From a virus (Duplodnaviria; Caudoviricetes), in IMG/VR virus record IMGVR_UViG_3300022751_000002, positions 1 through 53,640 of that record: a DNA stretch of 53,640 bases. The stretch is one strand, 5' to 3'. The notes beneath the pieces were generated by a model. The model worked only from the letters and a program-made list of their open reading frames with translations, was not told the origin of the DNA and searched no databases. A program made the translations under genes and the position numbers. Positions within the stretch are counted from its first letter, which is position 1, and each line of letters begins with the position of its first letter. Shown piece by piece: positions 1-53,640 of this stretch.

Positions 1-127
1 AAAAAAATTATCACAATCGCAATATTATTAATTATCACATTTGCTTCTGCTCAAAAAACTAGCAAAAAAGAAATTGAGCAAATTATTAAAGATCAATCTG
101 ATGGTGTTTATAATAATACTGCATCGG
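1..127. repeat. 127-bp terminal overlap (identical to 53514-53640); circular assembly
   Basis: Exact identity of both ends; 127 is a common assembler k-mer size. Confidence 0.95.
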
Positions 128-678
128 CAACAAAAACAGTTTATTCCGATGGTAAAGCAGTTATTTCTACCGTTTACAAAGACGCGAAAGATTTAGCTCC
201 TAAAATTAGCCAGGGCATAAATGAAATAGCAAAAGGCTTAAAGATTGGTGCGGAATCCGTTTGGCATATTTTGGTTAAGCAGCAATTAGTTTGGTCAATT
301 TGCTTTCTAATCCTTACAATTGCTTCTATATTTAATTGGTGTATGTTTTACAAAAGGCATTTAACATCGAAACTTACTGAAGAAAATTTTGTAAAAGGTT
401 TTGAAGATATAATTGGAGAGGTTGAAAATCCAAATTATGATAGATACGGTCATAGTTCTAGGCTAGAAAAATATATTAATGGTCCGATTGGAAAAAGAGA
501 AATATTGATGCCTATTGAAAATAAAAATAATGGTTGGTTTGGAAGATTTCATTTTGCAGTTTGTGTTTTACTTTCAGCATTCAGCGCATACCATTTTGGT
601 GATATGCTAACAGGTTTTTTAAATCCGGAATACGGCGCAATGAAAGATATTTTATTTGTTGCTTTAAAATTAAAATAA
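1..678 (+). CDS. Membrane protein with signal peptide (226 aa), starts at ATG 53511 across the origin
   Basis: Frame open from ATG 53511 (MKKIITIAILLIITFASAQ) through ORF 271..678; two hydrophobic segments. Confidence 0.8.
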   Translation, partial: KKIITIAILLIITFASAQKTSKKEIEQIIKDQSDGVYNNTASATKTVYSDGKAVISTVYKDAKDLAPKISQGINEIAKGLKIGAESVWHILVKQQLVWSICFLILTIASIFNWCMFYKRHLTSKLTEENFVKGFEDIIGEVENPNYDRYGHSSRLEKYINGPIGKREILMPIENKNNGWFGRFHFAVCVLLSAFSAYHFGDMLTGFLNPEYGAMKDILFVALKLK

Positions 679-683
679 ACATC

Positions 684-869
684 ATGGCACGTTTTATAAG
701 TTTATCGCCCACAATACCTGTACCCGATCAGATTTTAATAATTGAGCATTGGAAACACAAGCCAAACAACACTATCGCGAATTTGTCTGAAACATTCCAT
801 TACAGCCAACATAAAATAAATCATTTGATTAACGAATATTTAAAATCAAAACCATCCAATGGCAAATAA
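684..869 (+). CDS. Small HTH-like protein
   Basis: TIANLSETFHYSQHKINHLINEYL resembles an HTH. Confidence 0.5.
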   Translation: MARFISLSPTIPVPDQILIIEHWKHKPNNTIANLSETFHYSQHKINHLINEYLKSKPSNGK

Positions 870-1035
870 ATCAGAAATTCAGGAAAGAATCAATAATTAC
901 GAAGAAAAGTTGATCGAATATAAATCAGGCTTTAAATTTAAGCATCGTATTCCGGCAACCGAAAGCCTTTTAGCTTTTTGGAAAGGTCAATTGGCAAAGC
1001 AACAAAGAATCGATAACCGCGTTGCAAATGCTTAA
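859..1035 (+). CDS. Hypothetical protein (58 aa, not in ORF track)
   Basis: ATG 859 to TAA 1035, overlaps both neighbours. Confidence 0.6.
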   Translation: MANKSEIQERINNYEEKLIEYKSGFKFKHRIPATESLLAFWKGQLAKQQRIDNRVANA

Positions 1036-1228
1036 TCCTGAAATAACATATCATCGTAAAAACAAAATACTTTATGATTCATCCGGAAACGATGTTGTAA
1101 AGTTCAAAGAAATTACAGCCGATGCGGAAAACCTAACCGGTGTTTTAGTTGAAAACATGAATAAATACATCGCATGTTATCCGGAGCGAATAGAAATTAT
1201 AGAAAAACAACAATTAACTTTATTTTAA
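1028..1228 (+). CDS. Hypothetical protein with C-terminal QLTLF
   Basis: ORF; clamp-binding-like tail. Confidence 0.65.
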   Translation: MLNPEITYHRKNKILYDSSGNDVVKFKEITADAENLTGVLVENMNKYIACYPERIEIIEKQQLTLF

Positions 1229-1233
1229 AAATT

Positions 1234-2397
1234 ATGAAAAAAGCAATTGCAATGCGCTGCACTAGAGAACAATTTGAAGCTATCGCTCCGATATTAAATA
1301 AAAACAAATTATCAGTTACCGGTATTGGTGATTTTGATATTTATAAATACCTAACAAATAATATTGAATGTTCAGGCAAAATCTCAAATATAACCAAAAC
1401 CGCTTCTAGAAAAAACATTTATGAACATTACGGAACATGGAACGAAAATATATTCCTTGATGCCTGTGGAATTAAAATCGAAAAACCAATCAGAACTAAC
1501 AAACTAACCGAACTCGAAAAACGTGTTGCGATTTTGGAACATAAAGTTGATTTGAAAAAGATTGCTGATATGCCGTTTAATCCTGAATTAAAGCAACCAT
1601 TTTCAGGAAAAAAATACGAATATATATTAAAAGCAATCAAAGATGGTAAAATTGTAATTCCTAAAACCACAAACATTATCGAGGAATTTAAAAATCACAA
1701 ACCTATGAGTTTGAATTTCGGTTTAGACTTTGGATATGGATTTATGCAACCCCATATTTCAGATTCATTAGGTATTTACGATCAATATTTGTCATTAAAA
1801 CAGGAAAACAACAAACTAAAACTTCGCATCGAAGAATTAGAAGCCGAAAACAAAGCTATTTTATCCGCTCCAAATTCTGCTGCAATCAGTTTTACTGCAT
1901 CATCTACTTTTGATTTTAAAGATATGCCAATCGCAGGAACCGATGTTAAAGAGTTGGAAGTCGGAAAGTGGTATAAAAATAAAGATCATGGATACGAAAA
2001 TGTTTTAGGGCATTGTTCTAAAATAATCATGCATGATGAATTTTATGGATATGGATTTGATACGGAAGGAAATTGGAATAACTATCAAGAAGAACAAGAA
2101 TTTGGTTCTAATGACAATTGGAGAGAAGCCACCGAACAAGAAGTAACCGAAGCTTTGACTAAAGAGGCGGTTAAGAGAGGGTTTAAAGAAGGTGTCGCTG
2201 TTGAATATCCGTGGTTTTCACAATTAAACAAACAGCATAATATTTATACTCCTGACTTTAAAGAAGAAAGTGTATTAGAGAACGAACGATTTTTATATTT
2301 AGGATGTTGCGTTTTTTGCGGTGGTCAATGGGCTGAAATAATCCCAACAATCTCCAAAGAAGATGCTGAAAAAGAATTGGGTAAAAAAATAATTTAA
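1234..2397 (+). CDS. Mosaic hypothetical protein with coiled coils and terminase-like motifs
   Basis: ATG 1234 in aaaattATG context; FGLDFGY motif. Confidence 0.75.
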   Translation: MKKAIAMRCTREQFEAIAPILNKNKLSVTGIGDFDIYKYLTNNIECSGKISNITKTASRKNIYEHYGTWNENIFLDACGIKIEKPIRTNKLTELEKRVAILEHKVDLKKIADMPFNPELKQPFSGKKYEYILKAIKDGKIVIPKTTNIIEEFKNHKPMSLNFGLDFGYGFMQPHISDSLGIYDQYLSLKQENNKLKLRIEELEAENKAILSAPNSAAISFTASSTFDFKDMPIAGTDVKELEVGKWYKNKDHGYENVLGHCSKIIMHDEFYGYGFDTEGNWNNYQEEQEFGSNDNWREATEQEVTEALTKEAVKRGFKEGVAVEYPWFSQLNKQHNIYTPDFKEESVLENERFLYLGCCVFCGGQWAEIIPTISKEDAEKELGKKII

Positions 2398-2559
2398 TCA
2401 GTCAAGCGACATAACAACAAAATAGAAATCATGAAATAGCAAATAAAAACCCAGTAATTAAACCATTTTAAAAATAATTAATCAATGCACTTTTTCTTAG
2501 GTTTTAAACTGATAGCTTAATTACAAAACCTCATGCGAAGTATAGTAACATGATTCAAT

Positions 2560-2592
2560 AAAAAACCTCAGCAATAACGTTGAGGTTTTTTT
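2560..2592 (+). terminator. Intrinsic terminator
   Basis: aaaaaacctcagc/gttgaggtttttt + T tract. Confidence 0.8.
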
Positions 2593-2636
2593 ATTTCCAA
2601 AAATGAACGTTTTGTCTCCAAAAACAACCAAAAATT

Positions 2637-2707
2637 ATATAAAACCGTTATAAATAATCCGTTTTTGAATACTTTTTGTACATTTGCTTTAAATTTTAGT
2701 ACATTTA
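2637..2707 (+). promoter_or_regulatory. Degenerate 19-bp box plus TACATTTG/TACATTTA -7 elements
   Basis: ATATAAAACCGTTATAAAT 2637-2655; -7 motifs at 2679 and 2700. Confidence 0.55.
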
Positions 2708-2711
2708 CAAC

Positions 2712-3002
2712 ATGGAAACGAATCAGTATCAAAAAATTGTAGCAAAAGAACTTAACGCTATTTGGTTTTACTATACTAAACAGCAAAAACTAAATCATAT
2801 AAAGCACTTGTTAACCAATTGCAAAAAATATATTGTTCATGAAGTAAATAAGCTTATTGTTTTTAATTGGAAAGATTACTGCCAAGTGATAAATACAGAA
2901 AGCAATACTTTAAAATATTTTGATTCGGAAGAAGAAGCGTTAAATTATTGTCTTGATGCTTTTAAAAATAGTGAATCATCCAAACAAGAAAAATTATTCT
3001 AA
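2712..3002 (+). CDS. Hypothetical protein
   Basis: ORF coupled to next gene (TAATG). Confidence 0.65.
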   Translation: METNQYQKIVAKELNAIWFYYTKQQKLNHIKHLLTNCKKYIVHEVNKLIVFNWKDYCQVINTESNTLKYFDSEEEALNYCLDAFKNSESSKQEKLF

Positions 3003-3586
3003 TGGAAACGAAAAGCATACAAATAGAATTTCTAAATCATAACACAGGACAAATCGAAGGATTGCCAAAAAACCCACGTGTTATAAAAGATTCCAGGTTT
3101 AAAAAATTGGTTCAGTCCATAAAAGAAGATCCTGAAATGCTAGAGCTTCGCGAATTAATCGTTATTCCTTACAAACGCCAATTCGTAGTAATAGCAGGAA
3201 ACCAACGCTTAAAAGCTTGCACAGAATTAGGATATAAAGAAATGATATGTAAAATATTGCCTGCTCAAACATCAATTGATAAGCTAAAAGCAATTACCAT
3301 AAAAGATAATATAAGTTTCGGCCAACACGATTGGGAATCACTTAATTTAGAATGGAATGATTTGCAGCTTTCGAATTGGGGCTTAGATATAGAAAAGAAA
3401 ATTGATCCCATCGGAAATAGTTCAATTGCAAAGAACGAAACCAAAAATACCAAATCCATAATGATTGCTTTTGATATAAATGAATATGATGAAGCCTTTG
3501 CGCTAATCAAGTATTTTAAAGACCGTGGTTATAATATCGGTAGTTCATTAGTACAATTGCTAAAAAAAGAAAAAGAAACGCTTTAA
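3002..3586 (+). CDS. ParB-like N-terminal domain protein
   Basis: KNPR..KLVQSI..VIAGNQRLKAC..KDN motifs; lies upstream of terS. Confidence 0.85.
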   Translation: METKSIQIEFLNHNTGQIEGLPKNPRVIKDSRFKKLVQSIKEDPEMLELRELIVIPYKRQFVVIAGNQRLKACTELGYKEMICKILPAQTSIDKLKAITIKDNISFGQHDWESLNLEWNDLQLSNWGLDIEKKIDPIGNSSIAKNETKNTKSIMIAFDINEYDEAFALIKYFKDRGYNIGSSLVQLLKKEKETL

Positions 3587-3598
3587 AACGTAATTAAA

Positions 3599-4021
3599 AT
3601 GGCTTATACTAAAAGACAATTATATAAAAAAGCATTGGAAGTTGCTGATAAAGAGCAATGCTTCTTCATTGAAGAGGTTTGTTGTAAGATACCGTGTTCT
3701 AAGACTTTATTTTATGAAAGATTCCCTATTGGCTCAAACGAAATGAACGAGGTAAAGAGAATAATTGCTAACAACCGAGTTAAGACCACAGGAACAATGA
3801 TTCGAAAATGGGTAACGTCTGAGGCACCTGCTTTACAAATTGGAGCAATGAAGATACTTGGTACTAAAAAACAGGCTCACGCATTAAACGGTTCTAAACA
3901 AGAAACAACGCTTAAAGGCGATAAAGATCATCCGATTGAATTCAATGATGAGGTTTCAAGAAATAAACTTATTGCTGAACTTACAAAAGAGTTGGCAGAA
4001 TCAGGAATTAAAGTAGAATAA
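3599..4021 (+). CDS. terS: Terminase small subunit (putative)
   Basis: N-terminal HTH (FFIEEVCCKIPCSKTLFY), C-terminal LKGDKDHPI; position. Confidence 0.7.
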   Translation: MAYTKRQLYKKALEVADKEQCFFIEEVCCKIPCSKTLFYERFPIGSNEMNEVKRIIANNRVKTTGTMIRKWVTSEAPALQIGAMKILGTKKQAHALNGSKQETTLKGDKDHPIEFNDEVSRNKLIAELTKELAESGIKVE

Positions 4022-4022
4022 T

Positions 4023-4205
4023 ATGTTTAGAGATAAAAAATTACTCGAAAAAAGATATGATTACGTTATGAAATACATAAACGATAATCAATCTAAAAAA
4101 ATGGGCGTTATAGTTGAAGAATTATCGAACTCATTGTTTTTAACCGAAAGAACAATTTATGCTATAATTGATAAGGCTAACGGGCCAAAAAGAATAAAAA
4201 AGTAA
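4023..4205 (+). CDS. Small HTH DNA-binding protein
   Basis: VEELSNSLFLTERTIYAII. Confidence 0.6.
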   Translation: MFRDKKLLEKRYDYVMKYINDNQSKKMGVIVEELSNSLFLTERTIYAIIDKANGPKRIKK

Positions 4206-4219
4206 AAAATATACAAACT

Positions 4220-4385
4220 AATTTCAGTCTTTGGATGGTTATAATAACCACGGGTAACTCTCAGGGTCGGAAAGGCTTTTTAAATCATTACTCGCTATTG
4301 GGATTGTGAGATCGTTTATTCTGACATATAATAAACAGTAGGGCAGTAGAAAATGTGATCGGTTCGCGTTACGGTAATTGAAATT
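4220..4385 (+). ncRNA. Candidate multi-branched structured ncRNA
   Basis: GC-richer intergenic island closed by aatttcagt/attgaaatt with several internal stems. Confidence 0.5.
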
Positions 4386-4476
4386 TTTATTAGGACTTTC
4401 TTAAAAAAATTATCGTTATAAAAAATACATGTGAATGAGATTGAAATTAAGTGTATGTTTTATTAAAAAAATAATC

Positions 4477-4689
4477 ATGGAAAAAGGAATTATTAAAAGA
4501 GAAGATGTTATTTGCATGGATAATTATAATCGAGATTCGGCAATACTTAAACAAGAAGCAAAGTTTTTGGAATTCATAAATAAAATCACTTTTGGGCTTA
4601 TGGAAAATCATTTGTTATTTCAGTATGATAAATTACTTGAAACATGGGTTAAAAAAATGGACGAACCAGGATATTTTGACAAACCATAA
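4477..4689 (+). CDS. Hypothetical protein
   Basis: ATG 4477 in aatcATG context. Confidence 0.6.
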   Translation: MEKGIIKREDVICMDNYNRDSAILKQEAKFLEFINKITFGLMENHLLFQYDKLLETWVKKMDEPGYFDKP

Positions 4690-4752
4690 TCATTGATTTG
4701 TAAGATAAGTATCGAAAATTACCGGGTTTTGTGTAGGAATTAATAAAATGCT

Positions 4753-5058
4753 ATGAAAAAGACATTAATAATTATGGGAGGATCTCCAAGATGCGGAAAA
4801 GTTCTTTCTGCTCATTTGTTAGCAAATGAAAATTTTCAGGTTGTTTTCGAAAAATCTATTAAGGAACTTGAAGATTTAGGCGTAAATGACGCTTATTATA
4901 GATTCGCACAATCTATACGTGATTTATCATTTAGTTCACAAGAATTAAGTGATTCACTGTTAAAGCTTTCAGAAGCAATAAAACAAAATCCTATTGTTCC
5001 AGATCCGGAACCATCAAAATATTTTTCAAAACCAAAGAATAATTTTAAAAGAAGATAG
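4753..5058 (+). CDS. Small protein with degenerate TerL-like Walker A
   Basis: LIIMGGSPRCGKVLS. Confidence 0.7.
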   Translation: MKKTLIIMGGSPRCGKVLSAHLLANENFQVVFEKSIKELEDLGVNDAYYRFAQSIRDLSFSSQELSDSLLKLSEAIKQNPIVPDPEPSKYFSKPKNNFKRR

Positions 5059-5060
5059 CC

Positions 5061-5249
5061 ATGTTAGAAGTAAAAGAAGGAAAAATATTTGTTGAAGGAG
5101 TTGAAACGATTGATCCGGAATTGATCGGTTTAGCTTTCATGGACTTTGCTGAAAACATTTCAAAGAATAATGTTGATTGCGAACTTCAATTAAAAGACAA
5201 TCATTTCGATAATGATTACGTAGAAATTATATTCATCCCTAAAAATTAA
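5061..5249 (+). CDS. Hypothetical protein
   Basis: ORF in operon. Confidence 0.65.
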   Translation: MLEVKEGKIFVEGVETIDPELIGLAFMDFAENISKNNVDCELQLKDNHFDNDYVEIIFIPKN

Positions 5250-5254
5250 CCATT

Positions 5255-5485
5255 ATGAAAAACCCATTCAAACAATTTGCTGCTTTCATTCAAAAAAAGT
5301 TCAGCAAAAAAGTAGATGAAAAACAAGTTACTGAAGATCTGAAACAAGAAATTGCTTATAACATTCAGCAATATCAATTGATTCAGGAAAAGAAATCTGA
5401 TTTACCACGGTCAAAACGTGATCAGGTTGAAAGAAATATTGCTGAGTATGTTCGATTAGGTCACATAACACTTATGAAAGCATGA
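5255..5485 (+). CDS. Hypothetical protein
   Basis: ORF in operon. Confidence 0.65.
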   Translation: MKNPFKQFAAFIQKKFSKKVDEKQVTEDLKQEIAYNIQQYQLIQEKKSDLPRSKRDQVERNIAEYVRLGHITLMKA

Positions 5486-5592
5486 CAGCATTAGAACGAA
5501 TTGCCATTGTAATGGATTTTTACCATTCGCGTGGTTGCAACAAAGAATCGGTTAATGAACTTTATCGTAAAATAATTAAACGTGACAATTAA
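5482..5592 (+). CDS. Hypothetical protein (36 aa)
   Basis: ATGA-coupled to upstream gene. Confidence 0.55.
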   Translation: MTALERIAIVMDFYHSRGCNKESVNELYRKIIKRDN

Positions 5593-5606
5593 CAGTCACG
5601 TTTTTT
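5578..5606 (+). terminator. Terminator-like hairpin just upstream of terL
   Basis: aaacgtgac/gtcacgttt + T6. Confidence 0.65.
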
Positions 5607-5620
5607 GCATTTAAAATAAT

Positions 5621-7063
5621 ATGGAATTAAAAAGGCTGCTTTTACTTAAAAAACTACTGACCGACAAAAAACACTTTGATCTTCGGCAGTCGCTTAATGA
5701 TCCAAACTCACAACAAAACCCCAATTTTAAGATACTTCAAAAATCTATTAATGAACAGGCTTACAATGATAAAGGCGAATTGGTTGCAGGTTTTCGTGCT
5801 GCTGAATTACCTGGTTCATCACGTTCAGGGAAAACATGGTCCGGAGTTGATATAATCATTTGGCTTTGTTTATTCAAAGAAACGCATTGTACAATAAATA
5901 TTTACCGTGAAACTTACAACGAATTCAAAACAACGCTTTACGATGATTTCAAAAGGCGTTTGGATGATTTTGGTTTAGATAATCCTTTTCACAATGCCAA
6001 AGAAGTAAAAAGCTTTAAGATTGGTAAGAATGTAATTTCGTTTCTTGGTGATGGGAAACATGGTGGTGGTTGTGATTATGCTTTCTTCAATGAAGTTATG
6101 TTTATCGGAAATGCTTTGTTCGATCAGGTCGAAATGCGTTGCAGAAAGTTTTGGTGGGCAGATTATAACCCATCATTCACAGAACATTGGTTTTTCAAAG
6201 TTGCAGATAGACCTGACGTAGTAACATTAAAAACCACTTACAAAGACAATCCGTTTATATCTCCTGGTGAAAAGAATAAAATATTAGGATATGAACCATG
6301 GAAACCCGGAAGTTATATTGTTAAAGGCGATGATGTTTTTTGTTACAATAAAAAAACTGATAAAGTTGAGGTTATAAGCGAAAAGAATCAGCCGCCACCG
6401 CATCCGACAAACATTAAAAACGGAACCGCTGATGAATACATGTGGAAGGTTTACGGTCTTGGTTTACGTGGAGCAATGAAAGGTCAGATCTTTAAAAATG
6501 TTGAGTACATCGATGAATTCCCGGATATAGCTTTTTCTTATGGTTTGGATTTTGGTTTTACCGCCGATCCTTGTACGCTTACCAAATGTGCTGAAGATGA
6601 TCACAATATTTGGATTGAATTACTTTCTTATCATCCAATGGAAACATCGGAAACTGTTAGCGAATATATGGAATCGATCGGAGTTGATAAAGATCTTCCA
6701 ATAAGCGCTGATAGCTCAGATAAATATACTTCTGAGAATAACGGAACTGTTGAAATGGTCCGTGATCTTAGAAAAAAAGGTTGGAAAATATCAAAAGTCA
6801 GCAAAACAAAATCTGTTATGTTTCATTTGCTTGCTATGCGTGAAAAGAAAATTCACATTGTAAACAATCATTTGATTAAATTTGCAAAGACAGAGCAGCA
6901 AAATTATAAGTTGCGAGAGATCAACGGAATATTTATAAATCAGCCTGTTGATAAATTTAATCACATGTGGGATTCATCAAGATACAGACATATGAGCTTT
7001 AAAAGCGTTTTAGTTGAAGAACAAATGAATCAATCAGCACGCCAAGCCGGGGTAAATTATTAA
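5621..7063 (+). CDS. terL: Terminase large subunit (PBSX/SPP1-like)
   Basis: Walker A GSSRSGKT, Walker B YAFFNE, DYNPS, nuclease YGLDFGF and NHMWDSSRY. Confidence 0.95.
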   Translation: MELKRLLLLKKLLTDKKHFDLRQSLNDPNSQQNPNFKILQKSINEQAYNDKGELVAGFRAAELPGSSRSGKTWSGVDIIIWLCLFKETHCTINIYRETYNEFKTTLYDDFKRRLDDFGLDNPFHNAKEVKSFKIGKNVISFLGDGKHGGGCDYAFFNEVMFIGNALFDQVEMRCRKFWWADYNPSFTEHWFFKVADRPDVVTLKTTYKDNPFISPGEKNKILGYEPWKPGSYIVKGDDVFCYNKKTDKVEVISEKNQPPPHPTNIKNGTADEYMWKVYGLGLRGAMKGQIFKNVEYIDEFPDIAFSYGLDFGFTADPCTLTKCAEDDHNIWIELLSYHPMETSETVSEYMESIGVDKDLPISADSSDKYTSENNGTVEMVRDLRKKGWKISKVSKTKSVMFHLLAMREKKIHIVNNHLIKFAKTEQQNYKLREINGIFINQPVDKFNHMWDSSRYRHMSFKSVLVEEQMNQSARQAGVNY

Positions 7064-7081
7064 TTAATATAATAAATAGTT

Positions 7082-8530
7082 ATGGAAAACGAATTGACAG
7101 TTAGCGAAATCATATCAGCTGATTTAACTAAAGCAATTACAACGCTTACTTCTCAATCAAAAGACAAAAAGATCATTGAGAATTACGTAAAAGAATATAC
7201 TAATTTAGATCGTACTATTCGTGATACTCAGGTTGGGAATGTTCAAAAAGATAAAACAATTGGTACAGGCAACAATCAAAGACTTGTTAAGTCAATTCGA
7301 TCACCTGTTAACTATCAAAAAAAGATTGTTACTACATCATGCGCTTTTGAAGTAGGCGAACCCGTTACGCTTTCAACAGCAACAATAAACGATTTGTTTA
7401 ATGAATTGCTTCGTTTATGGAAATCAAATCGTATTGATGATAAATTGCAAAAAGCAAAAACTACACAGAAAAGCCAAACCGAATGCGCTATTCATTTCTT
7501 TATTGCGCCAAAAGCAACAGGAACAAAAGCAACTCAGCCGACAGGAACCAACGAAAAGATTGATATTAAATCTAATGTTTGGACATGGAAAAACGGCTTA
7601 ATGTCACCTTATTTTGATGCTACTAATGACATGAAAGCTTTTACTTGGCAATTCGTCACAAAAAATGCTGAAGGAAAAGACGTAAATAATACCTGGATCT
7701 TCGACGAAACCAATGTTTATAAAATTAGTAATGCATCCGGAACATTGGCTTTGGATGATACCCAATTACATGGATTCGATCGTATTCCAATTGTTTACAT
7801 GGAACAGGAATTCCCTGAATGGTATGATGTTGAAGGATTAATCGACCGTTACGAAGTTGCTTTATCTAAATTGGGAGTTTCAAACGATTATTCCGGTCAT
7901 CCAATACTTTTGACTTATGGAGATTTGAAAGTGCTTCCTGAAATGAATGATGATGGTAAAACAATCAATTTCCCTATTAAGTTCAAAGATGATGATGTAA
8001 ACAAGCCTTATAATGGTGATGCAAAATTCTTAACGAATGACAATGCACCGGAAGCTGTAAAACTTGAAATGGACACCATAAGAGAACTCTTGTTTTCTAT
8101 CACTCAAACACCTGATATATCATTTGAGAAAATGAAAAGTATCGGAGCTATTTCCGGGACCGCTTTAAAACTTATGTTTTTAGACCCAATGATTAAAGCA
8201 AAAATGAATGAGGGCCAAAATAGAACGATTGTAGAGCGAATAATTAATATTTTAATATCAGGAATCACAGGCGCGGTAAATGTTACCTCTAAGGCGCAAA
8301 CTAATGAATTGGTTGTAGATGTTAAGTTTAATTCAATTCTTCCATCCGACACGCTAGAAAACAGTACAATCGCAGCAAACGGATTTACTTCACAAAGTAT
8401 TTCAAGATTGGAACGCGTTAAGTTGTTGGATTTGGTTACTGATGTTGAAGCTGAGGTTTTAAGATTAGCAGAAGAATTTCCGGAAGTCACAACTGAGATT
8501 CCGCCTACTGATCCACCCGCAACCGTTTAA
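7082..8530 (+). CDS. Portal protein, SPP1 gp6-like
   Basis: HGFDRIPIVY, TPDISF, SGTALK motifs; follows terL. Confidence 0.92.
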   Translation: MENELTVSEIISADLTKAITTLTSQSKDKKIIENYVKEYTNLDRTIRDTQVGNVQKDKTIGTGNNQRLVKSIRSPVNYQKKIVTTSCAFEVGEPVTLSTATINDLFNELLRLWKSNRIDDKLQKAKTTQKSQTECAIHFFIAPKATGTKATQPTGTNEKIDIKSNVWTWKNGLMSPYFDATNDMKAFTWQFVTKNAEGKDVNNTWIFDETNVYKISNASGTLALDDTQLHGFDRIPIVYMEQEFPEWYDVEGLIDRYEVALSKLGVSNDYSGHPILLTYGDLKVLPEMNDDGKTINFPIKFKDDDVNKPYNGDAKFLTNDNAPEAVKLEMDTIRELLFSITQTPDISFEKMKSIGAISGTALKLMFLDPMIKAKMNEGQNRTIVERIINILISGITGAVNVTSKAQTNELVVDVKFNSILPSDTLENSTIAANGFTSQSISRLERVKLLDLVTDVEAEVLRLAEEFPEVTTEIPPTDPPATV

Positions 8531-8548
8531 ATACAATACATTTTATAA

Positions 8549-8574
8549 AAAGCCTCGATATTTTTCGGGGCTTT
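8549..8574 (+). terminator. Intrinsic terminator
   Basis: aaagcctcga/tcggggcttt. Confidence 0.7.
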
Positions 8575-8577
8575 GTT

Positions 8578-8661
8578 ATTTATAATCATTATAAATTGAT
8601 GTAAACGAATAAAATATTTGTATAAAATATACATTTGAACCGAAAAAAGGATTTATATTTG
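8578..8661 (+). promoter_or_regulatory. Promoter cassette: perfect 19-bp box, TGTATA-N3-TATACA operator, two -7 elements
   Basis: ATTTATAATCATTATAAAT 8578-8596; operator 8619-8633; TACATTTG 8630, TATATTTG 8654. Confidence 0.75.
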
Positions 8662-8715
8662 TTGAACCGAAATTTAGTAATTAATTTATTTGATTATTAT
8701 TTTATTGGTGGTGGG

Positions 8716-8750
8716 AAAATGGTTGTGAAGTATAGTAGCAACCATTTTTT
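8716..8750 (+). terminator. Hairpin/terminator ending a candidate short RNA
   Basis: aaaatggttg/caaccatttt + T tract. Confidence 0.6.
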
Positions 8751-8782
8751 AAAAACGAATATAAACTTTAAATATAAATACC

Positions 8783-9055
8783 ATGAAAAATTTAATCACA
8801 TTCGCATTAATTATTATTTCACTAAATGTTTTCGGGCAATCAAAAATTAACGACATGCCAAGAACTAAAAACATTGTTTCAATTGAATACGGTGTTACAT
8901 GTGGAAAAACAGGAAAGTCAGCGGTTTACGTTTACTTCAAAGCAAAAACAAGTCAGGGATTCAATGTAAAAACGGATAGAGAAATCATTTATATTGAAAA
9001 CATTTCTAACTTGCAAAGAACAGTTGAATATCAATCTTACTTAAGACGTTCTTAA
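8783..9055 (+). CDS. Small secreted protein
   Basis: Signal peptide MKNLITFALIIISLNVFG-Q. Confidence 0.7.
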   Translation: MKNLITFALIIISLNVFGQSKINDMPRTKNIVSIEYGVTCGKTGKSAVYVYFKAKTSQGFNVKTDREIIYIENISNLQRTVEYQSYLRRS

Positions 9056-9057
9056 TT

Positions 9058-9297
9058 ATGGAAAAGCAATTATCATTAATAGAAACGCATCAGTCGTTAA
9101 AAGATAGTTTAGATGTAACCGTTAAAATAGATTGGAGGCAAGTTTTAAAGGTTACTGTAGAGGATTTAATAAAAAAGTAAAATTCATGCGTAGAAAATAA
9201 AAGTTGTCATCAGGACGCGTTTAAAGAAGTGCTTATTTATTATTTAGGGGATGATGATTTTGAAAAATATGTTACTAATAATGAAGAATTATCATGA
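9058..9297 (+). pseudogene. 79-codon frame interrupted by in-frame TAA (9178-9180)
   Basis: Frame continues 38 codons after the TAA to a TGA overlapping the next ATG. Confidence 0.55.
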
Positions 9298-9533
9298 ACC
9301 CGCCACCACCACCATTTAACTGTGAAGTATTTTCACCTTGTTGGTGTTCAGTAGCAGGACGTGAAAACAACCCTAATTGCAAACAAAGCGTATCGATTCA
9401 AAGTGATTTGTTTGCTTTGTTATTAGTTGTTTTCATTGTAGTTTATACGCTATGGGTTTTCAAAATTATTAAATCATTTCCAATTATTTTTAAAAGAAAT
9501 AGTAATTGGGAGTCTAAAAAAATACTACAATGA
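9294..9533 (+). CDS. Pro/Cys-rich membrane-anchored peptide
   Basis: PPPPP, 4 Cys, TM helix, basic tail. Confidence 0.65.
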   Translation: MNPPPPPFNCEVFSPCWCSVAGRENNPNCKQSVSIQSDLFALLLVVFIVVYTLWVFKIIKSFPIIFKRNSNWESKKILQ

Positions 9534-9637
9534 AAGCAAGAAACAAATACTTCGAAAGATTCATCATTACATTATTTTTTATTGGCTTTTCGGGATGGAT
9601 AGCGTTTTGCATTTACGTTATAAAAAATGCATCATGA
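9530..9637 (+). CDS. Small single-TM protein (35 aa)
   Basis: ATGA-coupled; hydrophobic core. Confidence 0.5.
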   Translation: MKARNKYFERFIITLFFIGFSGWIAFCIYVIKNAS

Positions 9638-9707
9638 ATATCGGTGATAAATGTTTGATCGCCGAATCAACAAAAGCAATATTATTAATTTTAATTTATT
9701 TTATATC

Positions 9708-9920
9708 ATGACAATAGCAATTATTACACCATCAGAACGTGATTATAGAATGCATGTTCTACAGCAAACACAAACCGAAAAGGACATTGAATATGTTCAG
9801 GTTAAAGATCTAAATTCCGCATATGGAATAACTGTAAATGATTACGTTTCAATCACAAATTCAGTAAGAATGCATAATTATAATTCGGTTGTTGAAGCCG
9901 TTCAAAGAAGAGTAAGATAA
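9708..9920 (+). CDS. Small protein resembling TerL Walker-B region (70 aa)
   Basis: ATG 9708; by-eye alignment to terL. Confidence 0.7.
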   Translation: MTIAIITPSERDYRMHVLQQTQTEKDIEYVQVKDLNSAYGITVNDYVSITNSVRMHNYNSVVEAVQRRVR

Positions 9921-10192
9921 TGGATAACACGCAAGAAAAAATAATAAACGGTTTAGATATTTCTAAATTAAAGCCTAGAAGAGTATTTCTAAGAAATGAA
10001 AAGTACGAATGTCAAGGAACAATTGTAGTTTGTATTGAAACTACATGCAGTTATACAAACGATCATTTTAAAGCGGTATATGTTGGTGACACAGGAAGAT
10101 ATTCAGGGAATAAGCCGATTTATATGTTTGGTTCGCCTTTCAATTGTGTATGTTCTAATTACGAACCATTTTCAGGAAATATAAATTTATAA
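9920..10192 (+). CDS. Hypothetical protein
   Basis: TAATG-coupled ORF. Confidence 0.65.
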   Translation: MDNTQEKIINGLDISKLKPRRVFLRNEKYECQGTIVVCIETTCSYTNDHFKAVYVGDTGRYSGNKPIYMFGSPFNCVCSNYEPFSGNINL

Positions 10193-10194
10193 TC

Positions 10195-10476
10195 ATGGCA
10201 ACAGAACTAAAAGATGTTTCGATTCAAAAAATAGTAGATCTGATTGGGAATTACATAGTAAAAGATAATATTCCAAATTCAAAAGTAGTAACTAAATCAT
10301 TTGGAGAAGTCGAAATAAAAGCAACTCGATATCAAATTCAAATATCGTTAGTTCCTGGTGAAGCAAATTTCAATACGGAAAACGGTGTAGTAAGTACTAA
10401 AATTAAAAAGTCATTCGTTACTAAATTTATTAATCTATTTAAAAATAAAAAAGATGATTCAAAACCAAAGTTATAA
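10195..10476 (+). CDS. Hypothetical protein
   Basis: ORF in operon. Confidence 0.65.
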   Translation: MATELKDVSIQKIVDLIGNYIVKDNIPNSKVVTKSFGEVEIKATRYQIQISLVPGEANFNTENGVVSTKIKKSFVTKFINLFKNKKDDSKPKL

Positions 10477-10567
10477 TAAGTATTGCGCCAAATTAGCAAA
10501 GAACATTCGTAACAAAAGCGCAAAAAACAAAGAATTTAAAACTAAAGTCGAACCTAAAAAAGAATAA
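10454..10567 (+). CDS. Small basic protein (37 aa)
   Basis: Fills gap between neighbours. Confidence 0.45.
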   Translation: MIQNQSYNKYCAKLAKNIRNKSAKNKEFKTKVEPKKE

Positions 10568-10569
10568 AC

Positions 10570-10758
10570 ATGGTAGCAGTTAATTGTCAAACAAATTTTG
10601 GATCAGGAATGAGAGATTGTCAATCTGATCAAGCGAAACCCGAAAAGAAAAATACTTATACAGAATTTATTCCAAATCCGGAAAACGATAATTTTCGTAA
10701 AAAGTATTTAGGAGTTAAGAAAAGATATTCAAAAACTCCAAATAACAGACAATATTAA
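10570..10758 (+). CDS. Small protein with tail-tube-like N-terminus
   Basis: MVAVNCQTNFGSGMRDC. Confidence 0.6.
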   Translation: MVAVNCQTNFGSGMRDCQSDQAKPEKKNTYTEFIPNPENDNFRKKYLGVKKRYSKTPNNRQY

Positions 10759-10778
10759 TTATTATAAAATAAAAAGCA

Positions 10779-11042
10779 ATGGCAGATATTAAAATTACAG
10801 GAACAGTAAAAGAAATCGAAGGACTAAAGCAATCAACGAACGGTTTCAAAACGCAGGAAATAGCAGTTGATGAAGGCGGCCAATTTGGAACCGTGATACC
10901 TATAAAGTTTTGCGGTGATAAAGGCATTGCGATTGTCGCTTCTTTAAAAACAGGTCAGAAAGTAAGTGTTCAATGCAATTTAAAAGGAACAATTTACAGC
11001 GAAAGAAGATTTTTGAATTTGGAAGGTTGGCGAATTGATTAA
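10779..11042 (+). CDS. DUF3127-like OB-fold ssDNA-binding protein
   Basis: ITGTVKEI..GFKTQEI..CNLKG..FLNLEGWRID. Confidence 0.75.
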   Translation: MADIKITGTVKEIEGLKQSTNGFKTQEIAVDEGGQFGTVIPIKFCGDKGIAIVASLKTGQKVSVQCNLKGTIYSERRFLNLEGWRID

Positions 11043-11048
11043 AATGTT

Positions 11049-11056
11049 TATATTTG
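11049..11056 (+). promoter_or_regulatory. -7 promoter element for RNA genes
   Basis: TATATTTG 10 nt upstream of the tRNA-like RNA. Confidence 0.65.
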
Positions 11057-11065
11057 AATAAGTTT

Positions 11066-11190
11066 AATCATGTTGATCATAACGCAGCTTGTGGATAGAT
11101 CTGAAAGCAGAAATGCAAAGTCGAGGCGATAAAATAGCTGCATAATGCCGAGGTAATGGCGTAATGAAGGTTCAAGTCCTTCCATGGTTA
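11066..11190 (+). ncRNA. tRNA-like RNA (acceptor stem + T arm, expanded core)
   Basis: aatcatg/catggtt; gaagg-ttcaagt-ccttc; gcagct/agctgc helix. Confidence 0.65.
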
Positions 11191-11197
11191 AACAAAT

Positions 11198-11270
11198 GCA
11201 TTGGTAGTTTAATGGTAAAACAGCAGTCTCCAAAACTGTATTTAGAGGTTCGAATCCTTTCCTTTGTGCA
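11198..11270 (+). tRNA. trnW: tRNA-Trp(CCA), imperfect acceptor stem
   Basis: gcagt-ctccaaa-actgt; agagg-ttcgaat-ccttt. Confidence 0.7.
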
Positions 11271-11326
11271 ACTATAGCGAAAGGCGAATTTAGAGAGGAA
11301 GCAGTAATTAAAAATTGTTTTCATGT

Positions 11327-11355
11327 AAAACCACTCAATTATGAGTGGTTTTTTT
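11327..11355 (+). terminator. Intrinsic terminator
   Basis: aaaaccactca/tgagtggtttt + T tract. Confidence 0.85.
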
Positions 11356-11373
11356 ATGCCTTTTAGTGAAATA

Positions 11374-11415
11374 ATTTAGAATGAGTATAAATAAGGAATA
11401 AATTTTCTACATTTG
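11374..11415 (+). promoter_or_regulatory. Head-tail operon promoter with 19-bp box
   Basis: ATTTAGAATGAGTATAAAT; TACATTTG 11408. Confidence 0.7.
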
Positions 11416-11451
11416 TCATTATAAATAACAACAATCTAAAAAATTATTTTT

Positions 11452-12117
11452 ATGGCAGTTACAACAGAACAGATTAAGGCACGACTTAAGGTAAAATTTC
11501 CTAAGGCGAACTTATCACAAAAAAGGATGGATGCTTTGGCAGCTAAACTTGCGCCAAAGCCAAAAGATGGGGCTACTGATGAAGAGATTGATTCAGTTTT
11601 AGAAAATGCAAATGACTTTATGTCTTTTGAGGACATCGCAAAAGAAGATGATCGCATGAGAACATTAGAGGCAAACCAAAAGCCTAAAACAGAACCTGAT
11701 CCAACTGACCCACCAACACCAAAACCAACTGAACCTGTAATTACACCACCTGTAGGTGATGTGCCTGAATGGGCTAAAGCGCTTATTAAGCAAAACGAAA
11801 CTGTTGTTGCTGAAATTACCGCTTTAAAAACAGGAAATGTTTTGGCAACAAAAAAGGCAACGGCTGCGGAATTGTTTGGAAAATCTGAAGTGTTGAAAGC
11901 TTTAAAAGAAGAGGTTCGCCCAAATTGGATAAACAGAATAAATGTAGATTCTGAAACTTCTATTGAAGATCAGATCGCAGCATTAGAATCTGAGTACACA
12001 ATTATAGCGCAATCAAATGCTAATTCAACACCATATTCCGGACCAACTCCAACGGGATTTAATCCAGGAAACAAAGTTGATGATGCGTTAGTTGATTCGG
12101 TTGTTGCTTCAATGTAA
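11452..12117 (+). CDS. Capsid scaffolding protein
   Basis: Pro-rich linker, PEWAKAL motif, upstream of capsid genes. Confidence 0.75.
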   Translation: MAVTTEQIKARLKVKFPKANLSQKRMDALAAKLAPKPKDGATDEEIDSVLENANDFMSFEDIAKEDDRMRTLEANQKPKTEPDPTDPPTPKPTEPVITPPVGDVPEWAKALIKQNETVVAEITALKTGNVLATKKATAAELFGKSEVLKALKEEVRPNWINRINVDSETSIEDQIAALESEYTIIAQSNANSTPYSGPTPTGFNPGNKVDDALVDSVVASM

Positions 12118-12144
12118 ATATTAATTTAAAAAACAACTAAAAAG

Positions 12145-12543
12145 ATGCCAACAGCAAATTTAAACAACGAGGGCGTTCAGGTTGATACTACTTGGGATTC
12201 AATTATCATCAAAAAACTTTTGGTTGATATTCCGGGCGGTAAAACGTTAGACGTTACAGGGATCACAGAAGAGGTTTTGAAAGCCGGTCGAGTGATCATC
12301 GAGCAAACATCTAACGGAGTGTTAAAACCTTTAGCTATTACTTCAGGTGAATACGTAACACTTCCTGCAGGACATACCTACAAAGGTATTTTGTACGCTA
12401 CAATTTTGACCAAAAGACCATTCGCACCGGTTCTTTTATCAGGTGATGTTAACAATGTAGCAATTGTTAATTATGGTTTGCCGGCGGTTCCCGCTGCTGC
12501 CATTACAGCACTTGAAAATCACATTTTATTCACAAAGGATTAA
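12145..12543 (+). CDS. Head decoration protein
   Basis: IPGGKTLD..LKAG; lies between scaffold and MCP. Confidence 0.7.
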   Translation: MPTANLNNEGVQVDTTWDSIIIKKLLVDIPGGKTLDVTGITEEVLKAGRVIIEQTSNGVLKPLAITSGEYVTLPAGHTYKGILYATILTKRPFAPVLLSGDVNNVAIVNYGLPAVPAAAITALENHILFTKD

Positions 12544-12563
12544 TCCTAAAAATCATTTAAAAA

Positions 12564-13847
12564 ATGGAACAATCATTATTCCCGCAATGGGTAGATAAAT
12601 TCTTTAAAGCGATTGCGCTTAAAGTAATTGAAAAGTTAAATGGTACGACTAATCCTTTAACATACATGCATAAAACAATGCTTAGAAAAACCTTTTCAAC
12701 ATCGTTGCAATGGGGTTCAATTTCTAGCAATGGTACAGTTGTAAGAGCAGATGTAGTTGCTTTAGATTCTAGCCTTCCTTTAAAAAGAAGAGATTCAATC
12801 AGTAAAGCTACAGGTGACATTCCTAAATTAGGTATGAAAATGTATCTTAACGAACACACCATGAACGATCTTAAGATTTTAGTTGCTACGGCCGGCCAAG
12901 AATCTGAAATTTTACGTAAATTATTTGGTGATGTGAACAAATGTGTTGCGGGTATTTATGAAACCTTAGAATTTATGTTCTTACAGGCTTTATCTTCAGG
13001 TGTAACTTTGATTACAGGCGATGATTCTACAGGTGTAGGAATAAGAATTGATTTTGGTATTCCTGCAGAAAATAGATACGGTGTTACGTTGCCTTGGACA
13101 GATGCCAACGCTACTCCAATCGATGATATCAATTGGGTAAAATCTCAGGCACGTGTAAAAGGCGCAACACTTTCTTATATATTCATGGATTTAAGCACTT
13201 GGAACTTATTTAAAGCTAACACACAGGTTAAGCAAGAATTTGCTTTTTCACTTGGTTTTACCGGTTCTCAAATTCCAAATGTTCCATCTGTTGAACGTGC
13301 AAATGAGTTCTTGAAAGCAAATTACGGCGTAACTATTACAATTGTCGATAGACAAATGTTAGTAGAGAAAAACGGTGTGCGTAGCGTTACAAATCCTTGG
13401 ACCGCTAATATCGTTACTTTCTTAACTGATTTGAATGTTGGTACTTTAACTTATGGTTCATTGGCAGAAGAAACATTCCCTGTTAAGCAAGTTACTTATA
13501 CCAAAGTAGATGATTTAATTTTGATTTCTAAATATGGTAAAAACGATCCTGTAAGAGAATTTACTTCTTCTCAGGCTTTAGCTTTGCCGGTTTTAGATAA
13601 TGTTGATTCAATTTATTTAATGGACGTTTCTGATGCTGATATAAGCGCACAAACTGAAGGTGATGCAAATTACAGCTATGAAGGTACTAACTATACTAAA
13701 GTTTCAGTTATTGCAGGTTTAAATGCTGCTGATTCAACTAATAAGTTAACTACTTCTTCAACAGATGCATCAATCAAAAAAGCAATAAATAAGCTTAACG
13801 AGGAACAAATTTTGATCTTTGAAGCTCAATTAGTAGCATCAGCATAA
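12564..13847 (+). CDS. Major capsid protein (lambda gpE-like) with C-terminal extension
   Basis: ADVVALDSSLP, GDIPKLG, IDFGIP, ATPIDDI, SSQALALPVL. Confidence 0.9.
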   Translation: MEQSLFPQWVDKFFKAIALKVIEKLNGTTNPLTYMHKTMLRKTFSTSLQWGSISSNGTVVRADVVALDSSLPLKRRDSISKATGDIPKLGMKMYLNEHTMNDLKILVATAGQESEILRKLFGDVNKCVAGIYETLEFMFLQALSSGVTLITGDDSTGVGIRIDFGIPAENRYGVTLPWTDANATPIDDINWVKSQARVKGATLSYIFMDLSTWNLFKANTQVKQEFAFSLGFTGSQIPNVPSVERANEFLKANYGVTITIVDRQMLVEKNGVRSVTNPWTANIVTFLTDLNVGTLTYGSLAEETFPVKQVTYTKVDDLILISKYGKNDPVREFTSSQALALPVLDNVDSIYLMDVSDADISAQTEGDANYSYEGTNYTKVSVIAGLNAADSTNKLTTSSTDASIKKAINKLNEEQILIFEAQLVASA

Positions 13848-13848
13848 T

Positions 13849-14430
13849 ATGTATAGTCCTGAAAGCATACAGTCCTTAGTGGATAGAATTGGATTCGCTG
13901 AACCAATGGATTCTAATTTTGCAATTACACTTTATCCTGAAGTGATTTTGTCGAATTCAGGCCGTTATGTGAATTCATTTCATCAACTAGCGATAGTTGA
14001 AAATATTTATTCGGCGATTCCACAAATAAACATGTTGGAATCGCCGTTTAATACTTACTTGCAAAGTATGAAAACTCAGGCTGTTTTAGAGTCGCTAAAT
14101 GAAATCATCAACAAAGATTCTCGTTCACTTATTGATACTGATTATTCAAACATAATAATTACCAATCCGTTTATTTTTGATGATGTTATTGGTTACACAA
14201 TCGCAATAAAATGCATTGAATTATTTATTTCTACATCAAGAAAAAACTTATTCGAACGTAACGCAAAAGAAGCCTACGAGAAGTTAAAAATGGAATTGGA
14301 AGGCGTTAGGAGTGATTCGGGTGCAATTGTCGCACAAGGAATAAAAAGAGAACGTTATTATGCTGTTCGAAAAGCTAAAGAAGTAATCTTTCCCTTTGAA
14401 ATTCCTGTTGATGGAACAAAATCATGGTAA
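13849..14430 (+). CDS. Head-tail connector/adaptor (putative)
   Basis: Position after MCP. Confidence 0.55.
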   Translation: MYSPESIQSLVDRIGFAEPMDSNFAITLYPEVILSNSGRYVNSFHQLAIVENIYSAIPQINMLESPFNTYLQSMKTQAVLESLNEIINKDSRSLIDTDYSNIIITNPFIFDDVIGYTIAIKCIELFISTSRKNLFERNAKEAYEKLKMELEGVRSDSGAIVAQGIKRERYYAVRKAKEVIFPFEIPVDGTKSW

Positions 14431-14431
14431 T

Positions 14432-14989
14432 ATGAATTATACTATAACAAATCCTAAAGGATTAGATGAACAAGTACAGTATACACAAAAACTTTTGTTC
14501 GACAATCTAAAAACTAAATGGAAAACATCGGGAATTAGTCCTGATACTACATTAGATGTTTTTGGAAGGATCAGAAGAAACCCTGTTAGTGATGATTTTT
14601 ATCCGGAAGCGTATATTGGTGATGGTGAGTACCGAGATTTGTATTTGAATGATGCTGTAAACGCTACGATTTGTTTTATTGAAGAAGATCGGGATCATAC
14701 AACGGACGATTTCAATGAGTTCTATTTTGCTGAGGGAAAATTTGTAGTAATGATGAATCTTAAGAATTGTTATCCAACTATTTTGCATCGTGCAGATTCT
14801 GAAGCTCAATTAGATGTTATTGCTCAGATCAAGAAAAACAAAATGTTTGCTATTGATGGTATTCAAAAAGGATTAGAAAATATATTCAAAGGTTTTAAAA
14901 CTGATAATATTAAAACTGATGATATGCAGCCATTTCATTGTTTTGCCATTACCGGCACAATGAAATATAAAATAAATATTAATTGTTAA
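14432..14989 (+). CDS. Neck/tail-completion protein (putative)
   Basis: Position before tail tube; ATG 14432. Confidence 0.5.
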   Translation: MNYTITNPKGLDEQVQYTQKLLFDNLKTKWKTSGISPDTTLDVFGRIRRNPVSDDFYPEAYIGDGEYRDLYLNDAVNATICFIEEDRDHTTDDFNEFYFAEGKFVVMMNLKNCYPTILHRADSEAQLDVIAQIKKNKMFAIDGIQKGLENIFKGFKTDNIKTDDMQPFHCFAITGTMKYKININC

Positions 14990-15008
14990 TTAAATAAAAA
15001 TAGAACTT

Positions 15009-15887
15009 ATGGCAATATTTGTAAAATGCAAAGGCAAAGATCAAAATAAGCGAAATACAGGTGCGAAAGAGCAATGTATCGAAGGTGTTATGATTCGTAC
15101 TGCGGTTGCCATTCCTGGATTCCAATTTGATAGCCGTGATGATGCGGAAGATTTGGATAAATGGAATGCAGCAGTTGCCGCAAAACAGATTTTCCCTCTT
15201 TACGAAGCTGAGGAAGTTACAACTGCAAACACGGAACCTACATATTTTGAAGGTCGTAGACAACAATATCTTACTTCAAATGGTAAAAAGATCACAACAT
15301 TCACCAGTATTTTAGGTTTATGTTCTCATTTTGCTTTAACGTCATTCGGTGATACTCCTTTACAATTGTTCGAATTCACAGAGGATGGAGCAATTAAAGG
15401 TGTAAATACTACTGATGGAGGCGTAAAAGGTCAATCGGTTAAACTAAATGTTGGACCACGTTTAGATGCAACAGCAGACAGGCCGCCATCCACATTGGTA
15501 ACAATCAATTATTTGGATTCAAGTGAATTCGAACAAAATGGTTGGATTGGCAGACCTGAATGGAGAGATTCAGAATTGTTTGGTATTTTCGATGTTACAC
15601 TTACACAGGTTTCAGCAAGCGCAACCGTTATTAAATTAACAGCAGGCGTTGGTTGTGCGGGTGGTGATGAATTAGTTGAAACTTTTGTATTAGCTAATTT
15701 TGTAGTTAGAAATCTTACGGGCGTTATTCAAACAGTAACTTTTACAGCTCCGGATTCTGAAGGTGTTTATACATTGACAGGTACAGGTTTTGCAGATGGT
15801 TATACTGTTGAATTGCTAGGTGTTGTAACTGTTGGCGGGCTTTCTTATGAAACTCCTGAAACATTAATTCTAGAAGTTACACCATAA
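15009..15887 (+). CDS. Major tail (tube) protein (putative)
   Basis: Size, position, beta-rich C-terminal domain. Confidence 0.7.
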   Translation: MAIFVKCKGKDQNKRNTGAKEQCIEGVMIRTAVAIPGFQFDSRDDAEDLDKWNAAVAAKQIFPLYEAEEVTTANTEPTYFEGRRQQYLTSNGKKITTFTSILGLCSHFALTSFGDTPLQLFEFTEDGAIKGVNTTDGGVKGQSVKLNVGPRLDATADRPPSTLVTINYLDSSEFEQNGWIGRPEWRDSELFGIFDVTLTQVSASATVIKLTAGVGCAGGDELVETFVLANFVVRNLTGVIQTVTFTAPDSEGVYTLTGTGFADGYTVELLGVVTVGGLSYETPETLILEVTP

Positions 15888-16105
15888 TGCCAAAGTATAA
15901 AGGTATAGAGTTCCCGAATGGATATAAAACTTCATTCGGGCAATTCAAAAAAGACTTTTCTGATAGTCATGTTTTTAAAGATACCCCCGCCGAAAATCTA
16001 GATTCAGAACTAGAAAAAGCTTATGAATTTTTAACCAATCAAAATGGCAAACTTCAATCAACAACTAAAGAAAGCAAGAAGTCTGACACCGACACGATTA
16101 AGTAA
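15887..16105 (+). CDS. Small tail-region protein
   Basis: TAATG-coupled. Confidence 0.6.
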   Translation: MPKYKGIEFPNGYKTSFGQFKKDFSDSHVFKDTPAENLDSELEKAYEFLTNQNGKLQSTTKESKKSDTDTIK

Positions 16106-16493
16106 TGACTTGTTTAAATTTATCAGGCAGATTGAAAAAGAAATTGTAAAGCTGAATGTTGACCAAATAAACATTGATAGCAAAGATATTTACAATAAGA
16201 ATATCGGTTTTTATTCTTATATGACTGAAGTTATTACTAATGGAAGAAAAAAAAGAGGTGAGCCTTTCGATGGTAAGGAATCCGGTAAATGGTTAGGTAG
16301 TTTTTACGTTGATATTCAAGGAAAAGCTTTCAGATTATTTGCTACAGATCCGAAAACACATCTTATTTTAGATAGTGAACATTGGCTTTCAGATGATTTA
16401 TTTGGACTTACTGACAAAAATCTTAAGGAGTTAATCGCTAGTCGCTTAGCTCCTTTTTTTATTGAAAACCTCAGAAACAACTTAGATATATGA
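16044..16493 (+). CDS. Virion morphogenesis protein (HK97 gp10-like, putative)
   Basis: ESGKWLGSF, DDLFGLT; position. Confidence 0.5.
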   Translation: MANFNQQLKKARSLTPTRLSNDLFKFIRQIEKEIVKLNVDQINIDSKDIYNKNIGFYSYMTEVITNGRKKRGEPFDGKESGKWLGSFYVDIQGKAFRLFATDPKTHLILDSEHWLSDDLFGLTDKNLKELIASRLAPFFIENLRNNLDI

Positions 16494-17095
16494 TTTACAA
16501 CAGTCTTGATACTATACCCCATAAAACATTTTTAAAAATTGCCGCAACAGGTGATTTTTCTTTATTAAGTGATACCGAAGAAAGTTTGACCATCTTACAA
16601 ATAATTTGGGAAAAACTATTCCAAGAACATTTAGAACTTGATAGCACACCGGAATCAAAAAGAGAATTCAGAATTACTTTAGATGTTGAATCTTTAGAAA
16701 TGGAACATAAATTTATTGTTGGCGCATGTGATTGTTTGGAATTTGATATTGATGATGAATTAATTGAAATTCTAAGAACAAAACGATATTATATTAGGAC
16801 TGATTGCACAGAAAACTACTATCAGGACATAGAACAGGTAAAACGTTTCGCAAAAGGGCTAAATATCAAGATAAAAACGCTAAAGAATCAATTACCAAAA
16901 GAAGATTCAGAAGAAAACCAACCTTTACAGCATGAAAAATTAACAATTGATGATATAATGTGCGGTTATGCTGATATTATGGGATTCGATTTTGATTACA
17001 ATACGGTTTCTTATATGAAGTTTAGAGCAATTAAACGCCAGGTAAATAAAAAGATGAAACAAATATCAGAACAAAACGCGAAAGCTAAAAAATAA
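16490..17095 (+). CDS. Tail assembly chaperone (putative)
   Basis: Directly upstream of tape measure. Confidence 0.5.
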   Translation: MIYNSLDTIPHKTFLKIAATGDFSLLSDTEESLTILQIIWEKLFQEHLELDSTPESKREFRITLDVESLEMEHKFIVGACDCLEFDIDDELIEILRTKRYYIRTDCTENYYQDIEQVKRFAKGLNIKIKTLKNQLPKEDSEENQPLQHEKLTIDDIMCGYADIMGFDFDYNTVSYMKFRAIKRQVNKKMKQISEQNAKAKK

Positions 17096-17100
17096 ATACT

Positions 17101-20100
17101 ATGGCAAATGATGGTGTTATTACGCAAAAAGATATTATAGAAGATAAAGCCCTTACTATCGGTAAACAATATGCTGATAATATGGTTCAGGCGATTGAAG
17201 CAAATAAACAATTTGTTGAATCATTGAAAGCCATTAATAAATTGGCTCAGGAATTCAAAGGAATCAAAGATCAATCAGGATACATTACAGCCAAGCAACA
17301 GCAAGCTTTAGAAACTCAAAAAATGATTGATGCAATTAAGCGACAAGAAGCCGCTGAAATTTCCATGAATAAAATTGAGCAGGAAAGAATTAAAACATCT
17401 AAAGCCGATGCGGATGCTCAAAATAAATTGTCAGTTCAAAAGCAACGAGGCACTAAACTAACACTTGAAGAAAGAATTCAATTAGAAATAGCAAATAAAG
17501 CAGCAAAACAAGCTACTTTGGAAAGATTAGGATTGGTAGGCGCTTATACCAAATTAAACGCAGCAAGAACAGCCGCTAAAAAAACACTTTTAGATTTATT
17601 GGCGGCTGAAAACCAAGATATAAAAGCGATTAAAGAAGCGACTAAAGCTTTTGATGCTTTAGATAAACGAGTTCGTGCCGCTGATCAGGCTGTTGGTGAT
17701 TTTCATAAATCAGTTGGTAATTATCCAAATTTAAAAGGCTTTGCAAAAGGTTTAAAAGATTTGGCAGGGGCTTTTGGTTTGGTTGGCGGGATTACTGCAT
17801 TTGCTGCAATATTAGGTGATGCCTATAAAACTATAAAAGCTTTTGAACAATCATTAGCTGATTTAAGTTCAATTACAGGCGCAACGGGTAAAGACTTATC
17901 ATTTCTTAAAAACTCAGCTATTGATTTAGGTCAAAAGGTTCAAGGAGGCGCACAGGCTGTTGTTGAGGCTTATAAATTAATTGCAGGTGCTAAACCTGAA
18001 TTACTTGATAATGTTAAAGCATTGAACCAAGTGACAGAAGCCGCAATTACTTTATCTCAGGCTGCAGGTTTAGAACTTCCGGAAGCGGCAACTGCTTTAA
18101 CTGATGCAATGAATCAATTTGGCGCGGCGGCTGATGAAGCGCAAATTTTCATTGATGCTTTGGCTAATGGTGCAAAATATGGATCTGCTGAAATTCCTCA
18201 ATTAACTGAATCTTTATTAAAATTTGGGGCTGTTGCGCGTAGTTCTAATGTTAGCATACAGGAAAGCGTTGCATTAGTTGAATTATTGGCTGAGAATGGA
18301 TTAAAAGGAGCGGAAGCAGGTACAGCATTGAGAAATGTGTTATTGAAGATTTCAGCGCCTAATGCATTGCCGAAAATGGCACGTGCTGAATTTGAAAGAT
18401 TAGGTATTTCTTTAGAAGAATTAGGTAATAACGCTATTCCTATTCAAAGAAAATTAGAATTACTAAAACCATTATTAAAAGATAACGCATCGATTGTAAA
18501 AGTTTTTGGTCTTGAAAATGCAACGGCTGCAATCAACGTTCTTTCTCATACCGATAGATTGAAAGAGTTGACAGGTCAAATGAATGAACTTGGTACTGCT
18601 GAAAAACAAGCTGAAACTCGTATGAATACGTTAACAGGTAAAACGGAATTACTTAAAAGTACTTATGATAGTTTCATTTTATCAATCGGAAATGGTTCAG
18701 GTGTGGTTTCTGAGTTCTTTAAATTCTTTATCGATGGTGCAAGCGGTGCTTTAAAAGAATTAATCAGGTTAAATACTTCATGGGATGATTTGTTTGGTAA
18801 AGCAAAACTAGAAGGTGCTGCGGAAGGCGCTAAAGCATTTTCACAAAGATTGCAATTCCAAATGTCAGGAGGCTCAAAAGATGAGGCAGGGCAATTAGAT
18901 GCAATTAGAAAAGCAGCTTTCAATCAAAGAAAAGTATTGTATGAGGAATTTTTGAAAAATCAAAAGCAATTAAAAGATTTTAATCCTTGGGCGATTAATT
19001 TATCCGGCGTTAGCGGAAAGGATCTTAAAAAACGTAAAGAAGAACTTTTAAAAGCTATTGCATTAGAAGAAGAGGTCATGAATCAGGCTGAAGCCAAAAA
19101 ACTATCTTTAAATAAAAAGAAAGGTCCCGTTGCAACAGCAGAAACTCCAATTGTGGGATTATCAGACAAAGAACTTAAAGATGCTTTAAAACGCCAAAAA
19201 GAATTAAACGATACTTTGTTTGAATTGGAACACCAAAGGCTAGAAAGAATCGCCCAATTAAACGGTGAAATTGTTTCTGATGATAAATTAAAAGATGATA
19301 TCCGAATAGGTGCTGCTAAAAATGTAAACAAAGCCGAATTAGATTTAATCGATCTTGTTAAAAAGCATAAACTTGATGCTGATAAATTCGTTTTAGATGA
19401 AGATAAAATGAATGCCAATCAAAAGTTATTCATAGAGCGTGAAGCAGCCAACAAAATCGTTGATATAAATAAAAAAATGCAAAAAGACATTGATCAAATT
19501 CGTTTGTTCGATGAAGCATCATATACTAAATCAATGGAAAAGCGTATTTCTCGTATCAATGAGAATATGAATAAGGAGTTAGAACTTGAAAACATTCGTT
19601 TTAAGGAATTAGGCGATTTAGAATCATTGAAATTTAGTGAACGCGAAAAGCTTACGCAAGATCATGAAAACAGGATTTTTGAGATTAAAAAGAAAGCTGC
19701 GTTGGCTTCTTTGCGTGCCCAGGCTGATACTTTACAAAATGAATTAGATGCTTCAGATGCATTACCTGATAAAGAGCGTTTGACTGCTGAAAAACGTCAG
19801 GAAATAGCCGAAAAACTAAGTAAAGCTAAATCAGATATTGCAGAAAAAGAGTTAGAAAAAAATGATAAGAAGAATAAAAAAATATTAGATGCTGAATTAA
19901 AATTAGCTGAAGATATTAGAGAAATTTCAAATGATTTAGCTAATGCATTGGGAAGTTTAGCAGATGCAATTTCAGAACGTAAACTCCAAAATATTGAAGC
20001 TGAAATCGATAAAAACAATGAGTTTTATGATAAACAAATTGAATTAGCCGGCGAAGATGAAAAGCAAAAAGATCTTTTAGAAAAAGAGCGAGAAAAAAAG

Positions 20101-20721
20101 AATGAAATTCTTGAAAAGAAAAAGCGTAAAGAACAGGAAAAACAAGCTAAGTTTAATAAAGCTTTGGCAATCGCTCAGGCTGCGATTAATTTAGGTGTTG
20201 CCGTTACTGCTGCGTTAACAGTTGCGCCACCTGCATCATTTGCTTTTGCTGCCATTACTGCTGCCATTGCTGCGGTTCAATTGGCCGCTGTTATCGCTAC
20301 ACCAATCCCTAAATATAAAATTGGTCGTAAAGGTGGTAAAAAAGAAAAAGCGATTATTAATGATGGAGTTACGGGATCAGGAAATTATGTTCCGGAAGTT
20401 GTAGAATCAAAAGATGGAACCGCTAAAATTTACGAGGGAAAAAATCGTTTAGTTCAATTAATGGAAGGTGATACGGTTCATAAATCTGTTGAGGATTACA
20501 CGGATAAAGAGCGTAAAAAACTATTAAATGGAGTTCAGGAGGAAGGAAAAAAACTAAATGAATTTCAGCGATTAGTTATTGTAAAAGATAAAAGAGATCC
20601 TGAATTAATAAATAAAATTGATAAACTGATAGAAGTAACCCGAAGAAACAAACCTTCAAAATCAGAGCAAAAAAACGTAGATTTGTCTCATGCTTTTTGG
20701 AAACTTAAAAACCAATTGTAA
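17101..20721 (+). CDS. Tape measure protein (TP901 core)
   Basis: FEQSLADLSSITGA, GLKGAEAGTALRNVL, long coiled coil, SVGNY, PIPKY. Confidence 0.95.
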   Translation: MANDGVITQKDIIEDKALTIGKQYADNMVQAIEANKQFVESLKAINKLAQEFKGIKDQSGYITAKQQQALETQKMIDAIKRQEAAEISMNKIEQERIKTSKADADAQNKLSVQKQRGTKLTLEERIQLEIANKAAKQATLERLGLVGAYTKLNAARTAAKKTLLDLLAAENQDIKAIKEATKAFDALDKRVRAADQAVGDFHKSVGNYPNLKGFAKGLKDLAGAFGLVGGITAFAAILGDAYKTIKAFEQSLADLSSITGATGKDLSFLKNSAIDLGQKVQGGAQAVVEAYKLIAGAKPELLDNVKALNQVTEAAITLSQAAGLELPEAATALTDAMNQFGAAADEAQIFIDALANGAKYGSAEIPQLTESLLKFGAVARSSNVSIQESVALVELLAENGLKGAEAGTALRNVLLKISAPNALPKMARAEFERLGISLEELGNNAIPIQRKLELLKPLLKDNASIVKVFGLENATAAINVLSHTDRLKELTGQMNELGTAEKQAETRMNTLTGKTELLKSTYDSFILSIGNGSGVVSEFFKFFIDGASGALKELIRLNTSWDDLFGKAKLEGAAEGAKAFSQRLQFQMSGGSKDEAGQLDAIRKAAFNQRKVLYEEFLKNQKQLKDFNPWAINLSGVSGKDLKKRKEELLKAIALEEEVMNQAEAKKLSLNKKKGPVATAETPIVGLSDKELKDALKRQKELNDTLFELEHQRLERIAQLNGEIVSDDKLKDDIRIGAAKNVNKAELDLIDLVKKHKLDADKFVLDEDKMNANQKLFIEREAANKIVDINKKMQKDIDQIRLFDEASYTKSMEKRISRINENMNKELELENIRFKELGDLESLKFSEREKLTQDHENRIFEIKKKAALASLRAQADTLQNELDASDALPDKERLTAEKRQEIAEKLSKAKSDIAEKELEKNDKKNKKILDAELKLAEDIREISNDLANALGSLADAISERKLQNIEAEIDKNNEFYDKQIELAGEDEKQKDLLEKEREKKNEILEKKKRKEQEKQAKFNKALAIAQAAINLGVAVTAALTVAPPASFAFAAITAAIAAVQLAAVIATPIPKYKIGRKGGKKEKAIINDGVTGSGNYVPEVVESKDGTAKIYEGKNRLVQLMEGDTVHKSVEDYTDKERKKLLNGVQEEGKKLNEFQRLVIVKDKRDPELINKIDKLIEVTRRNKPSKSEQKNVDLSHAFWKLKNQL

Positions 20722-20723
20722 AA

Positions 20724-22955
20724 ATGGGAAATGTAAATCAAGGATATTTTGATAGAATAAGGTATATACTTAGAAACATTCATTTTGATGATGAAACTAT
20801 TACGGAGCCTGAAGGATGGAAAAGCGACGAAGTTGAATTAGAAAGAAGTAAAACGTACCACGGTATTTTTCAGCAATTTTCCAACTCTTTAAAATTTGTT
20901 GATGATGGCGCTTCATACATAAATACTGTTCGCCAATTATACGGAATCAACGAACGTATAAAGTTGATTCGTGAAGAAAGAAATCCTAAAACTGATGTGT
21001 GGGAACAAACGTATTTCGGATTTTTAGATTTGTCTACATGGGAAAGCCAAGAAGGTAAAATTTCGGTAAAATTCAATTCGGGAGGAATGGAACAAGCTAT
21101 TAAAGCGCGTGATTCCGACAAAGTAGAAATAGATAGGATAACTACATTTGATGGTTATCCTATTGATGCTTTGCAACCTATCACTATTGAGGTTGATGGA
21201 CGTGAAATATTTTTGAAATCTGAATATAAAGTAAAACCTGAAGAAAATAGAGTTGAATTAAATAATAGTACAACAGCAGGAAACACTAGAGGTTCAACAG
21301 TTGGCGTACCTTTAAATTTGTTCAGTAAATCTCATGAAAACGCACAATCGGTTTTACCTGGCGGCAATGTTGGCGATAATAGTTGGGACAGAATGGCACC
21401 GGGCGAAGTAAGTAATATGTTTTTCGCAGTTTCAGATCGTAAAAGAACTTTGCATATTAAATTCAGTATTAAATTTACACCCGCTTTTTTAGACTTCAAT
21501 GACGTTACTAATTTTAGATTTTGGTTAAGATTCGCACATTATAAAGACAGTAATGATTTTAATGTTAGAGAAAATAAAATGCTTTTTTCTAGTGATAGTT
21601 ATTCTTATTTGGACAATAAAACATTTTCAATTTCATTTGATCAGGTTATTAATGTCGAAGCAGGTGATTCTTTAGCACTGGTTTTTGATCAGAATTATGA
21701 TGGTCGGGATGGTCATGCATCAAGATTAAATATTTTAGTGCGTGATATTGTGTGCAACGATTTTACAATTGAAGAAGATTCTTTTGTTGAAAAAAGCACT
21801 ACCAAAGGTATTTTAATTTACGAATTATGCGATAGACTACTTACTATCTGCACTAATCAAAAGAATTCGCTTAGAAGTAATCTTTTAGGACGTACTGATT
21901 TGGGTTATAATATTGATGGAAAATGGTCGCTAATGGGTTTTAATCACGGTTTTTGGATTCGTGGTTTTGATAAAAATTCGCCAACTGATGAAGCTGCTAA
22001 AGTTGAAAATCTTTTTAAACCATTGTCAACATCATTCAAAGAAAATTACGAATCATTAAATGCTGTTTTAGCTGTTGGCATCGGAATAGAGAAGGAAGGG
22101 AATAAAGATGTGCTGAGAATTGAGGAACAATCATTTTTCTATAATAGAAATGTTACTGTAAGACTTCCAAATCAAGTTAAAAAAGTAAAACGAAACGAAG
22201 CCCCGGATAGCTATTTTTCATCTTTAGAATTCGGATATGATAAAGGCGGTGACTATGATGAAGCCATGGGACTTGACGAACCAAATGCAAAATCTAATTT
22301 TACAACCGTTATAAATGGGTTAAAAAATACTTTCAGTAAAGTATCAAAGTTTCGTGCTGATAGTTATGGTTTTGAGTTCGCAAGAAGAAAGCCGGTAACG
22401 CTTAATAATACTGAAGATACAAACTATGACAATGATATTTGGTTCAATGATTTAAAAAGAGGTCCGAATAATGTATTTTTGCAACGTAAATGGTACGATG
22501 ATTTTGCTAAATTGCCAACAGGAATTTTTAGCCCGGGAACCGCATTTAATTTAAGGCTTTCGCCTTTTAATATTTTGTTGCGTCATGGATGGTTTTTTGG
22601 TGCGGGATTCGATAAGTATCAAGATGAATTTGTTAGATACGCAAGTTCTACCGCTAATTCAAAATTAACTACTCAGCTGATTGGAAAGCCGGAATATTCA
22701 GAAAATGGAGTAGTTCAAAATGCTGAATTAGAAAAGGCAAGATTTGTTTGTGAAGAAATAGAGTTTGAACATATTTGTGATTATGATGTAATGAATCAAA
22801 TTAACGGTACAAGTATGATTAATGGTGCTCCGGTTAAAAATGTTTATGGATTGATTGAGTTTGTAAATGAATTCAATCAGGTGGAAAGAGGTTTTTTACT
22901 TAATTTAAAACCAAATAATGAGGGAAAATTTAAGTTGCTAAAAGTAAATATATAA
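20724..22955 (+). CDS. Tail tip/hub protein
   Basis: Follows TMP; beta-rich. Confidence 0.7.
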   Translation: MGNVNQGYFDRIRYILRNIHFDDETITEPEGWKSDEVELERSKTYHGIFQQFSNSLKFVDDGASYINTVRQLYGINERIKLIREERNPKTDVWEQTYFGFLDLSTWESQEGKISVKFNSGGMEQAIKARDSDKVEIDRITTFDGYPIDALQPITIEVDGREIFLKSEYKVKPEENRVELNNSTTAGNTRGSTVGVPLNLFSKSHENAQSVLPGGNVGDNSWDRMAPGEVSNMFFAVSDRKRTLHIKFSIKFTPAFLDFNDVTNFRFWLRFAHYKDSNDFNVRENKMLFSSDSYSYLDNKTFSISFDQVINVEAGDSLALVFDQNYDGRDGHASRLNILVRDIVCNDFTIEEDSFVEKSTTKGILIYELCDRLLTICTNQKNSLRSNLLGRTDLGYNIDGKWSLMGFNHGFWIRGFDKNSPTDEAAKVENLFKPLSTSFKENYESLNAVLAVGIGIEKEGNKDVLRIEEQSFFYNRNVTVRLPNQVKKVKRNEAPDSYFSSLEFGYDKGGDYDEAMGLDEPNAKSNFTTVINGLKNTFSKVSKFRADSYGFEFARRKPVTLNNTEDTNYDNDIWFNDLKRGPNNVFLQRKWYDDFAKLPTGIFSPGTAFNLRLSPFNILLRHGWFFGAGFDKYQDEFVRYASSTANSKLTTQLIGKPEYSENGVVQNAELEKARFVCEEIEFEHICDYDVMNQINGTSMINGAPVKNVYGLIEFVNEFNQVERGFLLNLKPNNEGKFKLLKVNI

Positions 22956-22958
22956 GAT

Positions 22959-24989
22959 ATGGCATATTCTAAAATAACAATACAGTTTAATTCTGTTCCG
23001 CTTTTCAATCAATCAGTTTATTTTGATCAGGAAACGGCCGGGGCTCCTAATTTTATGCGAGAAACTTTTTTAACTTCTCGTTTAGGACCTAATCAGGCAG
23101 AATTACCAAAAGATATATCTGATGAAACATCGATAGAACCCGTTTATGCAGGTTTTGCTTCTGATTTATACAGAACTGCATTCAATTTGGATTACAATTC
23201 AGCTAATTTATTTACAGTTGAATCGATAAGAGGTGCTGTTAATTCCGGAATAGGAACGGTTATTATAACGGCTAATTTTCCTAATGCCGTTTTTTCCAAT
23301 GCTTCAGCAGATGGTGACGTAACTTTTACAATTGAAAACGAACCTTCCGTTCCTGTAATATCAATTACAAGTACTTCTTTATCAGAAGCAACTACAAACA
23401 AATGCCAAAACGTAAAAGTAAATGCTACAACAAGTATATTAGCGACTAAAATATTGAGCCCAATTGTAGTAAATCCAAATTCAGCAAACCCTTTTTCTTT
23501 TGATTGGTTGCGTGGACAAACATTTAATTTACTTGTAGAGGATTCAAACGGGTTTCAGGCAAGTCAATCCGTTACAACGCCAAGTGTTTTAACACCTGAT
23601 AATTTCGCTATAACTGCAAATAATAGTCCTAACGGAGGTACGGCAATTATAACGCCTATCGGATTGACCGGATTAGAATTAGAGTATAGTTTGGATGGCA
23701 TTACATGGCAGGAAGAAAATGTTTTCCCGGGTTTATCAGTTGGAAGTTTCACCGCTTACATGCGTGATAATTTTGGATGCTCAGTTACGAAATATTTTGT
23801 TATAAGTGAATTCAATGTTACAGAACCATATTTTTACATTTCAAAGTCAAACTCTATTCGTTTTGCATTACGCCAAACTTGGAACGATATCACTATTTTC
23901 AAAACAGATGAAAATACTTTGAGTTGTGAAAGCGATGTTGTTTTACCATATCAGGAAATTCAGGATTTTAAAACTGAAGATATTATTACAACACAATTTA
24001 AATCGAACTACGAAACCAATGTTGTAAAAACAATTGATAGCAACGGAGTAGAATTAAATGTACCTATCTACAAAAAAAGCAATAACATTGGCATAAAAGA
24101 CAAACGTCAAGCGATAAAATATAACTTAGGAAATTCTAAGACAGGAATTTATTTTGGTGCAGGTAATACATATGATTTTGATACGAATGTTGTAAATGGT
24201 AGCTACGTTTTGAATGGCGGGCTTCCGGAATGGGGTCGAATTGGAAATTATATCCAAATTGATGCAGCATGGTTTGAAATCGAACAAATTATTTATGATG
24301 ATTCCAAAACCGCCGATGTGTTAGTTATCTCAAATATTTATACAGGAATCGATGCTTCTATAATTGTGGGATCTATTTATAATCGTGAAAACTATGAGGT
24401 TTACGAATTCATTAATAACATGATTGATTTTGAAAACAATCTATTTAGAGTTCAAATCAATGCAGAAAATGAACTATTCCCTGATATTGAATATCTGAGC
24501 GAAGAAATAAATGTTTCAGATAATGTTGAAGATCTTTTAGAATTGAAATACAAAAACAATTCAAATACCGATATCGTTTATTCAACAGGAATAGAACATT
24601 TAATTAGAGTACCGTTCAATAAAATTAATGGTAAATACGATGAAGAATCAGAAACTTATAAAACTGATACAACATCAAAATTATTGAGCGCTGATTTATA
24701 TGAAGTAGACGAATTCGTTTTCGAGCCTAACACGAAAGAAATTTGGAGAAAGATAAATATAGCTCTTACACATGAAATTGTCGTTATTAATGGTGTTTCT
24801 TATGTAAAAAACGCAGGTTTCAATACTGATGGACCTTTGGCAGAAACAAATTTATATGTTTTAAGCGCTACGATGGTTAAAACAGGCAATGTTTATAATA
24901 GTAAATCTAATGCGCCTTTTGAATATACTGAAACTCCAATTGATATGCCGGCATTGATTAAAACAGATTCAGGATTTTTGGAAATTTAG
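22959..24989 (+). CDS. Minor tail protein with Ig-like/SprB-like segment
   Basis: EYSLDGITWQEENVFPGLSVG..RDNFGC. Confidence 0.7.
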   Translation: MAYSKITIQFNSVPLFNQSVYFDQETAGAPNFMRETFLTSRLGPNQAELPKDISDETSIEPVYAGFASDLYRTAFNLDYNSANLFTVESIRGAVNSGIGTVIITANFPNAVFSNASADGDVTFTIENEPSVPVISITSTSLSEATTNKCQNVKVNATTSILATKILSPIVVNPNSANPFSFDWLRGQTFNLLVEDSNGFQASQSVTTPSVLTPDNFAITANNSPNGGTAIITPIGLTGLELEYSLDGITWQEENVFPGLSVGSFTAYMRDNFGCSVTKYFVISEFNVTEPYFYISKSNSIRFALRQTWNDITIFKTDENTLSCESDVVLPYQEIQDFKTEDIITTQFKSNYETNVVKTIDSNGVELNVPIYKKSNNIGIKDKRQAIKYNLGNSKTGIYFGAGNTYDFDTNVVNGSYVLNGGLPEWGRIGNYIQIDAAWFEIEQIIYDDSKTADVLVISNIYTGIDASIIVGSIYNRENYEVYEFINNMIDFENNLFRVQINAENELFPDIEYLSEEINVSDNVEDLLELKYKNNSNTDIVYSTGIEHLIRVPFNKINGKYDEESETYKTDTTSKLLSADLYEVDEFVFEPNTKEIWRKINIALTHEIVVINGVSYVKNAGFNTDGPLAETNLYVLSATMVKTGNVYNSKSNAPFEYTETPIDMPALIKTDSGFLEI

Positions 24990-25025
24990 TTTATATTTGC
25001 ACTAGCGTCAACTATCAATTTATAG

Positions 25026-25061
25026 AAAAAACCCGAACCATTAATTTGATTCGGGTTTTTT
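25026..25061. terminator. Bidirectional terminator between convergent units
   Basis: aaaaaacccgaa/ttcgggtttttt. Confidence 0.8.
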
Positions 25062-25400
25062 ATTAAAGAAATCTTCTTTCAGCATTTTAAAATTAAGAAG
25101 CGGAACCTGTCTAGATTTTTTAATGTAACTATCTATTAATTTACTTCTTAATATTTCTTCGTTTAACTGAATAACTTTAACTTCTTTAGTTGGATTTTTC
25201 CTTTCATTTACTATTTTAGTGTAAGTTTTATAAAAAATATAAAGCGAACTACAAAACATATAAAATCCTAATAAAAAGAAAAAAAAATAATTTTCGATAC
25301 CGTTTTCAAATGCGATATACATGAAAAATGGTCCAGATATGAAAAATAACAAAAGCGTAATCACATGTATTATGGCGATAATATTTTCTAATGTTTTCAT
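25041..25400 (-). CDS. Two-TM membrane protein (moron)
   Basis: Two hydrophobic helices. Confidence 0.65.
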   Translation of the reverse strand: MKTLENIIAIIHVITLLLFFISGPFFMYIAFENGIENYFFFFLLGFYMFCSSLYIFYKTYTKIVNERKNPTKEVKVIQLNEEILRSKLIDSYIKKSRQVPLLNFKMLKEDFFNKKPESN

Positions 25401-25403
25401 AAT

Positions 25404-25709
25404 TTACATTTCAAATGTGTTATTTTTTTTATTCGTATCGAAATAGGGAAAATCATGTATTTTACCTTTCCATTCCAAAACTTCAGTATTAAGAATATTA
25501 TCATTTACAATACCTAATTCTGTATTACCTGACATTCTATATTTTGGAATTGGCATTCTTTTTTGTTGAGATGCTTGAATTGCTTTTTGAACAAAAATCA
25601 TTGCTTTTAAAATTATAGGACTTACTTTTTTCCAAGCCTTCTGAGTTTGGGTTAAAGTTGACTTTCTTTTCTTTTTATTCTTGTGGATTGAATAATAATT
25701 TTTTTTCAT
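25404..25709 (-). CDS. Small basic protein with TMP C-terminal-like motif
   Basis: MPIPKYRM..ELGIVND..EVLEWKG. Confidence 0.7.
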   Translation of the reverse strand: MKKNYYSIHKNKKKRKSTLTQTQKAWKKVSPIILKAMIFVQKAIQASQQKRMPIPKYRMSGNTELGIVNDNILNTEVLEWKGKIHDFPYFDTNKKNNTFEM

Positions 25710-25933
25710 AGTTCTTTAATTTCATATTTAACTTTTTTCCACCAATCAGAATTATAAGATTCTACATTGTTGTATTCGCAAGCTGATATTATTTCATCAA
25801 CACATTTTACAGCACAATCTTTTGCTAATTTATCCTGTTTGGCTGTAGAAACTGTTTGAGGTGTTATATAATAAAATAACTCGTATAATTCAATTGCTTT
25901 TTCTTTTGTTGTCATAACTTTTATTTTTTCCAA
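25706..25933 (-). CDS. Hypothetical protein, paralog of 43727..43948
   Basis: TTKEKA..WWKKVKYEIKEL. Confidence 0.7.
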   Translation of the reverse strand: MEKIKVMTTKEKAIELYELFYYITPQTVSTAKQDKLAKDCAVKCVDEIISACEYNNVESYNSDWWKKVKYEIKEL

Positions 25934-26106
25934 AATCCCTTTAGGAATATATCGATTTTTGTTTCATTACTTCCTTGTGTTGTGTAATCAACTTCTATTA
26001 GTCCATCGGGCAAACCAATGCATTTGCCAACAGCAATTTTATCATCGTATTCGAAATAAAGAGGATCTCCAATATTTATTTCTTTTGGGTCGCTGAATAA
26101 GGTCAT
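25921..26106 (-). CDS. Hypothetical protein
   Basis: Minus-strand operon. Confidence 0.6.
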   Translation of the reverse strand: MTLFSDPKEINIGDPLYFEYDDKIAVGKCIGLPDGLIEVDYTTQGSNETKIDIFLKGFWKK

Positions 26107-26107
26107 G

Positions 26108-26392
26108 TTAAATAATTATTTCAGCGTTAAATTCAATATAATTCTTATTCCTTAATCCTTCTCTATATTCAGCTTCACTTTCTGATTCCGGTTGTTTATT
26201 ATCAAATGGATCAATCATGGTAAAACCTAAAAGTTGCTTTCTTTTTTCAATTGGTAGACTATCAAAAGTATCTGTTAGAAAATTTCTTTCAGCAACTTCA
26301 ATATAACTTTTAGGCGCATCAGCATAAATATGCCTTTGATTACGCCATCTTTTTTTATCGTTCGGGAATATTTCGTTTACTTCCATAATCAT
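26108..26392 (-). CDS. Hypothetical protein
   Basis: Minus-strand operon. Confidence 0.6.
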   Translation of the reverse strand: MIMEVNEIFPNDKKRWRNQRHIYADAPKSYIEVAERNFLTDTFDSLPIEKRKQLLGFTMIDPFDNKQPESESEAEYREGLRNKNYIEFNAEIII

Positions 26393-26607
26393 TAATTTAA
26401 ATTGTTTAAAATATTTTCTTTTGTTTGTTCATCGATGATATGAATATTTTTATGTTCGTGCTTATGGTGATGAACTGAGTTATCAACAAAAGTATAAGTT
26501 GATTTCTTTTCACGTGGGCAAAAGATATGAAAAATGCCCGTAGCTATTTTGTATCCAACATAACCAAACAGCCAAAACCCTAAACCGATTATAAAAAATA
26601 CTATCAT
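26392..26607 (-). CDS. Single-TM protein with His cluster
   Basis: N-terminal TM; HHHKHEHKNIH. Confidence 0.65.
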   Translation of the reverse strand: MIVFFIIGLGFWLFGYVGYKIATGIFHIFCPREKKSTYTFVDNSVHHHKHEHKNIHIIDEQTKENILNNLN

Positions 26608-26611
26608 ACAG

Positions 26612-26619
26612 CAAATTTA
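26612..26619 (-). promoter_or_regulatory. -7 element of the moron operon (near-leaderless)
   Basis: TAAATTTG on minus strand 5 nt before ATG 26607. Confidence 0.6.
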
Positions 26620-26653
26620 TGACAAAATAGCATTGAAAATTTGGTAATACGTA

Positions 26654-26688
26654 GTTTAGATTAATTCTAAATAGTTTTAGTACATTTG
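26654..26688 (+). promoter_or_regulatory. Tail spike/lysis promoter with 19-bp box
   Basis: GTTTAGATTAATTCTAAAT; TACATTTG 26681. Confidence 0.7.
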
Positions 26689-26708
26689 TAAAACTAAATA
26701 CTTAAATT

Positions 26709-29306
26709 ATGAATCAGATATTGCAACAATTGGTTTATTTAACTAATGCTTATAATCAATTAATTAATCAAGCAAGGGCTATTTTTCAATTACCACCACA
26801 AACGCCACTTGTAACAGGATCTGAAATCCATGTAAATAACAATGGAGTATCGCAAAAAATAGTAGTTCAGCAAATAATTGATGCTGCTTTATCAGTTCGC
26901 CAAAATCAATTATTGTCAATTGGCACAATCACAGTTGCCGGAAATAATTTAACGATTCCTGCAGGTGCAACTTGGTTAATCAATAATACTAATTATTCCA
27001 ACCCTTCAAATATTGTTATTAATGTTCCATATGCTGAAGATGGAAATACTCGAACTGATATTATTGTTGCCGATGAATTAAACAATATTTATCGCGTGAA
27101 TGGTCCGGAAACGGGGGGTGTTTCACCGGCTCCAAACGTTCCTTTAAATACTGTTTTGGTTACAACTGTTAATGTTACTGATGATTCAATTAATGAAACT
27201 CCGGCAGTTCCGGGCGTTGAATATAATAGTGATGATATCGAAAATGTTTCAAATGTTGATGGCGCAACTACTAGTGATGCTTTGAATACTTTAAAAACAT
27301 CTGTAGATAGTAAGTTAAATAAATCAGATTACTACAATCAAAGCGAAAAATACTCAACTGTAAACGCATCTTCAACAATACCCCCTACACCATCAGTTTA
27401 CGACGCTTTTCCACTTATGGTTAAAAGCGTATCAGGTAAGGTTATTTTATTTTCAAGGAATGCGTTCAACCATGGTAGTTCTGACGGAATATTGCAAATG
27501 AGAACTTCTAACGATGGAGGCTTTACGTTTTTATCGCCTATAACGATTCTATCAGAATCAGGAGTAGACATTAGGAATGTTTCAGGTGGCGTGACTTCTA
27601 GCGGTAGAATAGTACTTCAAATTTTAAAATATAATTCTACTTCGCTTACATCTATAAGCATGGGATATATTTATTCAGACGATGAGGGGTTGAATTGGAC
27701 GAATTACGCTACACTAAGCACATTATCAGAAACAGGATACTCACCTTACGGTAAATTAATCTCTATAGGTAATAACGAAATATTTCAAAGTTGGTACGGG
27801 GCTACAGGATCAACTTACTCACTTTACATAAGAAAGTCGTTAGATAATGGGGTAACTTGGCAGCCTTCTATTTTAGTCGCTACAAGTCCGACGGTAAATT
27901 ATAGTGAAGCGTCTTTTTCTTATTTAGGTGGTAGCACAATTTTAGCCGTATGCAGAGCATCAAGCCCTAATGTATTTGTTCAATTTAAATCTGTAGATAA
28001 TGGTGTCACATGGTCAAATATGGGTTCTGTTTCTTTTGAATCAGGCTTTCAGGTTTCACCTGAACTTTCAGTATTTACAGATTCTAACAATGAAAAATGG
28101 ATAAATTTATTTTACGCAAATAGAATATCTAATACTTTAAATGTTGTTAGTGGGAAAGCCTCTAATTTATTGTTAAACGCTTCGGGGTGGGAAGTATCTT
28201 CAAATACCGTATTAGATAGTAATCCAAATATAGACTTTGGGTATCCTTCTGTTGTAAGTACTGGTTTATCAAAATTTTATAATTTAGCTTATTACAAAGC
28301 TTCTGTTCCTAATGGATTAGCTAGTATATATTTTAAGACAGGTACAACATTTCCATATTCTATTACAGGAATAGGGACAGCTAATAATGTTGTTAAATTT
28401 AATAGTAACAAAACAATATCTAATAGTAATATAATTGATAACGGAACCAATGTTTGGGTAAACTCTAATATAGCTTTCGGACTATCAAAATTAAACCTTA
28501 GCCGTATAGGTTCGGGTAGATTAATAGAGATAAACAGAGAAGACGCTGTGATAACATTAGGCATAACGAATGTTTCAGGACTGTCATTATCTACCGTGCC
28601 TTTTGCAAATGGTTCTGGCGGTGTATTTGGAAGTAATTTAATTGGTGGCATTGCAAACCCTTTAGAGTCTACAGGATTAAGAGCACAAACCGTTCCGTTA
28701 TCTGACACGGGAACGGAGCCTATTATAAAACTAGAGGCCAGTGGTTCGTCAACAAACGGATTTTCGGGTATAACAACAGTAGCTAACAGGCCTGTTTTAG
28801 GAGTTTACAACTTTTTAACAAGATTATTTTCTATAGGCGCAAACGGTTCTTTAAACATTTCAAACGCTCCAACAACAAGCGCTGGAACTTACGATATTTT
28901 AACTAGAAACACGAGTACTGGAGTTGTTGAAAAATTATCTAGTAGTGCTTTGCCAACATCAGGAACTTATACACCAACAATAAGCAGCCAAATAAACACT
29001 TCTTCATCAACAGTAACTAATGCGTCTTATTACAGGGTTGGTAGCGTGGTAACTGTAACTTTGTACGGTACTTTAAATCTAACTTCGGCTAATACATATA
29101 GCAGTTTTACTATTTCTTTACCAATAAACAGAGCTACTTCTTCGTCTTATCCTATGGGGTTATCGATGCTTAGAAACACAAATGTATTTTGTAACGGATG
29201 GGTTACATCAAGCCTGACAAGCGAAACTACAATAGTTTTTAACTTAACCCCTAGTACAGGGGGTAGTACTTTTACAGCTAACTTTACATATAACGTTAAT
29301 AATTAA
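26709..29306 (+). CDS. Tail fibre/spike with BNR/Asp-box sialidase-like beta-propeller
   Basis: Four SxDxGxxW/F boxes (SNDGGFTF, SDDEGLNW, SLDNGVTW, SVDNGVTW); DFGYPS. Confidence 0.85.
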   Translation: MNQILQQLVYLTNAYNQLINQARAIFQLPPQTPLVTGSEIHVNNNGVSQKIVVQQIIDAALSVRQNQLLSIGTITVAGNNLTIPAGATWLINNTNYSNPSNIVINVPYAEDGNTRTDIIVADELNNIYRVNGPETGGVSPAPNVPLNTVLVTTVNVTDDSINETPAVPGVEYNSDDIENVSNVDGATTSDALNTLKTSVDSKLNKSDYYNQSEKYSTVNASSTIPPTPSVYDAFPLMVKSVSGKVILFSRNAFNHGSSDGILQMRTSNDGGFTFLSPITILSESGVDIRNVSGGVTSSGRIVLQILKYNSTSLTSISMGYIYSDDEGLNWTNYATLSTLSETGYSPYGKLISIGNNEIFQSWYGATGSTYSLYIRKSLDNGVTWQPSILVATSPTVNYSEASFSYLGGSTILAVCRASSPNVFVQFKSVDNGVTWSNMGSVSFESGFQVSPELSVFTDSNNEKWINLFYANRISNTLNVVSGKASNLLLNASGWEVSSNTVLDSNPNIDFGYPSVVSTGLSKFYNLAYYKASVPNGLASIYFKTGTTFPYSITGIGTANNVVKFNSNKTISNSNIIDNGTNVWVNSNIAFGLSKLNLSRIGSGRLIEINREDAVITLGITNVSGLSLSTVPFANGSGGVFGSNLIGGIANPLESTGLRAQTVPLSDTGTEPIIKLEASGSSTNGFSGITTVANRPVLGVYNFLTRLFSIGANGSLNISNAPTTSAGTYDILTRNTSTGVVEKLSSSALPTSGTYTPTISSQINTSSSTVTNASYYRVGSVVTVTLYGTLNLTSANTYSSFTISLPINRATSSSYPMGLSMLRNTNVFCNGWVTSSLTSETTIVFNLTPSTGGSTFTANFTYNVNN

Positions 29307-29318
29307 AACAAATATAAA

Positions 29319-29570
29319 ATGAAAAATTGGACTATTAAAGGATTTTTAGCGGTTTACATTGTGGTATTCTGCACAATATCAATGGCTTTTCTAGATTTGG
29401 CTGAAATGATAACAGGCGCTTTTATTAGTATGCTTAGTGGGGTTTTTGGATATTACTTCGGATCAACTCAGGGAAAATCAGCACAAGACAAGGCACTTGT
29501 AGAATCAAAAACAATTTATGCTGATTCAATAGGCGGCTCAACACCACCCGTAAAAACCGATGAAAAGTAA
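29319..29570 (+). CDS. Holin-like two-TM protein
   Basis: Two TMs, GYYFGS; lysis region. Confidence 0.6.
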   Translation: MKNWTIKGFLAVYIVVFCTISMAFLDLAEMITGAFISMLSGVFGYYFGSTQGKSAQDKALVESKTIYADSIGGSTPPVKTDEK

Positions 29571-29976
29571 TTTAAAATACATATTATCTTTCTTTTTATT
29601 AACTCTTTATGAGATAAATAAAACCCGGAAAAGCTTAATTCTTTTATGCTTGATTCCTTTGTCTGAGATAAAAGCAATATTTTATGAATCGGATTTGCGT
29701 GTTTCTTGGTATTTATTTTCGGATAATAGAAAGTTAATGTGCAACGTATTAGAGGATTATTCCAACATAATTATTATTGGCGTAATCCTATTTTATGCTA
29801 TTTTCGTCAAATTAGAAGTGATCACCAAACAAATAATTTTATTTTTATTCATTATTAACGCTTATGACTTTGTGTTTTTGGGATTGATGGATAACAATTA
29901 TTATTTGTGTAAACTGCCTTTAACGGCTATAACTTACGCATATGCAAACAGCAAAATTACTTTTCAACGCGATTAA
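29560..29976 (+). CDS. Multi-TM membrane protein (lysis region)
   Basis: Several hydrophobic segments. Confidence 0.6.
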   Translation: MKSNLKYILSFFLLTLYEINKTRKSLILLCLIPLSEIKAIFYESDLRVSWYLFSDNRKLMCNVLEDYSNIIIIGVILFYAIFVKLEVITKQIILFLFIINAYDFVFLGLMDNNYYLCKLPLTAITYAYANSKITFQRD

Positions 29977-30250
29977 CTATTGTTTTTACATTTTATATAG
30001 TTTTACGTTTATCGATGTTCTAAAAAAGAGCTTATTCCATGAATTCTATTTAGATAACGCAACAAATATTGCTCAATTGATACTAACTATCATCGGGGTT
30101 TTTTTTGCTTATTATAGGCTTAGAACTTATATTCGTGATTCAAAAACTAGAAGTAAAATTTTAGAACAGGAGTTAATAGCAAAACAGAATGAAAATTTTG
30201 CCGGAAAATGGAACAAAGAATTTATAGAACCTTTTAAAAAAAACGAATAA
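29942..30250 (+). CDS. Holin-like membrane protein
   Basis: TM plus charged C-terminus, directly before endolysin. Confidence 0.55.
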   Translation: MQTAKLLFNAINYCFYILYSFTFIDVLKKSLFHEFYLDNATNIAQLILTIIGVFFAYYRLRTYIRDSKTRSKILEQELIAKQNENFAGKWNKEFIEPFKKNE

Positions 30251-30252
30251 TC

Positions 30253-30765
30253 ATGGATTCAATTACGATAGAAAGAATAAAAGAATTTCACCCAAAATTC
30301 AGGGATTTGCTTTTGAAGCAATATATTGAAGCAAACAATTTACTTGGTAAAGGCGCTAGATTACGATTTGCGTATGTTTATCGTTCAAATGCTTTACAGG
30401 ATAAATTATATAACCAAAAGCCAAAAGTAACCAATGCTAAAGGCGGCCAATCAATTCACAATTATGCGATGGCTTTCGATATCGTATTGCTTTATGATAA
30501 TGATGGCGATGGAAAATTTGAAGAAGCTTCATGGTCAATGATCCGTGATTTTGATAAAGATGGTAAAGCAGATTGGAAAGAAATTGTTAATTACTTTAAA
30601 TCTAAAAGTTGGGAGCATGGCGGCGATTGGAAAAGCTTTAAAGATCAACCTCATTTTCAATTAAAAAAACCTGATGGATCATCTTATAAATGGCAGGAAT
30701 TAAAAGCCTTGGTTGATTCCGGAAAATTTATTTTAGAGAATGGTATTAAATACCCTAAGATATAA
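30253..30765 (+). CDS. Endolysin, peptidase M15C (L-Ala-D-Glu)
   Basis: YRS..Q..LY, GGQSIHNYAMAFD, GGDW..DQPHFQ. Confidence 0.92.
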   Translation: MDSITIERIKEFHPKFRDLLLKQYIEANNLLGKGARLRFAYVYRSNALQDKLYNQKPKVTNAKGGQSIHNYAMAFDIVLLYDNDGDGKFEEASWSMIRDFDKDGKADWKEIVNYFKSKSWEHGGDWKSFKDQPHFQLKKPDGSSYKWQELKALVDSGKFILENGIKYPKI

Positions 30766-30791
30766 TACAATAAATAGTAAAAATTATATAC

Positions 30792-30825
30792 AAAAAAGCT
30801 GTTAAATTATATAACAGCTTTTTTT
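30792..30825 (+). terminator. Intrinsic terminator, followed by TACCTTTG -7 element (30827)
   Basis: aaaaaagctgtta/taacagctttttt. Confidence 0.8.
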
Positions 30826-30857
30826 ATACCTTTGTTTTTCATCAAAACATTTTAATT

Positions 30858-31529
30858 ATGATACAAATTAATCCAAGATCACCCGCCTTTATTCAATTAT
30901 TAAAATATTCTATAGTAGCAATTATATCTATTTTGATATTCAGTTGGGTAAAAAGTTGCAGTTCCGGACCTGTAAAACCTAAAACGCAAACTGTAATTGT
31001 ACCGGCAAAATCAGGATCATTCGAACCTAAAAAACCGGATTCAAAGCCTTTGGTAGTTAAAGAAAATCTCAAAAATGAGATTAAAAAAGATGGTACTGTT
31101 TACATTCCGAATCCATTAAATGAAAAGTTGCTGCAGGAAAACGAACAATTAAAATTAGATTACTCAAAAATGAGTGATTCGTTAAAATCCAAAACATATG
31201 AAAAGGCTATTGAGCTAAATACATTTTCATCCAGGTTTGAAGATAAATTTATGGTCTTAAATATTAACGGAACTGTTCGCGGCGAAGTTCAGGAAATCAC
31301 ACCTTCATATACTAGAAAAGAATTTGAAATCGAATTAAAACAAAAAGAAAGCGTTTTTAGGCTTTTAGCGGGCGCAGAAATTGGAAGTAGTATAATCACG
31401 CCTAAATTGAATTTTAAAGCAAATTTGATGTTTCAGAATAGAAAAGGCGATATAATTAGTACTTCTTACGATACAAATAAAAATGTTTGGATAGGTTATA
31501 ATAAATCAGTCTTTAATATTAAAAGATAA
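30858..31529 (+). CDS. Spanin-like membrane-anchored protein
   Basis: N-terminal TM ending KSC, coiled coil, C-terminal beta strands; follows endolysin. Confidence 0.55.
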   Translation: MIQINPRSPAFIQLLKYSIVAIISILIFSWVKSCSSGPVKPKTQTVIVPAKSGSFEPKKPDSKPLVVKENLKNEIKKDGTVYIPNPLNEKLLQENEQLKLDYSKMSDSLKSKTYEKAIELNTFSSRFEDKFMVLNINGTVRGEVQEITPSYTRKEFEIELKQKESVFRLLAGAEIGSSIITPKLNFKANLMFQNRKGDIISTSYDTNKNVWIGYNKSVFNIKR

Positions 31530-31555
31530 GTTAGGAATTAATAAATATTATTTTA

Positions 31556-31563
31556 TATATTTG
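31556..31563 (+). promoter_or_regulatory. -7 element of the tRNA operon
   Basis: TATATTTG 4 nt before the leader ATG. Confidence 0.75.
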
Positions 31564-31567
31564 CCAT

Positions 31568-31639
31568 ATGAAAACGATAAAAAATAACACTGAACGCCTT
31601 CCGCAACATAATTTAATTATGGGTGGAACTTCTGTGTAA
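31568..31639 (+). CDS. Attenuator leader peptide MKTIKNNTERLPQHNLIMGGTSV
   Basis: ERLPQH codons match the six downstream tRNAs; overlaps alternative hairpins. Confidence 0.85.
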   Translation: MKTIKNNTERLPQHNLIMGGTSV

Positions 31640-31664
31640 ATATATTTTTGACAATATTTATCTT

Positions 31665-31690
31665 AAACCACCTTTAATCGGGTGGTTTTT
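31665..31690 (+). terminator. Attenuator terminator
   Basis: aaaccacc/ggtggttt + T tract; 5' strand can alternatively pair with gggtgg 31621-31626. Confidence 0.85.
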
Positions 31691-31693
31691 GCA

Positions 31694-31767
31694 TTTCTAG
31701 TAGCGAAGTTAGGTTTCATGTCTCCCTTGGAAGGAGGAGTACTCAGGTTCGAATCCTGACTATTAGA
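31694..31767 (+). tRNA. trnP: tRNA-Pro(TGG), atypical acceptor/D stems
   Basis: tctcc-cttggaa-ggagg; tcagg-ttcgaat-cctga. Confidence 0.7.
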
Positions 31768-31772
31768 CAAAT

Positions 31773-31844
31773 GTTCCGTTCGACACGTGGTTAAGTCATT
31801 ACCCTTTCAAGGTAAAGTCACGGGTTCGAATCCCGTACGGAATA
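31773..31844 (+). tRNA. trnE: tRNA-Glu(TTC)
   Basis: Full cloverleaf; ttacc-ctttcaa-ggtaa. Confidence 0.93.
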
Positions 31845-31849
31845 CAAAT

Positions 31850-31921
31850 TGATTTATAATGTAACGGTTAGCATACGAAACTTTGACTTTCGCTGTTTAG
31901 GTTCGAATCCTAATAAATCAA
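31850..31921 (+). tRNA. trnQ: tRNA-Gln(TTG)
   Basis: Full cloverleaf; cgaaa-ctttgac-tttcg. Confidence 0.92.
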
Positions 31922-31926
31922 CAAAT

Positions 31927-31999
31927 GGTGTTTTTGGACTAACGGTTAAGTCGTTTGCCTGTGAAGCAAAAAACGTGAGTTCGATTCTCACATTACACC
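31927..31999 (+). tRNA. trnH: tRNA-His(GTG) with G-1 and two acceptor mismatches
   Basis: tttgc-ctgtgaa-gcaaa; gtgag-ttcgatt-ctcac. Confidence 0.82.
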
Positions 32000-32005
32000 C
32001 AAAAT

Positions 32006-32086
32006 GCGACTGTGGCTTTATTGAGAATGGCACATCTTGGCGGTTTAGACCCGTTAGCTTTGAAGGTTCAAGTCCTTTCAGTCGTA
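32006..32086 (+). tRNA. trnL: tRNA-Leu(TAG), atypical (no long variable arm, expanded D region)
   Basis: gcgactg/cagtcgt; ggcgg-tttagac-ccgtt. Confidence 0.7.
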
Positions 32087-32095
32087 CAAATACTT

Positions 32096-32167
32096 TTCAG
32101 TATAGTTTAACGGATAAAATTTGCGGTTACGACCCGTGCGATGGGAGTTCGAATCTCTCTACTGAAA
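32096..32167 (+). tRNA. trnR: tRNA-Arg(ACG)
   Basis: ttcagta/tactgaa; gcgg-ttacgac-ccgt. Confidence 0.88.
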
Positions 32168-32174
32168 CATTTTT

Positions 32175-32205
32175 AAACCCAATCTATTAATTTAGGTTGG
32201 GTTTT
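32175..32205 (+). terminator. Terminator ending the tRNA array
   Basis: aaacccaatcta/taggttgggttt. Confidence 0.8.
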
Positions 32206-32207
32206 CT

Positions 32208-32280
32208 ATTTATAATCATTATAAATTATGTTTATTTATTTTTTCTTTGTATTTTTTATACAAATGTTTTATTACATTTG
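32208..32280 (+). promoter_or_regulatory. Early promoter cassette (19-bp box, operator, -7)
   Basis: ATTTATAATCATTATAAAT; TGTATTTTTTATACA 32248; TACATTTG 32273. Confidence 0.75.
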
Positions 32281-32308
32281 TCAAATAAAACAATTAAAAT
32301 TATAGATC

Positions 32309-32704
32309 ATGAAAGGTATTGTTAAAGAATTCAATATAACAGGGAGTAATGAAATTGATATTGATTTTGCTGTTAAGAAATGGGACAATCGATTTTCTAT
32401 TTTAGGTTATAATTATGGTAATGGACAAATAAAATACACGTTATACATTAATCGAAAAAACTCAAACAGAACTAATTTTAAAACCGAGATATTTAAAACG
32501 CAAGCATTAGATTTGATCAAAAGATTAGATTTGATTTGTATTCAAAGTTCAACTTTTAGGAGTGGAACAGCTTACATGACTAAAGAACTTGCGGAAATAG
32601 AATATAATAGAATTAGTGAATTATACGAAGAAACACTTTTTAAATTAAATCACTTAGCAGGAATAAAACAATCATTAAACCCAATAACTTATGGCACAAA
32701 TTAA
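32309..32704 (+). CDS. Hypothetical early protein
   Basis: First ORF after promoter. Confidence 0.7.
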   Translation: MKGIVKEFNITGSNEIDIDFAVKKWDNRFSILGYNYGNGQIKYTLYINRKNSNRTNFKTEIFKTQALDLIKRLDLICIQSSTFRSGTAYMTKELAEIEYNRISELYEETLFKLNHLAGIKQSLNPITYGTN

Positions 32705-32918
32705 AATTTTAAAAGACGAAATTTTCGAGGAAATCAAAAAGAATTACGATCTAAAACAGGTCATTTCAGAAGTTCTTTTCATTCAAAACAACAGCGTTCG
32801 AACATTGGCAATTGCTAAATCTGAAAAACTTACGCAATACGGCGTTATCTGCGTTGTAAAAGATTTTCTGAAAAAGAAAACCATTGAAGAAATGTTTATC
32901 ACAAGGGCTAAACGATGA
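32691..32918 (+). CDS. Cro-like HTH regulator (putative)
   Basis: ISEVLFIQNNSVRTLA helix pattern; 75 aa; early position. Confidence 0.45.
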   Translation: MAQIKILKDEIFEEIKKNYDLKQVISEVLFIQNNSVRTLAIAKSEKLTQYGVICVVKDFLKKKTIEEMFITRAKR

Positions 32919-33055
32919 TTACTCGAATTAATGGAAAATGGACTGTTGATGGTAAAAAATACCGCTTCATGACCAGGAACGACAAACAACGGCTTTCTAA
33001 TTTCATGTTATTCATGAAAGAAGCACATTCAAAAACTAATTTAAAACAATCATAA
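32915..33055 (+). CDS. Hypothetical protein (46 aa)
   Basis: ATGA/TAATG-coupled on both sides. Confidence 0.6.
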   Translation: MITRINGKWTVDGKKYRFMTRNDKQRLSNFMLFMKEAHSKTNLKQS

Positions 33056-35052
33056 TGAAAAAAATTATTGCAAAATCAGGAACGTTACAAAATTTAATGG
33101 GTTGCCAAAACCTAACAATTGAATTAAACGAAGATATCACGAATATTTTCGGTGCAAATGGCGCGGGAAAAAGCCGTTTCGCTGATGCGTTTCAATGGGT
33201 TATGTTTGGTAAAAATGCCAATGATAAAAAAGACCACGGCATTAAAAATACAAAAGATACTTCTTTCAATCAACAAGAACACATCGGTGAATTTGTTTTG
33301 TTGGTAGATGGAATTGAAAATACTTTAAAGCGTGTTTATAAAGAAAAATGGACTAAAAAGAAAGGAAGCGAATTTCCTGAGTTTACGGGCCATGAAACTG
33401 AATTTTATTTTAACTTGGTTCCGGTTTCTGCAACGGAGTATGCGAAAAAAGTTTCTGATATTTTAGATGAATCAGTTTTCAAAATGATTACTAATCCACT
33501 TTATTTTACTGCTTTACCGTGGAAAGATCAGAGAAATGTTTTGACTGAAGTTTGTCCTGCACCATCGAATGAAGAATTGGCAGGTGAATCTGAAGAATAT
33601 AAAGAATTGATTTCGCATTTGGTACAAGGAAAAGAATTAGCGGATTATCAAAAGCAGATTTCCGCAACCATTATTAAATCAAAAGAGGATCTAAAAAACA
33701 TTCCTACCCGTATCGATGAAGCATTAAAAGGTAAATCAGATGTTTTTGATTGGGCTAAATTGGAAGCTGAGCAATCAGAAAAAGAAACTGAGCTTTCAAA
33801 AATTGAAGAATCTTTGACTAATAAGGCCAATGCTTTTGATGAAGTATTAAAAACTGAGAATGCAAAGAAAATTGCAGCGAATGAAATTCAGTTAAAATTG
33901 GATGGAATCATTAAAAACCTAACCAATTCCGGACAACAAAAAACAGATGATTCGGCTTTAAAAACTGCTCAAAATCAATTAGAATCAAAACAAGGTGAGT
34001 TATTAATTGCTGAGAATGGCTTAAAAACCTTAAATACTCAATCCACAAACTTAACAGCCGAGATAAAAACTATTTCTGATTCTTTGCAATTGAAACGCGA
34101 TGAACTAAAAACTGTTCAGGAAAAAGAATTTATTTTCGATGAAACACAATGTGTTTGCCCGACTTGTAAAAGAGAATTTGAAAGCACAGATGTTGAAGCA
34201 AAGAAAGCCGAATTAAAACAAAACTTTAATACTGATCAATCAAACCAAATTAATGTTATTCAGCAATCCGGGATCAGATTAAAAGGCGAAAAAGAATCAA
34301 AAGAAGCTGAATTAAAAACGATTACTGACAGAATTGAAAAAGGTAATACCGTTGTTCTTAATCTTAGAACTGAGATTGTTTTATTAGAAGGTAATGTTGC
34401 TTCTGAATCAGAAAAATTAAACAATACAAAAGTTGTTGAATTCGATTTGGAGAATGCAGTTTTGAACAATCCGGAATATCAGACGGCTTTAAAAGAATTG
34501 AACAAAATCAAAGCAACTATTCAGGAAAACCCTGCTGTTGATAATACCGAATTAAATAACCAAAAATCAGAATTAGTTACTGCAATTGATGAAATTAAAA
34601 CTAAGCTAAGAAATAAGGCTCAAAATGATTTAGTTGATAAAAGGGTTGCAGATTTATTTTTAGATCAAAAAAGGCTTGCTTCTGAGATTGCTAACGTTGA
34701 AAAAACATTATTTGTAATTGAGAAATTCAATAAACTAAAAGTTGAATCAATTGAAGAACAGGTTAACCAACGTTTCAAATATGTAAAATTCCGTTTATTC
34801 AAACCGCTTGTTAACGGAGGTGTTGAAGAATGTTGCGAAGCTTTGGTAAATGACGTTCCATATTCACACGCTAATACAGCCGGAAGATTAAACGCCGGAA
34901 TTGACATTATTAATTTGCTTTGTGAACATTTTCAGGTTACAGGCCCGATTTTCTTAGATAATCGTGAAAGCGTAACTGATCTGATCGAAACAAAATCACA
35001 GATTATTAATTTGATAGTTTCGCCAGGTGATGAAACTTTAAGGGTTGAATAA
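33055..35052 (+). CDS. SMC/Rad50(SbcC)-like ATPase
   Basis: GANGAGKS, long coiled coil, CPTC zinc hook, FLDNRES. Confidence 0.9.
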   Translation: MKKIIAKSGTLQNLMGCQNLTIELNEDITNIFGANGAGKSRFADAFQWVMFGKNANDKKDHGIKNTKDTSFNQQEHIGEFVLLVDGIENTLKRVYKEKWTKKKGSEFPEFTGHETEFYFNLVPVSATEYAKKVSDILDESVFKMITNPLYFTALPWKDQRNVLTEVCPAPSNEELAGESEEYKELISHLVQGKELADYQKQISATIIKSKEDLKNIPTRIDEALKGKSDVFDWAKLEAEQSEKETELSKIEESLTNKANAFDEVLKTENAKKIAANEIQLKLDGIIKNLTNSGQQKTDDSALKTAQNQLESKQGELLIAENGLKTLNTQSTNLTAEIKTISDSLQLKRDELKTVQEKEFIFDETQCVCPTCKREFESTDVEAKKAELKQNFNTDQSNQINVIQQSGIRLKGEKESKEAELKTITDRIEKGNTVVLNLRTEIVLLEGNVASESEKLNNTKVVEFDLENAVLNNPEYQTALKELNKIKATIQENPAVDNTELNNQKSELVTAIDEIKTKLRNKAQNDLVDKRVADLFLDQKRLASEIANVEKTLFVIEKFNKLKVESIEEQVNQRFKYVKFRLFKPLVNGGVEECCEALVNDVPYSHANTAGRLNAGIDIINLLCEHFQVTGPIFLDNRESVTDLIETKSQIINLIVSPGDETLRVE

Positions 35053-35065
35053 AAAAATAAATTAT

Positions 35066-35284
35066 ATGAAAAATCCAACGATTGAAAAATTAAATAGATA
35101 CTTTAAAAACGCTACAACTGTGTTAAGCACTCAAAGATCTAGTTTTAAAATGGAAGATTATAACCTGAATTCAATATATTTTGATACTTCAACGAACGCA
35201 TTTTATATTCAAGATCATAACGGAGATCATGATCGTTGTTTATATGATTGTGATTATAAACAATTAGCAGAAATATTAAATTAA
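35066..35284 (+). CDS. Hypothetical protein
   Basis: ATG 35066. Confidence 0.6.
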   Translation: MKNPTIEKLNRYFKNATTVLSTQRSSFKMEDYNLNSIYFDTSTNAFYIQDHNGDHDRCLYDCDYKQLAEILN

Positions 35285-35291
35285 AATAATT

Positions 35292-35320
35292 CAAAACCCG
35301 TTATATTAAAGCGGGTTTTG
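35292..35320 (+). terminator. Intrinsic terminator
   Basis: caaaacccgtt/agcgggttttg. Confidence 0.75.
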
Positions 35321-35322
35321 TT

Positions 35323-35383
35323 ATTTAGAAACATTATAAACTACCAATAAACGTATTTTGCATGCGTATATTTTATACATTTA
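35323..35383 (+). promoter_or_regulatory. Early promoter cassette
   Basis: ATTTAGAAACATTATAAAC; CGTATATTTTATACA 35365; TACATTTA 35376. Confidence 0.7.
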
Positions 35384-35419
35384 CAGAAATAATAAAAGTC
35401 TAATTTAAAAAATAATATT

Positions 35420-35644
35420 ATGAAAATATTTAGAATTGAACAAAGAGAATATACGGGTCATGATGGTTTCATGGGATTTGTTATAGTTGCCAATAATAGT
35501 GAAGAAGTTAAAACTTTAGCTAAAAAATCAGCAGCCGACGAAGGTAAAAATGTTTGGAAAAGAACAAACGTTGAGGAAGTCGGAGAATATACAGGATATG
35601 AATTAGAACCTTTCGTTTTATTGTCTGATTTTAAAGCAGGATAA
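35420..35644 (+). CDS. Hypothetical protein
   Basis: GFVIVANNSEEVK..LSDFKAG. Confidence 0.7.
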   Translation: MKIFRIEQREYTGHDGFMGFVIVANNSEEVKTLAKKSAADEGKNVWKRTNVEEVGEYTGYELEPFVLLSDFKAG

Positions 35645-35646
35645 CC

Positions 35647-35880
35647 ATGAAAGAAGGAATTCAAATTTCGGAAAACTTTATAAAAGGCGAACCGATTAAA
35701 ACAACAGAACAATTGATAGATTTGGCATATCAAAAAAGATCAATCTATCATACAGGAATGGGAATAAGACCGGCAGCAGTAATAATTAATATGAATTTCA
35801 TGTGTGTTATTCATATGATTAATAAAGGAATTATTTTTGAAACAATTAAATTAATTAAATTAAAATCCAATAAAAAATGA
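35647..35880 (+). CDS. Hypothetical protein
   Basis: ORF in operon. Confidence 0.65.
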   Translation: MKEGIQISENFIKGEPIKTTEQLIDLAYQKRSIYHTGMGIRPAAVIINMNFMCVIHMINKGIIFETIKLIKLKSNKK

Positions 35881-36776
35881 GTACACAAAACACAAATTTA
35901 GGACCATCTAAAGAAGAACAGGCGGTTGCAACAGTTAAGAACGATATTTCGGTTCAGGTATTAGCTAAAATTGAATCATTTCAGAATAGTGGAGAACTAA
36001 CACTCCCAAAAGATTATAACCCTGAAAATGCTTTAAAATCGGCTTATATTATTTTAAGTGATCCGAAGAATAATATTTTGGCTAAATGTGATAAATCTTC
36101 AATTGCCGAAGCGCTTTTAAAAATGGTTGTTTACGGGGTTTCTCCAATTAAAAAACAATGCTATTTTATCCCTTATGGCGAAAAACTAGAATGTTCAATT
36201 TCTTATGCCGGAAATATTGCCATTGCAAAAAGATACGGGAATCTAAAAGCAATAAAAGGAAATGCAATTTTCGATGGTGATGTTTTTGAATTCGAAGTTG
36301 ATCAGAAATCAGGAAGAAAGAAACTGATTAGCCATATTCAAACACTTGAAAGCGTTGGAAGTAATAAAATTAAAGGCGCTTATGCTATTTTTGAATTAAA
36401 CAATGGTGATTCAGATATGGAAGTAATGAATATTACTCAAATTCAGGCTTCATGGAATCAAGGAGGCTCTAAAGGAGCATCACCCGCGCACAAGAATTTT
36501 CCTGATCAAATGGCAGTTAAAACCGTTATCAACCGTGCATGTAAATTATTGATCAGCAGTTCGGATGATTCAGTTTTATACGATCCGTTGAATGATGAAG
36601 AAAAAAACAATTCAGTTGAAGAAGATGTAAAACAAACTATTACAGCAAATGCTAATAAAAAACAATTAGATTTTAATACTTCTAATATCGAAGAAGCAAA
36701 CATTATTTCAGAAGAAGAACCGCCTGTTGTTGATCATAAAGCAAATAACAAAAAGCAAATAGAAGCTGAATTTTAA
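35877..36776 (+). CDS. recT: RecT/Red-beta-type single-strand annealing protein
   Basis: KQCYFIPYG, SYAG, FPDQMAVKTVINRACK. Confidence 0.9.
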   Translation: MSTQNTNLGPSKEEQAVATVKNDISVQVLAKIESFQNSGELTLPKDYNPENALKSAYIILSDPKNNILAKCDKSSIAEALLKMVVYGVSPIKKQCYFIPYGEKLECSISYAGNIAIAKRYGNLKAIKGNAIFDGDVFEFEVDQKSGRKKLISHIQTLESVGSNKIKGAYAIFELNNGDSDMEVMNITQIQASWNQGGSKGASPAHKNFPDQMAVKTVINRACKLLISSSDDSVLYDPLNDEEKNNSVEEDVKQTITANANKKQLDFNTSNIEEANIISEEEPPVVDHKANNKKQIEAEF

Positions 36777-36779
36777 ACC

Positions 36780-37514
36780 ATGAAATTAAAAGTAATTAAT
36801 TCCGGATCTATTGGAAATTGCTATGTTTTGGAAAATGAAAATGAAACCCTGCTAATCGAATGCGGGGTTTCTATTAAAGAAATCAAAGAAGCAATTAATT
36901 TCGATGTTGGTAAGGTGGTTGGGTGTATTGTAACCCATGAACACGGCGATCATCATAAAAGCTTAAAAGAGGTTATTTCATTAGGTATTGAAACCAGGGC
37001 TTTAATTGATGTATACAAGAACAAAGGGATTTTTCCTTTAACAAAACAAGTAATTTCTGAAGGAGTTGTTTTTTATTTGGGAGGATTCAAAATTATGGGT
37101 TTCAAAGTTTCTCACAACGTGCCTTGTTTAGGTTTTTTAATAGAGCACCCGGGTTGCGGAAGAACAATTTTTATAACAGATACAAGTCATGTTGAATATA
37201 CTTTTCCTGCATTAAATAATATAATTATTGAGGCAAATTTTTGTCACGACATTATAAAGCAAAAATATGGAAATCACAACAATAAAGAATTTCTTAAAAA
37301 TCGTATTTTTAAAGATCACTTTTCATTACGTGATTGCAAAGAAATGCTTTTGGCAAATGATTTAAGAAAGGTTCAGAATATAGTTTTGATACATCTGAGT
37401 GATTCAAATTCAGACGAAGAGCGATTCAAAAAAGAAGTACATGAACTAACAGGTAAAAATACTGTTTGTGCTTCAAAAGGACTGATAATAGATTTTAATA
37501 AAGATTTGTTTTAA
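36780..37514 (+). CDS. Metallo-beta-lactamase-fold nuclease
   Basis: SGSIGNCY, THEHGDH, FITDT, IEAN, LIHLSD. Confidence 0.9.
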   Translation: MKLKVINSGSIGNCYVLENENETLLIECGVSIKEIKEAINFDVGKVVGCIVTHEHGDHHKSLKEVISLGIETRALIDVYKNKGIFPLTKQVISEGVVFYLGGFKIMGFKVSHNVPCLGFLIEHPGCGRTIFITDTSHVEYTFPALNNIIIEANFCHDIIKQKYGNHNNKEFLKNRIFKDHFSLRDCKEMLLANDLRKVQNIVLIHLSDSNSDEERFKKEVHELTGKNTVCASKGLIIDFNKDLF

Positions 37515-37519
37515 TATTT

Positions 37520-37546
37520 AAAAGCTACTTTAACGAGTGGCTTTTT
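37520..37546 (+). terminator. Intrinsic terminator
   Basis: aaaagctactt/gagtggcttttt. Confidence 0.75.
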
Positions 37547-37549
37547 CTT

Positions 37550-37610
37550 ATTTAGAATCTGTATAAACTACAACGTAATGTATTTTATATACAAATATTT
37601 TATACATTTA
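37550..37610 (+). promoter_or_regulatory. Early promoter cassette
   Basis: ATTTAGAATCTGTATAAAC; TGTATTTTATATACA 37579; TACATTTA 37603. Confidence 0.7.
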
Positions 37611-37643
37611 CACCATAGAAATAAACAATTAAAATTTATCATC

Positions 37644-37934
37644 ATGAAAGCAAATAGATCACAAATATTTTCACAAGCCTGGACATTATTCAGAAAGTAC
37701 AATATTAGTTTTAGTCAGGCATTAAAAAAGGCATGGACTGATTTTAAAAGACAGTTTTATATTTCTATTTATAATTCAATTCCTAATAAACCATCAACGG
37801 CTAAAAAGAAGCTTGAAGCAAAAAAAATGTATGAGCAATTTAATACTGTTGATTTTGCTTTAACTTTTAGAAGTGTTGAGAGCAATTCAAATGCTGCGGC
37901 TTATTATGATGGGCATACTTTAAATCTTGATTAG
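37644..37934 (+). CDS. Hypothetical early protein
   Basis: IFSQAW..FSQALKKAW; ATG 37644. Confidence 0.7.
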   Translation: MKANRSQIFSQAWTLFRKYNISFSQALKKAWTDFKRQFYISIYNSIPNKPSTAKKKLEAKKMYEQFNTVDFALTFRSVESNSNAAAYYDGHTLNLD

Positions 37935-38205
37935 TATGAAAAACAATATTATACACGTTACTATTGCGCCTGCAAGACAAATTGCACGCGTATTTCAAGG
38001 TAAAAAATTATTGAAAACTTATAACTTTAAAACAATAGTTCCTTTTGCTATTGAAAAAAAAGAATGCAGGTCACATGATTACGGAGAATGGTGTGTATCT
38101 GAAAGAGATTCAGTATCAATGATAGATGTAAAAGTTTATTGCAAAGAAACTATACAAGAATTAAAAATAAAAACTTTAGAATATTATTTAAACGTAAAAA
38201 CATAG
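37927..38205 (+). CDS. Hypothetical protein
   Basis: ORF in operon. Confidence 0.6.
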   Translation: MISMKNNIIHVTIAPARQIARVFQGKKLLKTYNFKTIVPFAIEKKECRSHDYGEWCVSERDSVSMIDVKVYCKETIQELKIKTLEYYLNVKT

Positions 38206-38209
38206 AATC

Positions 38210-38392
38210 ATGAAGCTAACAATAAACCACGAAACAAACTATTCTGAATATGATAAAGTTCAATTGGTGCAATTTTATCCAAACGTATCAATGTTTTTAT
38301 TCAATAATTATACAAGCGAAAAATACGCTAGAGATATGAAGGATAGATTCTCAATCGGAATGTGGAAATTAAAACAGATAAATAACAATTAA
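38210..38392 (+). CDS. Hypothetical protein
   Basis: ORF in operon. Confidence 0.6.
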   Translation: MKLTINHETNYSEYDKVQLVQFYPNVSMFLFNNYTSEKYARDMKDRFSIGMWKLKQINNN

Positions 38393-38402
38393 AACCAAAA
38401 TT

Positions 38403-38717
38403 ATGAACTACAAAGAAATATTTACAACACTGCCTGAAAATGAAAAACTATTTTTAATAGAAAAAGTAATGCCATGTTCGGGAACCCATAGGCAATTAGA
38501 AGAACAAGAAAGTTTTTCGTATTTACAATTAAAATGGATGGTTGAATTATTTATTAATTCAATTTCATGGGATCAAATAGATTTATTCGAAAAATTAAGT
38601 TTTCATGATGAAATACATTCTATTCGTGGAATAAGCGAGATAGGAAATGAATATGAGTGCTATGGTACCTATTCATGTGATGAACTTGTAGAAATAGAAT
38701 ACTTAACTTTAATGTAA
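38403..38717 (+). CDS. Hypothetical protein
   Basis: ORF in operon. Confidence 0.6.
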   Translation: MNYKEIFTTLPENEKLFLIEKVMPCSGTHRQLEEQESFSYLQLKWMVELFINSISWDQIDLFEKLSFHDEIHSIRGISEIGNEYECYGTYSCDELVEIEYLTLM

Positions 38718-38857
38718 TGAAAACTAACGAAATATTCCGCAACCTCAACCGTGATTTAATGTTGCGGTTGATTCCTGAAAAGCGTTTTATATTTTGCAAA
38801 ACCAACAAAGAACTGATTGATAAACTTATTAAAGAAATCGGAATCTGCTTAAATTAA
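38717..38857 (+). CDS. Hypothetical protein (46 aa)
   Basis: TAATG-coupled. Confidence 0.55.
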   Translation: MKTNEIFRNLNRDLMLRLIPEKRFIFCKTNKELIDKLIKEIGICLN

Positions 38858-38863
38858 ATTATT

Positions 38864-39199
38864 ATGATAAAATCAACTGATGTTAAAATTGGAAATTATA
38901 TTCAAGGAGTAGCGCACATATTAATTGTAGACAAATACATTATTGAAAATATTGTAGATAATCCCAAGCACCCATATAAACCAATCACATTATCAATTGA
39001 TTGGCTAAAAAAAGCAGGTTATAAACAATTGAAATGCATAAATAAAACTTATTCATTGGGAAATTTCGAAGATAATTCTGCAATATTTGTTTCAGGTGAA
39101 AAGTTTGCGCATATCAACACTGGAACGCGTTTAGATTATGTTCACGAACTTCAAAATTTGCATTCATGTTTATTTAAAAAAGAACTTAAATTTAATTAG
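38864..39199 (+). CDS. Hypothetical phage protein
   Basis: KIGNYI..KPITLSIDWLKKAG..YVHELQNL. Confidence 0.7.
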   Translation: MIKSTDVKIGNYIQGVAHILIVDKYIIENIVDNPKHPYKPITLSIDWLKKAGYKQLKCINKTYSLGNFEDNSAIFVSGEKFAHINTGTRLDYVHELQNLHSCLFKKELKFN

Positions 39200-39201
39200 A
39201 A

Positions 39202-39456
39202 ATGAACCAAAAAATAAAATCAATTACAGAGGCTTTTTCAAGTCGCCCCGAAACACTTGAAGTGTATATTCTAAATGATGATCAATACTATAGATCGCAT
39301 AGAATAGGAGAGTATTTAATAAAAGAAATAAAATTAGAATATTTAGAAGGTTTATACGACAAAGAATTTGTGGAATATTATGTAGGATATGGTTTTGAAG
39401 GACAACGTTTATTTCAATATTTAGCAAAGTCAGTAAATGTTAAGTTTAAGCCATGA
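39202..39456 (+). CDS. Hypothetical protein
   Basis: ORF in operon. Confidence 0.65.
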   Translation: MNQKIKSITEAFSSRPETLEVYILNDDQYYRSHRIGEYLIKEIKLEYLEGLYDKEFVEYYVGYGFEGQRLFQYLAKSVNVKFKP

Positions 39457-39893
39457 GCGTTTACAATGGATCTAAAAAGATCGACCAACAACGAGCAATT
39501 CAAAGATTACAGTTTTTAATTGCCAATGGAAAAGTTTTTGAACTTACAGAAAAGAAGCGAACCAGGTCGATAAGTCAGAATTCATATTTACATCTTATTT
39601 TACAATTTTTTGCACATGAAACGGGATATACGACAGCTGAAGTAAAACAGGAAATATTTAAGAAAATTGTAAATCCTGATACATTTTATGATGGTGAAGT
39701 TGATAAAGGTTTAATTGTGCTGCAACGTTGGCGATCAACAGCAAGCCTTAACACAAATGAAATGGCACTTTGTATTGACCGGTTCCGGGATTACGCATCA
39801 AAAGAAGCCGGAATTTATCTTCCTGACCCGCACGATCTTTCTTTAATCGATGAAATAAAAATAACAGTTGAAAATAATAAGCAATATTTATAA
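39453..39893 (+). CDS. NinB-like recombination protein
   Basis: RSISQNSYLH, RSTASLNTNEM, GIYLPDP. Confidence 0.7.
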   Translation: MSVYNGSKKIDQQRAIQRLQFLIANGKVFELTEKKRTRSISQNSYLHLILQFFAHETGYTTAEVKQEIFKKIVNPDTFYDGEVDKGLIVLQRWRSTASLNTNEMALCIDRFRDYASKEAGIYLPDPHDLSLIDEIKITVENNKQYL

Positions 39894-39908
39894 ATTAAAA
39901 CTAAAAAA

Positions 39909-40331
39909 ATGAGAAAAATTCAATTTAGATCATATAATCCTATTATTAAAAAAATGTATTACGATTTTGATCAATCAATCAGCGAAGTTAAATTAGGTAA
40001 AAGCATTCATCAATTTGTTTACGACAATGGTTTGATATTTGACAGCTTAATGCAATATACAGGACTAAAAGATAAAAATGGTATAGAAATTTATGAAGGT
40101 GATATATTTTCAAAAGTTTCTATATCTGAATTGGGTGGAAATATTCAATATTTTTATTTAGTAAAATGGTCTTGTTCTGATGCTCAATTTGTTACATATC
40201 AATACAAGCTTGACGAAGATAGGGATGGAATTTATTGGAAAAAAGAAGATTGTTCAAGTAATTTAAATATGGTAAGAACATATAATCACGTTATCGGAAA
40301 CATTCACGATAACCCCGAATTATTAAAATAA
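39909..40331 (+). CDS. YopX family protein
   Basis: IQFRSY, LMQYTGLKDKNGIEIYEGDI, VIGNIHDNPELL. Confidence 0.92.
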   Translation: MRKIQFRSYNPIIKKMYYDFDQSISEVKLGKSIHQFVYDNGLIFDSLMQYTGLKDKNGIEIYEGDIFSKVSISELGGNIQYFYLVKWSCSDAQFVTYQYKLDEDRDGIYWKKEDCSSNLNMVRTYNHVIGNIHDNPELLK

Positions 40332-40337
40332 CATTCT

Positions 40338-40446
40338 TATATTTGTCTAGTGGTTTATTGTCGGATTAATCACAATACAAGACATATCAGAATTCCCTAA
40401 AGATCAGCTATCCGACAATAGCCCTTTAGGGAATTTCTACTTTTTA
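40338..40446 (+). promoter_or_regulatory. Promoter + kissing-loop leader RNA A
   Basis: TATATTTG; loop tattgtcggat complementary to atccgacaata in second hairpin. Confidence 0.65.
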
Positions 40447-40479
40447 ACACTTAATCAATAATAATTAAATATTTAAATC

Positions 40480-41091
40480 ATGGGAAAAGCCATCAAAGAA
40501 AAAGAAGTGAACGAAGAAGTTCAAGATGTACAAAAAGATTTTGAAATCAAATCTGCATCAATTAAAGACCATCAATGTACTTATGGTTATGAAATTTTAA
40601 CTGGTCCAACTCGCGGAGATCTTATTCCGGGGCGAAAAGGAGTTCATTTAATTCATGATGATTTGAATGAATGTTTTTCAGAGTTAAGCATTTTTCTAAT
40701 GCATATCGATGATTATTTCAAAAACGATGAGAACGTAAACAATCAAACTCCTTTATCAAAATTAGAGGAACATGAAGATTTAAATCGTTATTGGGTAACG
40801 GGTTTTAAAGTTACGGGATTCGACGAAAACAAATCAATTATTCTAACAGGTGAAAAATCTGTAACAAATGGATTGATCAAAATTGTTTCGCCGAAAATCA
40901 AACTTGATGGTACTTATTTGTACGTTGAAGAATTAAACGAAAGGCTGCGTATTGCTTTGAATGAAGTTGAAGCGTATATGAATGGTAAATCAGCGCCGAA
41001 ATTGGAACAAACCGAATTAGATCTTCAAGCTTTTGCACAAGAGGATAATTTACCAATTATTGGTGAAGATATGGAAAGCGCTGAAGTTTAA
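40480..41091 (+). CDS. Acidic hypothetical protein
   Basis: EVEAYMNGK..QTELDL. Confidence 0.75.
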   Translation: MGKAIKEKEVNEEVQDVQKDFEIKSASIKDHQCTYGYEILTGPTRGDLIPGRKGVHLIHDDLNECFSELSIFLMHIDDYFKNDENVNNQTPLSKLEEHEDLNRYWVTGFKVTGFDENKSIILTGEKSVTNGLIKIVSPKIKLDGTYLYVEELNERLRIALNEVEAYMNGKSAPKLEQTELDLQAFAQEDNLPIIGEDMESAEV

Positions 41092-41094
41092 TTT

Positions 41095-42255
41095 ATGGTT
41101 TTTCAAGATCGTAAATATCAAAGTGATGCGATATCACATGGAATAAATTACCTTCTTGGCGATTCTAAAGAAAATGCATTACAGATACTACCGACAGGCT
41201 CAGGAAAGTCGGTAGTAATTGCAAAAATATTAGAGCCATTGCCCGGGAAAACAGTAATTCTTCAACCATCAAAAGAAATCTTAGAACAGAACTACGAAAA
41301 GTTTTCAAAATATGGCAGAGCTTCTATTTATTCAGCATCGGCCGGCCAAAAAGTAATTGATCGAATTACCTTTGCAACTATCGGTTCTATTATTGAAAAG
41401 CTTCATATGTTCAAAGGAACTGATTATTTCCTTATAGATGAATGCCATTTGTGTGGTCCGGAAAAAGGAATGTATCAAAAACTTTTTAAAGCTTTTCCAA
41501 AAGCTAAATTTTTAGGATTAACCGCAACGCCTTACCGCCTTACCCAAACTGAAGATGGGGCACAATTAATTTTCCTTACGCGCAGCCAACCAAGATTATT
41601 CCATAATGTCCTTTATTACGTTCAGAATTCAGTTTTATTTGATGCCGGATATTTGGCTAAACTAAGATATTTCTCTTATGATGTAGTTGACAGGTCTAAA
41701 CTAGAAATGAATAGCTCAGGAACCGACTTTACAACAGCGAGTTTAAGCCGATTATATAAATCGATAGACATGCCCTCGAAAATTGTAATGTACGCTAAAA
41801 TGATACTTTCTAAGCGAAAAAACGTTTTGATATTTTGTGCTACTATAGTCGAAGCCACAATTGTGATGCGTAGAATGCCGGGATCAGCTTTATTAACTTC
41901 AGAAACAAAAACTGTTGATAGAGAAAGAATATTGATGGATTTTAAAAAAGGCAGAATAAAATGTTTAGTGAATTGCTCGGTGCTCACAACCGGATTCGAT
42001 TATCCCGGATTAGAAGCTGTTTTGATTGCCCGTTCTACAATGTCATTATCATTATATTATCAGATTGTTGGTCGTGTAATGCGTATTTTCACCTATCCTG
42101 ATGGAACAAAAAAAGAAGGTTGGGTTGTAGATTTGGGAGGAAATATAAATTTCTTCGGAAAGATTGAAACAATGATCATCGAGGAACCTAAAAAAGGTCA
42201 GTTTTCTATATGGAACAATGGTCGGCAGTTAACCAACGTGCCATTAATTAAATAA
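41095..42255 (+). CDS. Superfamily II DEAD/DEAH-type helicase
   Basis: PTGSGKS, DECH, GLTATP, LTTGFD, QIVGRVMR. Confidence 0.93.
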   Translation: MVFQDRKYQSDAISHGINYLLGDSKENALQILPTGSGKSVVIAKILEPLPGKTVILQPSKEILEQNYEKFSKYGRASIYSASAGQKVIDRITFATIGSIIEKLHMFKGTDYFLIDECHLCGPEKGMYQKLFKAFPKAKFLGLTATPYRLTQTEDGAQLIFLTRSQPRLFHNVLYYVQNSVLFDAGYLAKLRYFSYDVVDRSKLEMNSSGTDFTTASLSRLYKSIDMPSKIVMYAKMILSKRKNVLIFCATIVEATIVMRRMPGSALLTSETKTVDRERILMDFKKGRIKCLVNCSVLTTGFDYPGLEAVLIARSTMSLSLYYQIVGRVMRIFTYPDGTKKEGWVVDLGGNINFFGKIETMIIEEPKKGQFSIWNNGRQLTNVPLIK

Positions 42256-42272
42256 CTTTAATAATAAATATT

Positions 42273-42905
42273 ATGAAAAAAATAAACATGACTGAGCAAT
42301 TAGAACAGTTAATTTCTGAAGAATCACGGATTAAAGAAATGCATTTAAAGGAATTTTGGAGTAAAAACCAAATGACTGAAAAATTATTCACAGTAGATCG
42401 TTTAGGAACTATTAGAGAAATTGAAATCACAGGAAATCATATTGGTTATCTATTTGAAGATAGAAATATTTGGCGACCGAATTATGATAAAGAAAAAAGA
42501 CCAAGCAAAAATTTAGTCGTTGCGTATATTGAATATGTAGAATCAATAAAAACCGCTGAACAGGTTGTTTATATTGATTATCGTGATAGGGGTACAGGCT
42601 GTTATAAATATTCTGATTTAATAAAAGAACCTCATTTTGCATTTAATGAATTTGAATTACAAACAGAATCAAAAAGGCTTTCTGAAACTTATGCACCAAA
42701 AGAAAATCATACTGCATGCGGTTATTGCGGAAAACAAACGCCTAATGATAAATTAGTAAATAGTACTATTATCGGGCGTGGGAGAAAAGAAGTTTATAAC
42801 GATTGGAAAAGACGTTATGAAAGCAAAGCAGTTGTAACTCATGAACCTATGAAATTTTGTTCAGGAACTTGCGCAGGAAATGAACAAATGTCACGTGAAG
42901 GATAA
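42273..42905 (+). CDS. Hypothetical protein with C-terminal zinc finger
   Basis: CGYC..FCSGTC. Confidence 0.7.
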   Translation: MKKINMTEQLEQLISEESRIKEMHLKEFWSKNQMTEKLFTVDRLGTIREIEITGNHIGYLFEDRNIWRPNYDKEKRPSKNLVVAYIEYVESIKTAEQVVYIDYRDRGTGCYKYSDLIKEPHFAFNEFELQTESKRLSETYAPKENHTACGYCGKQTPNDKLVNSTIIGRGRKEVYNDWKRRYESKAVVTHEPMKFCSGTCAGNEQMSREG

Positions 42906-42920
42906 TTTAAATTAGAAATC

Positions 42921-43175
42921 ATGCCAACATGGAGAGAACACGCATCGCCAATTATAGCAAAAGTAATTGCTGATAATAAAGGAAAAACACCAAATGAAAT
43001 AAAAAAGGCTTTACATTCTGCCTATCCTTATGGAGAACGAGCCCGACACCCGTATAAAATATGGTGTGATGAAATAAAAGTTCAATTAAAAACGAAAGTT
43101 TCAAATTTAAAACCTCAAACGGAAAATCAGATTGATTTATTTGATATGATCCAGGAAGTGGAAAAAGAAAAGTAA
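42921..43175 (+). CDS. Hypothetical protein
   Basis: AYPYGER..PYKIWCDE; QIDLF. Confidence 0.7.
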   Translation: MPTWREHASPIIAKVIADNKGKTPNEIKKALHSAYPYGERARHPYKIWCDEIKVQLKTKVSNLKPQTENQIDLFDMIQEVEKEK

Positions 43176-43192
43176 TTTAAAAATTTATTATT

Positions 43193-43534
43193 ATGAAAAC
43201 AGGAATTGAGTTAATCACAGAAGAAAGACAAAAGCAAATCACAAAACATGGTTTTACGGCCGAGCACCACGCTTTAAATTCTGAAAAATGGTATAAAGAA
43301 TATCAATTAACAACATGCGCTAGTTTACTTATACACCAAGATCAGGAAAACGGATTAAATGACGCTTTAATTGATTTAGGAAAATCACAATTAAACAATT
43401 GGGATTTAGATTGGTTTGATAATATGATGCGTAGACCCGATAAAGAACGTTTAATTATTGCGGGTGCTTTAATTGCTGCCGAATTAGATCGTTTGAATTA
43501 TATTGAAGAAAATAACATTTCAGGAAGAGTGTAA
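43193..43534 (+). CDS. Hypothetical phage protein
   Basis: EERQKQI..AGALIAAELDRL. Confidence 0.75.
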   Translation: MKTGIELITEERQKQITKHGFTAEHHALNSEKWYKEYQLTTCASLLIHQDQENGLNDALIDLGKSQLNNWDLDWFDNMMRRPDKERLIIAGALIAAELDRLNYIEENNISGRV

Positions 43535-43706
43535 TTTAAAATCATTATAAATTACCTTAAATTGTTTGTAAATTCAAATAAATGTGTATTTTTGCTACTG
43601 TATTGAAGTGAGACGCAATACCAACTACAGTAACATAACGGAAAATATTATACAAGTCCTATCAGGGCGGCACGTCTCACACCTTTGCTAAACTGATAGG
43701 ATTTTG
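43534..43706 (+). promoter_or_regulatory. 19-bp box, promoter and kissing-loop leader RNA B
   Basis: ATTTAAAATCATTATAAAT; TATTTTTG 43587; gtgagacg/cgtctcac loops. Confidence 0.65.
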
Positions 43707-43726
43707 CTATTTAAATACTTTTTATT

Positions 43727-43948
43727 ATGATAACACCAAAACAACAAGCAGGAAATCTAATTGAAGATTTTTTATACAATCATACTCAATCGGGAGGCAT
43801 AGGAATAACCGAAAAACAAGCGATTAATTTTGCTTTAATTACTGCTAAAAAAATGCATTATGAATTATCAGATCTTCCACGCATTCCATACAATGAAAAA
43901 AGAACAGATTATTGGAAAATGGTAATTTATGAACTTGAAAAACTTTAA
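43727..43948 (+). CDS. Hypothetical protein, paralog of 25706..25933
   Basis: TPKQQA..YWKMVIYELEKL. Confidence 0.7.
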   Translation: MITPKQQAGNLIEDFLYNHTQSGGIGITEKQAINFALITAKKMHYELSDLPRIPYNEKRTDYWKMVIYELEKL

Positions 43949-43951
43949 GTC

Positions 43952-44320
43952 ATGGAAACCAAAACAACAGCCTTAAGGCGTGAATTACTCACGCGCCTAG
44001 TAAATGAATACGGAAATAAACCGAAAGCTTATGTTGTTAAAAAAGCAAAAGAAAGGGGTATTTATCCTTATGATGAAGATGATAACGAGGTTTATTGTTT
44101 GATCAATGCTTTTGCCGTTTTTCATAAAATGCCTTTTGGGTATATTGAACCTGAAAAACCTAAAAACGAAATTGTTTTCGAAATGGATCCGGAAAAAGAT
44201 ATTGAAAAGCCAAATGAACTCGAAATAGACGCGTTTTATGAATCATTAATTAAACAACGCGATTCTCTATCAAAAAAACTTTTGGCTTTAAATAAGCTTA
44301 TTGAAACTTATAAAACTTGA
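43952..44320 (+). CDS. Hypothetical protein
   Basis: ORF overlapping initiator start. Confidence 0.7.
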   Translation: METKTTALRRELLTRLVNEYGNKPKAYVVKKAKERGIYPYDEDDNEVYCLINAFAVFHKMPFGYIEPEKPKNEIVFEMDPEKDIEKPNELEIDAFYESLIKQRDSLSKKLLALNKLIETYKT

Positions 44321-45228
44321 TTATGGCTGAGAACAAAAATAAAGTAATTGTGTATGCTGATTGGATACATAAATTTGAAGAACTTGAAGATGATGAAGCA
44401 GGAAGATTGATTAAGCACTTTTTTAGGTACATTAACGACTTAAATCCTGACCCCCCTGACAGAACTACCAAATTAATGTTTATCGACATTAAAAACACTT
44501 TAAAAAGAGATTTGGATAAATGGGAGGAAAAAAGCCCTGAAAGGATTGAAAAAGCTAGGCTTGCCGGAATTGCAAGTGCTGAAGCTCGTAAGATCAAAAA
44601 GGAACTAAATTCAACTAACGAGTTGAAAAATCAACTAAACCCAACTAAATCAACCGTAAGTGTAAGTGTTAGTGTTAGTGATACTGTAAACGTAAGTGTT
44701 AGTGAAAAAGAAAAACTTAAGATATTAAATAGTTTTCTATTGTCCGAAATTAAAATTTCGAACGATAATAATTTTTTAAATTTTGGTGAACATGTAATTT
44801 CAATTTCAGAAAAAGAAAGAATTAATTTTAAAACAGCAGTTTGGTTTCAAAAATTATTCATAAAAAATTTGAAAGAAAAAAATTCTCCCACCTCAACACA
44901 GGAAAAAGCAAAGTATAAAAGTTATGTTGATCCGATTCGTTTGATGTTTGATGTTGATAAAGTCACTCAGGAGCAAATAAAGACTGCCTATGAATTTTTA
45001 AATTCAATTGATGGTGAGTTTTGGAAAAAAAATATTCTTTCAACTGAAACGCTTAGAAAGCAAATTCAAAAATTAATAATTCAAAAAAATAGTTCAAATG
45101 GAAAATCAGAACAACAATTTACCGGAAATACAAAAACCCGCGCAAGATTTAGCATTGCTAGAGCAGAACAAACCTTACTTGCTGACGCTGAAAGAAAACG
45201 AACCGAAATGGAAAACCGTAACGGCTAA
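44317..45228 (+). CDS. Replication initiator (DUF6291-like N-terminus)
   Basis: ELEDDEAGRLIKHFFRY, AGIASAEAR, SVSVSVS linker, FWKKNILSTETLRKQ. Confidence 0.8.
   Translation: MIMAENKNKVIVYADWIHKFEELEDDEAGRLIKHFFRYINDLNPDPPDRTTKLMFIDIKNTLKRDLDKWEEKSPERIEKARLAGIASAEARKIKKELNSTNELKNQLNPTKSTVSVSVSVSDTVNVSVSEKEKLKILNSFLLSEIKISNDNNFLNFGEHVISISEKERINFKTAVWFQKLFIKNLKEKNSPTSTQEKAKYKSYVDPIRLMFDVDKVTQEQIKTAYEFLNSIDGEFWKKNILSTETLRKQIQKLIIQKNSSNGKSEQQFTGNTKTRARFSIARAEQTLLADAERKRTEMENRNG
44602..44704. repeat. Putative replication origin (iteron-like repeats inside initiator gene)
   Basis: aactaa at 44603, 44613, 44633, 44643, then gt(a/t)agt hexamer run. Confidence 0.55.
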
Positions 45229-45925
45229 CGAAAAAGAAAGTTGTTTAGATTTCATGTTAGATATTTTGAATATTAAAATTGTTACTCAGGATGAACAGGA
45301 TGAAGTTGATAGGCAAATGATTTTGATTGCTGATATTATCAATTCTCATTTTTCAAATCTTACACCATCAGAGATAAAAGAAGCGTTTAAGCTTTATGTT
45401 TCTAAAAAATTTTTTGATGTAAAAGTTTTTCGATTAGTTGATTGTGTTGCCGTTGGTGAAATTTTGAATGCATACATAGAATATAGAAACGCAGCAGTTG
45501 AACCTTTTTTGGTTAAAAGACAAAATTTATTAAATGCGCCAATAGAAAAATCAGAATCAGAAAAGCAAAAAATCAGAACTGAATTTATTAAAATGGTTTT
45601 CAATGAAATAATCGAAAAAGGTTTTTGTTCTGATGCGTGGTATATTTTTAGACAATTGGAAGATCTTAAAAAGATAGATATTTCAAATGAAGAAAAGATC
45701 GAATTGTTTAAAAAAGAAATGGCTGTTTATATTCCTGCAGAACGCCAAAGAATCATCAAACAAAATCCTTTAGATTTTAAATTTAAAATATCTGCGTTCG
45801 AAAAAACATATCAAAACGGAAAAAAACCGATTGCAGTTCAAAATAAATGCAGAAGTATGTTGGTTTCTGATTATATTTTGAGATCAAAAATCACCTTAGA
45901 AGAATTATTAACCATTTTAAAATAA
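45098..45925 (+). CDS. Replication accessory/helicase-loader-like protein
   Basis: LTPSEIKEAF; follows the initiator. Confidence 0.55.
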   Translation: MENQNNNLPEIQKPAQDLALLEQNKPYLLTLKENEPKWKTVTANEKESCLDFMLDILNIKIVTQDEQDEVDRQMILIADIINSHFSNLTPSEIKEAFKLYVSKKFFDVKVFRLVDCVAVGEILNAYIEYRNAAVEPFLVKRQNLLNAPIEKSESEKQKIRTEFIKMVFNEIIEKGFCSDAWYIFRQLEDLKKIDISNEEKIELFKKEMAVYIPAERQRIIKQNPLDFKFKISAFEKTYQNGKKPIAVQNKCRSMLVSDYILRSKITLEELLTILK

Positions 45926-45929
45926 AATT

Positions 45930-46712
45930 ATGCCATATTTTAAAGCATTTATCAGAGTTGTAAAATCAATTAATTTAGATCAAGGCTACAGTAATATGTT
46001 TGGATCTGAAAACGTAATTGAAGAAAGATTCATCGAATCAGAATCTAAAGAATCTGTTAAACAATATATTTTAGAGAAATATCCTCAGTTCTTTCAAAAC
46101 GGAAAAGTTTATAGTCGTGAAACAAAAGACGAAGCACAATTTTTTTATCTACTAATTTACCCACTTTATAGTTATGAGGTTACTTTGGCCACTTCAGGAG
46201 AATGGAAATGTAGTGAATGCGGTCAAGTTCATCAAAGTGAATATCATTCAAGACCTCGAACATATGATCGTATTTTTCCAGATAAACTTTTTTGCAATTC
46301 ACCTGCCGATACATGTTTAAATAACCATAAAAAAGAATATTATAAAGATGTAGAATTGCCGGATGATGAATGTTACATTAAAAAAGATTCTCCAAACTAT
46401 ATTTATAAAATTACCGAGAAATCAACATCAAAATGCTACATTGGCAAAACTCGTAACGCTCCTTTTTTTAGATGGTGGAATCATTTAAAACACAGCAATA
46501 GCCCTTTTGGTTTGTATTTATCTAAAACAAAACTAAGTGATTGGATATTTGAAGTGTTAGAAGAATTACCTGCCGAAATAGAAGATTCAGAAGTTTTTAG
46601 AATTGAAAGCGAATATATTGTTAAACATGATTGTTTAAACAACGGTTTTAATTCATTGATAAGCAATAAAAAAGTTATTAAAACAGAATCTAATCAATTA
46701 GAATTATTATGA
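45930..46712 (+). CDS. GIY-YIG nuclease with upstream zinc finger
   Basis: CSEC..C..C; YIYKIT..CYIGKT..RWWNH; NGFN. Confidence 0.82.
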   Translation: MPYFKAFIRVVKSINLDQGYSNMFGSENVIEERFIESESKESVKQYILEKYPQFFQNGKVYSRETKDEAQFFYLLIYPLYSYEVTLATSGEWKCSECGQVHQSEYHSRPRTYDRIFPDKLFCNSPADTCLNNHKKEYYKDVELPDDECYIKKDSPNYIYKITEKSTSKCYIGKTRNAPFFRWWNHLKHSNSPFGLYLSKTKLSDWIFEVLEELPAEIEDSEVFRIESEYIVKHDCLNNGFNSLISNKKVIKTESNQLELL

Positions 46713-47344
46713 CTGAAAAATCAATTCAAAAAGCGCTATTTCGTGCATTCAGTTCGCACAAATATAAATTCACTAATGTTTACTACTTCGGCAATGAATC
46801 AGACTTTCTGAGCTTCTTAGATTCCGGTTTCTGTTATGAATGTGAAATTAAGATCAGCCGTTCAGATTTCAAAGCTGATTTTAAGAAAGAGAAACACACT
46901 ATTCATAAGGTCAATGAGATAAAAGGAAATCTGTTTCTTAGAAAAACAGGCAACAATTATGAAACAAATTTATCTTGGGAATTTTGCAAAAACTTTCCTC
47001 AGCTTATAGAATCACAAGAATTTTCAAGAAATGAATATGCTGATAGAGAATTTGTAGAAGTAAAAAGAGTTTATTATAAAGCACATACCTGCTCGGGTGT
47101 TGAATTTTGTTCACACGATAACAAGTTAATACCAAATAAGTTTTTTTATGTTGTACCTAAGGGATTGATCAGCAAAGAAGAAGTTCCGGAATACGCAGGA
47201 TTAATTTATGTTGATGAATTTGGAGAATGCACCAAAATTAAAGATGGAAAATTTTTGCATAAAGATAAGCTCGATGTGAAAAAGTTATTTGCAAAATGTT
47301 ATTACGCTTACGAAGAAAAATTAATTGAAAAACTTAGATCATGA
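46709..47344 (+). CDS. MmcB-like PD-(D/E)XK nuclease
   Basis: ESD, ECEIKISRSDFKAD, FFYVVP, EYAGLI. Confidence 0.75.
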   Translation: MTEKSIQKALFRAFSSHKYKFTNVYYFGNESDFLSFLDSGFCYECEIKISRSDFKADFKKEKHTIHKVNEIKGNLFLRKTGNNYETNLSWEFCKNFPQLIESQEFSRNEYADREFVEVKRVYYKAHTCSGVEFCSHDNKLIPNKFFYVVPKGLISKEEVPEYAGLIYVDEFGECTKIKDGKFLHKDKLDVKKLFAKCYYAYEEKLIEKLRS

Positions 47345-47607
47345 CACTAACACCACAAGTTGTAAAAGAATTTAAAAGATTAATAAATAATCCAAAGGAA
47401 AATAATTTAACATTTCCTGCATTTAATGATATATTGGAAAAATCAGATATGCCAATAGCGAAGCATTTATGTTTTGATAAATATATTGCTATTATAAATA
47501 ATAGGCATTTGCCTAAAGCTATTTTTTATATTATCATGGACGAAGAATTTGAAGTAAAAAAAACTGATGATGGTGATTTGGGATATTGTGTAAAATTTAA
47601 AATCTAA
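47341..47607 (+). CDS. Hypothetical protein
   Basis: ATGA-coupled. Confidence 0.6.
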   Translation: MTLTPQVVKEFKRLINNPKENNLTFPAFNDILEKSDMPIAKHLCFDKYIAIINNRHLPKAIFYIIMDEEFEVKKTDDGDLGYCVKFKI

Positions 47608-47612
47608 AAACT

Positions 47613-47951
47613 ATGAAAAATTTACAAATGTCATTAAAAACTAAGTGGTTTGAAATGACTAAAGCAGGAATTAAGAAAGAGGATTATCGCGAAATAACTC
47701 CTTATTGGATTTCACGTTTAACCAAAGGAGAAAACTTTTCAATTATTGAAAATGAAGATGGTGTAGAAATTAATGCTGAATTTAAACATTTTGATTTCAA
47801 TGTTATGACATTGGGTTATCCAAAATCAGGAGATACCGAAAGGACTTTAAAAATTGAGCATGCAGGAATAGAAATACGAACCGGAAATCCGGAATGGGGG
47901 GCAGAGCCAGGTAAGTTGTATTTTGTAATTAAGCACGGAATTGTAATTTAA
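47613..47951 (+). CDS. ASCH-domain protein
   Basis: KWFEMTKAGIKKEDYREITPYW, GNPEWGA. Confidence 0.8.
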   Translation: MKNLQMSLKTKWFEMTKAGIKKEDYREITPYWISRLTKGENFSIIENEDGVEINAEFKHFDFNVMTLGYPKSGDTERTLKIEHAGIEIRTGNPEWGAEPGKLYFVIKHGIVI

Positions 47952-48006
47952 AATAATTCTAAACTACGTTTCAATGTATTTTGTGTTTGTATAAAAAGTA
48001 CATTTA
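47946..48006 (+). promoter_or_regulatory. Early promoter cassette
   Basis: ATTTAAAATAATTCTAAAC; TGTATAAAAAGTACA 47988; TACATTTA 47999. Confidence 0.7.
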
Positions 48007-48034
48007 CGTATAATTAAAAAGTAAAATAAATAAA

Positions 48035-50254
48035 ATGGAATACAAAAAATTTCTAGACACGAAACGTAAAACTTTTATAGAAAGTGGTTTCGAACTTGAA
48101 GAATCAAAACTAAACTCATTATTAAAAGACTTTCAATCATTCGGAGTTAAAACAGCGCTGTTTAAAGGTAGATTTGCTTTTTTCTTTGATTGTGGATTAG
48201 GGAAAACTTTTTGTCAATTAGAATGGGCGCATCAAGTTAATTTAAAAACTAAAAAACCAGTTCTTATTTTGGCGCCATTAGCAATTGTTCAACAGACAAT
48301 CGACGAAGGAAGTAAATTTGGAATTGATATTTACAAATATGATTTTGAATGTCTAACATCATTAGACGAACCTGATATTTTTATTTGCAATTATGATCAA
48401 TTAAAAAATATTGATTGTTCTGTATTCTCGGGAATTGTTTTAGATGAATCAAGCATCTTAAAAGGACGTGATGGTAAATTATCATCATTGATTATTGAAA
48501 CATTCAAAAACACGCCTTACAAACTTTGTTGCACCGCAACGCCATCGCCAAATGATCACATGGAATTAGGACAGCATTCTGAATTTTTAGGCGGAATGTC
48601 TTATTTGGAAATTTTAGCTATGTTCTTTGTTCACGACGGAGGTGAAACTTCAAAATGGCGATTAAGAAAACACGCAAAGGATGCTTTTTGGCGATATGTT
48701 GCTACGTGGTCAATGGCAATAGATAATCCTGCAAGTTTAGGATTTGATTCTGAAGGATATGAATTGCCTGAAATTGAATATATAGAGCATATTATAAAAG
48801 TTAATAATACTAGCGATAATTTATTTGGTGATGTTGCTGTTTCTGCAACTGATTTGCATAAAGATTTAAATCGTTCCTTTGATGCAAGAATAAAAAAAAC
48901 AATTGAAATTGTTACAGAAAACGAAGATCAATTTATTATTTGGGGTTTAAAAAACATTGAAACAGATACGCTTTCAAAACTTATTCCGGATTCTGTAAAT
49001 GTTCAAGGATCAGATAAACCCGAGCACAAAGCAAAATATTTGAATGGATTTGCTAAAAAGGAATTTAAAAGGCTTATTACAAAAACTTCTATAGCTTCTT
49101 TTGGGATGAATTACCAACAATGCGGACAAATGATATTTACTTCTTATGATTTTAAATTTGAAGCATTTTATCAAGCGGTTAGGCGTTGTCATCGTTTTGG
49201 CAGAAAAGGAAAAGTAAAGGTTCACATTCTTATTCCTGAAAGCCAGGTTAATGTAAGGAATTCAATTTTAGAAAAAGAAAAACAACATTTTGAAAGGATT
49301 CATGAAATGGCAAAATATAGTTCAGAAGCAAATTACAAAACAGCTAAATCAAAAGTAAAAATTATGAACAAAGAAATTAAAACAGATCAATATCATTTAA
49401 TTAATGGTGATTGCGTTCAGGAATCAAAAAATATTCCTGATAATGCTGCCGATGTAATTGTCTTTTCTCCACCTTTCGCAGAACTTTACGTTTATTCAGA
49501 TAAAGAGGAAGATATGGGGAATGTTTCAGATTACAAACAATTTGAAACTCATTTTAAATATCTCATTCCCGAATTAAAAAGAATTCTTAAAAGTGGGCGT
49601 ATGTGCGCTATTCATTGTATGGATCTTCCGATTCAAAAAGGGAAAGAAGGTTATATTGGATTGCGTGACTTTTCAGGAATGCTAATTGATTGGTTTCAAA
49701 AAGAAGGGTTTATTTATCACTCAAAAGTTACATTGTGGAAAAATCCTGTAACAGAAATGCAACGTACAAAAGCATTAGGATTGCTGCATAAAACGATTAA
49801 AAAGGACTCTATTATGTCACGTGTTGGGATTCCGGATTATGTTTTGTTTTTTAGAAATGAAGGTGATAACGAAACACCAATCACACACCAAGATAAAGAC
49901 AGTAGTAGAGGTGATTATTTGCCTGTTGATTTATGGCAAAAATATGCTTCGCCTGTTTGGTATGATATTGATTATTCTAGAACTTTGCAATATCGTTCTG
50001 GTCGTGATGGAAATGATGAAAAACATATTTGCCCGCTTCAATTAGACACAATAGAAAGGATTTTACATTTATATTCAAATGAAGGCGAAACTGTTTTTAG
50101 TCCATTTGGCGGGATTGGTTCTGAGGGATGTTCAGCAATTAAAATGAACCGTAAATCTATTTCGATAGAATTAAAAGAAAGTTATTTTAAAATCAATGAA
50201 AGTAATCATAAAGCATTTGTTGAAGAAAAAAATTCAACTTTAACACTTTTTTAA
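48035..50254 (+). CDS. SNF2-like helicase fused to N4C/N6A DNA methyltransferase
   Basis: CGLGKT, LDESS, TATP, QAVRRCHRFG; FSPPF, HICPLQ, SPFGGIGS. Confidence 0.9.
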   Translation: MEYKKFLDTKRKTFIESGFELEESKLNSLLKDFQSFGVKTALFKGRFAFFFDCGLGKTFCQLEWAHQVNLKTKKPVLILAPLAIVQQTIDEGSKFGIDIYKYDFECLTSLDEPDIFICNYDQLKNIDCSVFSGIVLDESSILKGRDGKLSSLIIETFKNTPYKLCCTATPSPNDHMELGQHSEFLGGMSYLEILAMFFVHDGGETSKWRLRKHAKDAFWRYVATWSMAIDNPASLGFDSEGYELPEIEYIEHIIKVNNTSDNLFGDVAVSATDLHKDLNRSFDARIKKTIEIVTENEDQFIIWGLKNIETDTLSKLIPDSVNVQGSDKPEHKAKYLNGFAKKEFKRLITKTSIASFGMNYQQCGQMIFTSYDFKFEAFYQAVRRCHRFGRKGKVKVHILIPESQVNVRNSILEKEKQHFERIHEMAKYSSEANYKTAKSKVKIMNKEIKTDQYHLINGDCVQESKNIPDNAADVIVFSPPFAELYVYSDKEEDMGNVSDYKQFETHFKYLIPELKRILKSGRMCAIHCMDLPIQKGKEGYIGLRDFSGMLIDWFQKEGFIYHSKVTLWKNPVTEMQRTKALGLLHKTIKKDSIMSRVGIPDYVLFFRNEGDNETPITHQDKDSSRGDYLPVDLWQKYASPVWYDIDYSRTLQYRSGRDGNDEKHICPLQLDTIERILHLYSNEGETVFSPFGGIGSEGCSAIKMNRKSISIELKESYFKINESNHKAFVEEKNSTLTLF

Positions 50255-50256
50255 TT

Positions 50257-50985
50257 ATGGGAATTCCAATAAAAGAAAACGAAATCATTGAAGAATGGCG
50301 TTATCATCCAAAACTTGGAGATAATTATTTAGTATCAAATACAGGAATCATAAAAAGTATTTCAAGATATGTAAAGTTTAATGGAAATTTAATTTTTAAA
50401 AAGACTATTAATTTAAAATATCAAATAAGTAAAAAAGGATATTATACAATTAGAATTGATTCAAATGGAATTAAAAAAACTTTGGTAGTACATAGATTAG
50501 TAGCTCAATTGTTTGTTCCAAATCCATTTAATTTACCTCAAGTAAACCATAAAGATTTGAATAAGCTAAATAATAATTATACTAATTTTGAATGGAATAA
50601 TAATAGGCAAAACACAACACATTATAGAGAAAATGTTATTCATACATCTATTCATGTAGGTGTTCATTGGAACAAAAAAGACAATATTTGGGTATCTCAG
50701 ATATATATTTTAAATAAAAAATATACAGTTGGCAGCTTTAAATGTCAGCACAAAGCCAAAGAAGCTTATGAGTTAGCCTTAAAAAATTGGAATTTAAATA
50801 GAATACTTCCTGAATCAAAACGATCTTCAAAATATAAAAATATTTCTTTTAATAAGAGAAGAGGCAAATGGCATGCATACTCGATTGTTAATTCAAAAAT
50901 TAAAACAATTGGTTTCTTTGAAACTGAAGAAGAAGCTAATTTAAATAAAAATAATTATGATAAATCCAAAAAAGAAGGCTTGTAA
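50257..50985 (+). CDS. NUMOD4-HNH-AP2 homing endonuclease
   Basis: EEWR..YLVSNTG, VHRLVA, VNHKDLNKLNN, two AP2-like repeats. Confidence 0.88.
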   Translation: MGIPIKENEIIEEWRYHPKLGDNYLVSNTGIIKSISRYVKFNGNLIFKKTINLKYQISKKGYYTIRIDSNGIKKTLVVHRLVAQLFVPNPFNLPQVNHKDLNKLNNNYTNFEWNNNRQNTTHYRENVIHTSIHVGVHWNKKDNIWVSQIYILNKKYTVGSFKCQHKAKEAYELALKNWNLNRILPESKRSSKYKNISFNKRRGKWHAYSIVNSKIKTIGFFETEEEANLNKNNYDKSKKEGL

Positions 50986-51658
50986 AGGTATAAATGTTGC
51001 AAAAGATTTAGGTTGTGGAAAACTAACTTTTCATCGCAAACTAGGCTTAGGCCTTATGTGCGGGTGTTATTCTGACTTCCTTCTTAAAACGGAACCAGGC
51101 AAATTGATTATGCAAAAGGCTATGCTGAAAGGTAAAAACAACAATCAAAAAATAGTTATTAAGAATAACCGCGAAGAAATTAAGCAGCAAAAAGAAAATC
51201 TAAAAACAATTTCCGCTTTTAGAAATGATCTTCAAAAAGAAATTAACTCTATCATCCGTTTAATTGATAATGGTCATGCATGTATAGCAACTAATAAATT
51301 TGTTGGAAAAATGAACGCAGGCCATTATATTTCGGTTGGATCAAACGGAACCATCAGATACCACTTAGAAAACATTTGGTTGCAATCTGAGCATTCTAAC
51401 AGTTGGAAAGCCGGCGATACTATTCGATATCAAAAAGGTATTAGGAAATTGTTTGGTAGGGATTATTTGGAGTACCTAGATTCTTTACAATCAATTGCAC
51501 CAATAAAGTTAACAATCCCGGAAATCAAAGAAAAAATTTCAATTTGCCGCGGAATAATCAAATGGTTAAAATTACAGGATAGAATTTTTTCAACTGAAGA
51601 AAGATTAAGTTTAAGACTTAGGTTTAACAAAGAAATTGGAATTTATGATCCAACTTAA
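50957..51658 (+). CDS. ninG: NinG/Rap-like endonuclease
   Basis: IRLID..CIA..AGHYISVG..RYHLENIWLQ. Confidence 0.75.
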   Translation: MINPKKKACKGINVAKDLGCGKLTFHRKLGLGLMCGCYSDFLLKTEPGKLIMQKAMLKGKNNNQKIVIKNNREEIKQQKENLKTISAFRNDLQKEINSIIRLIDNGHACIATNKFVGKMNAGHYISVGSNGTIRYHLENIWLQSEHSNSWKAGDTIRYQKGIRKLFGRDYLEYLDSLQSIAPIKLTIPEIKEKISICRGIIKWLKLQDRIFSTEERLSLRLRFNKEIGIYDPT

Positions 51659-51779
51659 ATATTGGAAATCGCTAACCAAATCCCAAAAGCAGGAATTAAT
51701 GAAAGCCAACAATATAAAATCGGTTTCATTCGATTTCATTAAAATCTGCTATTTAGAATCATTATTAATTAAGCCTTAA
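51645..51779 (+). CDS. Hypothetical protein (44 aa)
   Basis: Overlaps ninG end. Confidence 0.45.
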   Translation: MIQLKYWKSLTKSQKQELMKANNIKSVSFDFIKICYLESLLIKP

Positions 51780-51811
51780 TGTATTTTATATGTGTATATT
51801 TTATACATTTG
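51751..51811 (+). promoter_or_regulatory. Early promoter cassette
   Basis: ATTTAGAATCATTATTAAT; TGTATATTTTATACA 51793; TACATTTG 51804. Confidence 0.72.
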
Positions 51812-51844
51812 TATATGCAATAATGCAAAACAATTTAAAATTAA

Positions 51845-52159
51845 ATGATTATGGCTTTACAAGATGTGATTGATTCAATCAAGGCTGGTGAAAAAATGCT
51901 TTACACAAAAGAAGATGTTGTTTTTATTCTTGAAGAATCAGGTTTAGAAGAAAAACCGCAACCTAAAAAAGAATCAGCTTATGCAACTATTTCATGTGTA
52001 GTTCAGATTGGTAAAAAGAAAAACATTGTATTTACGTTCTTGGCAAAAGATTTTGATTCAATTCGTGATAACGTGCTAATCTTGAAAAATGAGCACAGAG
52101 AGGCTAAAATTGATCTTTCTCAACAAAGAGAAATCATTCGCCAATTAAACAATCTTTAA
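51845..52159 (+). CDS. Hypothetical protein
   Basis: First ORF after promoter. Confidence 0.7.
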   Translation: MIMALQDVIDSIKAGEKMLYTKEDVVFILEESGLEEKPQPKKESAYATISCVVQIGKKKNIVFTFLAKDFDSIRDNVLILKNEHREAKIDLSQQREIIRQLNNL

Positions 52160-52202
52160 AAATAATCAGCCGGTGTAAAAGCCGGCTTAAATAAAATAGA
52201 CA

Positions 52203-52382
52203 ATGAAGGTATCAGACAAAGTAAAATTTAAAAACCCAATGTCAGAATTTGAAAAAACTGCTATTTATGAAATTACAAATATTAACGACGGAACAAACAG
52301 AGCTATTATAACTCATGTAAACAGTAATCTGCCTATTGCGCCTGAGGAATTAGTAAGTTTAAATGATGTTGAGTTATGTTAA
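52203..52382 (+). CDS. Hypothetical protein (59 aa)
   Basis: ATG 52203 to TAA 52382. Confidence 0.6.
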   Translation: MKVSDKVKFKNPMSEFEKTAIYEITNINDGTNRAIITHVNSNLPIAPEELVSLNDVELC

Positions 52383-53059
52383 TTATAGTTGGCTGCGAAG
52401 AAAGCCAGGCTGTAACAATAGAGCTTAGAAAATTAGGACATGAAGCATATTCATGTGATTTAAAACCATCTTCAGGAGATCACCCGGAATGGCATATACA
52501 AGCAGATATTTTCGAAGTATTATCGTCAATTAAGTTTTATACATCGGACAATAAACCTCATTTAGTTAGTAAATGGGATTTAGGAATATTTTTTCCGGAT
52601 TGTACTTATATAACTTGTTCTGCTGAATGGGCATATAAAGAACCTCCGTATCATCAAAAATTAAAACAAGGCACTTTGTTTGGTAAAGAAAGAATAAAAG
52701 CAAGAAAAGAAGCGATACAATTTGTAAAAGACCTTTATAATTGTGGTATTGAAAAAGTTGCTATTGAAAATCCTGTTGGAGTTTTATCTTCACTATTCAG
52801 AAAACCAAATCAAGTAATTCAGCCTTTTATGTTTGGTGATGACGCGAGTAAGAAAACATGTTTATGGCTAAAAAACCTACCTGAATTAAAACCTACCGAT
52901 TACATAAAACCAAGAATAGTAAATAATAAACCCCGTTGGAGTAATCAAACTGATAGTGGTTAAAACAAATTACCTCCTTCAGTAGACAGAGCAAAAATAA
53001 GATCAAAAACTTATCCAGGAATTGCAAAAGCAATGGCGGAACAATGGGCAGGATTATGA
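52376..53059 (+). pseudogene. DNA cytosine methyltransferase-like gene with in-frame TAA at 52961
   Basis: GCEESQ, SCD, FPDC, IENPVG, KKTCLWL; C-terminal RSKTYPGIAKAMAEQW lies after the stop. Confidence 0.8.
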
Positions 53060-53313
53060 GAAAACTAAGCGACATCTATTTAAAACTTCAGGAATACTTT
53101 ATTATATTCCGAAGCTCCAATTTATGCATCGAGATTCAATATTTAATCAATGCTAAAAAGATCACTAAAGAAGAATTTGATTTGCTTTGTGCAGATTTTG
53201 GAACATTCAAACCTGAAGGAAAGAAAAAAGGCGAATTTTGGTTTGAATCATGGGATGAAAGAAACGAGTTTTTAAAAGAAAGGATTATTAATTTACAAAA
53301 TGAGGGATTATGA
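53056..53313 (+). CDS. Hypothetical protein
   Basis: ATGA overlap with TGA 53059. Confidence 0.65.
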   Translation: MRKLSDIYLKLQEYFIIFRSSNLCIEIQYLINAKKITKEEFDLLCADFGTFKPEGKKKGEFWFESWDERNEFLKERIINLQNEGL

Positions 53314-53507
53314 AAGCAACAACATTGACCGAAGCAGTAAATAAAATATTAGGCAAAAAAGTAACTGAAGGCGAAGCAATGCATTTTGCTTTTAACAATT
53401 ACATGGAACTGAGAATGTTTACACGACATGAGGATCAAATAATTTATTTGAAAAAACAAAACAAATTAAAAAGAGAAGAATTAAGACGAAAATATTCAAA
53501 AAACTAA
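53310..53507 (+). CDS. Hypothetical protein
   Basis: ATGA-coupled. Confidence 0.65.
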   Translation: MKATTLTEAVNKILGKKVTEGEAMHFAFNNYMELRMFTRHEDQIIYLKKQNKLKREELRRKYSKN

Positions 53508-53513
53508 ATTATG

Positions 53514-53640
53514 AAAAAAATTATCACAATCGCAATATTATTAATTATCACATTTGCTTCTGCTCAAAAAACTAGCAAAAAAGAAATTGAGCAAATTATT
53601 AAAGATCAATCTGATGGTGTTTATAATAATACTGCATCGG
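53514..53640. repeat. Copy of positions 1-127
   Basis: Exact identity. Confidence 0.95.

Follow-up and report, generated by a model that had tools for sequence, protein, structure and literature searches.

Fur-type palindromes at phased positions upstream of nearly all operons of a tailed phage may tie its transcription to host iron state

The genome of an uncultured Caudoviricetes virus, probably a phage of marine Flavobacteria, analysed here as one window of 53,640 nucleotides, carries a 19-bp palindrome that recurs in front of its operons, which raises the question of what protein reads it. A sequence-only reading of this DNA had listed ten copies. Scanning the window with the consensus ATTTAGAATNATTCTAAAT at three or fewer mismatches gave nine matches, while 100 dinucleotide shuffles averaged 0.56 and never gave more than 3; eight of the nine were on that list (8578, 11374, 26654, 32208, 35323, 43534, 47946 and 51751). 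The remaining match, at 19616, is probably due to chance, since it scores 9.1 bits, lies inside the tape-measure ORF (listed as 17101-20721) and is without a nearby -7 box. Another listed copy, at 37550, has four mismatches to the consensus yet scores 20.1 bits. The recurrence is therefore real, with nine strong copies in 53.6 kb where fewer than one is expected, while the tenth listed copy, at 2637, scores 5.7 bits and is not credible; it had been called weak from the outset. Three boxes in the genome are exact, and the centre base is C or G in seven of the nine. An Rfam scan of the phage genome returned tRNAs only.

To describe the arrangement of these boxes, gaps were counted from the end of the box to the -7 box, for which the Bacteroidota pattern TAnnTTT[GA] was used. 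All nine strong boxes lie upstream of such a -7 box. The boxes and their neighboring elements are as follows.

8578..8596: Fur-type box, 24.7 bits; directly 3' of the portal-gene terminator; 33 bp to the -7 box at 8630-8637
11374..11392: Fur-type box, 23.6 bits; 15 bp to the -7 box at 11408-11415; capsid/tail operon 11452-24989
26654..26672: Fur-type box, 19.2 bits; between divergent promoters
32208..32226: Fur-type box, 24.7 bits; preceded by the tRNA-array terminator; 46 bp to the -7 box at 32273-32280; operon of an SbcC-like gene
35323..35341: Fur-type box, 21.9 bits; preceded by a terminator; 34 bp to TACATTTA at 35376-35383; RecT operon
37550..37568: Fur-type box, 20.1 bits; preceded by a terminator; 34 bp to TACATTTA at 37603-37610
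43534..43552: Fur-type box, 22.7 bits; overlaps the stop codon of ORF 43193-43534; 34 bp to TATTTTTG at 43587-43594
47946..47964: Fur-type box, 20.0 bits; overlaps the end of ORF 47613-47951; 34 bp to TACATTTA at 47999-48006; helicase/methylase operon
51751..51769: Fur-type box, 21.7 bits; 34 bp to TACATTTG at 51804-51811; operon from 51845
2637..2655: weak look-alike, not counted as a member, 5.7 bits; -7-like boxes 23 and 44 bp downstream
8549..8574, plus strand: terminator hairpin, -15.4 kcal/mol, ending at the 8578 box
11327-11352, 32175-32204, 35292-35320 and 37520-37545: similar terminator hairpins

The gap is 33-34 bp at seven promoters, 46 bp at one and 15 bp at the capsid operon. Six copies had been placed 33-34 bp from the -7 element and indeed lie there (33 bp at 8578; 34 bp at 35323, 37550, 43534, 47946 and 51751), and the closer gaps noted at the capsid and tail-spike promoters were found as well (15 bp at 11374 and 8 bp at 26654 on the plus strand). 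The box at 26654 faces two directions, with 34 bp to a minus-strand -7 box (26612-26619) in front of a small-gene cluster (26607-25041) and 8 bp to a plus-strand -7 box (26681-26688) in front of a BNR/sialidase-like tail gene and the lysis genes. Five of the nine boxes (8578, 11374, 32208, 35323 and 37550) have just upstream of them a strong hairpin of -11 to -16 kcal/mol with a run of T behind it, in keeping with the description of the boxes as often following a terminator. Because the -7 box of the 37550 promoter falls inside the ORF listed from 37578, this ORF must start further downstream, probably at an in-frame ATG at about 37644. A structured leader is present downstream of the promoter at the 43534 box. 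Boxes precede nearly all phage operons, including those expected to be expressed earliest, and several promoters, at about 30826 and 40338, are box-less.

The palindrome had been likened to the proposed Fur box of Riemerella anatipestifer. The sequence given for that box appears unaltered in PMC5609570 (section 18, Table 5 and the discussion), where the predicted Riemerella Fur box has the same 19-bp 9-1-9 consensus. Compared with this type of inverted repeat, eight of the strong phage sites have three or fewer mismatches and one has four. In the Riemerella papers, Fur is reported to shift promoter fragments containing the box (PMC5609570), an EMSA was carried out on the rhuB promoter with such a box (PMC10986502), and deletion of the Fur box raises transcription of rhuH (PMC11967795). 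Table 2 of PMC5609570 also gives lower expression of a cytochrome c oxidoreductase subunit gene in the fur mutant, which may be a weak hint of activation by Fur. Our literature searches, which covered journals outside subscription, found no description of Fur boxes on phage promoters.

We then compared the phage motif with the boxes of host iron-uptake genes and found the same box at feoAB and at TonB receptor genes. At feoAB, the best match of the whole 3.4-kb locus (at 9 bits or more) falls at one place in 21 of 24 Flavobacteriaceae loci. In 20 of these 21 it starts 2-5 bp after TAnnTTTG; the match covers the transcription start. No consistently placed match was seen in six loci having just a small FeoB_N-like ORF, where the best scores did not exceed 10.2 bits. 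A matrix built only from the feoAB boxes of the sampled Flavobacteriaceae gave nine matches of at least 12 bits in the phage genome, where 0.71 are expected from 100 simulations. It recovered eight of the nine strong boxes, missed 37550 and gained a match at 49541 (12.4 bits). This additional match lies inside the listed ORF 48035-50254 and was treated as chance.

Exact boxes occur 28 times in 61 host genomes, compared with once for the reversed control, and all 20 that were fetched are intergenic. Their neighbors are TonB receptors (5), multihaem cytochrome c (3), nqrA (3), hemA (1), DUF4856 (1) and other or unknown genes (7). At nqrA the best match is upstream of the promoter in 17 of 30 loci, with gaps of 43-46 bp (10 loci), 55-57 bp (4), 34 bp (1), 67 bp (1) and 38/46 bp (1). 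Sixteen of these 17 boxes (16 of the 30 genomes) thus lie at 34, 43-46, 55-57 or 67 bp; the other 13 loci have no box of at least 10 bits. Among 30 HmuY loci, searched with a 1.5-kb flank beyond which the promoter may fall, four had a match of at least 11 bits, two of them being the same site twice. With the HmuY loci set aside as uninformative, these comparisons support the palindrome as the Fur-type box of Flavobacteriales.

The distances at which the box is placed follow a common rule in viruses and hosts. A perfect box was found in at least 124 viral stretches, compared with 4 for a reversed palindrome of equal composition, making this control at least 30 times rarer in viral contigs. Perfect viral boxes occur at the same phased distances, namely 13-16, 34-35, 44-45 and 55-56 bp from the -7 box; 54 of 125 have no TAnnTTTG within 75 bp. 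When viral loci were grouped by alignment-based clustering into 48 promoter groups, 30 lay at 13, 14, 16, 34, 35, 44, 45, 55 or 56 bp (binomial p about 3e-15, with the allowed classes defined post hoc from the same data on which they were scored). Of the 39 boxes scoring at least 16 bits in the fetched phage genomes, 37 are accompanied by a -7-like box at one of the allowed distances, compared with 4.3% of random positions. The combined series of phage, viral and host nqrA sites runs 13-16, 34-35, 44-46 and 55-57 bp and is all but empty near 24 bp. Across unrelated promoters the sites are thus spaced in increments of roughly 10.5 bp, with one further class close in, as expected for binding to one face of the helix, again with classes drawn post hoc.

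This series changes how the geometry is best understood. The close boxes had been proposed to act by covering the polymerase footprint; this idea is not supported as stated, since the 15-bp and 33-34-bp gaps belong to one phased series that hosts also use at nqrA. The 8-bp tail-spike gap is out of phase, and the 26654 box instead fits the divergent minus-strand promoter at 34 bp.

The arrangement is also kept among relatives of the phage. The capsid-promoter box, 13-15 bp from its -7 box, persists down to 45% portal identity, including in a Psychroflexus prophage region and a Flavobacterium MAG contig. Among named phages, Cellulophaga phage Nekkels_1 has the most similar capsid protein (38.6% identity), and a megablast of 8 kb against named phages gave only a tRNA-sized match. 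In Nekkels_1, a cultured relative, both of the two strong boxes are matched by -7-like boxes in phase, one at 34 and 56 bp and the other at distances that include 34 and 46 bp. Riemerella phage RAP44 was considered as a test system and set aside, as it has one weak match (16.2 bits) without a -7-like box at a phased distance.

From these data, we consider it reasonably probable that the nine palindromes are sites for a host-encoded dimer of the Fur family, most likely Fur itself, at phased promoter positions, and phage gene expression would then probably be tied to the iron state of the host cell. This link to host iron status is the best reading because the box marks host iron genes and because no phage regulator was found. 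The earlier suggestion that host iron status sets the phage programme stands insofar as a Fur-type box is present at host iron, respiratory and haem genes; binding and iron dependence at the phage sites we infer from sequence. Several observations count against the best reading: the 13 nqrA loci without a box, the few matches at HmuY loci, the viral boxes with no TAnnTTTG nearby, the many small phage ORFs of no known function and, as taken up below, the absence of a box at fur and the differing centre base. Classic Fur operators, moreover, overlap the core promoter, whereas eight of the nine phage boxes end 15-46 bp upstream of the -7 box and do not cover the core promoter or start site; the sole box within 8 bp of a -7 box is 26654, and this on one strand.

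The most serious alternative, which we nevertheless consider unlikely, is that another host regulator reads the palindrome, either a second Fur-family member (Zur- or PerR-like) or an unrelated dimer controlling respiration and iron genes. A single high-scoring Fur (88-98 bits) is present in each of the 21 sampled Flavobacteriaceae genomes, and 13 of them have one to three further, weaker members of the family that could fill this role. Host targets such as nqrA, multihaem cytochrome c and hemA would suit a respiratory regulator, and fur itself has no box upstream in 20 genomes at 9 bits or more, its best matches being inside coding sequence. Moreover, the centre base is C or G in 105 of 125 perfect viral boxes but A or T in 18 of 21 exact host boxes, a difference that could reflect affinity tuning or another family member. 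Against this, eight of the 21 genomes have no Fur-family gene other than Fur, and the box covers the start site of feoAB, a hallmark Fur target, in 20-21 of 24 genomes. In the Riemerella work cited above, purified Fur shifts promoters with the box and box deletion derepresses rhuH.

It is also improbable that the phage itself encodes the binder, a protein of unknown fold that would run the programme, with the likeness to a Fur box arising from mimicry or competition. The sequence-only reading held that the phage encodes no Fur, and a search of all six frames with the Pfam FUR model (E<=10) was empty. There were likewise no HTH or Fur matches among the phage proteins in PHROGs, Pfam or NCBIfam, searches that remote homologues could escape. 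No recognisable DNA-binding regulator was found, and most of the small ORFs have no family match, which leaves room for such a binder. The box-less promoters could drive an early regulator gene. In addition, late promoters without a -33 element often need a phage activator. However, chromosomal nqrA and feoAB promoters of many hosts carry the box, under the same spacing rule, and the boxes stand before nearly all operons, even those expected earliest. Even where phage proteins have diverged to 45% identity, the box is unchanged. Unrelated box-bearing phages share no candidate either: at a BLASTP cutoff of 1e-4, no protein, and so no DNA-binding regulator, is common to this phage and G089, G090, G092 and G093, and G092 shares no proteins at all with this phage.

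Less probable still is that the boxes are mainly a decoy, in which replicating phage DNA titrates Fur and turns on host iron uptake while promoter control is secondary. Exact boxes are about 400 times denser in the phage than in the host genomes (3 in 53.6 kb versus 28 in 61 genomes of 1.6-5.4 Mb). Viral boxes are also nearer the perfect palindrome, which was found in 2 of 81 host genomes and in two copies each in the relatives G004 and G005. A decoy needs no fixed promoter distance, yet 37 of 39 boxes are phased, and other phages have only one to three boxes each. Finally, we regard as very improbable an A+T-rich upstream promoter element or duplicated promoter cassette without a specific binder: further common sequence between box and -7 box in the 34-bp class does suggest promoter duplication, but flanks are unrelated at 8578, 11374, 26654 and 43534, the box occurs in phages of 41-45% G+C, its palindrome is strict and its G/C positions are fixed, and the reversed control of equal composition is far rarer.

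How might host Fur act at these sites? The phased layout resembles that of an activator in contact with RNA polymerase, not that of a simple block. Activation is favored by the spacing series with its near-empty 24-bp slot and by the capsid promoter, where the box sits in the place normally taken by the -33 element. We propose that iron-loaded Fur would bind the phage boxes, placed upstream of nearly all sigma-A-type phage promoters, and touch RNA polymerase from one face of the helix, such that phage transcription would follow the iron state of the host. If so, the phage programme would run best in iron-replete cells. The direction of control is the least secure step of this proposal, as repression from the same boxes would instead give expression under iron starvation. 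As the phage replicates, the roughly ten strong sites on each genome copy could also sequester Fur. A more tentative extension, possible but doubtful, is that iron-loaded Fur is a class I/II-type activator in Flavobacteriia (at nqr, cytochrome c and haem genes) that many unrelated Bacteroidota phages have adopted as a general promoter recruiter. Lytic development would then be licensed by host iron sufficiency, and the roughly ten sites would subsequently drain Fur and derepress host iron uptake, a copy-number-driven switch for phage and host.

Host iron regulators are known to act on phage-borne genes, in that the stx1 promoter of Shiga-toxin phages has a Fur site and tox of corynephage beta is under DtxR. 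As in those phages, a host iron regulator is predicted here to read a site in phage DNA, although there it governs one iron-repressed accessory toxin gene and here the replication, capsid, tail and lysis operons. The spacing resembles that of activator-dependent promoters of the CRP type, which fall into class I and class II. In both, sites form a close class and upstream classes separated by one turn of the helix, and the slot in between is nearly empty. However, the palindrome is odd-centred (9-1-9) in the style of the Fur family, unlike the even spacer of CRP and FNR sites, the promoters are of the Bacteroidota -33/-7 type, and activation is our proposal. In Neisseria, Fur exerts positive control from upstream sites. 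We know of no phased spacing rule or phage use from Fur activation in either Neisseria or Caulobacter. For Caulobacter, direct positive control by Fur from upstream sites is reported (PMC2724300), and the phage sites would resemble both systems in that Fur can act positively at iron-using genes. There is also a close likeness to the Fur regulon of R. anatipestifer, with an identical 19-bp 9-1-9 consensus and a box at iron-uptake genes (PMC5609570, PMC10986502, PMC11967795), whereas the published sites act in repression at host iron-uptake promoters and those described here belong to a phage, at nearly every promoter, mostly upstream and in phase.

If these predictions are correct, Fur in Bacteroidota would work from phased upstream sites and not only as a promoter block. 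Across much of the ocean iron is a limiting nutrient for bacteria, and Flavobacteria have a major part there in breaking down algal blooms. Iron supply would then be directly linked to viral production and lysis through the replication, capsid, tail and lysis operons of the phage.

The window spans an entire IMG/VR virus record, 53,640 bp long, with a 127-bp repeat at its two ends and a G+C content of about 31%, and the + strand holds nearly all of its genes.

Principal features of the phage genome, by start or interval
5621: terminase
7082: portal
11198-11269: tRNA-Trp, one of seven tRNA genes
12564: major head protein
17101: tape measure
25041-26607, minus strand: small-gene cluster
26709: BNR/sialidase-like protein, 865 aa
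30253: M15 endolysin
31694-32168: six-tRNA array (Pro, Glu, Gln, His, Leu, Arg)
Recombination/replication set: SbcC-like, RecT, NinB, helicases, DnaD-like protein, NinG, methylases

The ORF listed at 31849-32190, which overlaps the tRNA array, is probably spurious. Among the replication genes are two probable homing endonucleases (45930-46709 and 50257-50985): one ORF is of the GIY-YIG type, the other is an HNH/NUMOD4 ORF that also carries an AP2 DNA-binding domain. Of the named phages, Cellulophaga phage Nekkels_1 is closest (38.6% capsid-protein identity), and IMG/VR contains relatives by portal protein at 98 to 54% identity. Three remoter portal relatives (44-47%) are found in genome records of Flavobacterium sp., Psychroflexus aestuariivivens and Tenacibaculum sp., which places the phage host, as judged from these relationships, in the Flavobacteriaceae.

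With up to three mismatches allowed, the window contains nine matches to the consensus of a 19-bp Fur-type palindrome (9-1-9), whereas 100 dinucleotide shuffles averaged 0.56 matches and never gave more than 3. Eight of these are among the ten boxes of the sequence-only reading. The box at 37550 has four mismatches yet reaches 20.1 bits with a matrix made from the sites, while the one at 2637, already marked as weak, scores 5.7 bits and is no credible member. The ninth consensus match, at 19616, was rejected as due to chance: it falls within the tape-measure ORF, with a score of 9.1 bits and no promoter near it. All nine strong boxes precede a −7 box, the Bacteroidota promoter element TAnnTTT[GA].

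Gaps from the end of each box (named by start coordinate) to the −7 box
33 bp: box 8578
34 bp: boxes 35323, 37550, 43534, 47946 and 51751
46 bp: box 32208
15 bp: box 11374, capsid and tail operon
8 bp: box 26654, + strand, tail-spike promoter
34 bp: box 26654 to the −7 box at 26612-26619, minus strand, small-gene cluster promoter

The palindromes and promoter layout were thus confirmed as first observed, including six copies at 33-34 bp (33 bp at 8578, 34 bp at five others), the gaps of 15 bp at the capsid and 8 bp at the tail-spike promoter, and the frequent position just after a terminator, a strong hairpin standing directly before five window boxes. Almost all box-associated promoters carry TACATTT[GA], and several palindrome-free −7 boxes (11049, 24992, 31556 and 40338) read TATATTTG. 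Two promoter flavours can be told apart, with and without the palindrome, the latter preceding the tRNAs and the helicase operon at 40480 among others. Separately, the 132-nt leader 3' of the 43534 promoter (43595-43726, + strand) folds more stably than shuffled sequence (z −2.6) and is closed by a hairpin with a U run behind it; by eye, an 8-nt stretch near its 5' end seems complementary to part of that hairpin. This leader has no Rfam match; it may act as an attenuator or represent a small RNA.

The sequence-only reading had likened the palindrome to the Fur box of Riemerella anatipestifer. Riemerella shares its order with the Flavobacteriaceae but is placed in another family; for this reason we looked for the motif in a set of Flavobacteriaceae genomes chosen around the Tenacibaculum record that holds a portal relative. 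The sequence cited in that reading is in print as the predicted R. anatipestifer Fur box, with eleven sites in Table 5, and purified Fur gel-shifts four promoters of that species (PMC5609570). The rhuB promoter, which contains such a box, is also shifted (PMC10986502), and deletion of the Fur box raises rhuH transcription (PMC11967795).

Of 24 feoAB loci scored with the phage matrix, 21 had a best match of at least 9 bits over the whole 3.4-kb locus, and this match was always in one place. In 20 of the 21 the box starts 2-5 bp after the TAnnTTTG just before feoA, so that the start site is covered. Six other loci with only a small FeoB_N-like ORF had no consistently placed match (best scores at most 10.2 bits). 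A matrix derived solely from these 21 feoAB boxes gave nine window matches of at least 12 bits, compared to 0.71 in 100 Markov simulations, and eight of the nine are sites of the sequence-only reading. Across 61 genomes, exact ATTTANAATNATTNTAAAT occurs 28 times and the same pattern read backwards once. All 20 exact host boxes fetched are intergenic; their neighbours are TonB-dependent receptors (5), multihaem cytochrome c (3), nqrA (3), DUF4856 (1), hemA (1) and other or unknown genes (7), and an earlier three-genome sample had the same kinds of neighbours. One high-scoring Fur gene is present in every one of the 21 genomes sampled for it, eight of which lack any other family member. A box match was found in 4 of 30 HmuY loci, where the promoter possibly lies beyond the fetched flank, and upstream of the fur gene itself in none of 20 genomes. 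The centre base is C or G in 105 of 125 perfect viral boxes among the IMG/VR matches listed and in 7 of 9 window boxes, unlike the exact host boxes, where it is A or T in 18 of 21. Taken as a prediction from sequence, the identification of the palindrome as the host Fur box is well supported.

Could a phage protein read the box instead? A six-frame search of the window gave no Fur at E ≤ 10, in agreement with the earlier statement that the phage encodes none, and PHROGs, Pfam and NCBIfam revealed no recognisable DNA-binding regulator. For four further phages with boxes (31-50 kb, 34-45% G+C, 1-3 boxes each), no protein is common to all of them and the window phage, and one of the four has no protein at all in common with it (BLASTP, 1e-4). 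Both the box and its spacing rule are present at chromosomal promoters too. This makes a host protein the more economical choice, and to our knowledge published binding to this box is by Fur only.

The spacing rule is common to host and phages. In IMG/VR, at least 124 stretches contain the perfect palindrome ATTTAGAATNATTCTAAAT, compared to 4 for the reversed palindrome of equal composition. Among the matches listed, 54 of 125 perfect boxes have no TAnnTTTG within 75 bp; the remainder gave 79 oriented promoter instances, clustered at ~72% interval identity into 48 groups. The gap is 13, 14, 16, 34, 35, 44, 45, 55 or 56 bp in 30 of these 48 groups, again among the matches listed, and between 20 and 30 bp in only 2. 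In the fetched phage genomes and loci, a −7-like box stands 13-16, 33-35, 44-46 or 55-57 bp from 37 of the 39 boxes that score at least 16 bits, compared to 4.3% of random positions, for gap classes picked after the data were seen and in a set that partly overlaps the IMG/VR one. The post-portal promoter gap is 33 bp in the window and 45 bp in two relatives, thus a 12-bp change of about one helical turn. The capsid-operon box, at 13-15 bp, is retained in relatives down to 45% portal identity, including the Psychroflexus prophage region and the Flavobacterium contig. Nekkels_1, a cultured relative that could serve as a test system, has two strong boxes, 10494 with −7-like boxes at 34 and 56 bp (one per strand) and 37360 with several −7-like boxes, including those at 34 and 46 bp. 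An unrelated 35.7-kb phage (G090, 41% G+C) has four boxes (2938, 3365, 32188 and 35493), three of them 34 bp from a −7 box; a second conserved word (…AAGTGCTTGCAG…) follows each of the four, which suggests a second shared promoter element.

On host chromosomes, the locus-best match lies upstream of the nqrA promoter in 17 of 30 nqrA loci, with gaps to the −7 box of 43-46 bp (10 loci), 55-57 bp (4), 34 bp (1), 67 bp (1) and 38/46 bp (1), and the sequence of the interval is not conserved. Host cytochrome c loci have a gap of 46 bp. Together with the feoAB start-site boxes, these upstream boxes point to two host uses of the element: at uptake genes it covers the start site, and at respiratory genes it stands upstream by one or more helical turns. 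At loci L253, L254, L260 and L035 the nqrA box sits in a divergent region shared with a type 9 secretion plug-protein gene, and this gene may be controlled likewise.

Host Fur probably controls the phage promoters in a position-dependent way: iron-loaded Fur would occupy the phage sites and, once bound, would touch RNA polymerase from one helix face. What the sequences show is the sites themselves, their agreement with the host box and their phased positions. The 8-bp tail-spike gap is out of phase; the 26654 box suits the minus-strand promoter at 34 bp better. The gap series consists of one close class and further classes one turn apart, with the ~24-bp slot almost empty, and class II and class I activator sites likewise form a close class and then turn-spaced classes. 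At the capsid promoter, the box sits at the usual position of the −33 element.

Fur is best known as a repressor. Host metal regulators control single phage-borne accessory genes (stx1, tox), whereas the window phage has boxes on most of its own operons. In the openly accessible full-text literature that we searched, neither a phage whose own operons mostly carry Fur boxes nor a phased spacing rule for Fur is described. Positive action of Fur is known in a few bacteria (PMC2724300), and the only hint of it in this order is a lower expression of a cytochrome c oxidoreductase subunit gene in a Riemerella fur mutant (PMC5609570, Table 2). Because the gap series resembles that of class I and II sites and the capsid promoter has its box at the −33 position, we favour activation, the weak step of the argument: Fur would activate the phage promoters, and the phage programme would be strongest in iron-replete cells.

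What the first reader, a model, noticed from the sequence alone, without database searches (positions are those of the whole stretch)
31556..32205. Leader-peptide attenuator whose sensor codons (E-R-L-P-Q-H) match the six tRNAs it controls
Seen: a TATATTTG promoter (31556) is followed 4 nt later by a 23-codon ORF (31568-31639), a terminator (31665-31690), and tRNAs Pro(TGG), Glu(TTC), Gln(TTG), His(GTG), Leu(TAG) and Arg(ACG). Codons 9-14 (31592-31609) are GAA CGC CTT CCG CAA CAT, one for each tRNA and each in that anticodon's codon box. These codons form the 5' arm of a hairpin (ttccgc 31599-604 with gtggaa 31623-628; cataat with attatg). The sequestered gggtgg (31621-626) can instead pair with ccacct (31668-673) of the terminator, helped by taaatat/atattta. 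Established: this is the 1:2, 2:3, 3:4 logic of trp/his attenuators, and host defences such as PrrC and PARIS cleave tRNAs that phage tRNAs can replace. Inference: a ribosome stalled at any of the six codons frees the antiterminator. That would make an OR-gate switching on a backup tRNA pool only when those tRNAs are depleted. I know of no described attenuator of this kind for a phage tRNA array.
Basis: partly seen in the sequence, partly recalled or inferred. Interest (0 to 1): 0.96.

Follow-up and report, generated by a model that had tools for sequence, protein, structure and literature searches.

The report
Leader-peptide switch controlling phage tRNA genes
A tiny reading frame in front of a phage's six tRNA genes is built from codons read by exactly those six tRNAs and is followed by a transcription stop signal, so the phage probably switches its tRNA genes on only when those tRNAs run short; matched leaders of the same kind sit before other phage tRNA clusters.

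Summary
A Bacteroidota-type -7 box (31556-31563) places the predicted transcript start on the ATG of a 23-codon ORF (31568-31639). An intrinsic terminator (31665-31690) abuts tRNA-Pro, followed by Glu, Gln, His, Leu and Arg. Codons 9-14 each fall in a different one of the six tRNAs' codon boxes. This is the only such six-codon window among 107,246 in the whole window.

Eight homologous leaders from other phage contigs keep the ORF, the 4-nt box-to-ATG spacing, the terminator and the alternative pairings. Glu (GAA) is replaced by Gln (CAA/CAG) in all six arrays that lack tRNA-Glu. All Arg codons (CGC/CGT/CGA) are readable by the ACG anticodon.

Unrelated phage arrays carry unrelated leaders that match their own tRNAs. 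Examples are NTNTNLDTPTTPNGDAGT before Pro-Asn-Asp-Gly-Thr-Ala, TTLLNTLLLDRQGLLRRL before Leu-Arg-Leu, and QQHQHQ before Gln-Gln-His. Twenty-four cellular tRNA operon heads show nothing comparable.

The most likely mechanism is ribosome-mediated attenuation that makes tRNA transcription depend on demand. Eight full-text searches found no prior description. There are no expression data, so the mechanism is inferred. Some exceptions exist.

The parts
31531..31534 (+). Weak -33-like element (TTAG; homologs have TTTG), 21 nt upstream of the -7 box
   Evidence: Sequence; homologs aligned. Consensus TTTG recalled from the Bacteroidetes promoter literature; the -7 box rule is from PMC9723704.
31556..31563 (+). 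Bacteroidota sigma-A type -7 box TATATTTG. The box occupies -12 to -5, so +1 is predicted at 31568, the A of the ATG, giving a leaderless mRNA
   Evidence: Box position -12 to -5 from PMC9723704 passages. The 4-nt box-to-ATG spacing is kept in 9 of 9 family-A leaders and 16 of 16 family-B leaders.
31568..31639 (+). Leader ORF, 23 codons plus TAA: MKTIKNNTERLPQHNLIMGGTSV
   Evidence: The ORF, its frame (one 3-nt indel) and its stop position are conserved in 8 homologs.
31592..31609 (+). Sensor run GAA CGC CTT CCG CAA CAT, one codon per array tRNA
31599..31612 (+). Region 1: UUCCGC and CAUAAU, the 5' arms of the protector hairpin, overlapping sensor codons 11-15
   Evidence: Minimum-free-energy folds.
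31615..31628 (+). Region 2: AAUUAUGGGUGGAA. It pairs either with region 1 or with the terminator 5' arm and loop. It lies 9-24 nt before the stop codon, so a terminating ribosome would cover it
31637..31661 (+). Small AU hairpin (UAAAUAU/AUAUUUA) nested inside the antiterminator
   Evidence: constrained folds.
31665..31690 (+). Intrinsic terminator: AAACCACCU-UUAAUC-GGGUGGUUU followed by UU. It ends 3 nt before tRNA-Pro, leaving no room for a promoter
31694..31768 (+). tRNA-Pro (tgg)
   Evidence: Rfam 34.5 bits.
31773..31845 (+). tRNA-Glu (ttc)
31850..31922 (+). tRNA-Gln (ttg)
31928..32000 (+). tRNA-His (gtg)
32012..32087 (+). tRNA-Leu (tag)
   Evidence: Rfam 28.8 bits, just under the cut-off of 29.
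32096..32168 (+). tRNA-Arg (acg)
32175..32204 (+). Terminator that closes the tRNA operon (12-bp stem plus T-run)
31533..32661 (+). Accessory cassette (promoter, leader, terminator, six tRNAs, terminator, most of a 131-aa ORF). It is absent from the two closest complete relatives
   Evidence: BLAST breakpoints at 31532 and 32662 against L046 and L047. G002 has no tRNA and G001 has one. The left edge of homology in the other array-bearing contigs with leader-region homology (L159, L145, L136, L153) lies at 31536-31542.

Best explanation
This is a ribosome-mediated (leader-peptide) transcription attenuator that places a phage tRNA operon under control of the decoding capacity for its own codons.

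Transcription starts at, or within a base or two of, the ATG at 31568, so the mRNA is leaderless. A ribosome translates the 23-codon leader while RNA polymerase moves towards the terminator at 31665-31690.

If all six codons 9-14 (Glu, Arg-CGH, Leu-CUN, Pro, Gln, His) are decoded promptly, the ribosome runs to the stop codon and covers region 2 (31615-31628). With no translation at all, region 2 stays paired to region 1. In both cases the terminator forms and the transcript ends 3 nt before tRNA-Pro.

If any one cognate charged tRNA is scarce, the ribosome stalls on the sensor run. This opens the region 1:2 hairpin and leaves region 2 free. Region 2 then pairs with the 5' arm and loop of the terminator (31668-31679) before the 3' arm is made. 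Polymerase reads through and the six tRNAs are made. Restoring the tRNAs restores termination, which is negative feedback.

Shown by sequence and comparison: the anatomy, the alternative pairings, co-transfer of leader and array as one cassette, and codon-anticodon correspondence within and across families. Inferred: the transcription start, translation, stalling, read-through and the physiological trigger. The trigger could be poor host supply of CNN decoders, host shut-off, or tRNA-cleaving defences.
For: (1) Anatomy. There is no space for a promoter between the terminator and tRNA-Pro, so the tRNAs must be transcribed through the terminator.

(2) Leaderless start. The -7 box lies at -12 to -5 in flavobacteria (PMC9723704 passages). 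The box-to-ATG spacing is exactly 4 nt in 9 of 9 family-A leaders and 16 of 16 family-B leaders.

(3) Folding. In 9 of 9 family-A leaders the full-length minimum-free-energy structure is the 1:2 hairpin plus the terminator. With the sensor codons masked and the nascent RNA ending in the terminator loop, region 2 pairs with the terminator 5' arm (-9.7 to -23.6 kcal/mol). In L136, L153, L031 and L143 the antiterminator is the minimum-free-energy structure even with the whole terminator present.

(4) Covariation. phi19:1 has different terminator arms (AAGCUCUCUA/UAGGGGGCUU) and a matching region 2 (GGGGAG). Region 2 against its own terminator arm gives -11.5. CCAC-type region 2 against the phi19:1 arm gives -3.2 to -5.4. 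The phi19:1 region 2 against the other arms gives -7.5 to -8.7.

(5) Within-family codon/array covariation. GAA occurs in the 3 leaders whose arrays carry a tRNA-Glu gene (WIN, L145, and L159 in decayed form). CAA or CAG occurs in the 6 leaders without it. Arg codons are CGC x3, CGT x2 and CGA x1, never CGG or AGR. Every residue at positions 9-14 in all 9 leaders belongs to an amino acid of the array. Codon position 1 is nearly invariant: 3, 9 and 10 variable columns of 23 each at positions 1, 2 and 3.

(6) Cassette behaviour. Leader and array are gained or lost together.

(7) Cross-family evidence. A scan of 148 phage array heads (292 ORF tests) gave 24 heads with p <= 0.001. With 300,000 samples the run statistic gave WIN 5.6e-4, family B <= 3e-6, D <= 3e-6, E <= 3e-6, C 0.007 and H 0.12. 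One genome (L008) has three leaders for three sub-operons. The diagonal matches are 20/31, 12/21 and 21/32 against backgrounds of 0.33, 0.11 and 0.49; off-diagonal matches are 0-9. Arg is AGA in the leader before Arg(tct) and CGT in the leader before Arg(acg). L145 carries the window-type leader and array on one strand. On the other strand a different leader (INTINMIARVGDNF) precedes Ala-Ile-Gly-Asp-Thr-Val-Arg(tct)-Met-Asn-Met...Phe.

(8) Control. In 24 tRNA operon heads of two Flavobacteriales genomes (28 ORF tests) the minimum p was 0.047.

(9) Leader-peptide attenuation is reported as likely in flavobacteria before amino-acid operons (PMC9723704 passage).
Against: There are no expression, 3'-end or ribosome-occupancy data, so everything mechanistic is inferred.

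CTT needs four-way wobble by Leu-UAG. Under strict wobble the match is 5 of 6.

For the window alone the statistics are moderate (p about 5e-4 to 5e-3), and the finding was picked after reading 53 kb.

The 2:3 pairing of each single sequence beats only 92-99.7% of shuffles (p 0.003-0.076). In the window the antiterminator (-9.7 to -11.6) is not more stable than folds that contain the terminator (-15 to -16), so the switch would have to be kinetic.

Exceptions to the correspondence:
- L159 keeps ERLPQH although only tRNA-Pro and a chimeric pseudo-tRNA remain.
- L031, L138 and L143 have no Arg codon in the run although tRNA-Arg is present.
- In family B, 2 of 13 informative loci (L338, L044) have an Ala codon without a tRNA-Ala.
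- The last codons of several leaders are not cognate.

The E/Q-Glu and A/G-Ala covariations may each rest on one or two evolutionary events.

The feature is not universal. The window's own tRNA-Trp (11198) and the crAss-like phage DAC15 array have no matching leader, and 124 of 148 scanned heads gave no hit.
Confidence: 0.72

Rival explanations
1. A real leader-peptide attenuator that reports amino-acid supply or general translation stress, as amino-acid operon leaders do, rather than the level of particular tRNA species. The tRNA operon would simply be one output of a starvation signal.
For: A ribosome stalls for lack of charged tRNA whatever the cause, and the architecture is the same as in amino-acid operon attenuators.
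Against: Codon choice follows isoacceptors, not amino acids. In one genome, AGA is used before Arg(tct) and CGT before Arg(acg). L023 uses both CAA and CAG before Gln(ttg) and Gln(ctg). The window leader uses CGC and CTT, although AGA (44% of Arg codons) and TTA (50% of Leu codons) are the phage's preferred codons. Making tRNA does not relieve amino-acid starvation.
Confidence: 0.1
2. Translation of the leader matters, but the output is not intrinsic-terminator attenuation. Stalled or translating ribosomes might instead modulate Rho loading, RNase access or 5' processing of the tRNA precursor.
For: In family E (L023) the hairpin before the tRNAs lacks a clear U-tract. Family D has an extra stem-loop between terminator and tRNA. 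The window antiterminator is thermodynamically weak.
Against: The window and 8 homologs have canonical hairpin-plus-U-run terminators abutting the first tRNA. Their region 2 is complementary to the terminator 5' arm, with covariation in phi19:1.
Confidence: 0.08
3. Coincidence. An untranslated or irrelevant small ORF lies next to a leaky terminator or processing hairpin, and the tRNAs are made by constitutive read-through or from an internal promoter (TTGACA 31649-31654 with TTTAAT 31673-31678).
For: The window-only p-values are moderate and post hoc. A TTGACA-18-TTTAAT pair does exist inside the leader.
Against: TTGACA is present in only 2 of 9 homologs, WIN and L159, and the host promoter type is TAnnTTTG. 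At least four other unrelated leader/array families show the same correspondence, whereas about 0.3 hits are expected among 292 tests at p <= 0.001. The host control is empty. Leader and array transfer together.
Confidence: 0.05
4. The ORF encodes a functional micro-protein, or the codon run is a T-box-like specifier array that pairs directly with tRNA anticodons without ribosomes.
For: The ORF is conserved in 9 contigs. T-box RNAs do sense tRNAs (established knowledge).
Against: The peptide sequence is poorly conserved: codon position 2 varies as much as position 3, and the C-terminal halves differ completely between phi19:1 and the other leaders. There is no T-box or other Rfam hit at E <= 1 in 31000-32700 apart from tRNAs and three weak chance hits. 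The leader is far too short for a Stem I platform.
Confidence: 0.03

Closest known systems
Leader-peptide attenuators of amino-acid biosynthesis operons (trp, his, leu, pheA of enterobacteria) (established knowledge, recalled)
   Same: Short translated leader ORF with clustered regulatory codons. Three mutually exclusive pairings (1:2, 2:3, 3:4). An intrinsic terminator before the first structural gene. A stop codon placed so that a terminating ribosome covers region 2.
   Different: The controlled genes are tRNAs rather than enzymes, so the sensed quantity is also the product (direct feedback). The run holds one codon for each of six tRNAs instead of repeats of one codon. The mRNA is predicted to be leaderless. 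The element rides on a mobile phage cassette. No Rfam leader family matches the window. In homolog L145 the Phe_leader model gives only a sub-threshold hit on the terminator (31.2 bits against a cut-off of 55).
Multivalent attenuators (ilvGMEDA and ilvBN leaders with Leu/Val/Ile codons; thr leader with Thr/Ile codons) (recalled)
   Same: Several different amino-acid codons in one leader, any of which can cause the stall. This is the OR-gate logic.
   Different: Those sense the end products of a shared pathway. Here the codon set is defined by the anticodons of the downstream tRNA genes and tracks isoacceptors.
T-box riboswitches (recalled)
   Same: A cis-acting terminator/antiterminator switch that reads tRNA status through codon-anticodon recognition.
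   Different: T-boxes bind tRNA directly without a ribosome, have Stem I, a specifier loop and a conserved T-box sequence, and control aminoacyl-tRNA synthetase and amino-acid genes. None of these features is detected here.
Leaderless polycysteine short ORFs acting as Cys-responsive attenuators in mycobacteria (bioRxiv 10.1101/834739; search listing and start of abstract only)
   Same: A leaderless short ORF with consecutive sensor codons at the head of an operon.
   Different: Single amino acid, protein-coding operons, a different phylum. I did not read the mechanistic details.
Phage tRNA arrays as compensation for host tRNA loss or cleavage, e.g. PARIS AriB (PMC12409363, abstract only)
   Same: Phage-encoded tRNAs replace host tRNAs that are depleted.
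   Different: That work concerns what the tRNAs do, not how their genes are regulated. None of the 8 searches that ran returned a paper that describes a leader peptide before a phage tRNA array.

Membership tests
Ribosome-mediated (leader-peptide) transcription attenuator | Short ORF with a usable start codon in the 5' leader | tested here: met
   ORF 31568-31639. It is conserved with its frame in 8 homologs. The ATG lies at the predicted +1. Translation itself was not tested.
Ribosome-mediated (leader-peptide) transcription attenuator | Cluster of regulatory codons whose decoding reports the controlled function | tested here: met
   Six consecutive codons, one per array tRNA. It is the only such window among 107,246. 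The codons covary with array content within and between families.
Ribosome-mediated (leader-peptide) transcription attenuator | Intrinsic terminator between the leader ORF and the first controlled gene | tested here: met
   9-bp stem plus U-run at 31665-31690, 3 nt before tRNA-Pro. Present in 9 of 9 homologs.
Ribosome-mediated (leader-peptide) transcription attenuator | Mutually exclusive protector, antiterminator and terminator pairings, placed so that a stall frees region 2 and a terminating ribosome covers it | tested here: met
   Constrained folds in 9 of 9 leaders. Cross-duplex matrix with covariation in phi19:1. Single-sequence significance is modest (p 0.003-0.076).
Ribosome-mediated (leader-peptide) transcription attenuator | Read-through rises when the cognate charged tRNA is limiting | not testable with these tools
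   No RNA run holds the stretch. This needs Term-seq or reporter assays.
T-box riboswitch | Stem I with specifier loop and conserved T-box antiterminator sequence (Rfam T-box model) | tested here: not met
   cmscan of 31000-32700 at E <= 1 gives six tRNAs and three weak unrelated hits, and no T-box.
Curated Rfam amino-acid leader families (His, Leu, Thr, Trp, Phe leaders) | Match to the covariance model at the gathering score | tested here: not met
   No hit in the window. In L145 the Phe_leader model scores 31.2 bits against a cut-off of 55.

The most novel reading that the evidence does not exclude
This is one member of a widespread, undescribed class. In many phages, each tRNA operon or sub-operon is headed by its own leader-peptide attenuator, whose codons are those read by that operon's isoacceptors. 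tRNA supply would then be demand-driven, autoregulated and modular: three leaders partition 21 tRNAs in one genome. Leader peptides could then be used to read off operon boundaries and to see which decoders a phage expects to lose in its host. One example with a sigma-70-type promoter (L023) hints that the class reaches beyond Bacteroidota phages.
Probability: 0.55. Interest if true: 0.92.

Novelty: new variant of a known kind. Interest (0 to 1): 0.9.

Why it matters
Why phages carry tRNA genes is an old question. Proposed answers are codon-usage compensation, replacement after host shut-off, and escape from tRNA-cleaving defences. A feedback switch that transcribes the tRNAs only when decoding of their own codons falters would argue that the need is conditional, and that making tRNAs when they are not needed is costly.

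The sensor codons would also give a direct read-out of which decoders matter. In the window these are all five CNN boxes plus GAA.

As a mechanism, this would extend leader-peptide attenuation from enzyme operons to tRNA genes, where the sensed molecule is the product. It would also show isoacceptor-level specificity.

Practical consequences:
- It offers compact natural multi-input tRNA sensors.
- It gives a rule for annotating small ORFs and operon structure in phage tRNA arrays.
- A cultured system carries a family member: Cellulophaga phage phi19:1 on C. baltica.

Tried and rejected

**Expression.** No RNA holder was listed for window 31400-32400. Laying DNA contigs of four runs showed only that module variants exist elsewhere. 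Those contigs show no change listed in 31592-31609. This says nothing about expression.

**Searches for more homologs.**
- The tRNA-Gln T-arm pattern gave 43 loci, but only L018 (phi19:1 itself), L020 (cut off) and L031 carry this array type.
- The leader pattern gave 24 loci: 5 real, 19 chance hits in GC-rich coding DNA.
- The 3'-anchor pattern gave 8 viral loci (5 already known, 3 chance) and 27 metagenome loci. Of the 27, 3 are real: L153, L159 and L169, the last a duplicate of L138. The other 24 are chance; L158 is the C-terminus of a bacterial protein next to a host tRNA-Gln.
- Among 80 loci found through the endolysin, the nhmmer leader profile found no leader. The only hit was a weak one in L052 on the terminator part (E = 0.024).
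- No named phage carries the L008-type leader.

**Rejected candidates.**
- The L005 ORF 'MGYSV..GSNP' is a translated tRNA.
- L038, L122 and L024 gave low p-values but were not examined further.
- Family H reaches only p = 0.12 on the run statistic (coverage p = 0.005).
- The 46-residue leader of L005 reaches coverage p = 0.06.

**Rejected ideas.**
- An internal sigma-70 promoter (TTGACA/TTTAAT): not conserved, 2 of 9.
- T-box: no hit.
- Read-through by a ribosome that melts the terminator: the stop codon lies 25 nt before the stem.

**Papers.** Supplements were not opened. The supplementary tables of PMC9723704 on structured 5' regions might list tRNA-linked leaders that I could not see.
Full report
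**What the window is.** The window is a complete 53,640-bp virus record with direct terminal repeats and 31.6% G+C. Its only named relative at this locus is Cellulophaga phage phi19:1 (Assiduviridae), which matches across part of the tRNA array. An endolysin gene (30253-30762) and a 223-aa gene lie upstream. A 131-aa gene with no family and an SbcC-like nuclease gene lie downstream.

**The observation.**
- TATATTTG lies at 31556-31563, followed 4 nt later by the ORF 31568-31639 (MKTIKNNTERLPQHNLIMGGTSV).
- A hairpin plus U-run lies at 31665-31690.
- Three bases later come tRNA-Pro(tgg), Glu(ttc), Gln(ttg), His(gtg), Leu(tag) and Arg(acg).
- A second terminator lies at 32175-32204.
- Codons 9-14 are GAA CGC CTT CCG CAA CAT.

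Across all six frames of the window there are 107,246 six-codon windows. In 23 of them all six codons are cognate to these tRNAs. In only one do the six codons belong to six different tRNAs, and that is this one. This count assumes the UAG anticodon reads the whole CUN box. Under strict wobble CTT is not read and the count is zero. Against random windows from the phage's own long ORFs, a run of six cognate codons in 22 has p = 5.6e-4, and coverage of 6 of 6 tRNAs has p = 0.005. The RNA fold is as described: UUCCGC/GUGGAA and CAUAAU/AUUAUG, then the terminator (-28.3 kcal/mol, z = -2.8).

**Promoter and start.** In Flavobacterium psychrophilum the sigma-A box TAnnTTTG occupies -12 to -5, and 5.5% of mRNAs are leaderless (PMC9723704, passages read). 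Applied here, +1 falls on the A of the ATG. The 4-nt spacing between box and ATG is identical in all 9 leaders of this family and in 16 of 16 leaders of an unrelated family. This is what one expects if a 5'-terminal AUG is needed. A sigma-70-like TTGACA/TTTAAT pair inside the leader occurs only in the window and its near-twin L159 (2 of 9), so I reject it as the operon promoter.

**Homologs.** Pattern scans of viral and metagenome contigs yielded eight further leaders in front of arrays. Most pattern hits were chance and are counted under Tried and rejected.

| Locus | Leader | Array after the leader |
|---|---|---|
| Window | MKTIKNNTERLPQHNLIMGGTSV | Pro Glu Gln His Leu Arg |
| L145 | ERLPQH | Pro Glu Gln His Leu Arg (the Leu gene missed by ARAGORN scores 38.9 bits in Rfam) |
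| L159 | ERLPQH | decayed (see below) |
| L136, L153 | QRLPQH | Pro Gln His Leu Arg |
| L031, L138, L143 | QHLPQP | Pro Gln His Leu Arg |
| phi19:1 | HIQRLPQP | Pro Gln His Leu Arg |

- GAA occurs only where a tRNA-Glu gene is or was present (3 leaders); CAA or CAG occurs in the 6 without it.
- Arg codons are CGC, CGT and CGA, the three an ICG anticodon reads. They are never CGG or AGR, although AGA is the phage's commonest Arg codon.
- All substitutions at positions 9-14 stay within the amino acids of the array.
- Among the eight window-type leaders, codon position 1 is almost fixed while positions 2 and 3 vary equally (3, 9 and 10 variable columns of 23 each). So the codon class and the frame are conserved rather than the peptide.
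- The array reads all five CNN boxes (Leu, Pro, His, Gln, Arg). Apart from GAA, 'cognate' therefore amounts to 'first base C'.

**Structure.** In 9 of 9 leaders the full-length minimum-free-energy structure is the protector hairpin (sensor codons with region 2) plus the terminator. I masked the RNA through 12 nt beyond the A-site codon, for a stall at codon 9 or 14, and ended the nascent RNA in the terminator loop. Region 2 then pairs with the terminator 5' arm and loop in all nine (-9.7 to -23.6 kcal/mol). In four of them the antiterminator wins even with the whole terminator present.

In the window the pairing is AUUA.UGGGUGG (31616-31626) with CCACCU.UAAU (31668-31678). Region 2 lies 9-24 nt before the stop codon, inside the footprint of a terminating ribosome (footprint size from general knowledge).

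phi19:1 provides covariation. Its terminator arms are unrelated (AAGCUCUCUA/UAGGGGGCUU), and its region 2 has changed to GGGGAG. The duplex of region 2 with its own arm is -11.5, against -3.2 to -5.4 for the other leaders' region 2 on this arm. Against shuffled arms each single sequence is only modestly significant (p 0.003-0.076). In the window the switch must be kinetic, because folds containing the terminator are more stable at equilibrium.

**The cassette.** The two closest complete genomes (92-95% identical flanks) lack the region 31533-32661. One has no tRNA and the other has a single one elsewhere. In the other array-bearing contigs with leader-region homology (L159, L145, L136, L153), homology to the window begins at 31536-31542, at the promoter. 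Leader and array therefore move as one unit.

**Other leader families.** The leader profile weakly hit the region upstream of tRNA-Pro at the head of long arrays in unrelated, larger phage contigs. This led to a systematic scan. For each of 148 array heads in the loci I held (292 ORF tests), I compared the longest run of codons cognate to the next 1.3 kb of tRNAs with random windows from the same locus. Twenty-four heads had p <= 0.001, where about 0.3 are expected. Besides family A they fall into these groups:

| Family | Leader | tRNAs after the leader | Run p |
|---|---|---|---|
| B | MKTMNTNTNLDTPTTPNGD[A/G]GT... | Pro Asn (162-aa gene, no terminator) Asp Gly Thr (Ala) | <= 3e-6 |
| D | MRTTLL[H/N]TLLLDRQGLLRRLM. 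(TTA x5, CTN x3, AGA x4) | Leu(taa) Arg(tct) Leu(tag) | <= 3e-6 |
| C (L145, other strand) | MLSINTINMIARVGDNFPSKRFMV | Ala Ile Gly Asp Thr Val Arg(tct) Met Asn Met ... Phe | 0.007 |
| E (L023, sigma-70-type promoter) | MNTFQQHQHQ... (CAA CAA CAC CAG CAC CAG) | Gln(ctg) Gln(ttg) His(gtg) | <= 3e-6 |

In one genome (L008) three leaders head three sub-operons. The third, MKTTIKHMVFSTQQKSICWYERMHDCGSDTDVG, precedes Glu Val Phe Lys Cys Trp Tyr Met Gln Arg(acg) His Ser. It covers 12 of 12 tRNAs (p = 0.005), although its run p is only 0.12. The 3x3 table is diagonal: 20/31, 12/21 and 21/32 against backgrounds of 0.33, 0.11 and 0.49, with off-diagonal values of 0-9. Arg is AGA in the leader before Arg(tct) and CGT in the leader before Arg(acg).

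In family B, the Ala/Gly codon at position 20 tracks the presence of tRNA-Ala in 11 of 13 loci with enough downstream sequence. The exceptions are L338 and L044.

The same scan on 24 tRNA operon heads of two Flavobacteriales genomes found nothing (minimum p = 0.047).

The feature is not universal. There is no matching leader before the window's lone tRNA-Trp or before the array of crAss-like phage DAC15.

**Counter-examples.**
- L159 has a leader almost identical to the window's, but only tRNA-Pro and a chimeric remnant follow it. The remnant has a 5' part like tRNA-Glu and a 3' end like tRNA-Leu, and scores 21.6 bits over model positions 10-63. A terminator comes next. At 92.7% identity over 300 nt this looks like a recent deletion.
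- L031, L138 and L143 lack an Arg codon in the run although tRNA-Arg is present.
- The covariation events are few and not phylogenetically independent.

**Interpretation.** The best reading is a ribosome-mediated attenuator in which a stall at any sensor codon lets region 2 capture the terminator arm, so that the tRNA operon is transcribed only when decoding by its own tRNAs is limiting. Because the output relieves the stall, the loop is self-limiting. Isoacceptor-specific codon choice favours sensing of tRNA species over sensing of amino acids. What depletes the tRNAs is unknown. Candidates are a low supply of CNN decoders in an AT-rich host, host shut-off, or tRNA-cleaving defences.

**Comparison with known systems.** The element works like the trp, his, leu and pheA attenuators and, in using several amino acids, like the ilv and thr leaders (recalled knowledge). 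It meets every structural criterion of that class that I could test. It matches no curated Rfam leader family and is not a T-box. Leaderless short ORFs acting as attenuators have a precedent in mycobacteria (bioRxiv 10.1101/834739; listing and abstract only).

**Prior description.** Eight full-text searches that ran returned no paper that describes a leader peptide or attenuator before a phage tRNA array. The library misses most subscription journals, and I could not open supplements.

**Verdict.** All mechanistic steps are inferred from sequence. I put 0.72 on the attenuator model and rate interest at 0.9.

Noticed in passing
L008 (minus strand; leaders at 2186, 5051 and 7465 in reverse-complement coordinates); also L027, L029, L042, L044, L332-L342: Large phage contigs with 20 or more tRNAs have three different leader ORFs plus hairpins before three sub-operons, and each leader is rich in the codons of its own sub-operon (families B, D, H). 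In family B the region complementary to the terminator arm (AGUUCAG) lies in the last codons of the ORF, and the antiterminator is the minimum-free-energy structure without translation.
   Followed up: partly
L145 230-480 (+) and 2476-2604 (-): One 75.7-kb contig carries two convergent tRNA operons. One has the window-type ERLPQH leader. The other has an unrelated leader, MLSINTINMIARVGDNFPSKRFMV, with an A-rich 5' UTR instead of a leaderless start. Each leader matches its own array.
   Followed up: partly
L023, about 2815-2960 (+): The leader MNTFQQHQHQTGTKSA precedes Gln(ctg), Gln(ttg) and His(gtg). It sits behind a TTGACA-16-TATAGT promoter in a less AT-rich contig. The hairpin before the tRNAs has no clear U-tract. 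This may be the same idea in a phage of a non-Bacteroidota host.
   Followed up: no
L005 6520-6660 (-) and L010: A 46-codon ORF containing all 20 amino acids, followed by a hairpin plus U-run, stands at the head of an array of more than 20 tRNAs. Coverage of 20 of 21 anticodons has p = 0.06, so it is suggestive only.
   Followed up: partly
L034 (362-kb contig), ORF MKNISIHMNWINSMRRNSRIETVRVCLNG: A leader-like ORF rich in Ile, His, Asn, Trp and Arg, followed by a strong terminator, precedes His Trp Trp ... His Ile Asn Asn Arg Arg. Two of its four Arg codons (CGT) are not cognate.
   Followed up: no
window 31694-32168: Apart from Glu, the array is exactly one decoder for each CNN box (Leu-CUN, Pro, His, Gln, Arg-CGN), so all have G36 in the anticodon. 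Why a phage of an AT-rich host carries precisely this set is unexplained.
   Followed up: no
window 11049-11269: The lone tRNA-Trp (11198-11269) has a TATATTTG box and a 20-codon ORF (MLIITQLVDRSESRNAKSRR) upstream, but no Trp codon and no terminator in between. A T-arm-like fragment (ggttcaagtcc) at about 11168-11185 suggests a decayed tRNA next to it.
   Followed up: partly
window 31533-32661 against L046 and L047: The tRNA cassette, together with most of a 131-aa ORF of no known family (32309-32704, with its own TACATTTG box), is an insertion or deletion relative to two 92-95% identical complete phage genomes.
   Followed up: partly
L159 2586-2650 (-): A chimeric pseudo-tRNA with a 5' part like tRNA-Glu (anticodon TTC) and a 3' end like tRNA-Leu. 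This points to a deletion between the T-arms of two array members that removed Gln, His and Arg.
   Followed up: partly
L136, L153, phi19:1 and L143: the gap between tRNA-Pro and tRNA-Gln: Spacers of 57 nt (L136, L153, phi19:1) and 97 nt (L143) occupy the place of tRNA-Glu. The L143 spacer contains a T-arm-like remnant. These arrays turn over quickly.
   Followed up: no
L145 2476-2546 (-): Sub-threshold Rfam hits to Phe_leader (31.2 bits, cut-off 55) and to the rnk leader fall on the terminator part of the leader. They probably reflect only the hairpin plus U-run.
   Followed up: no
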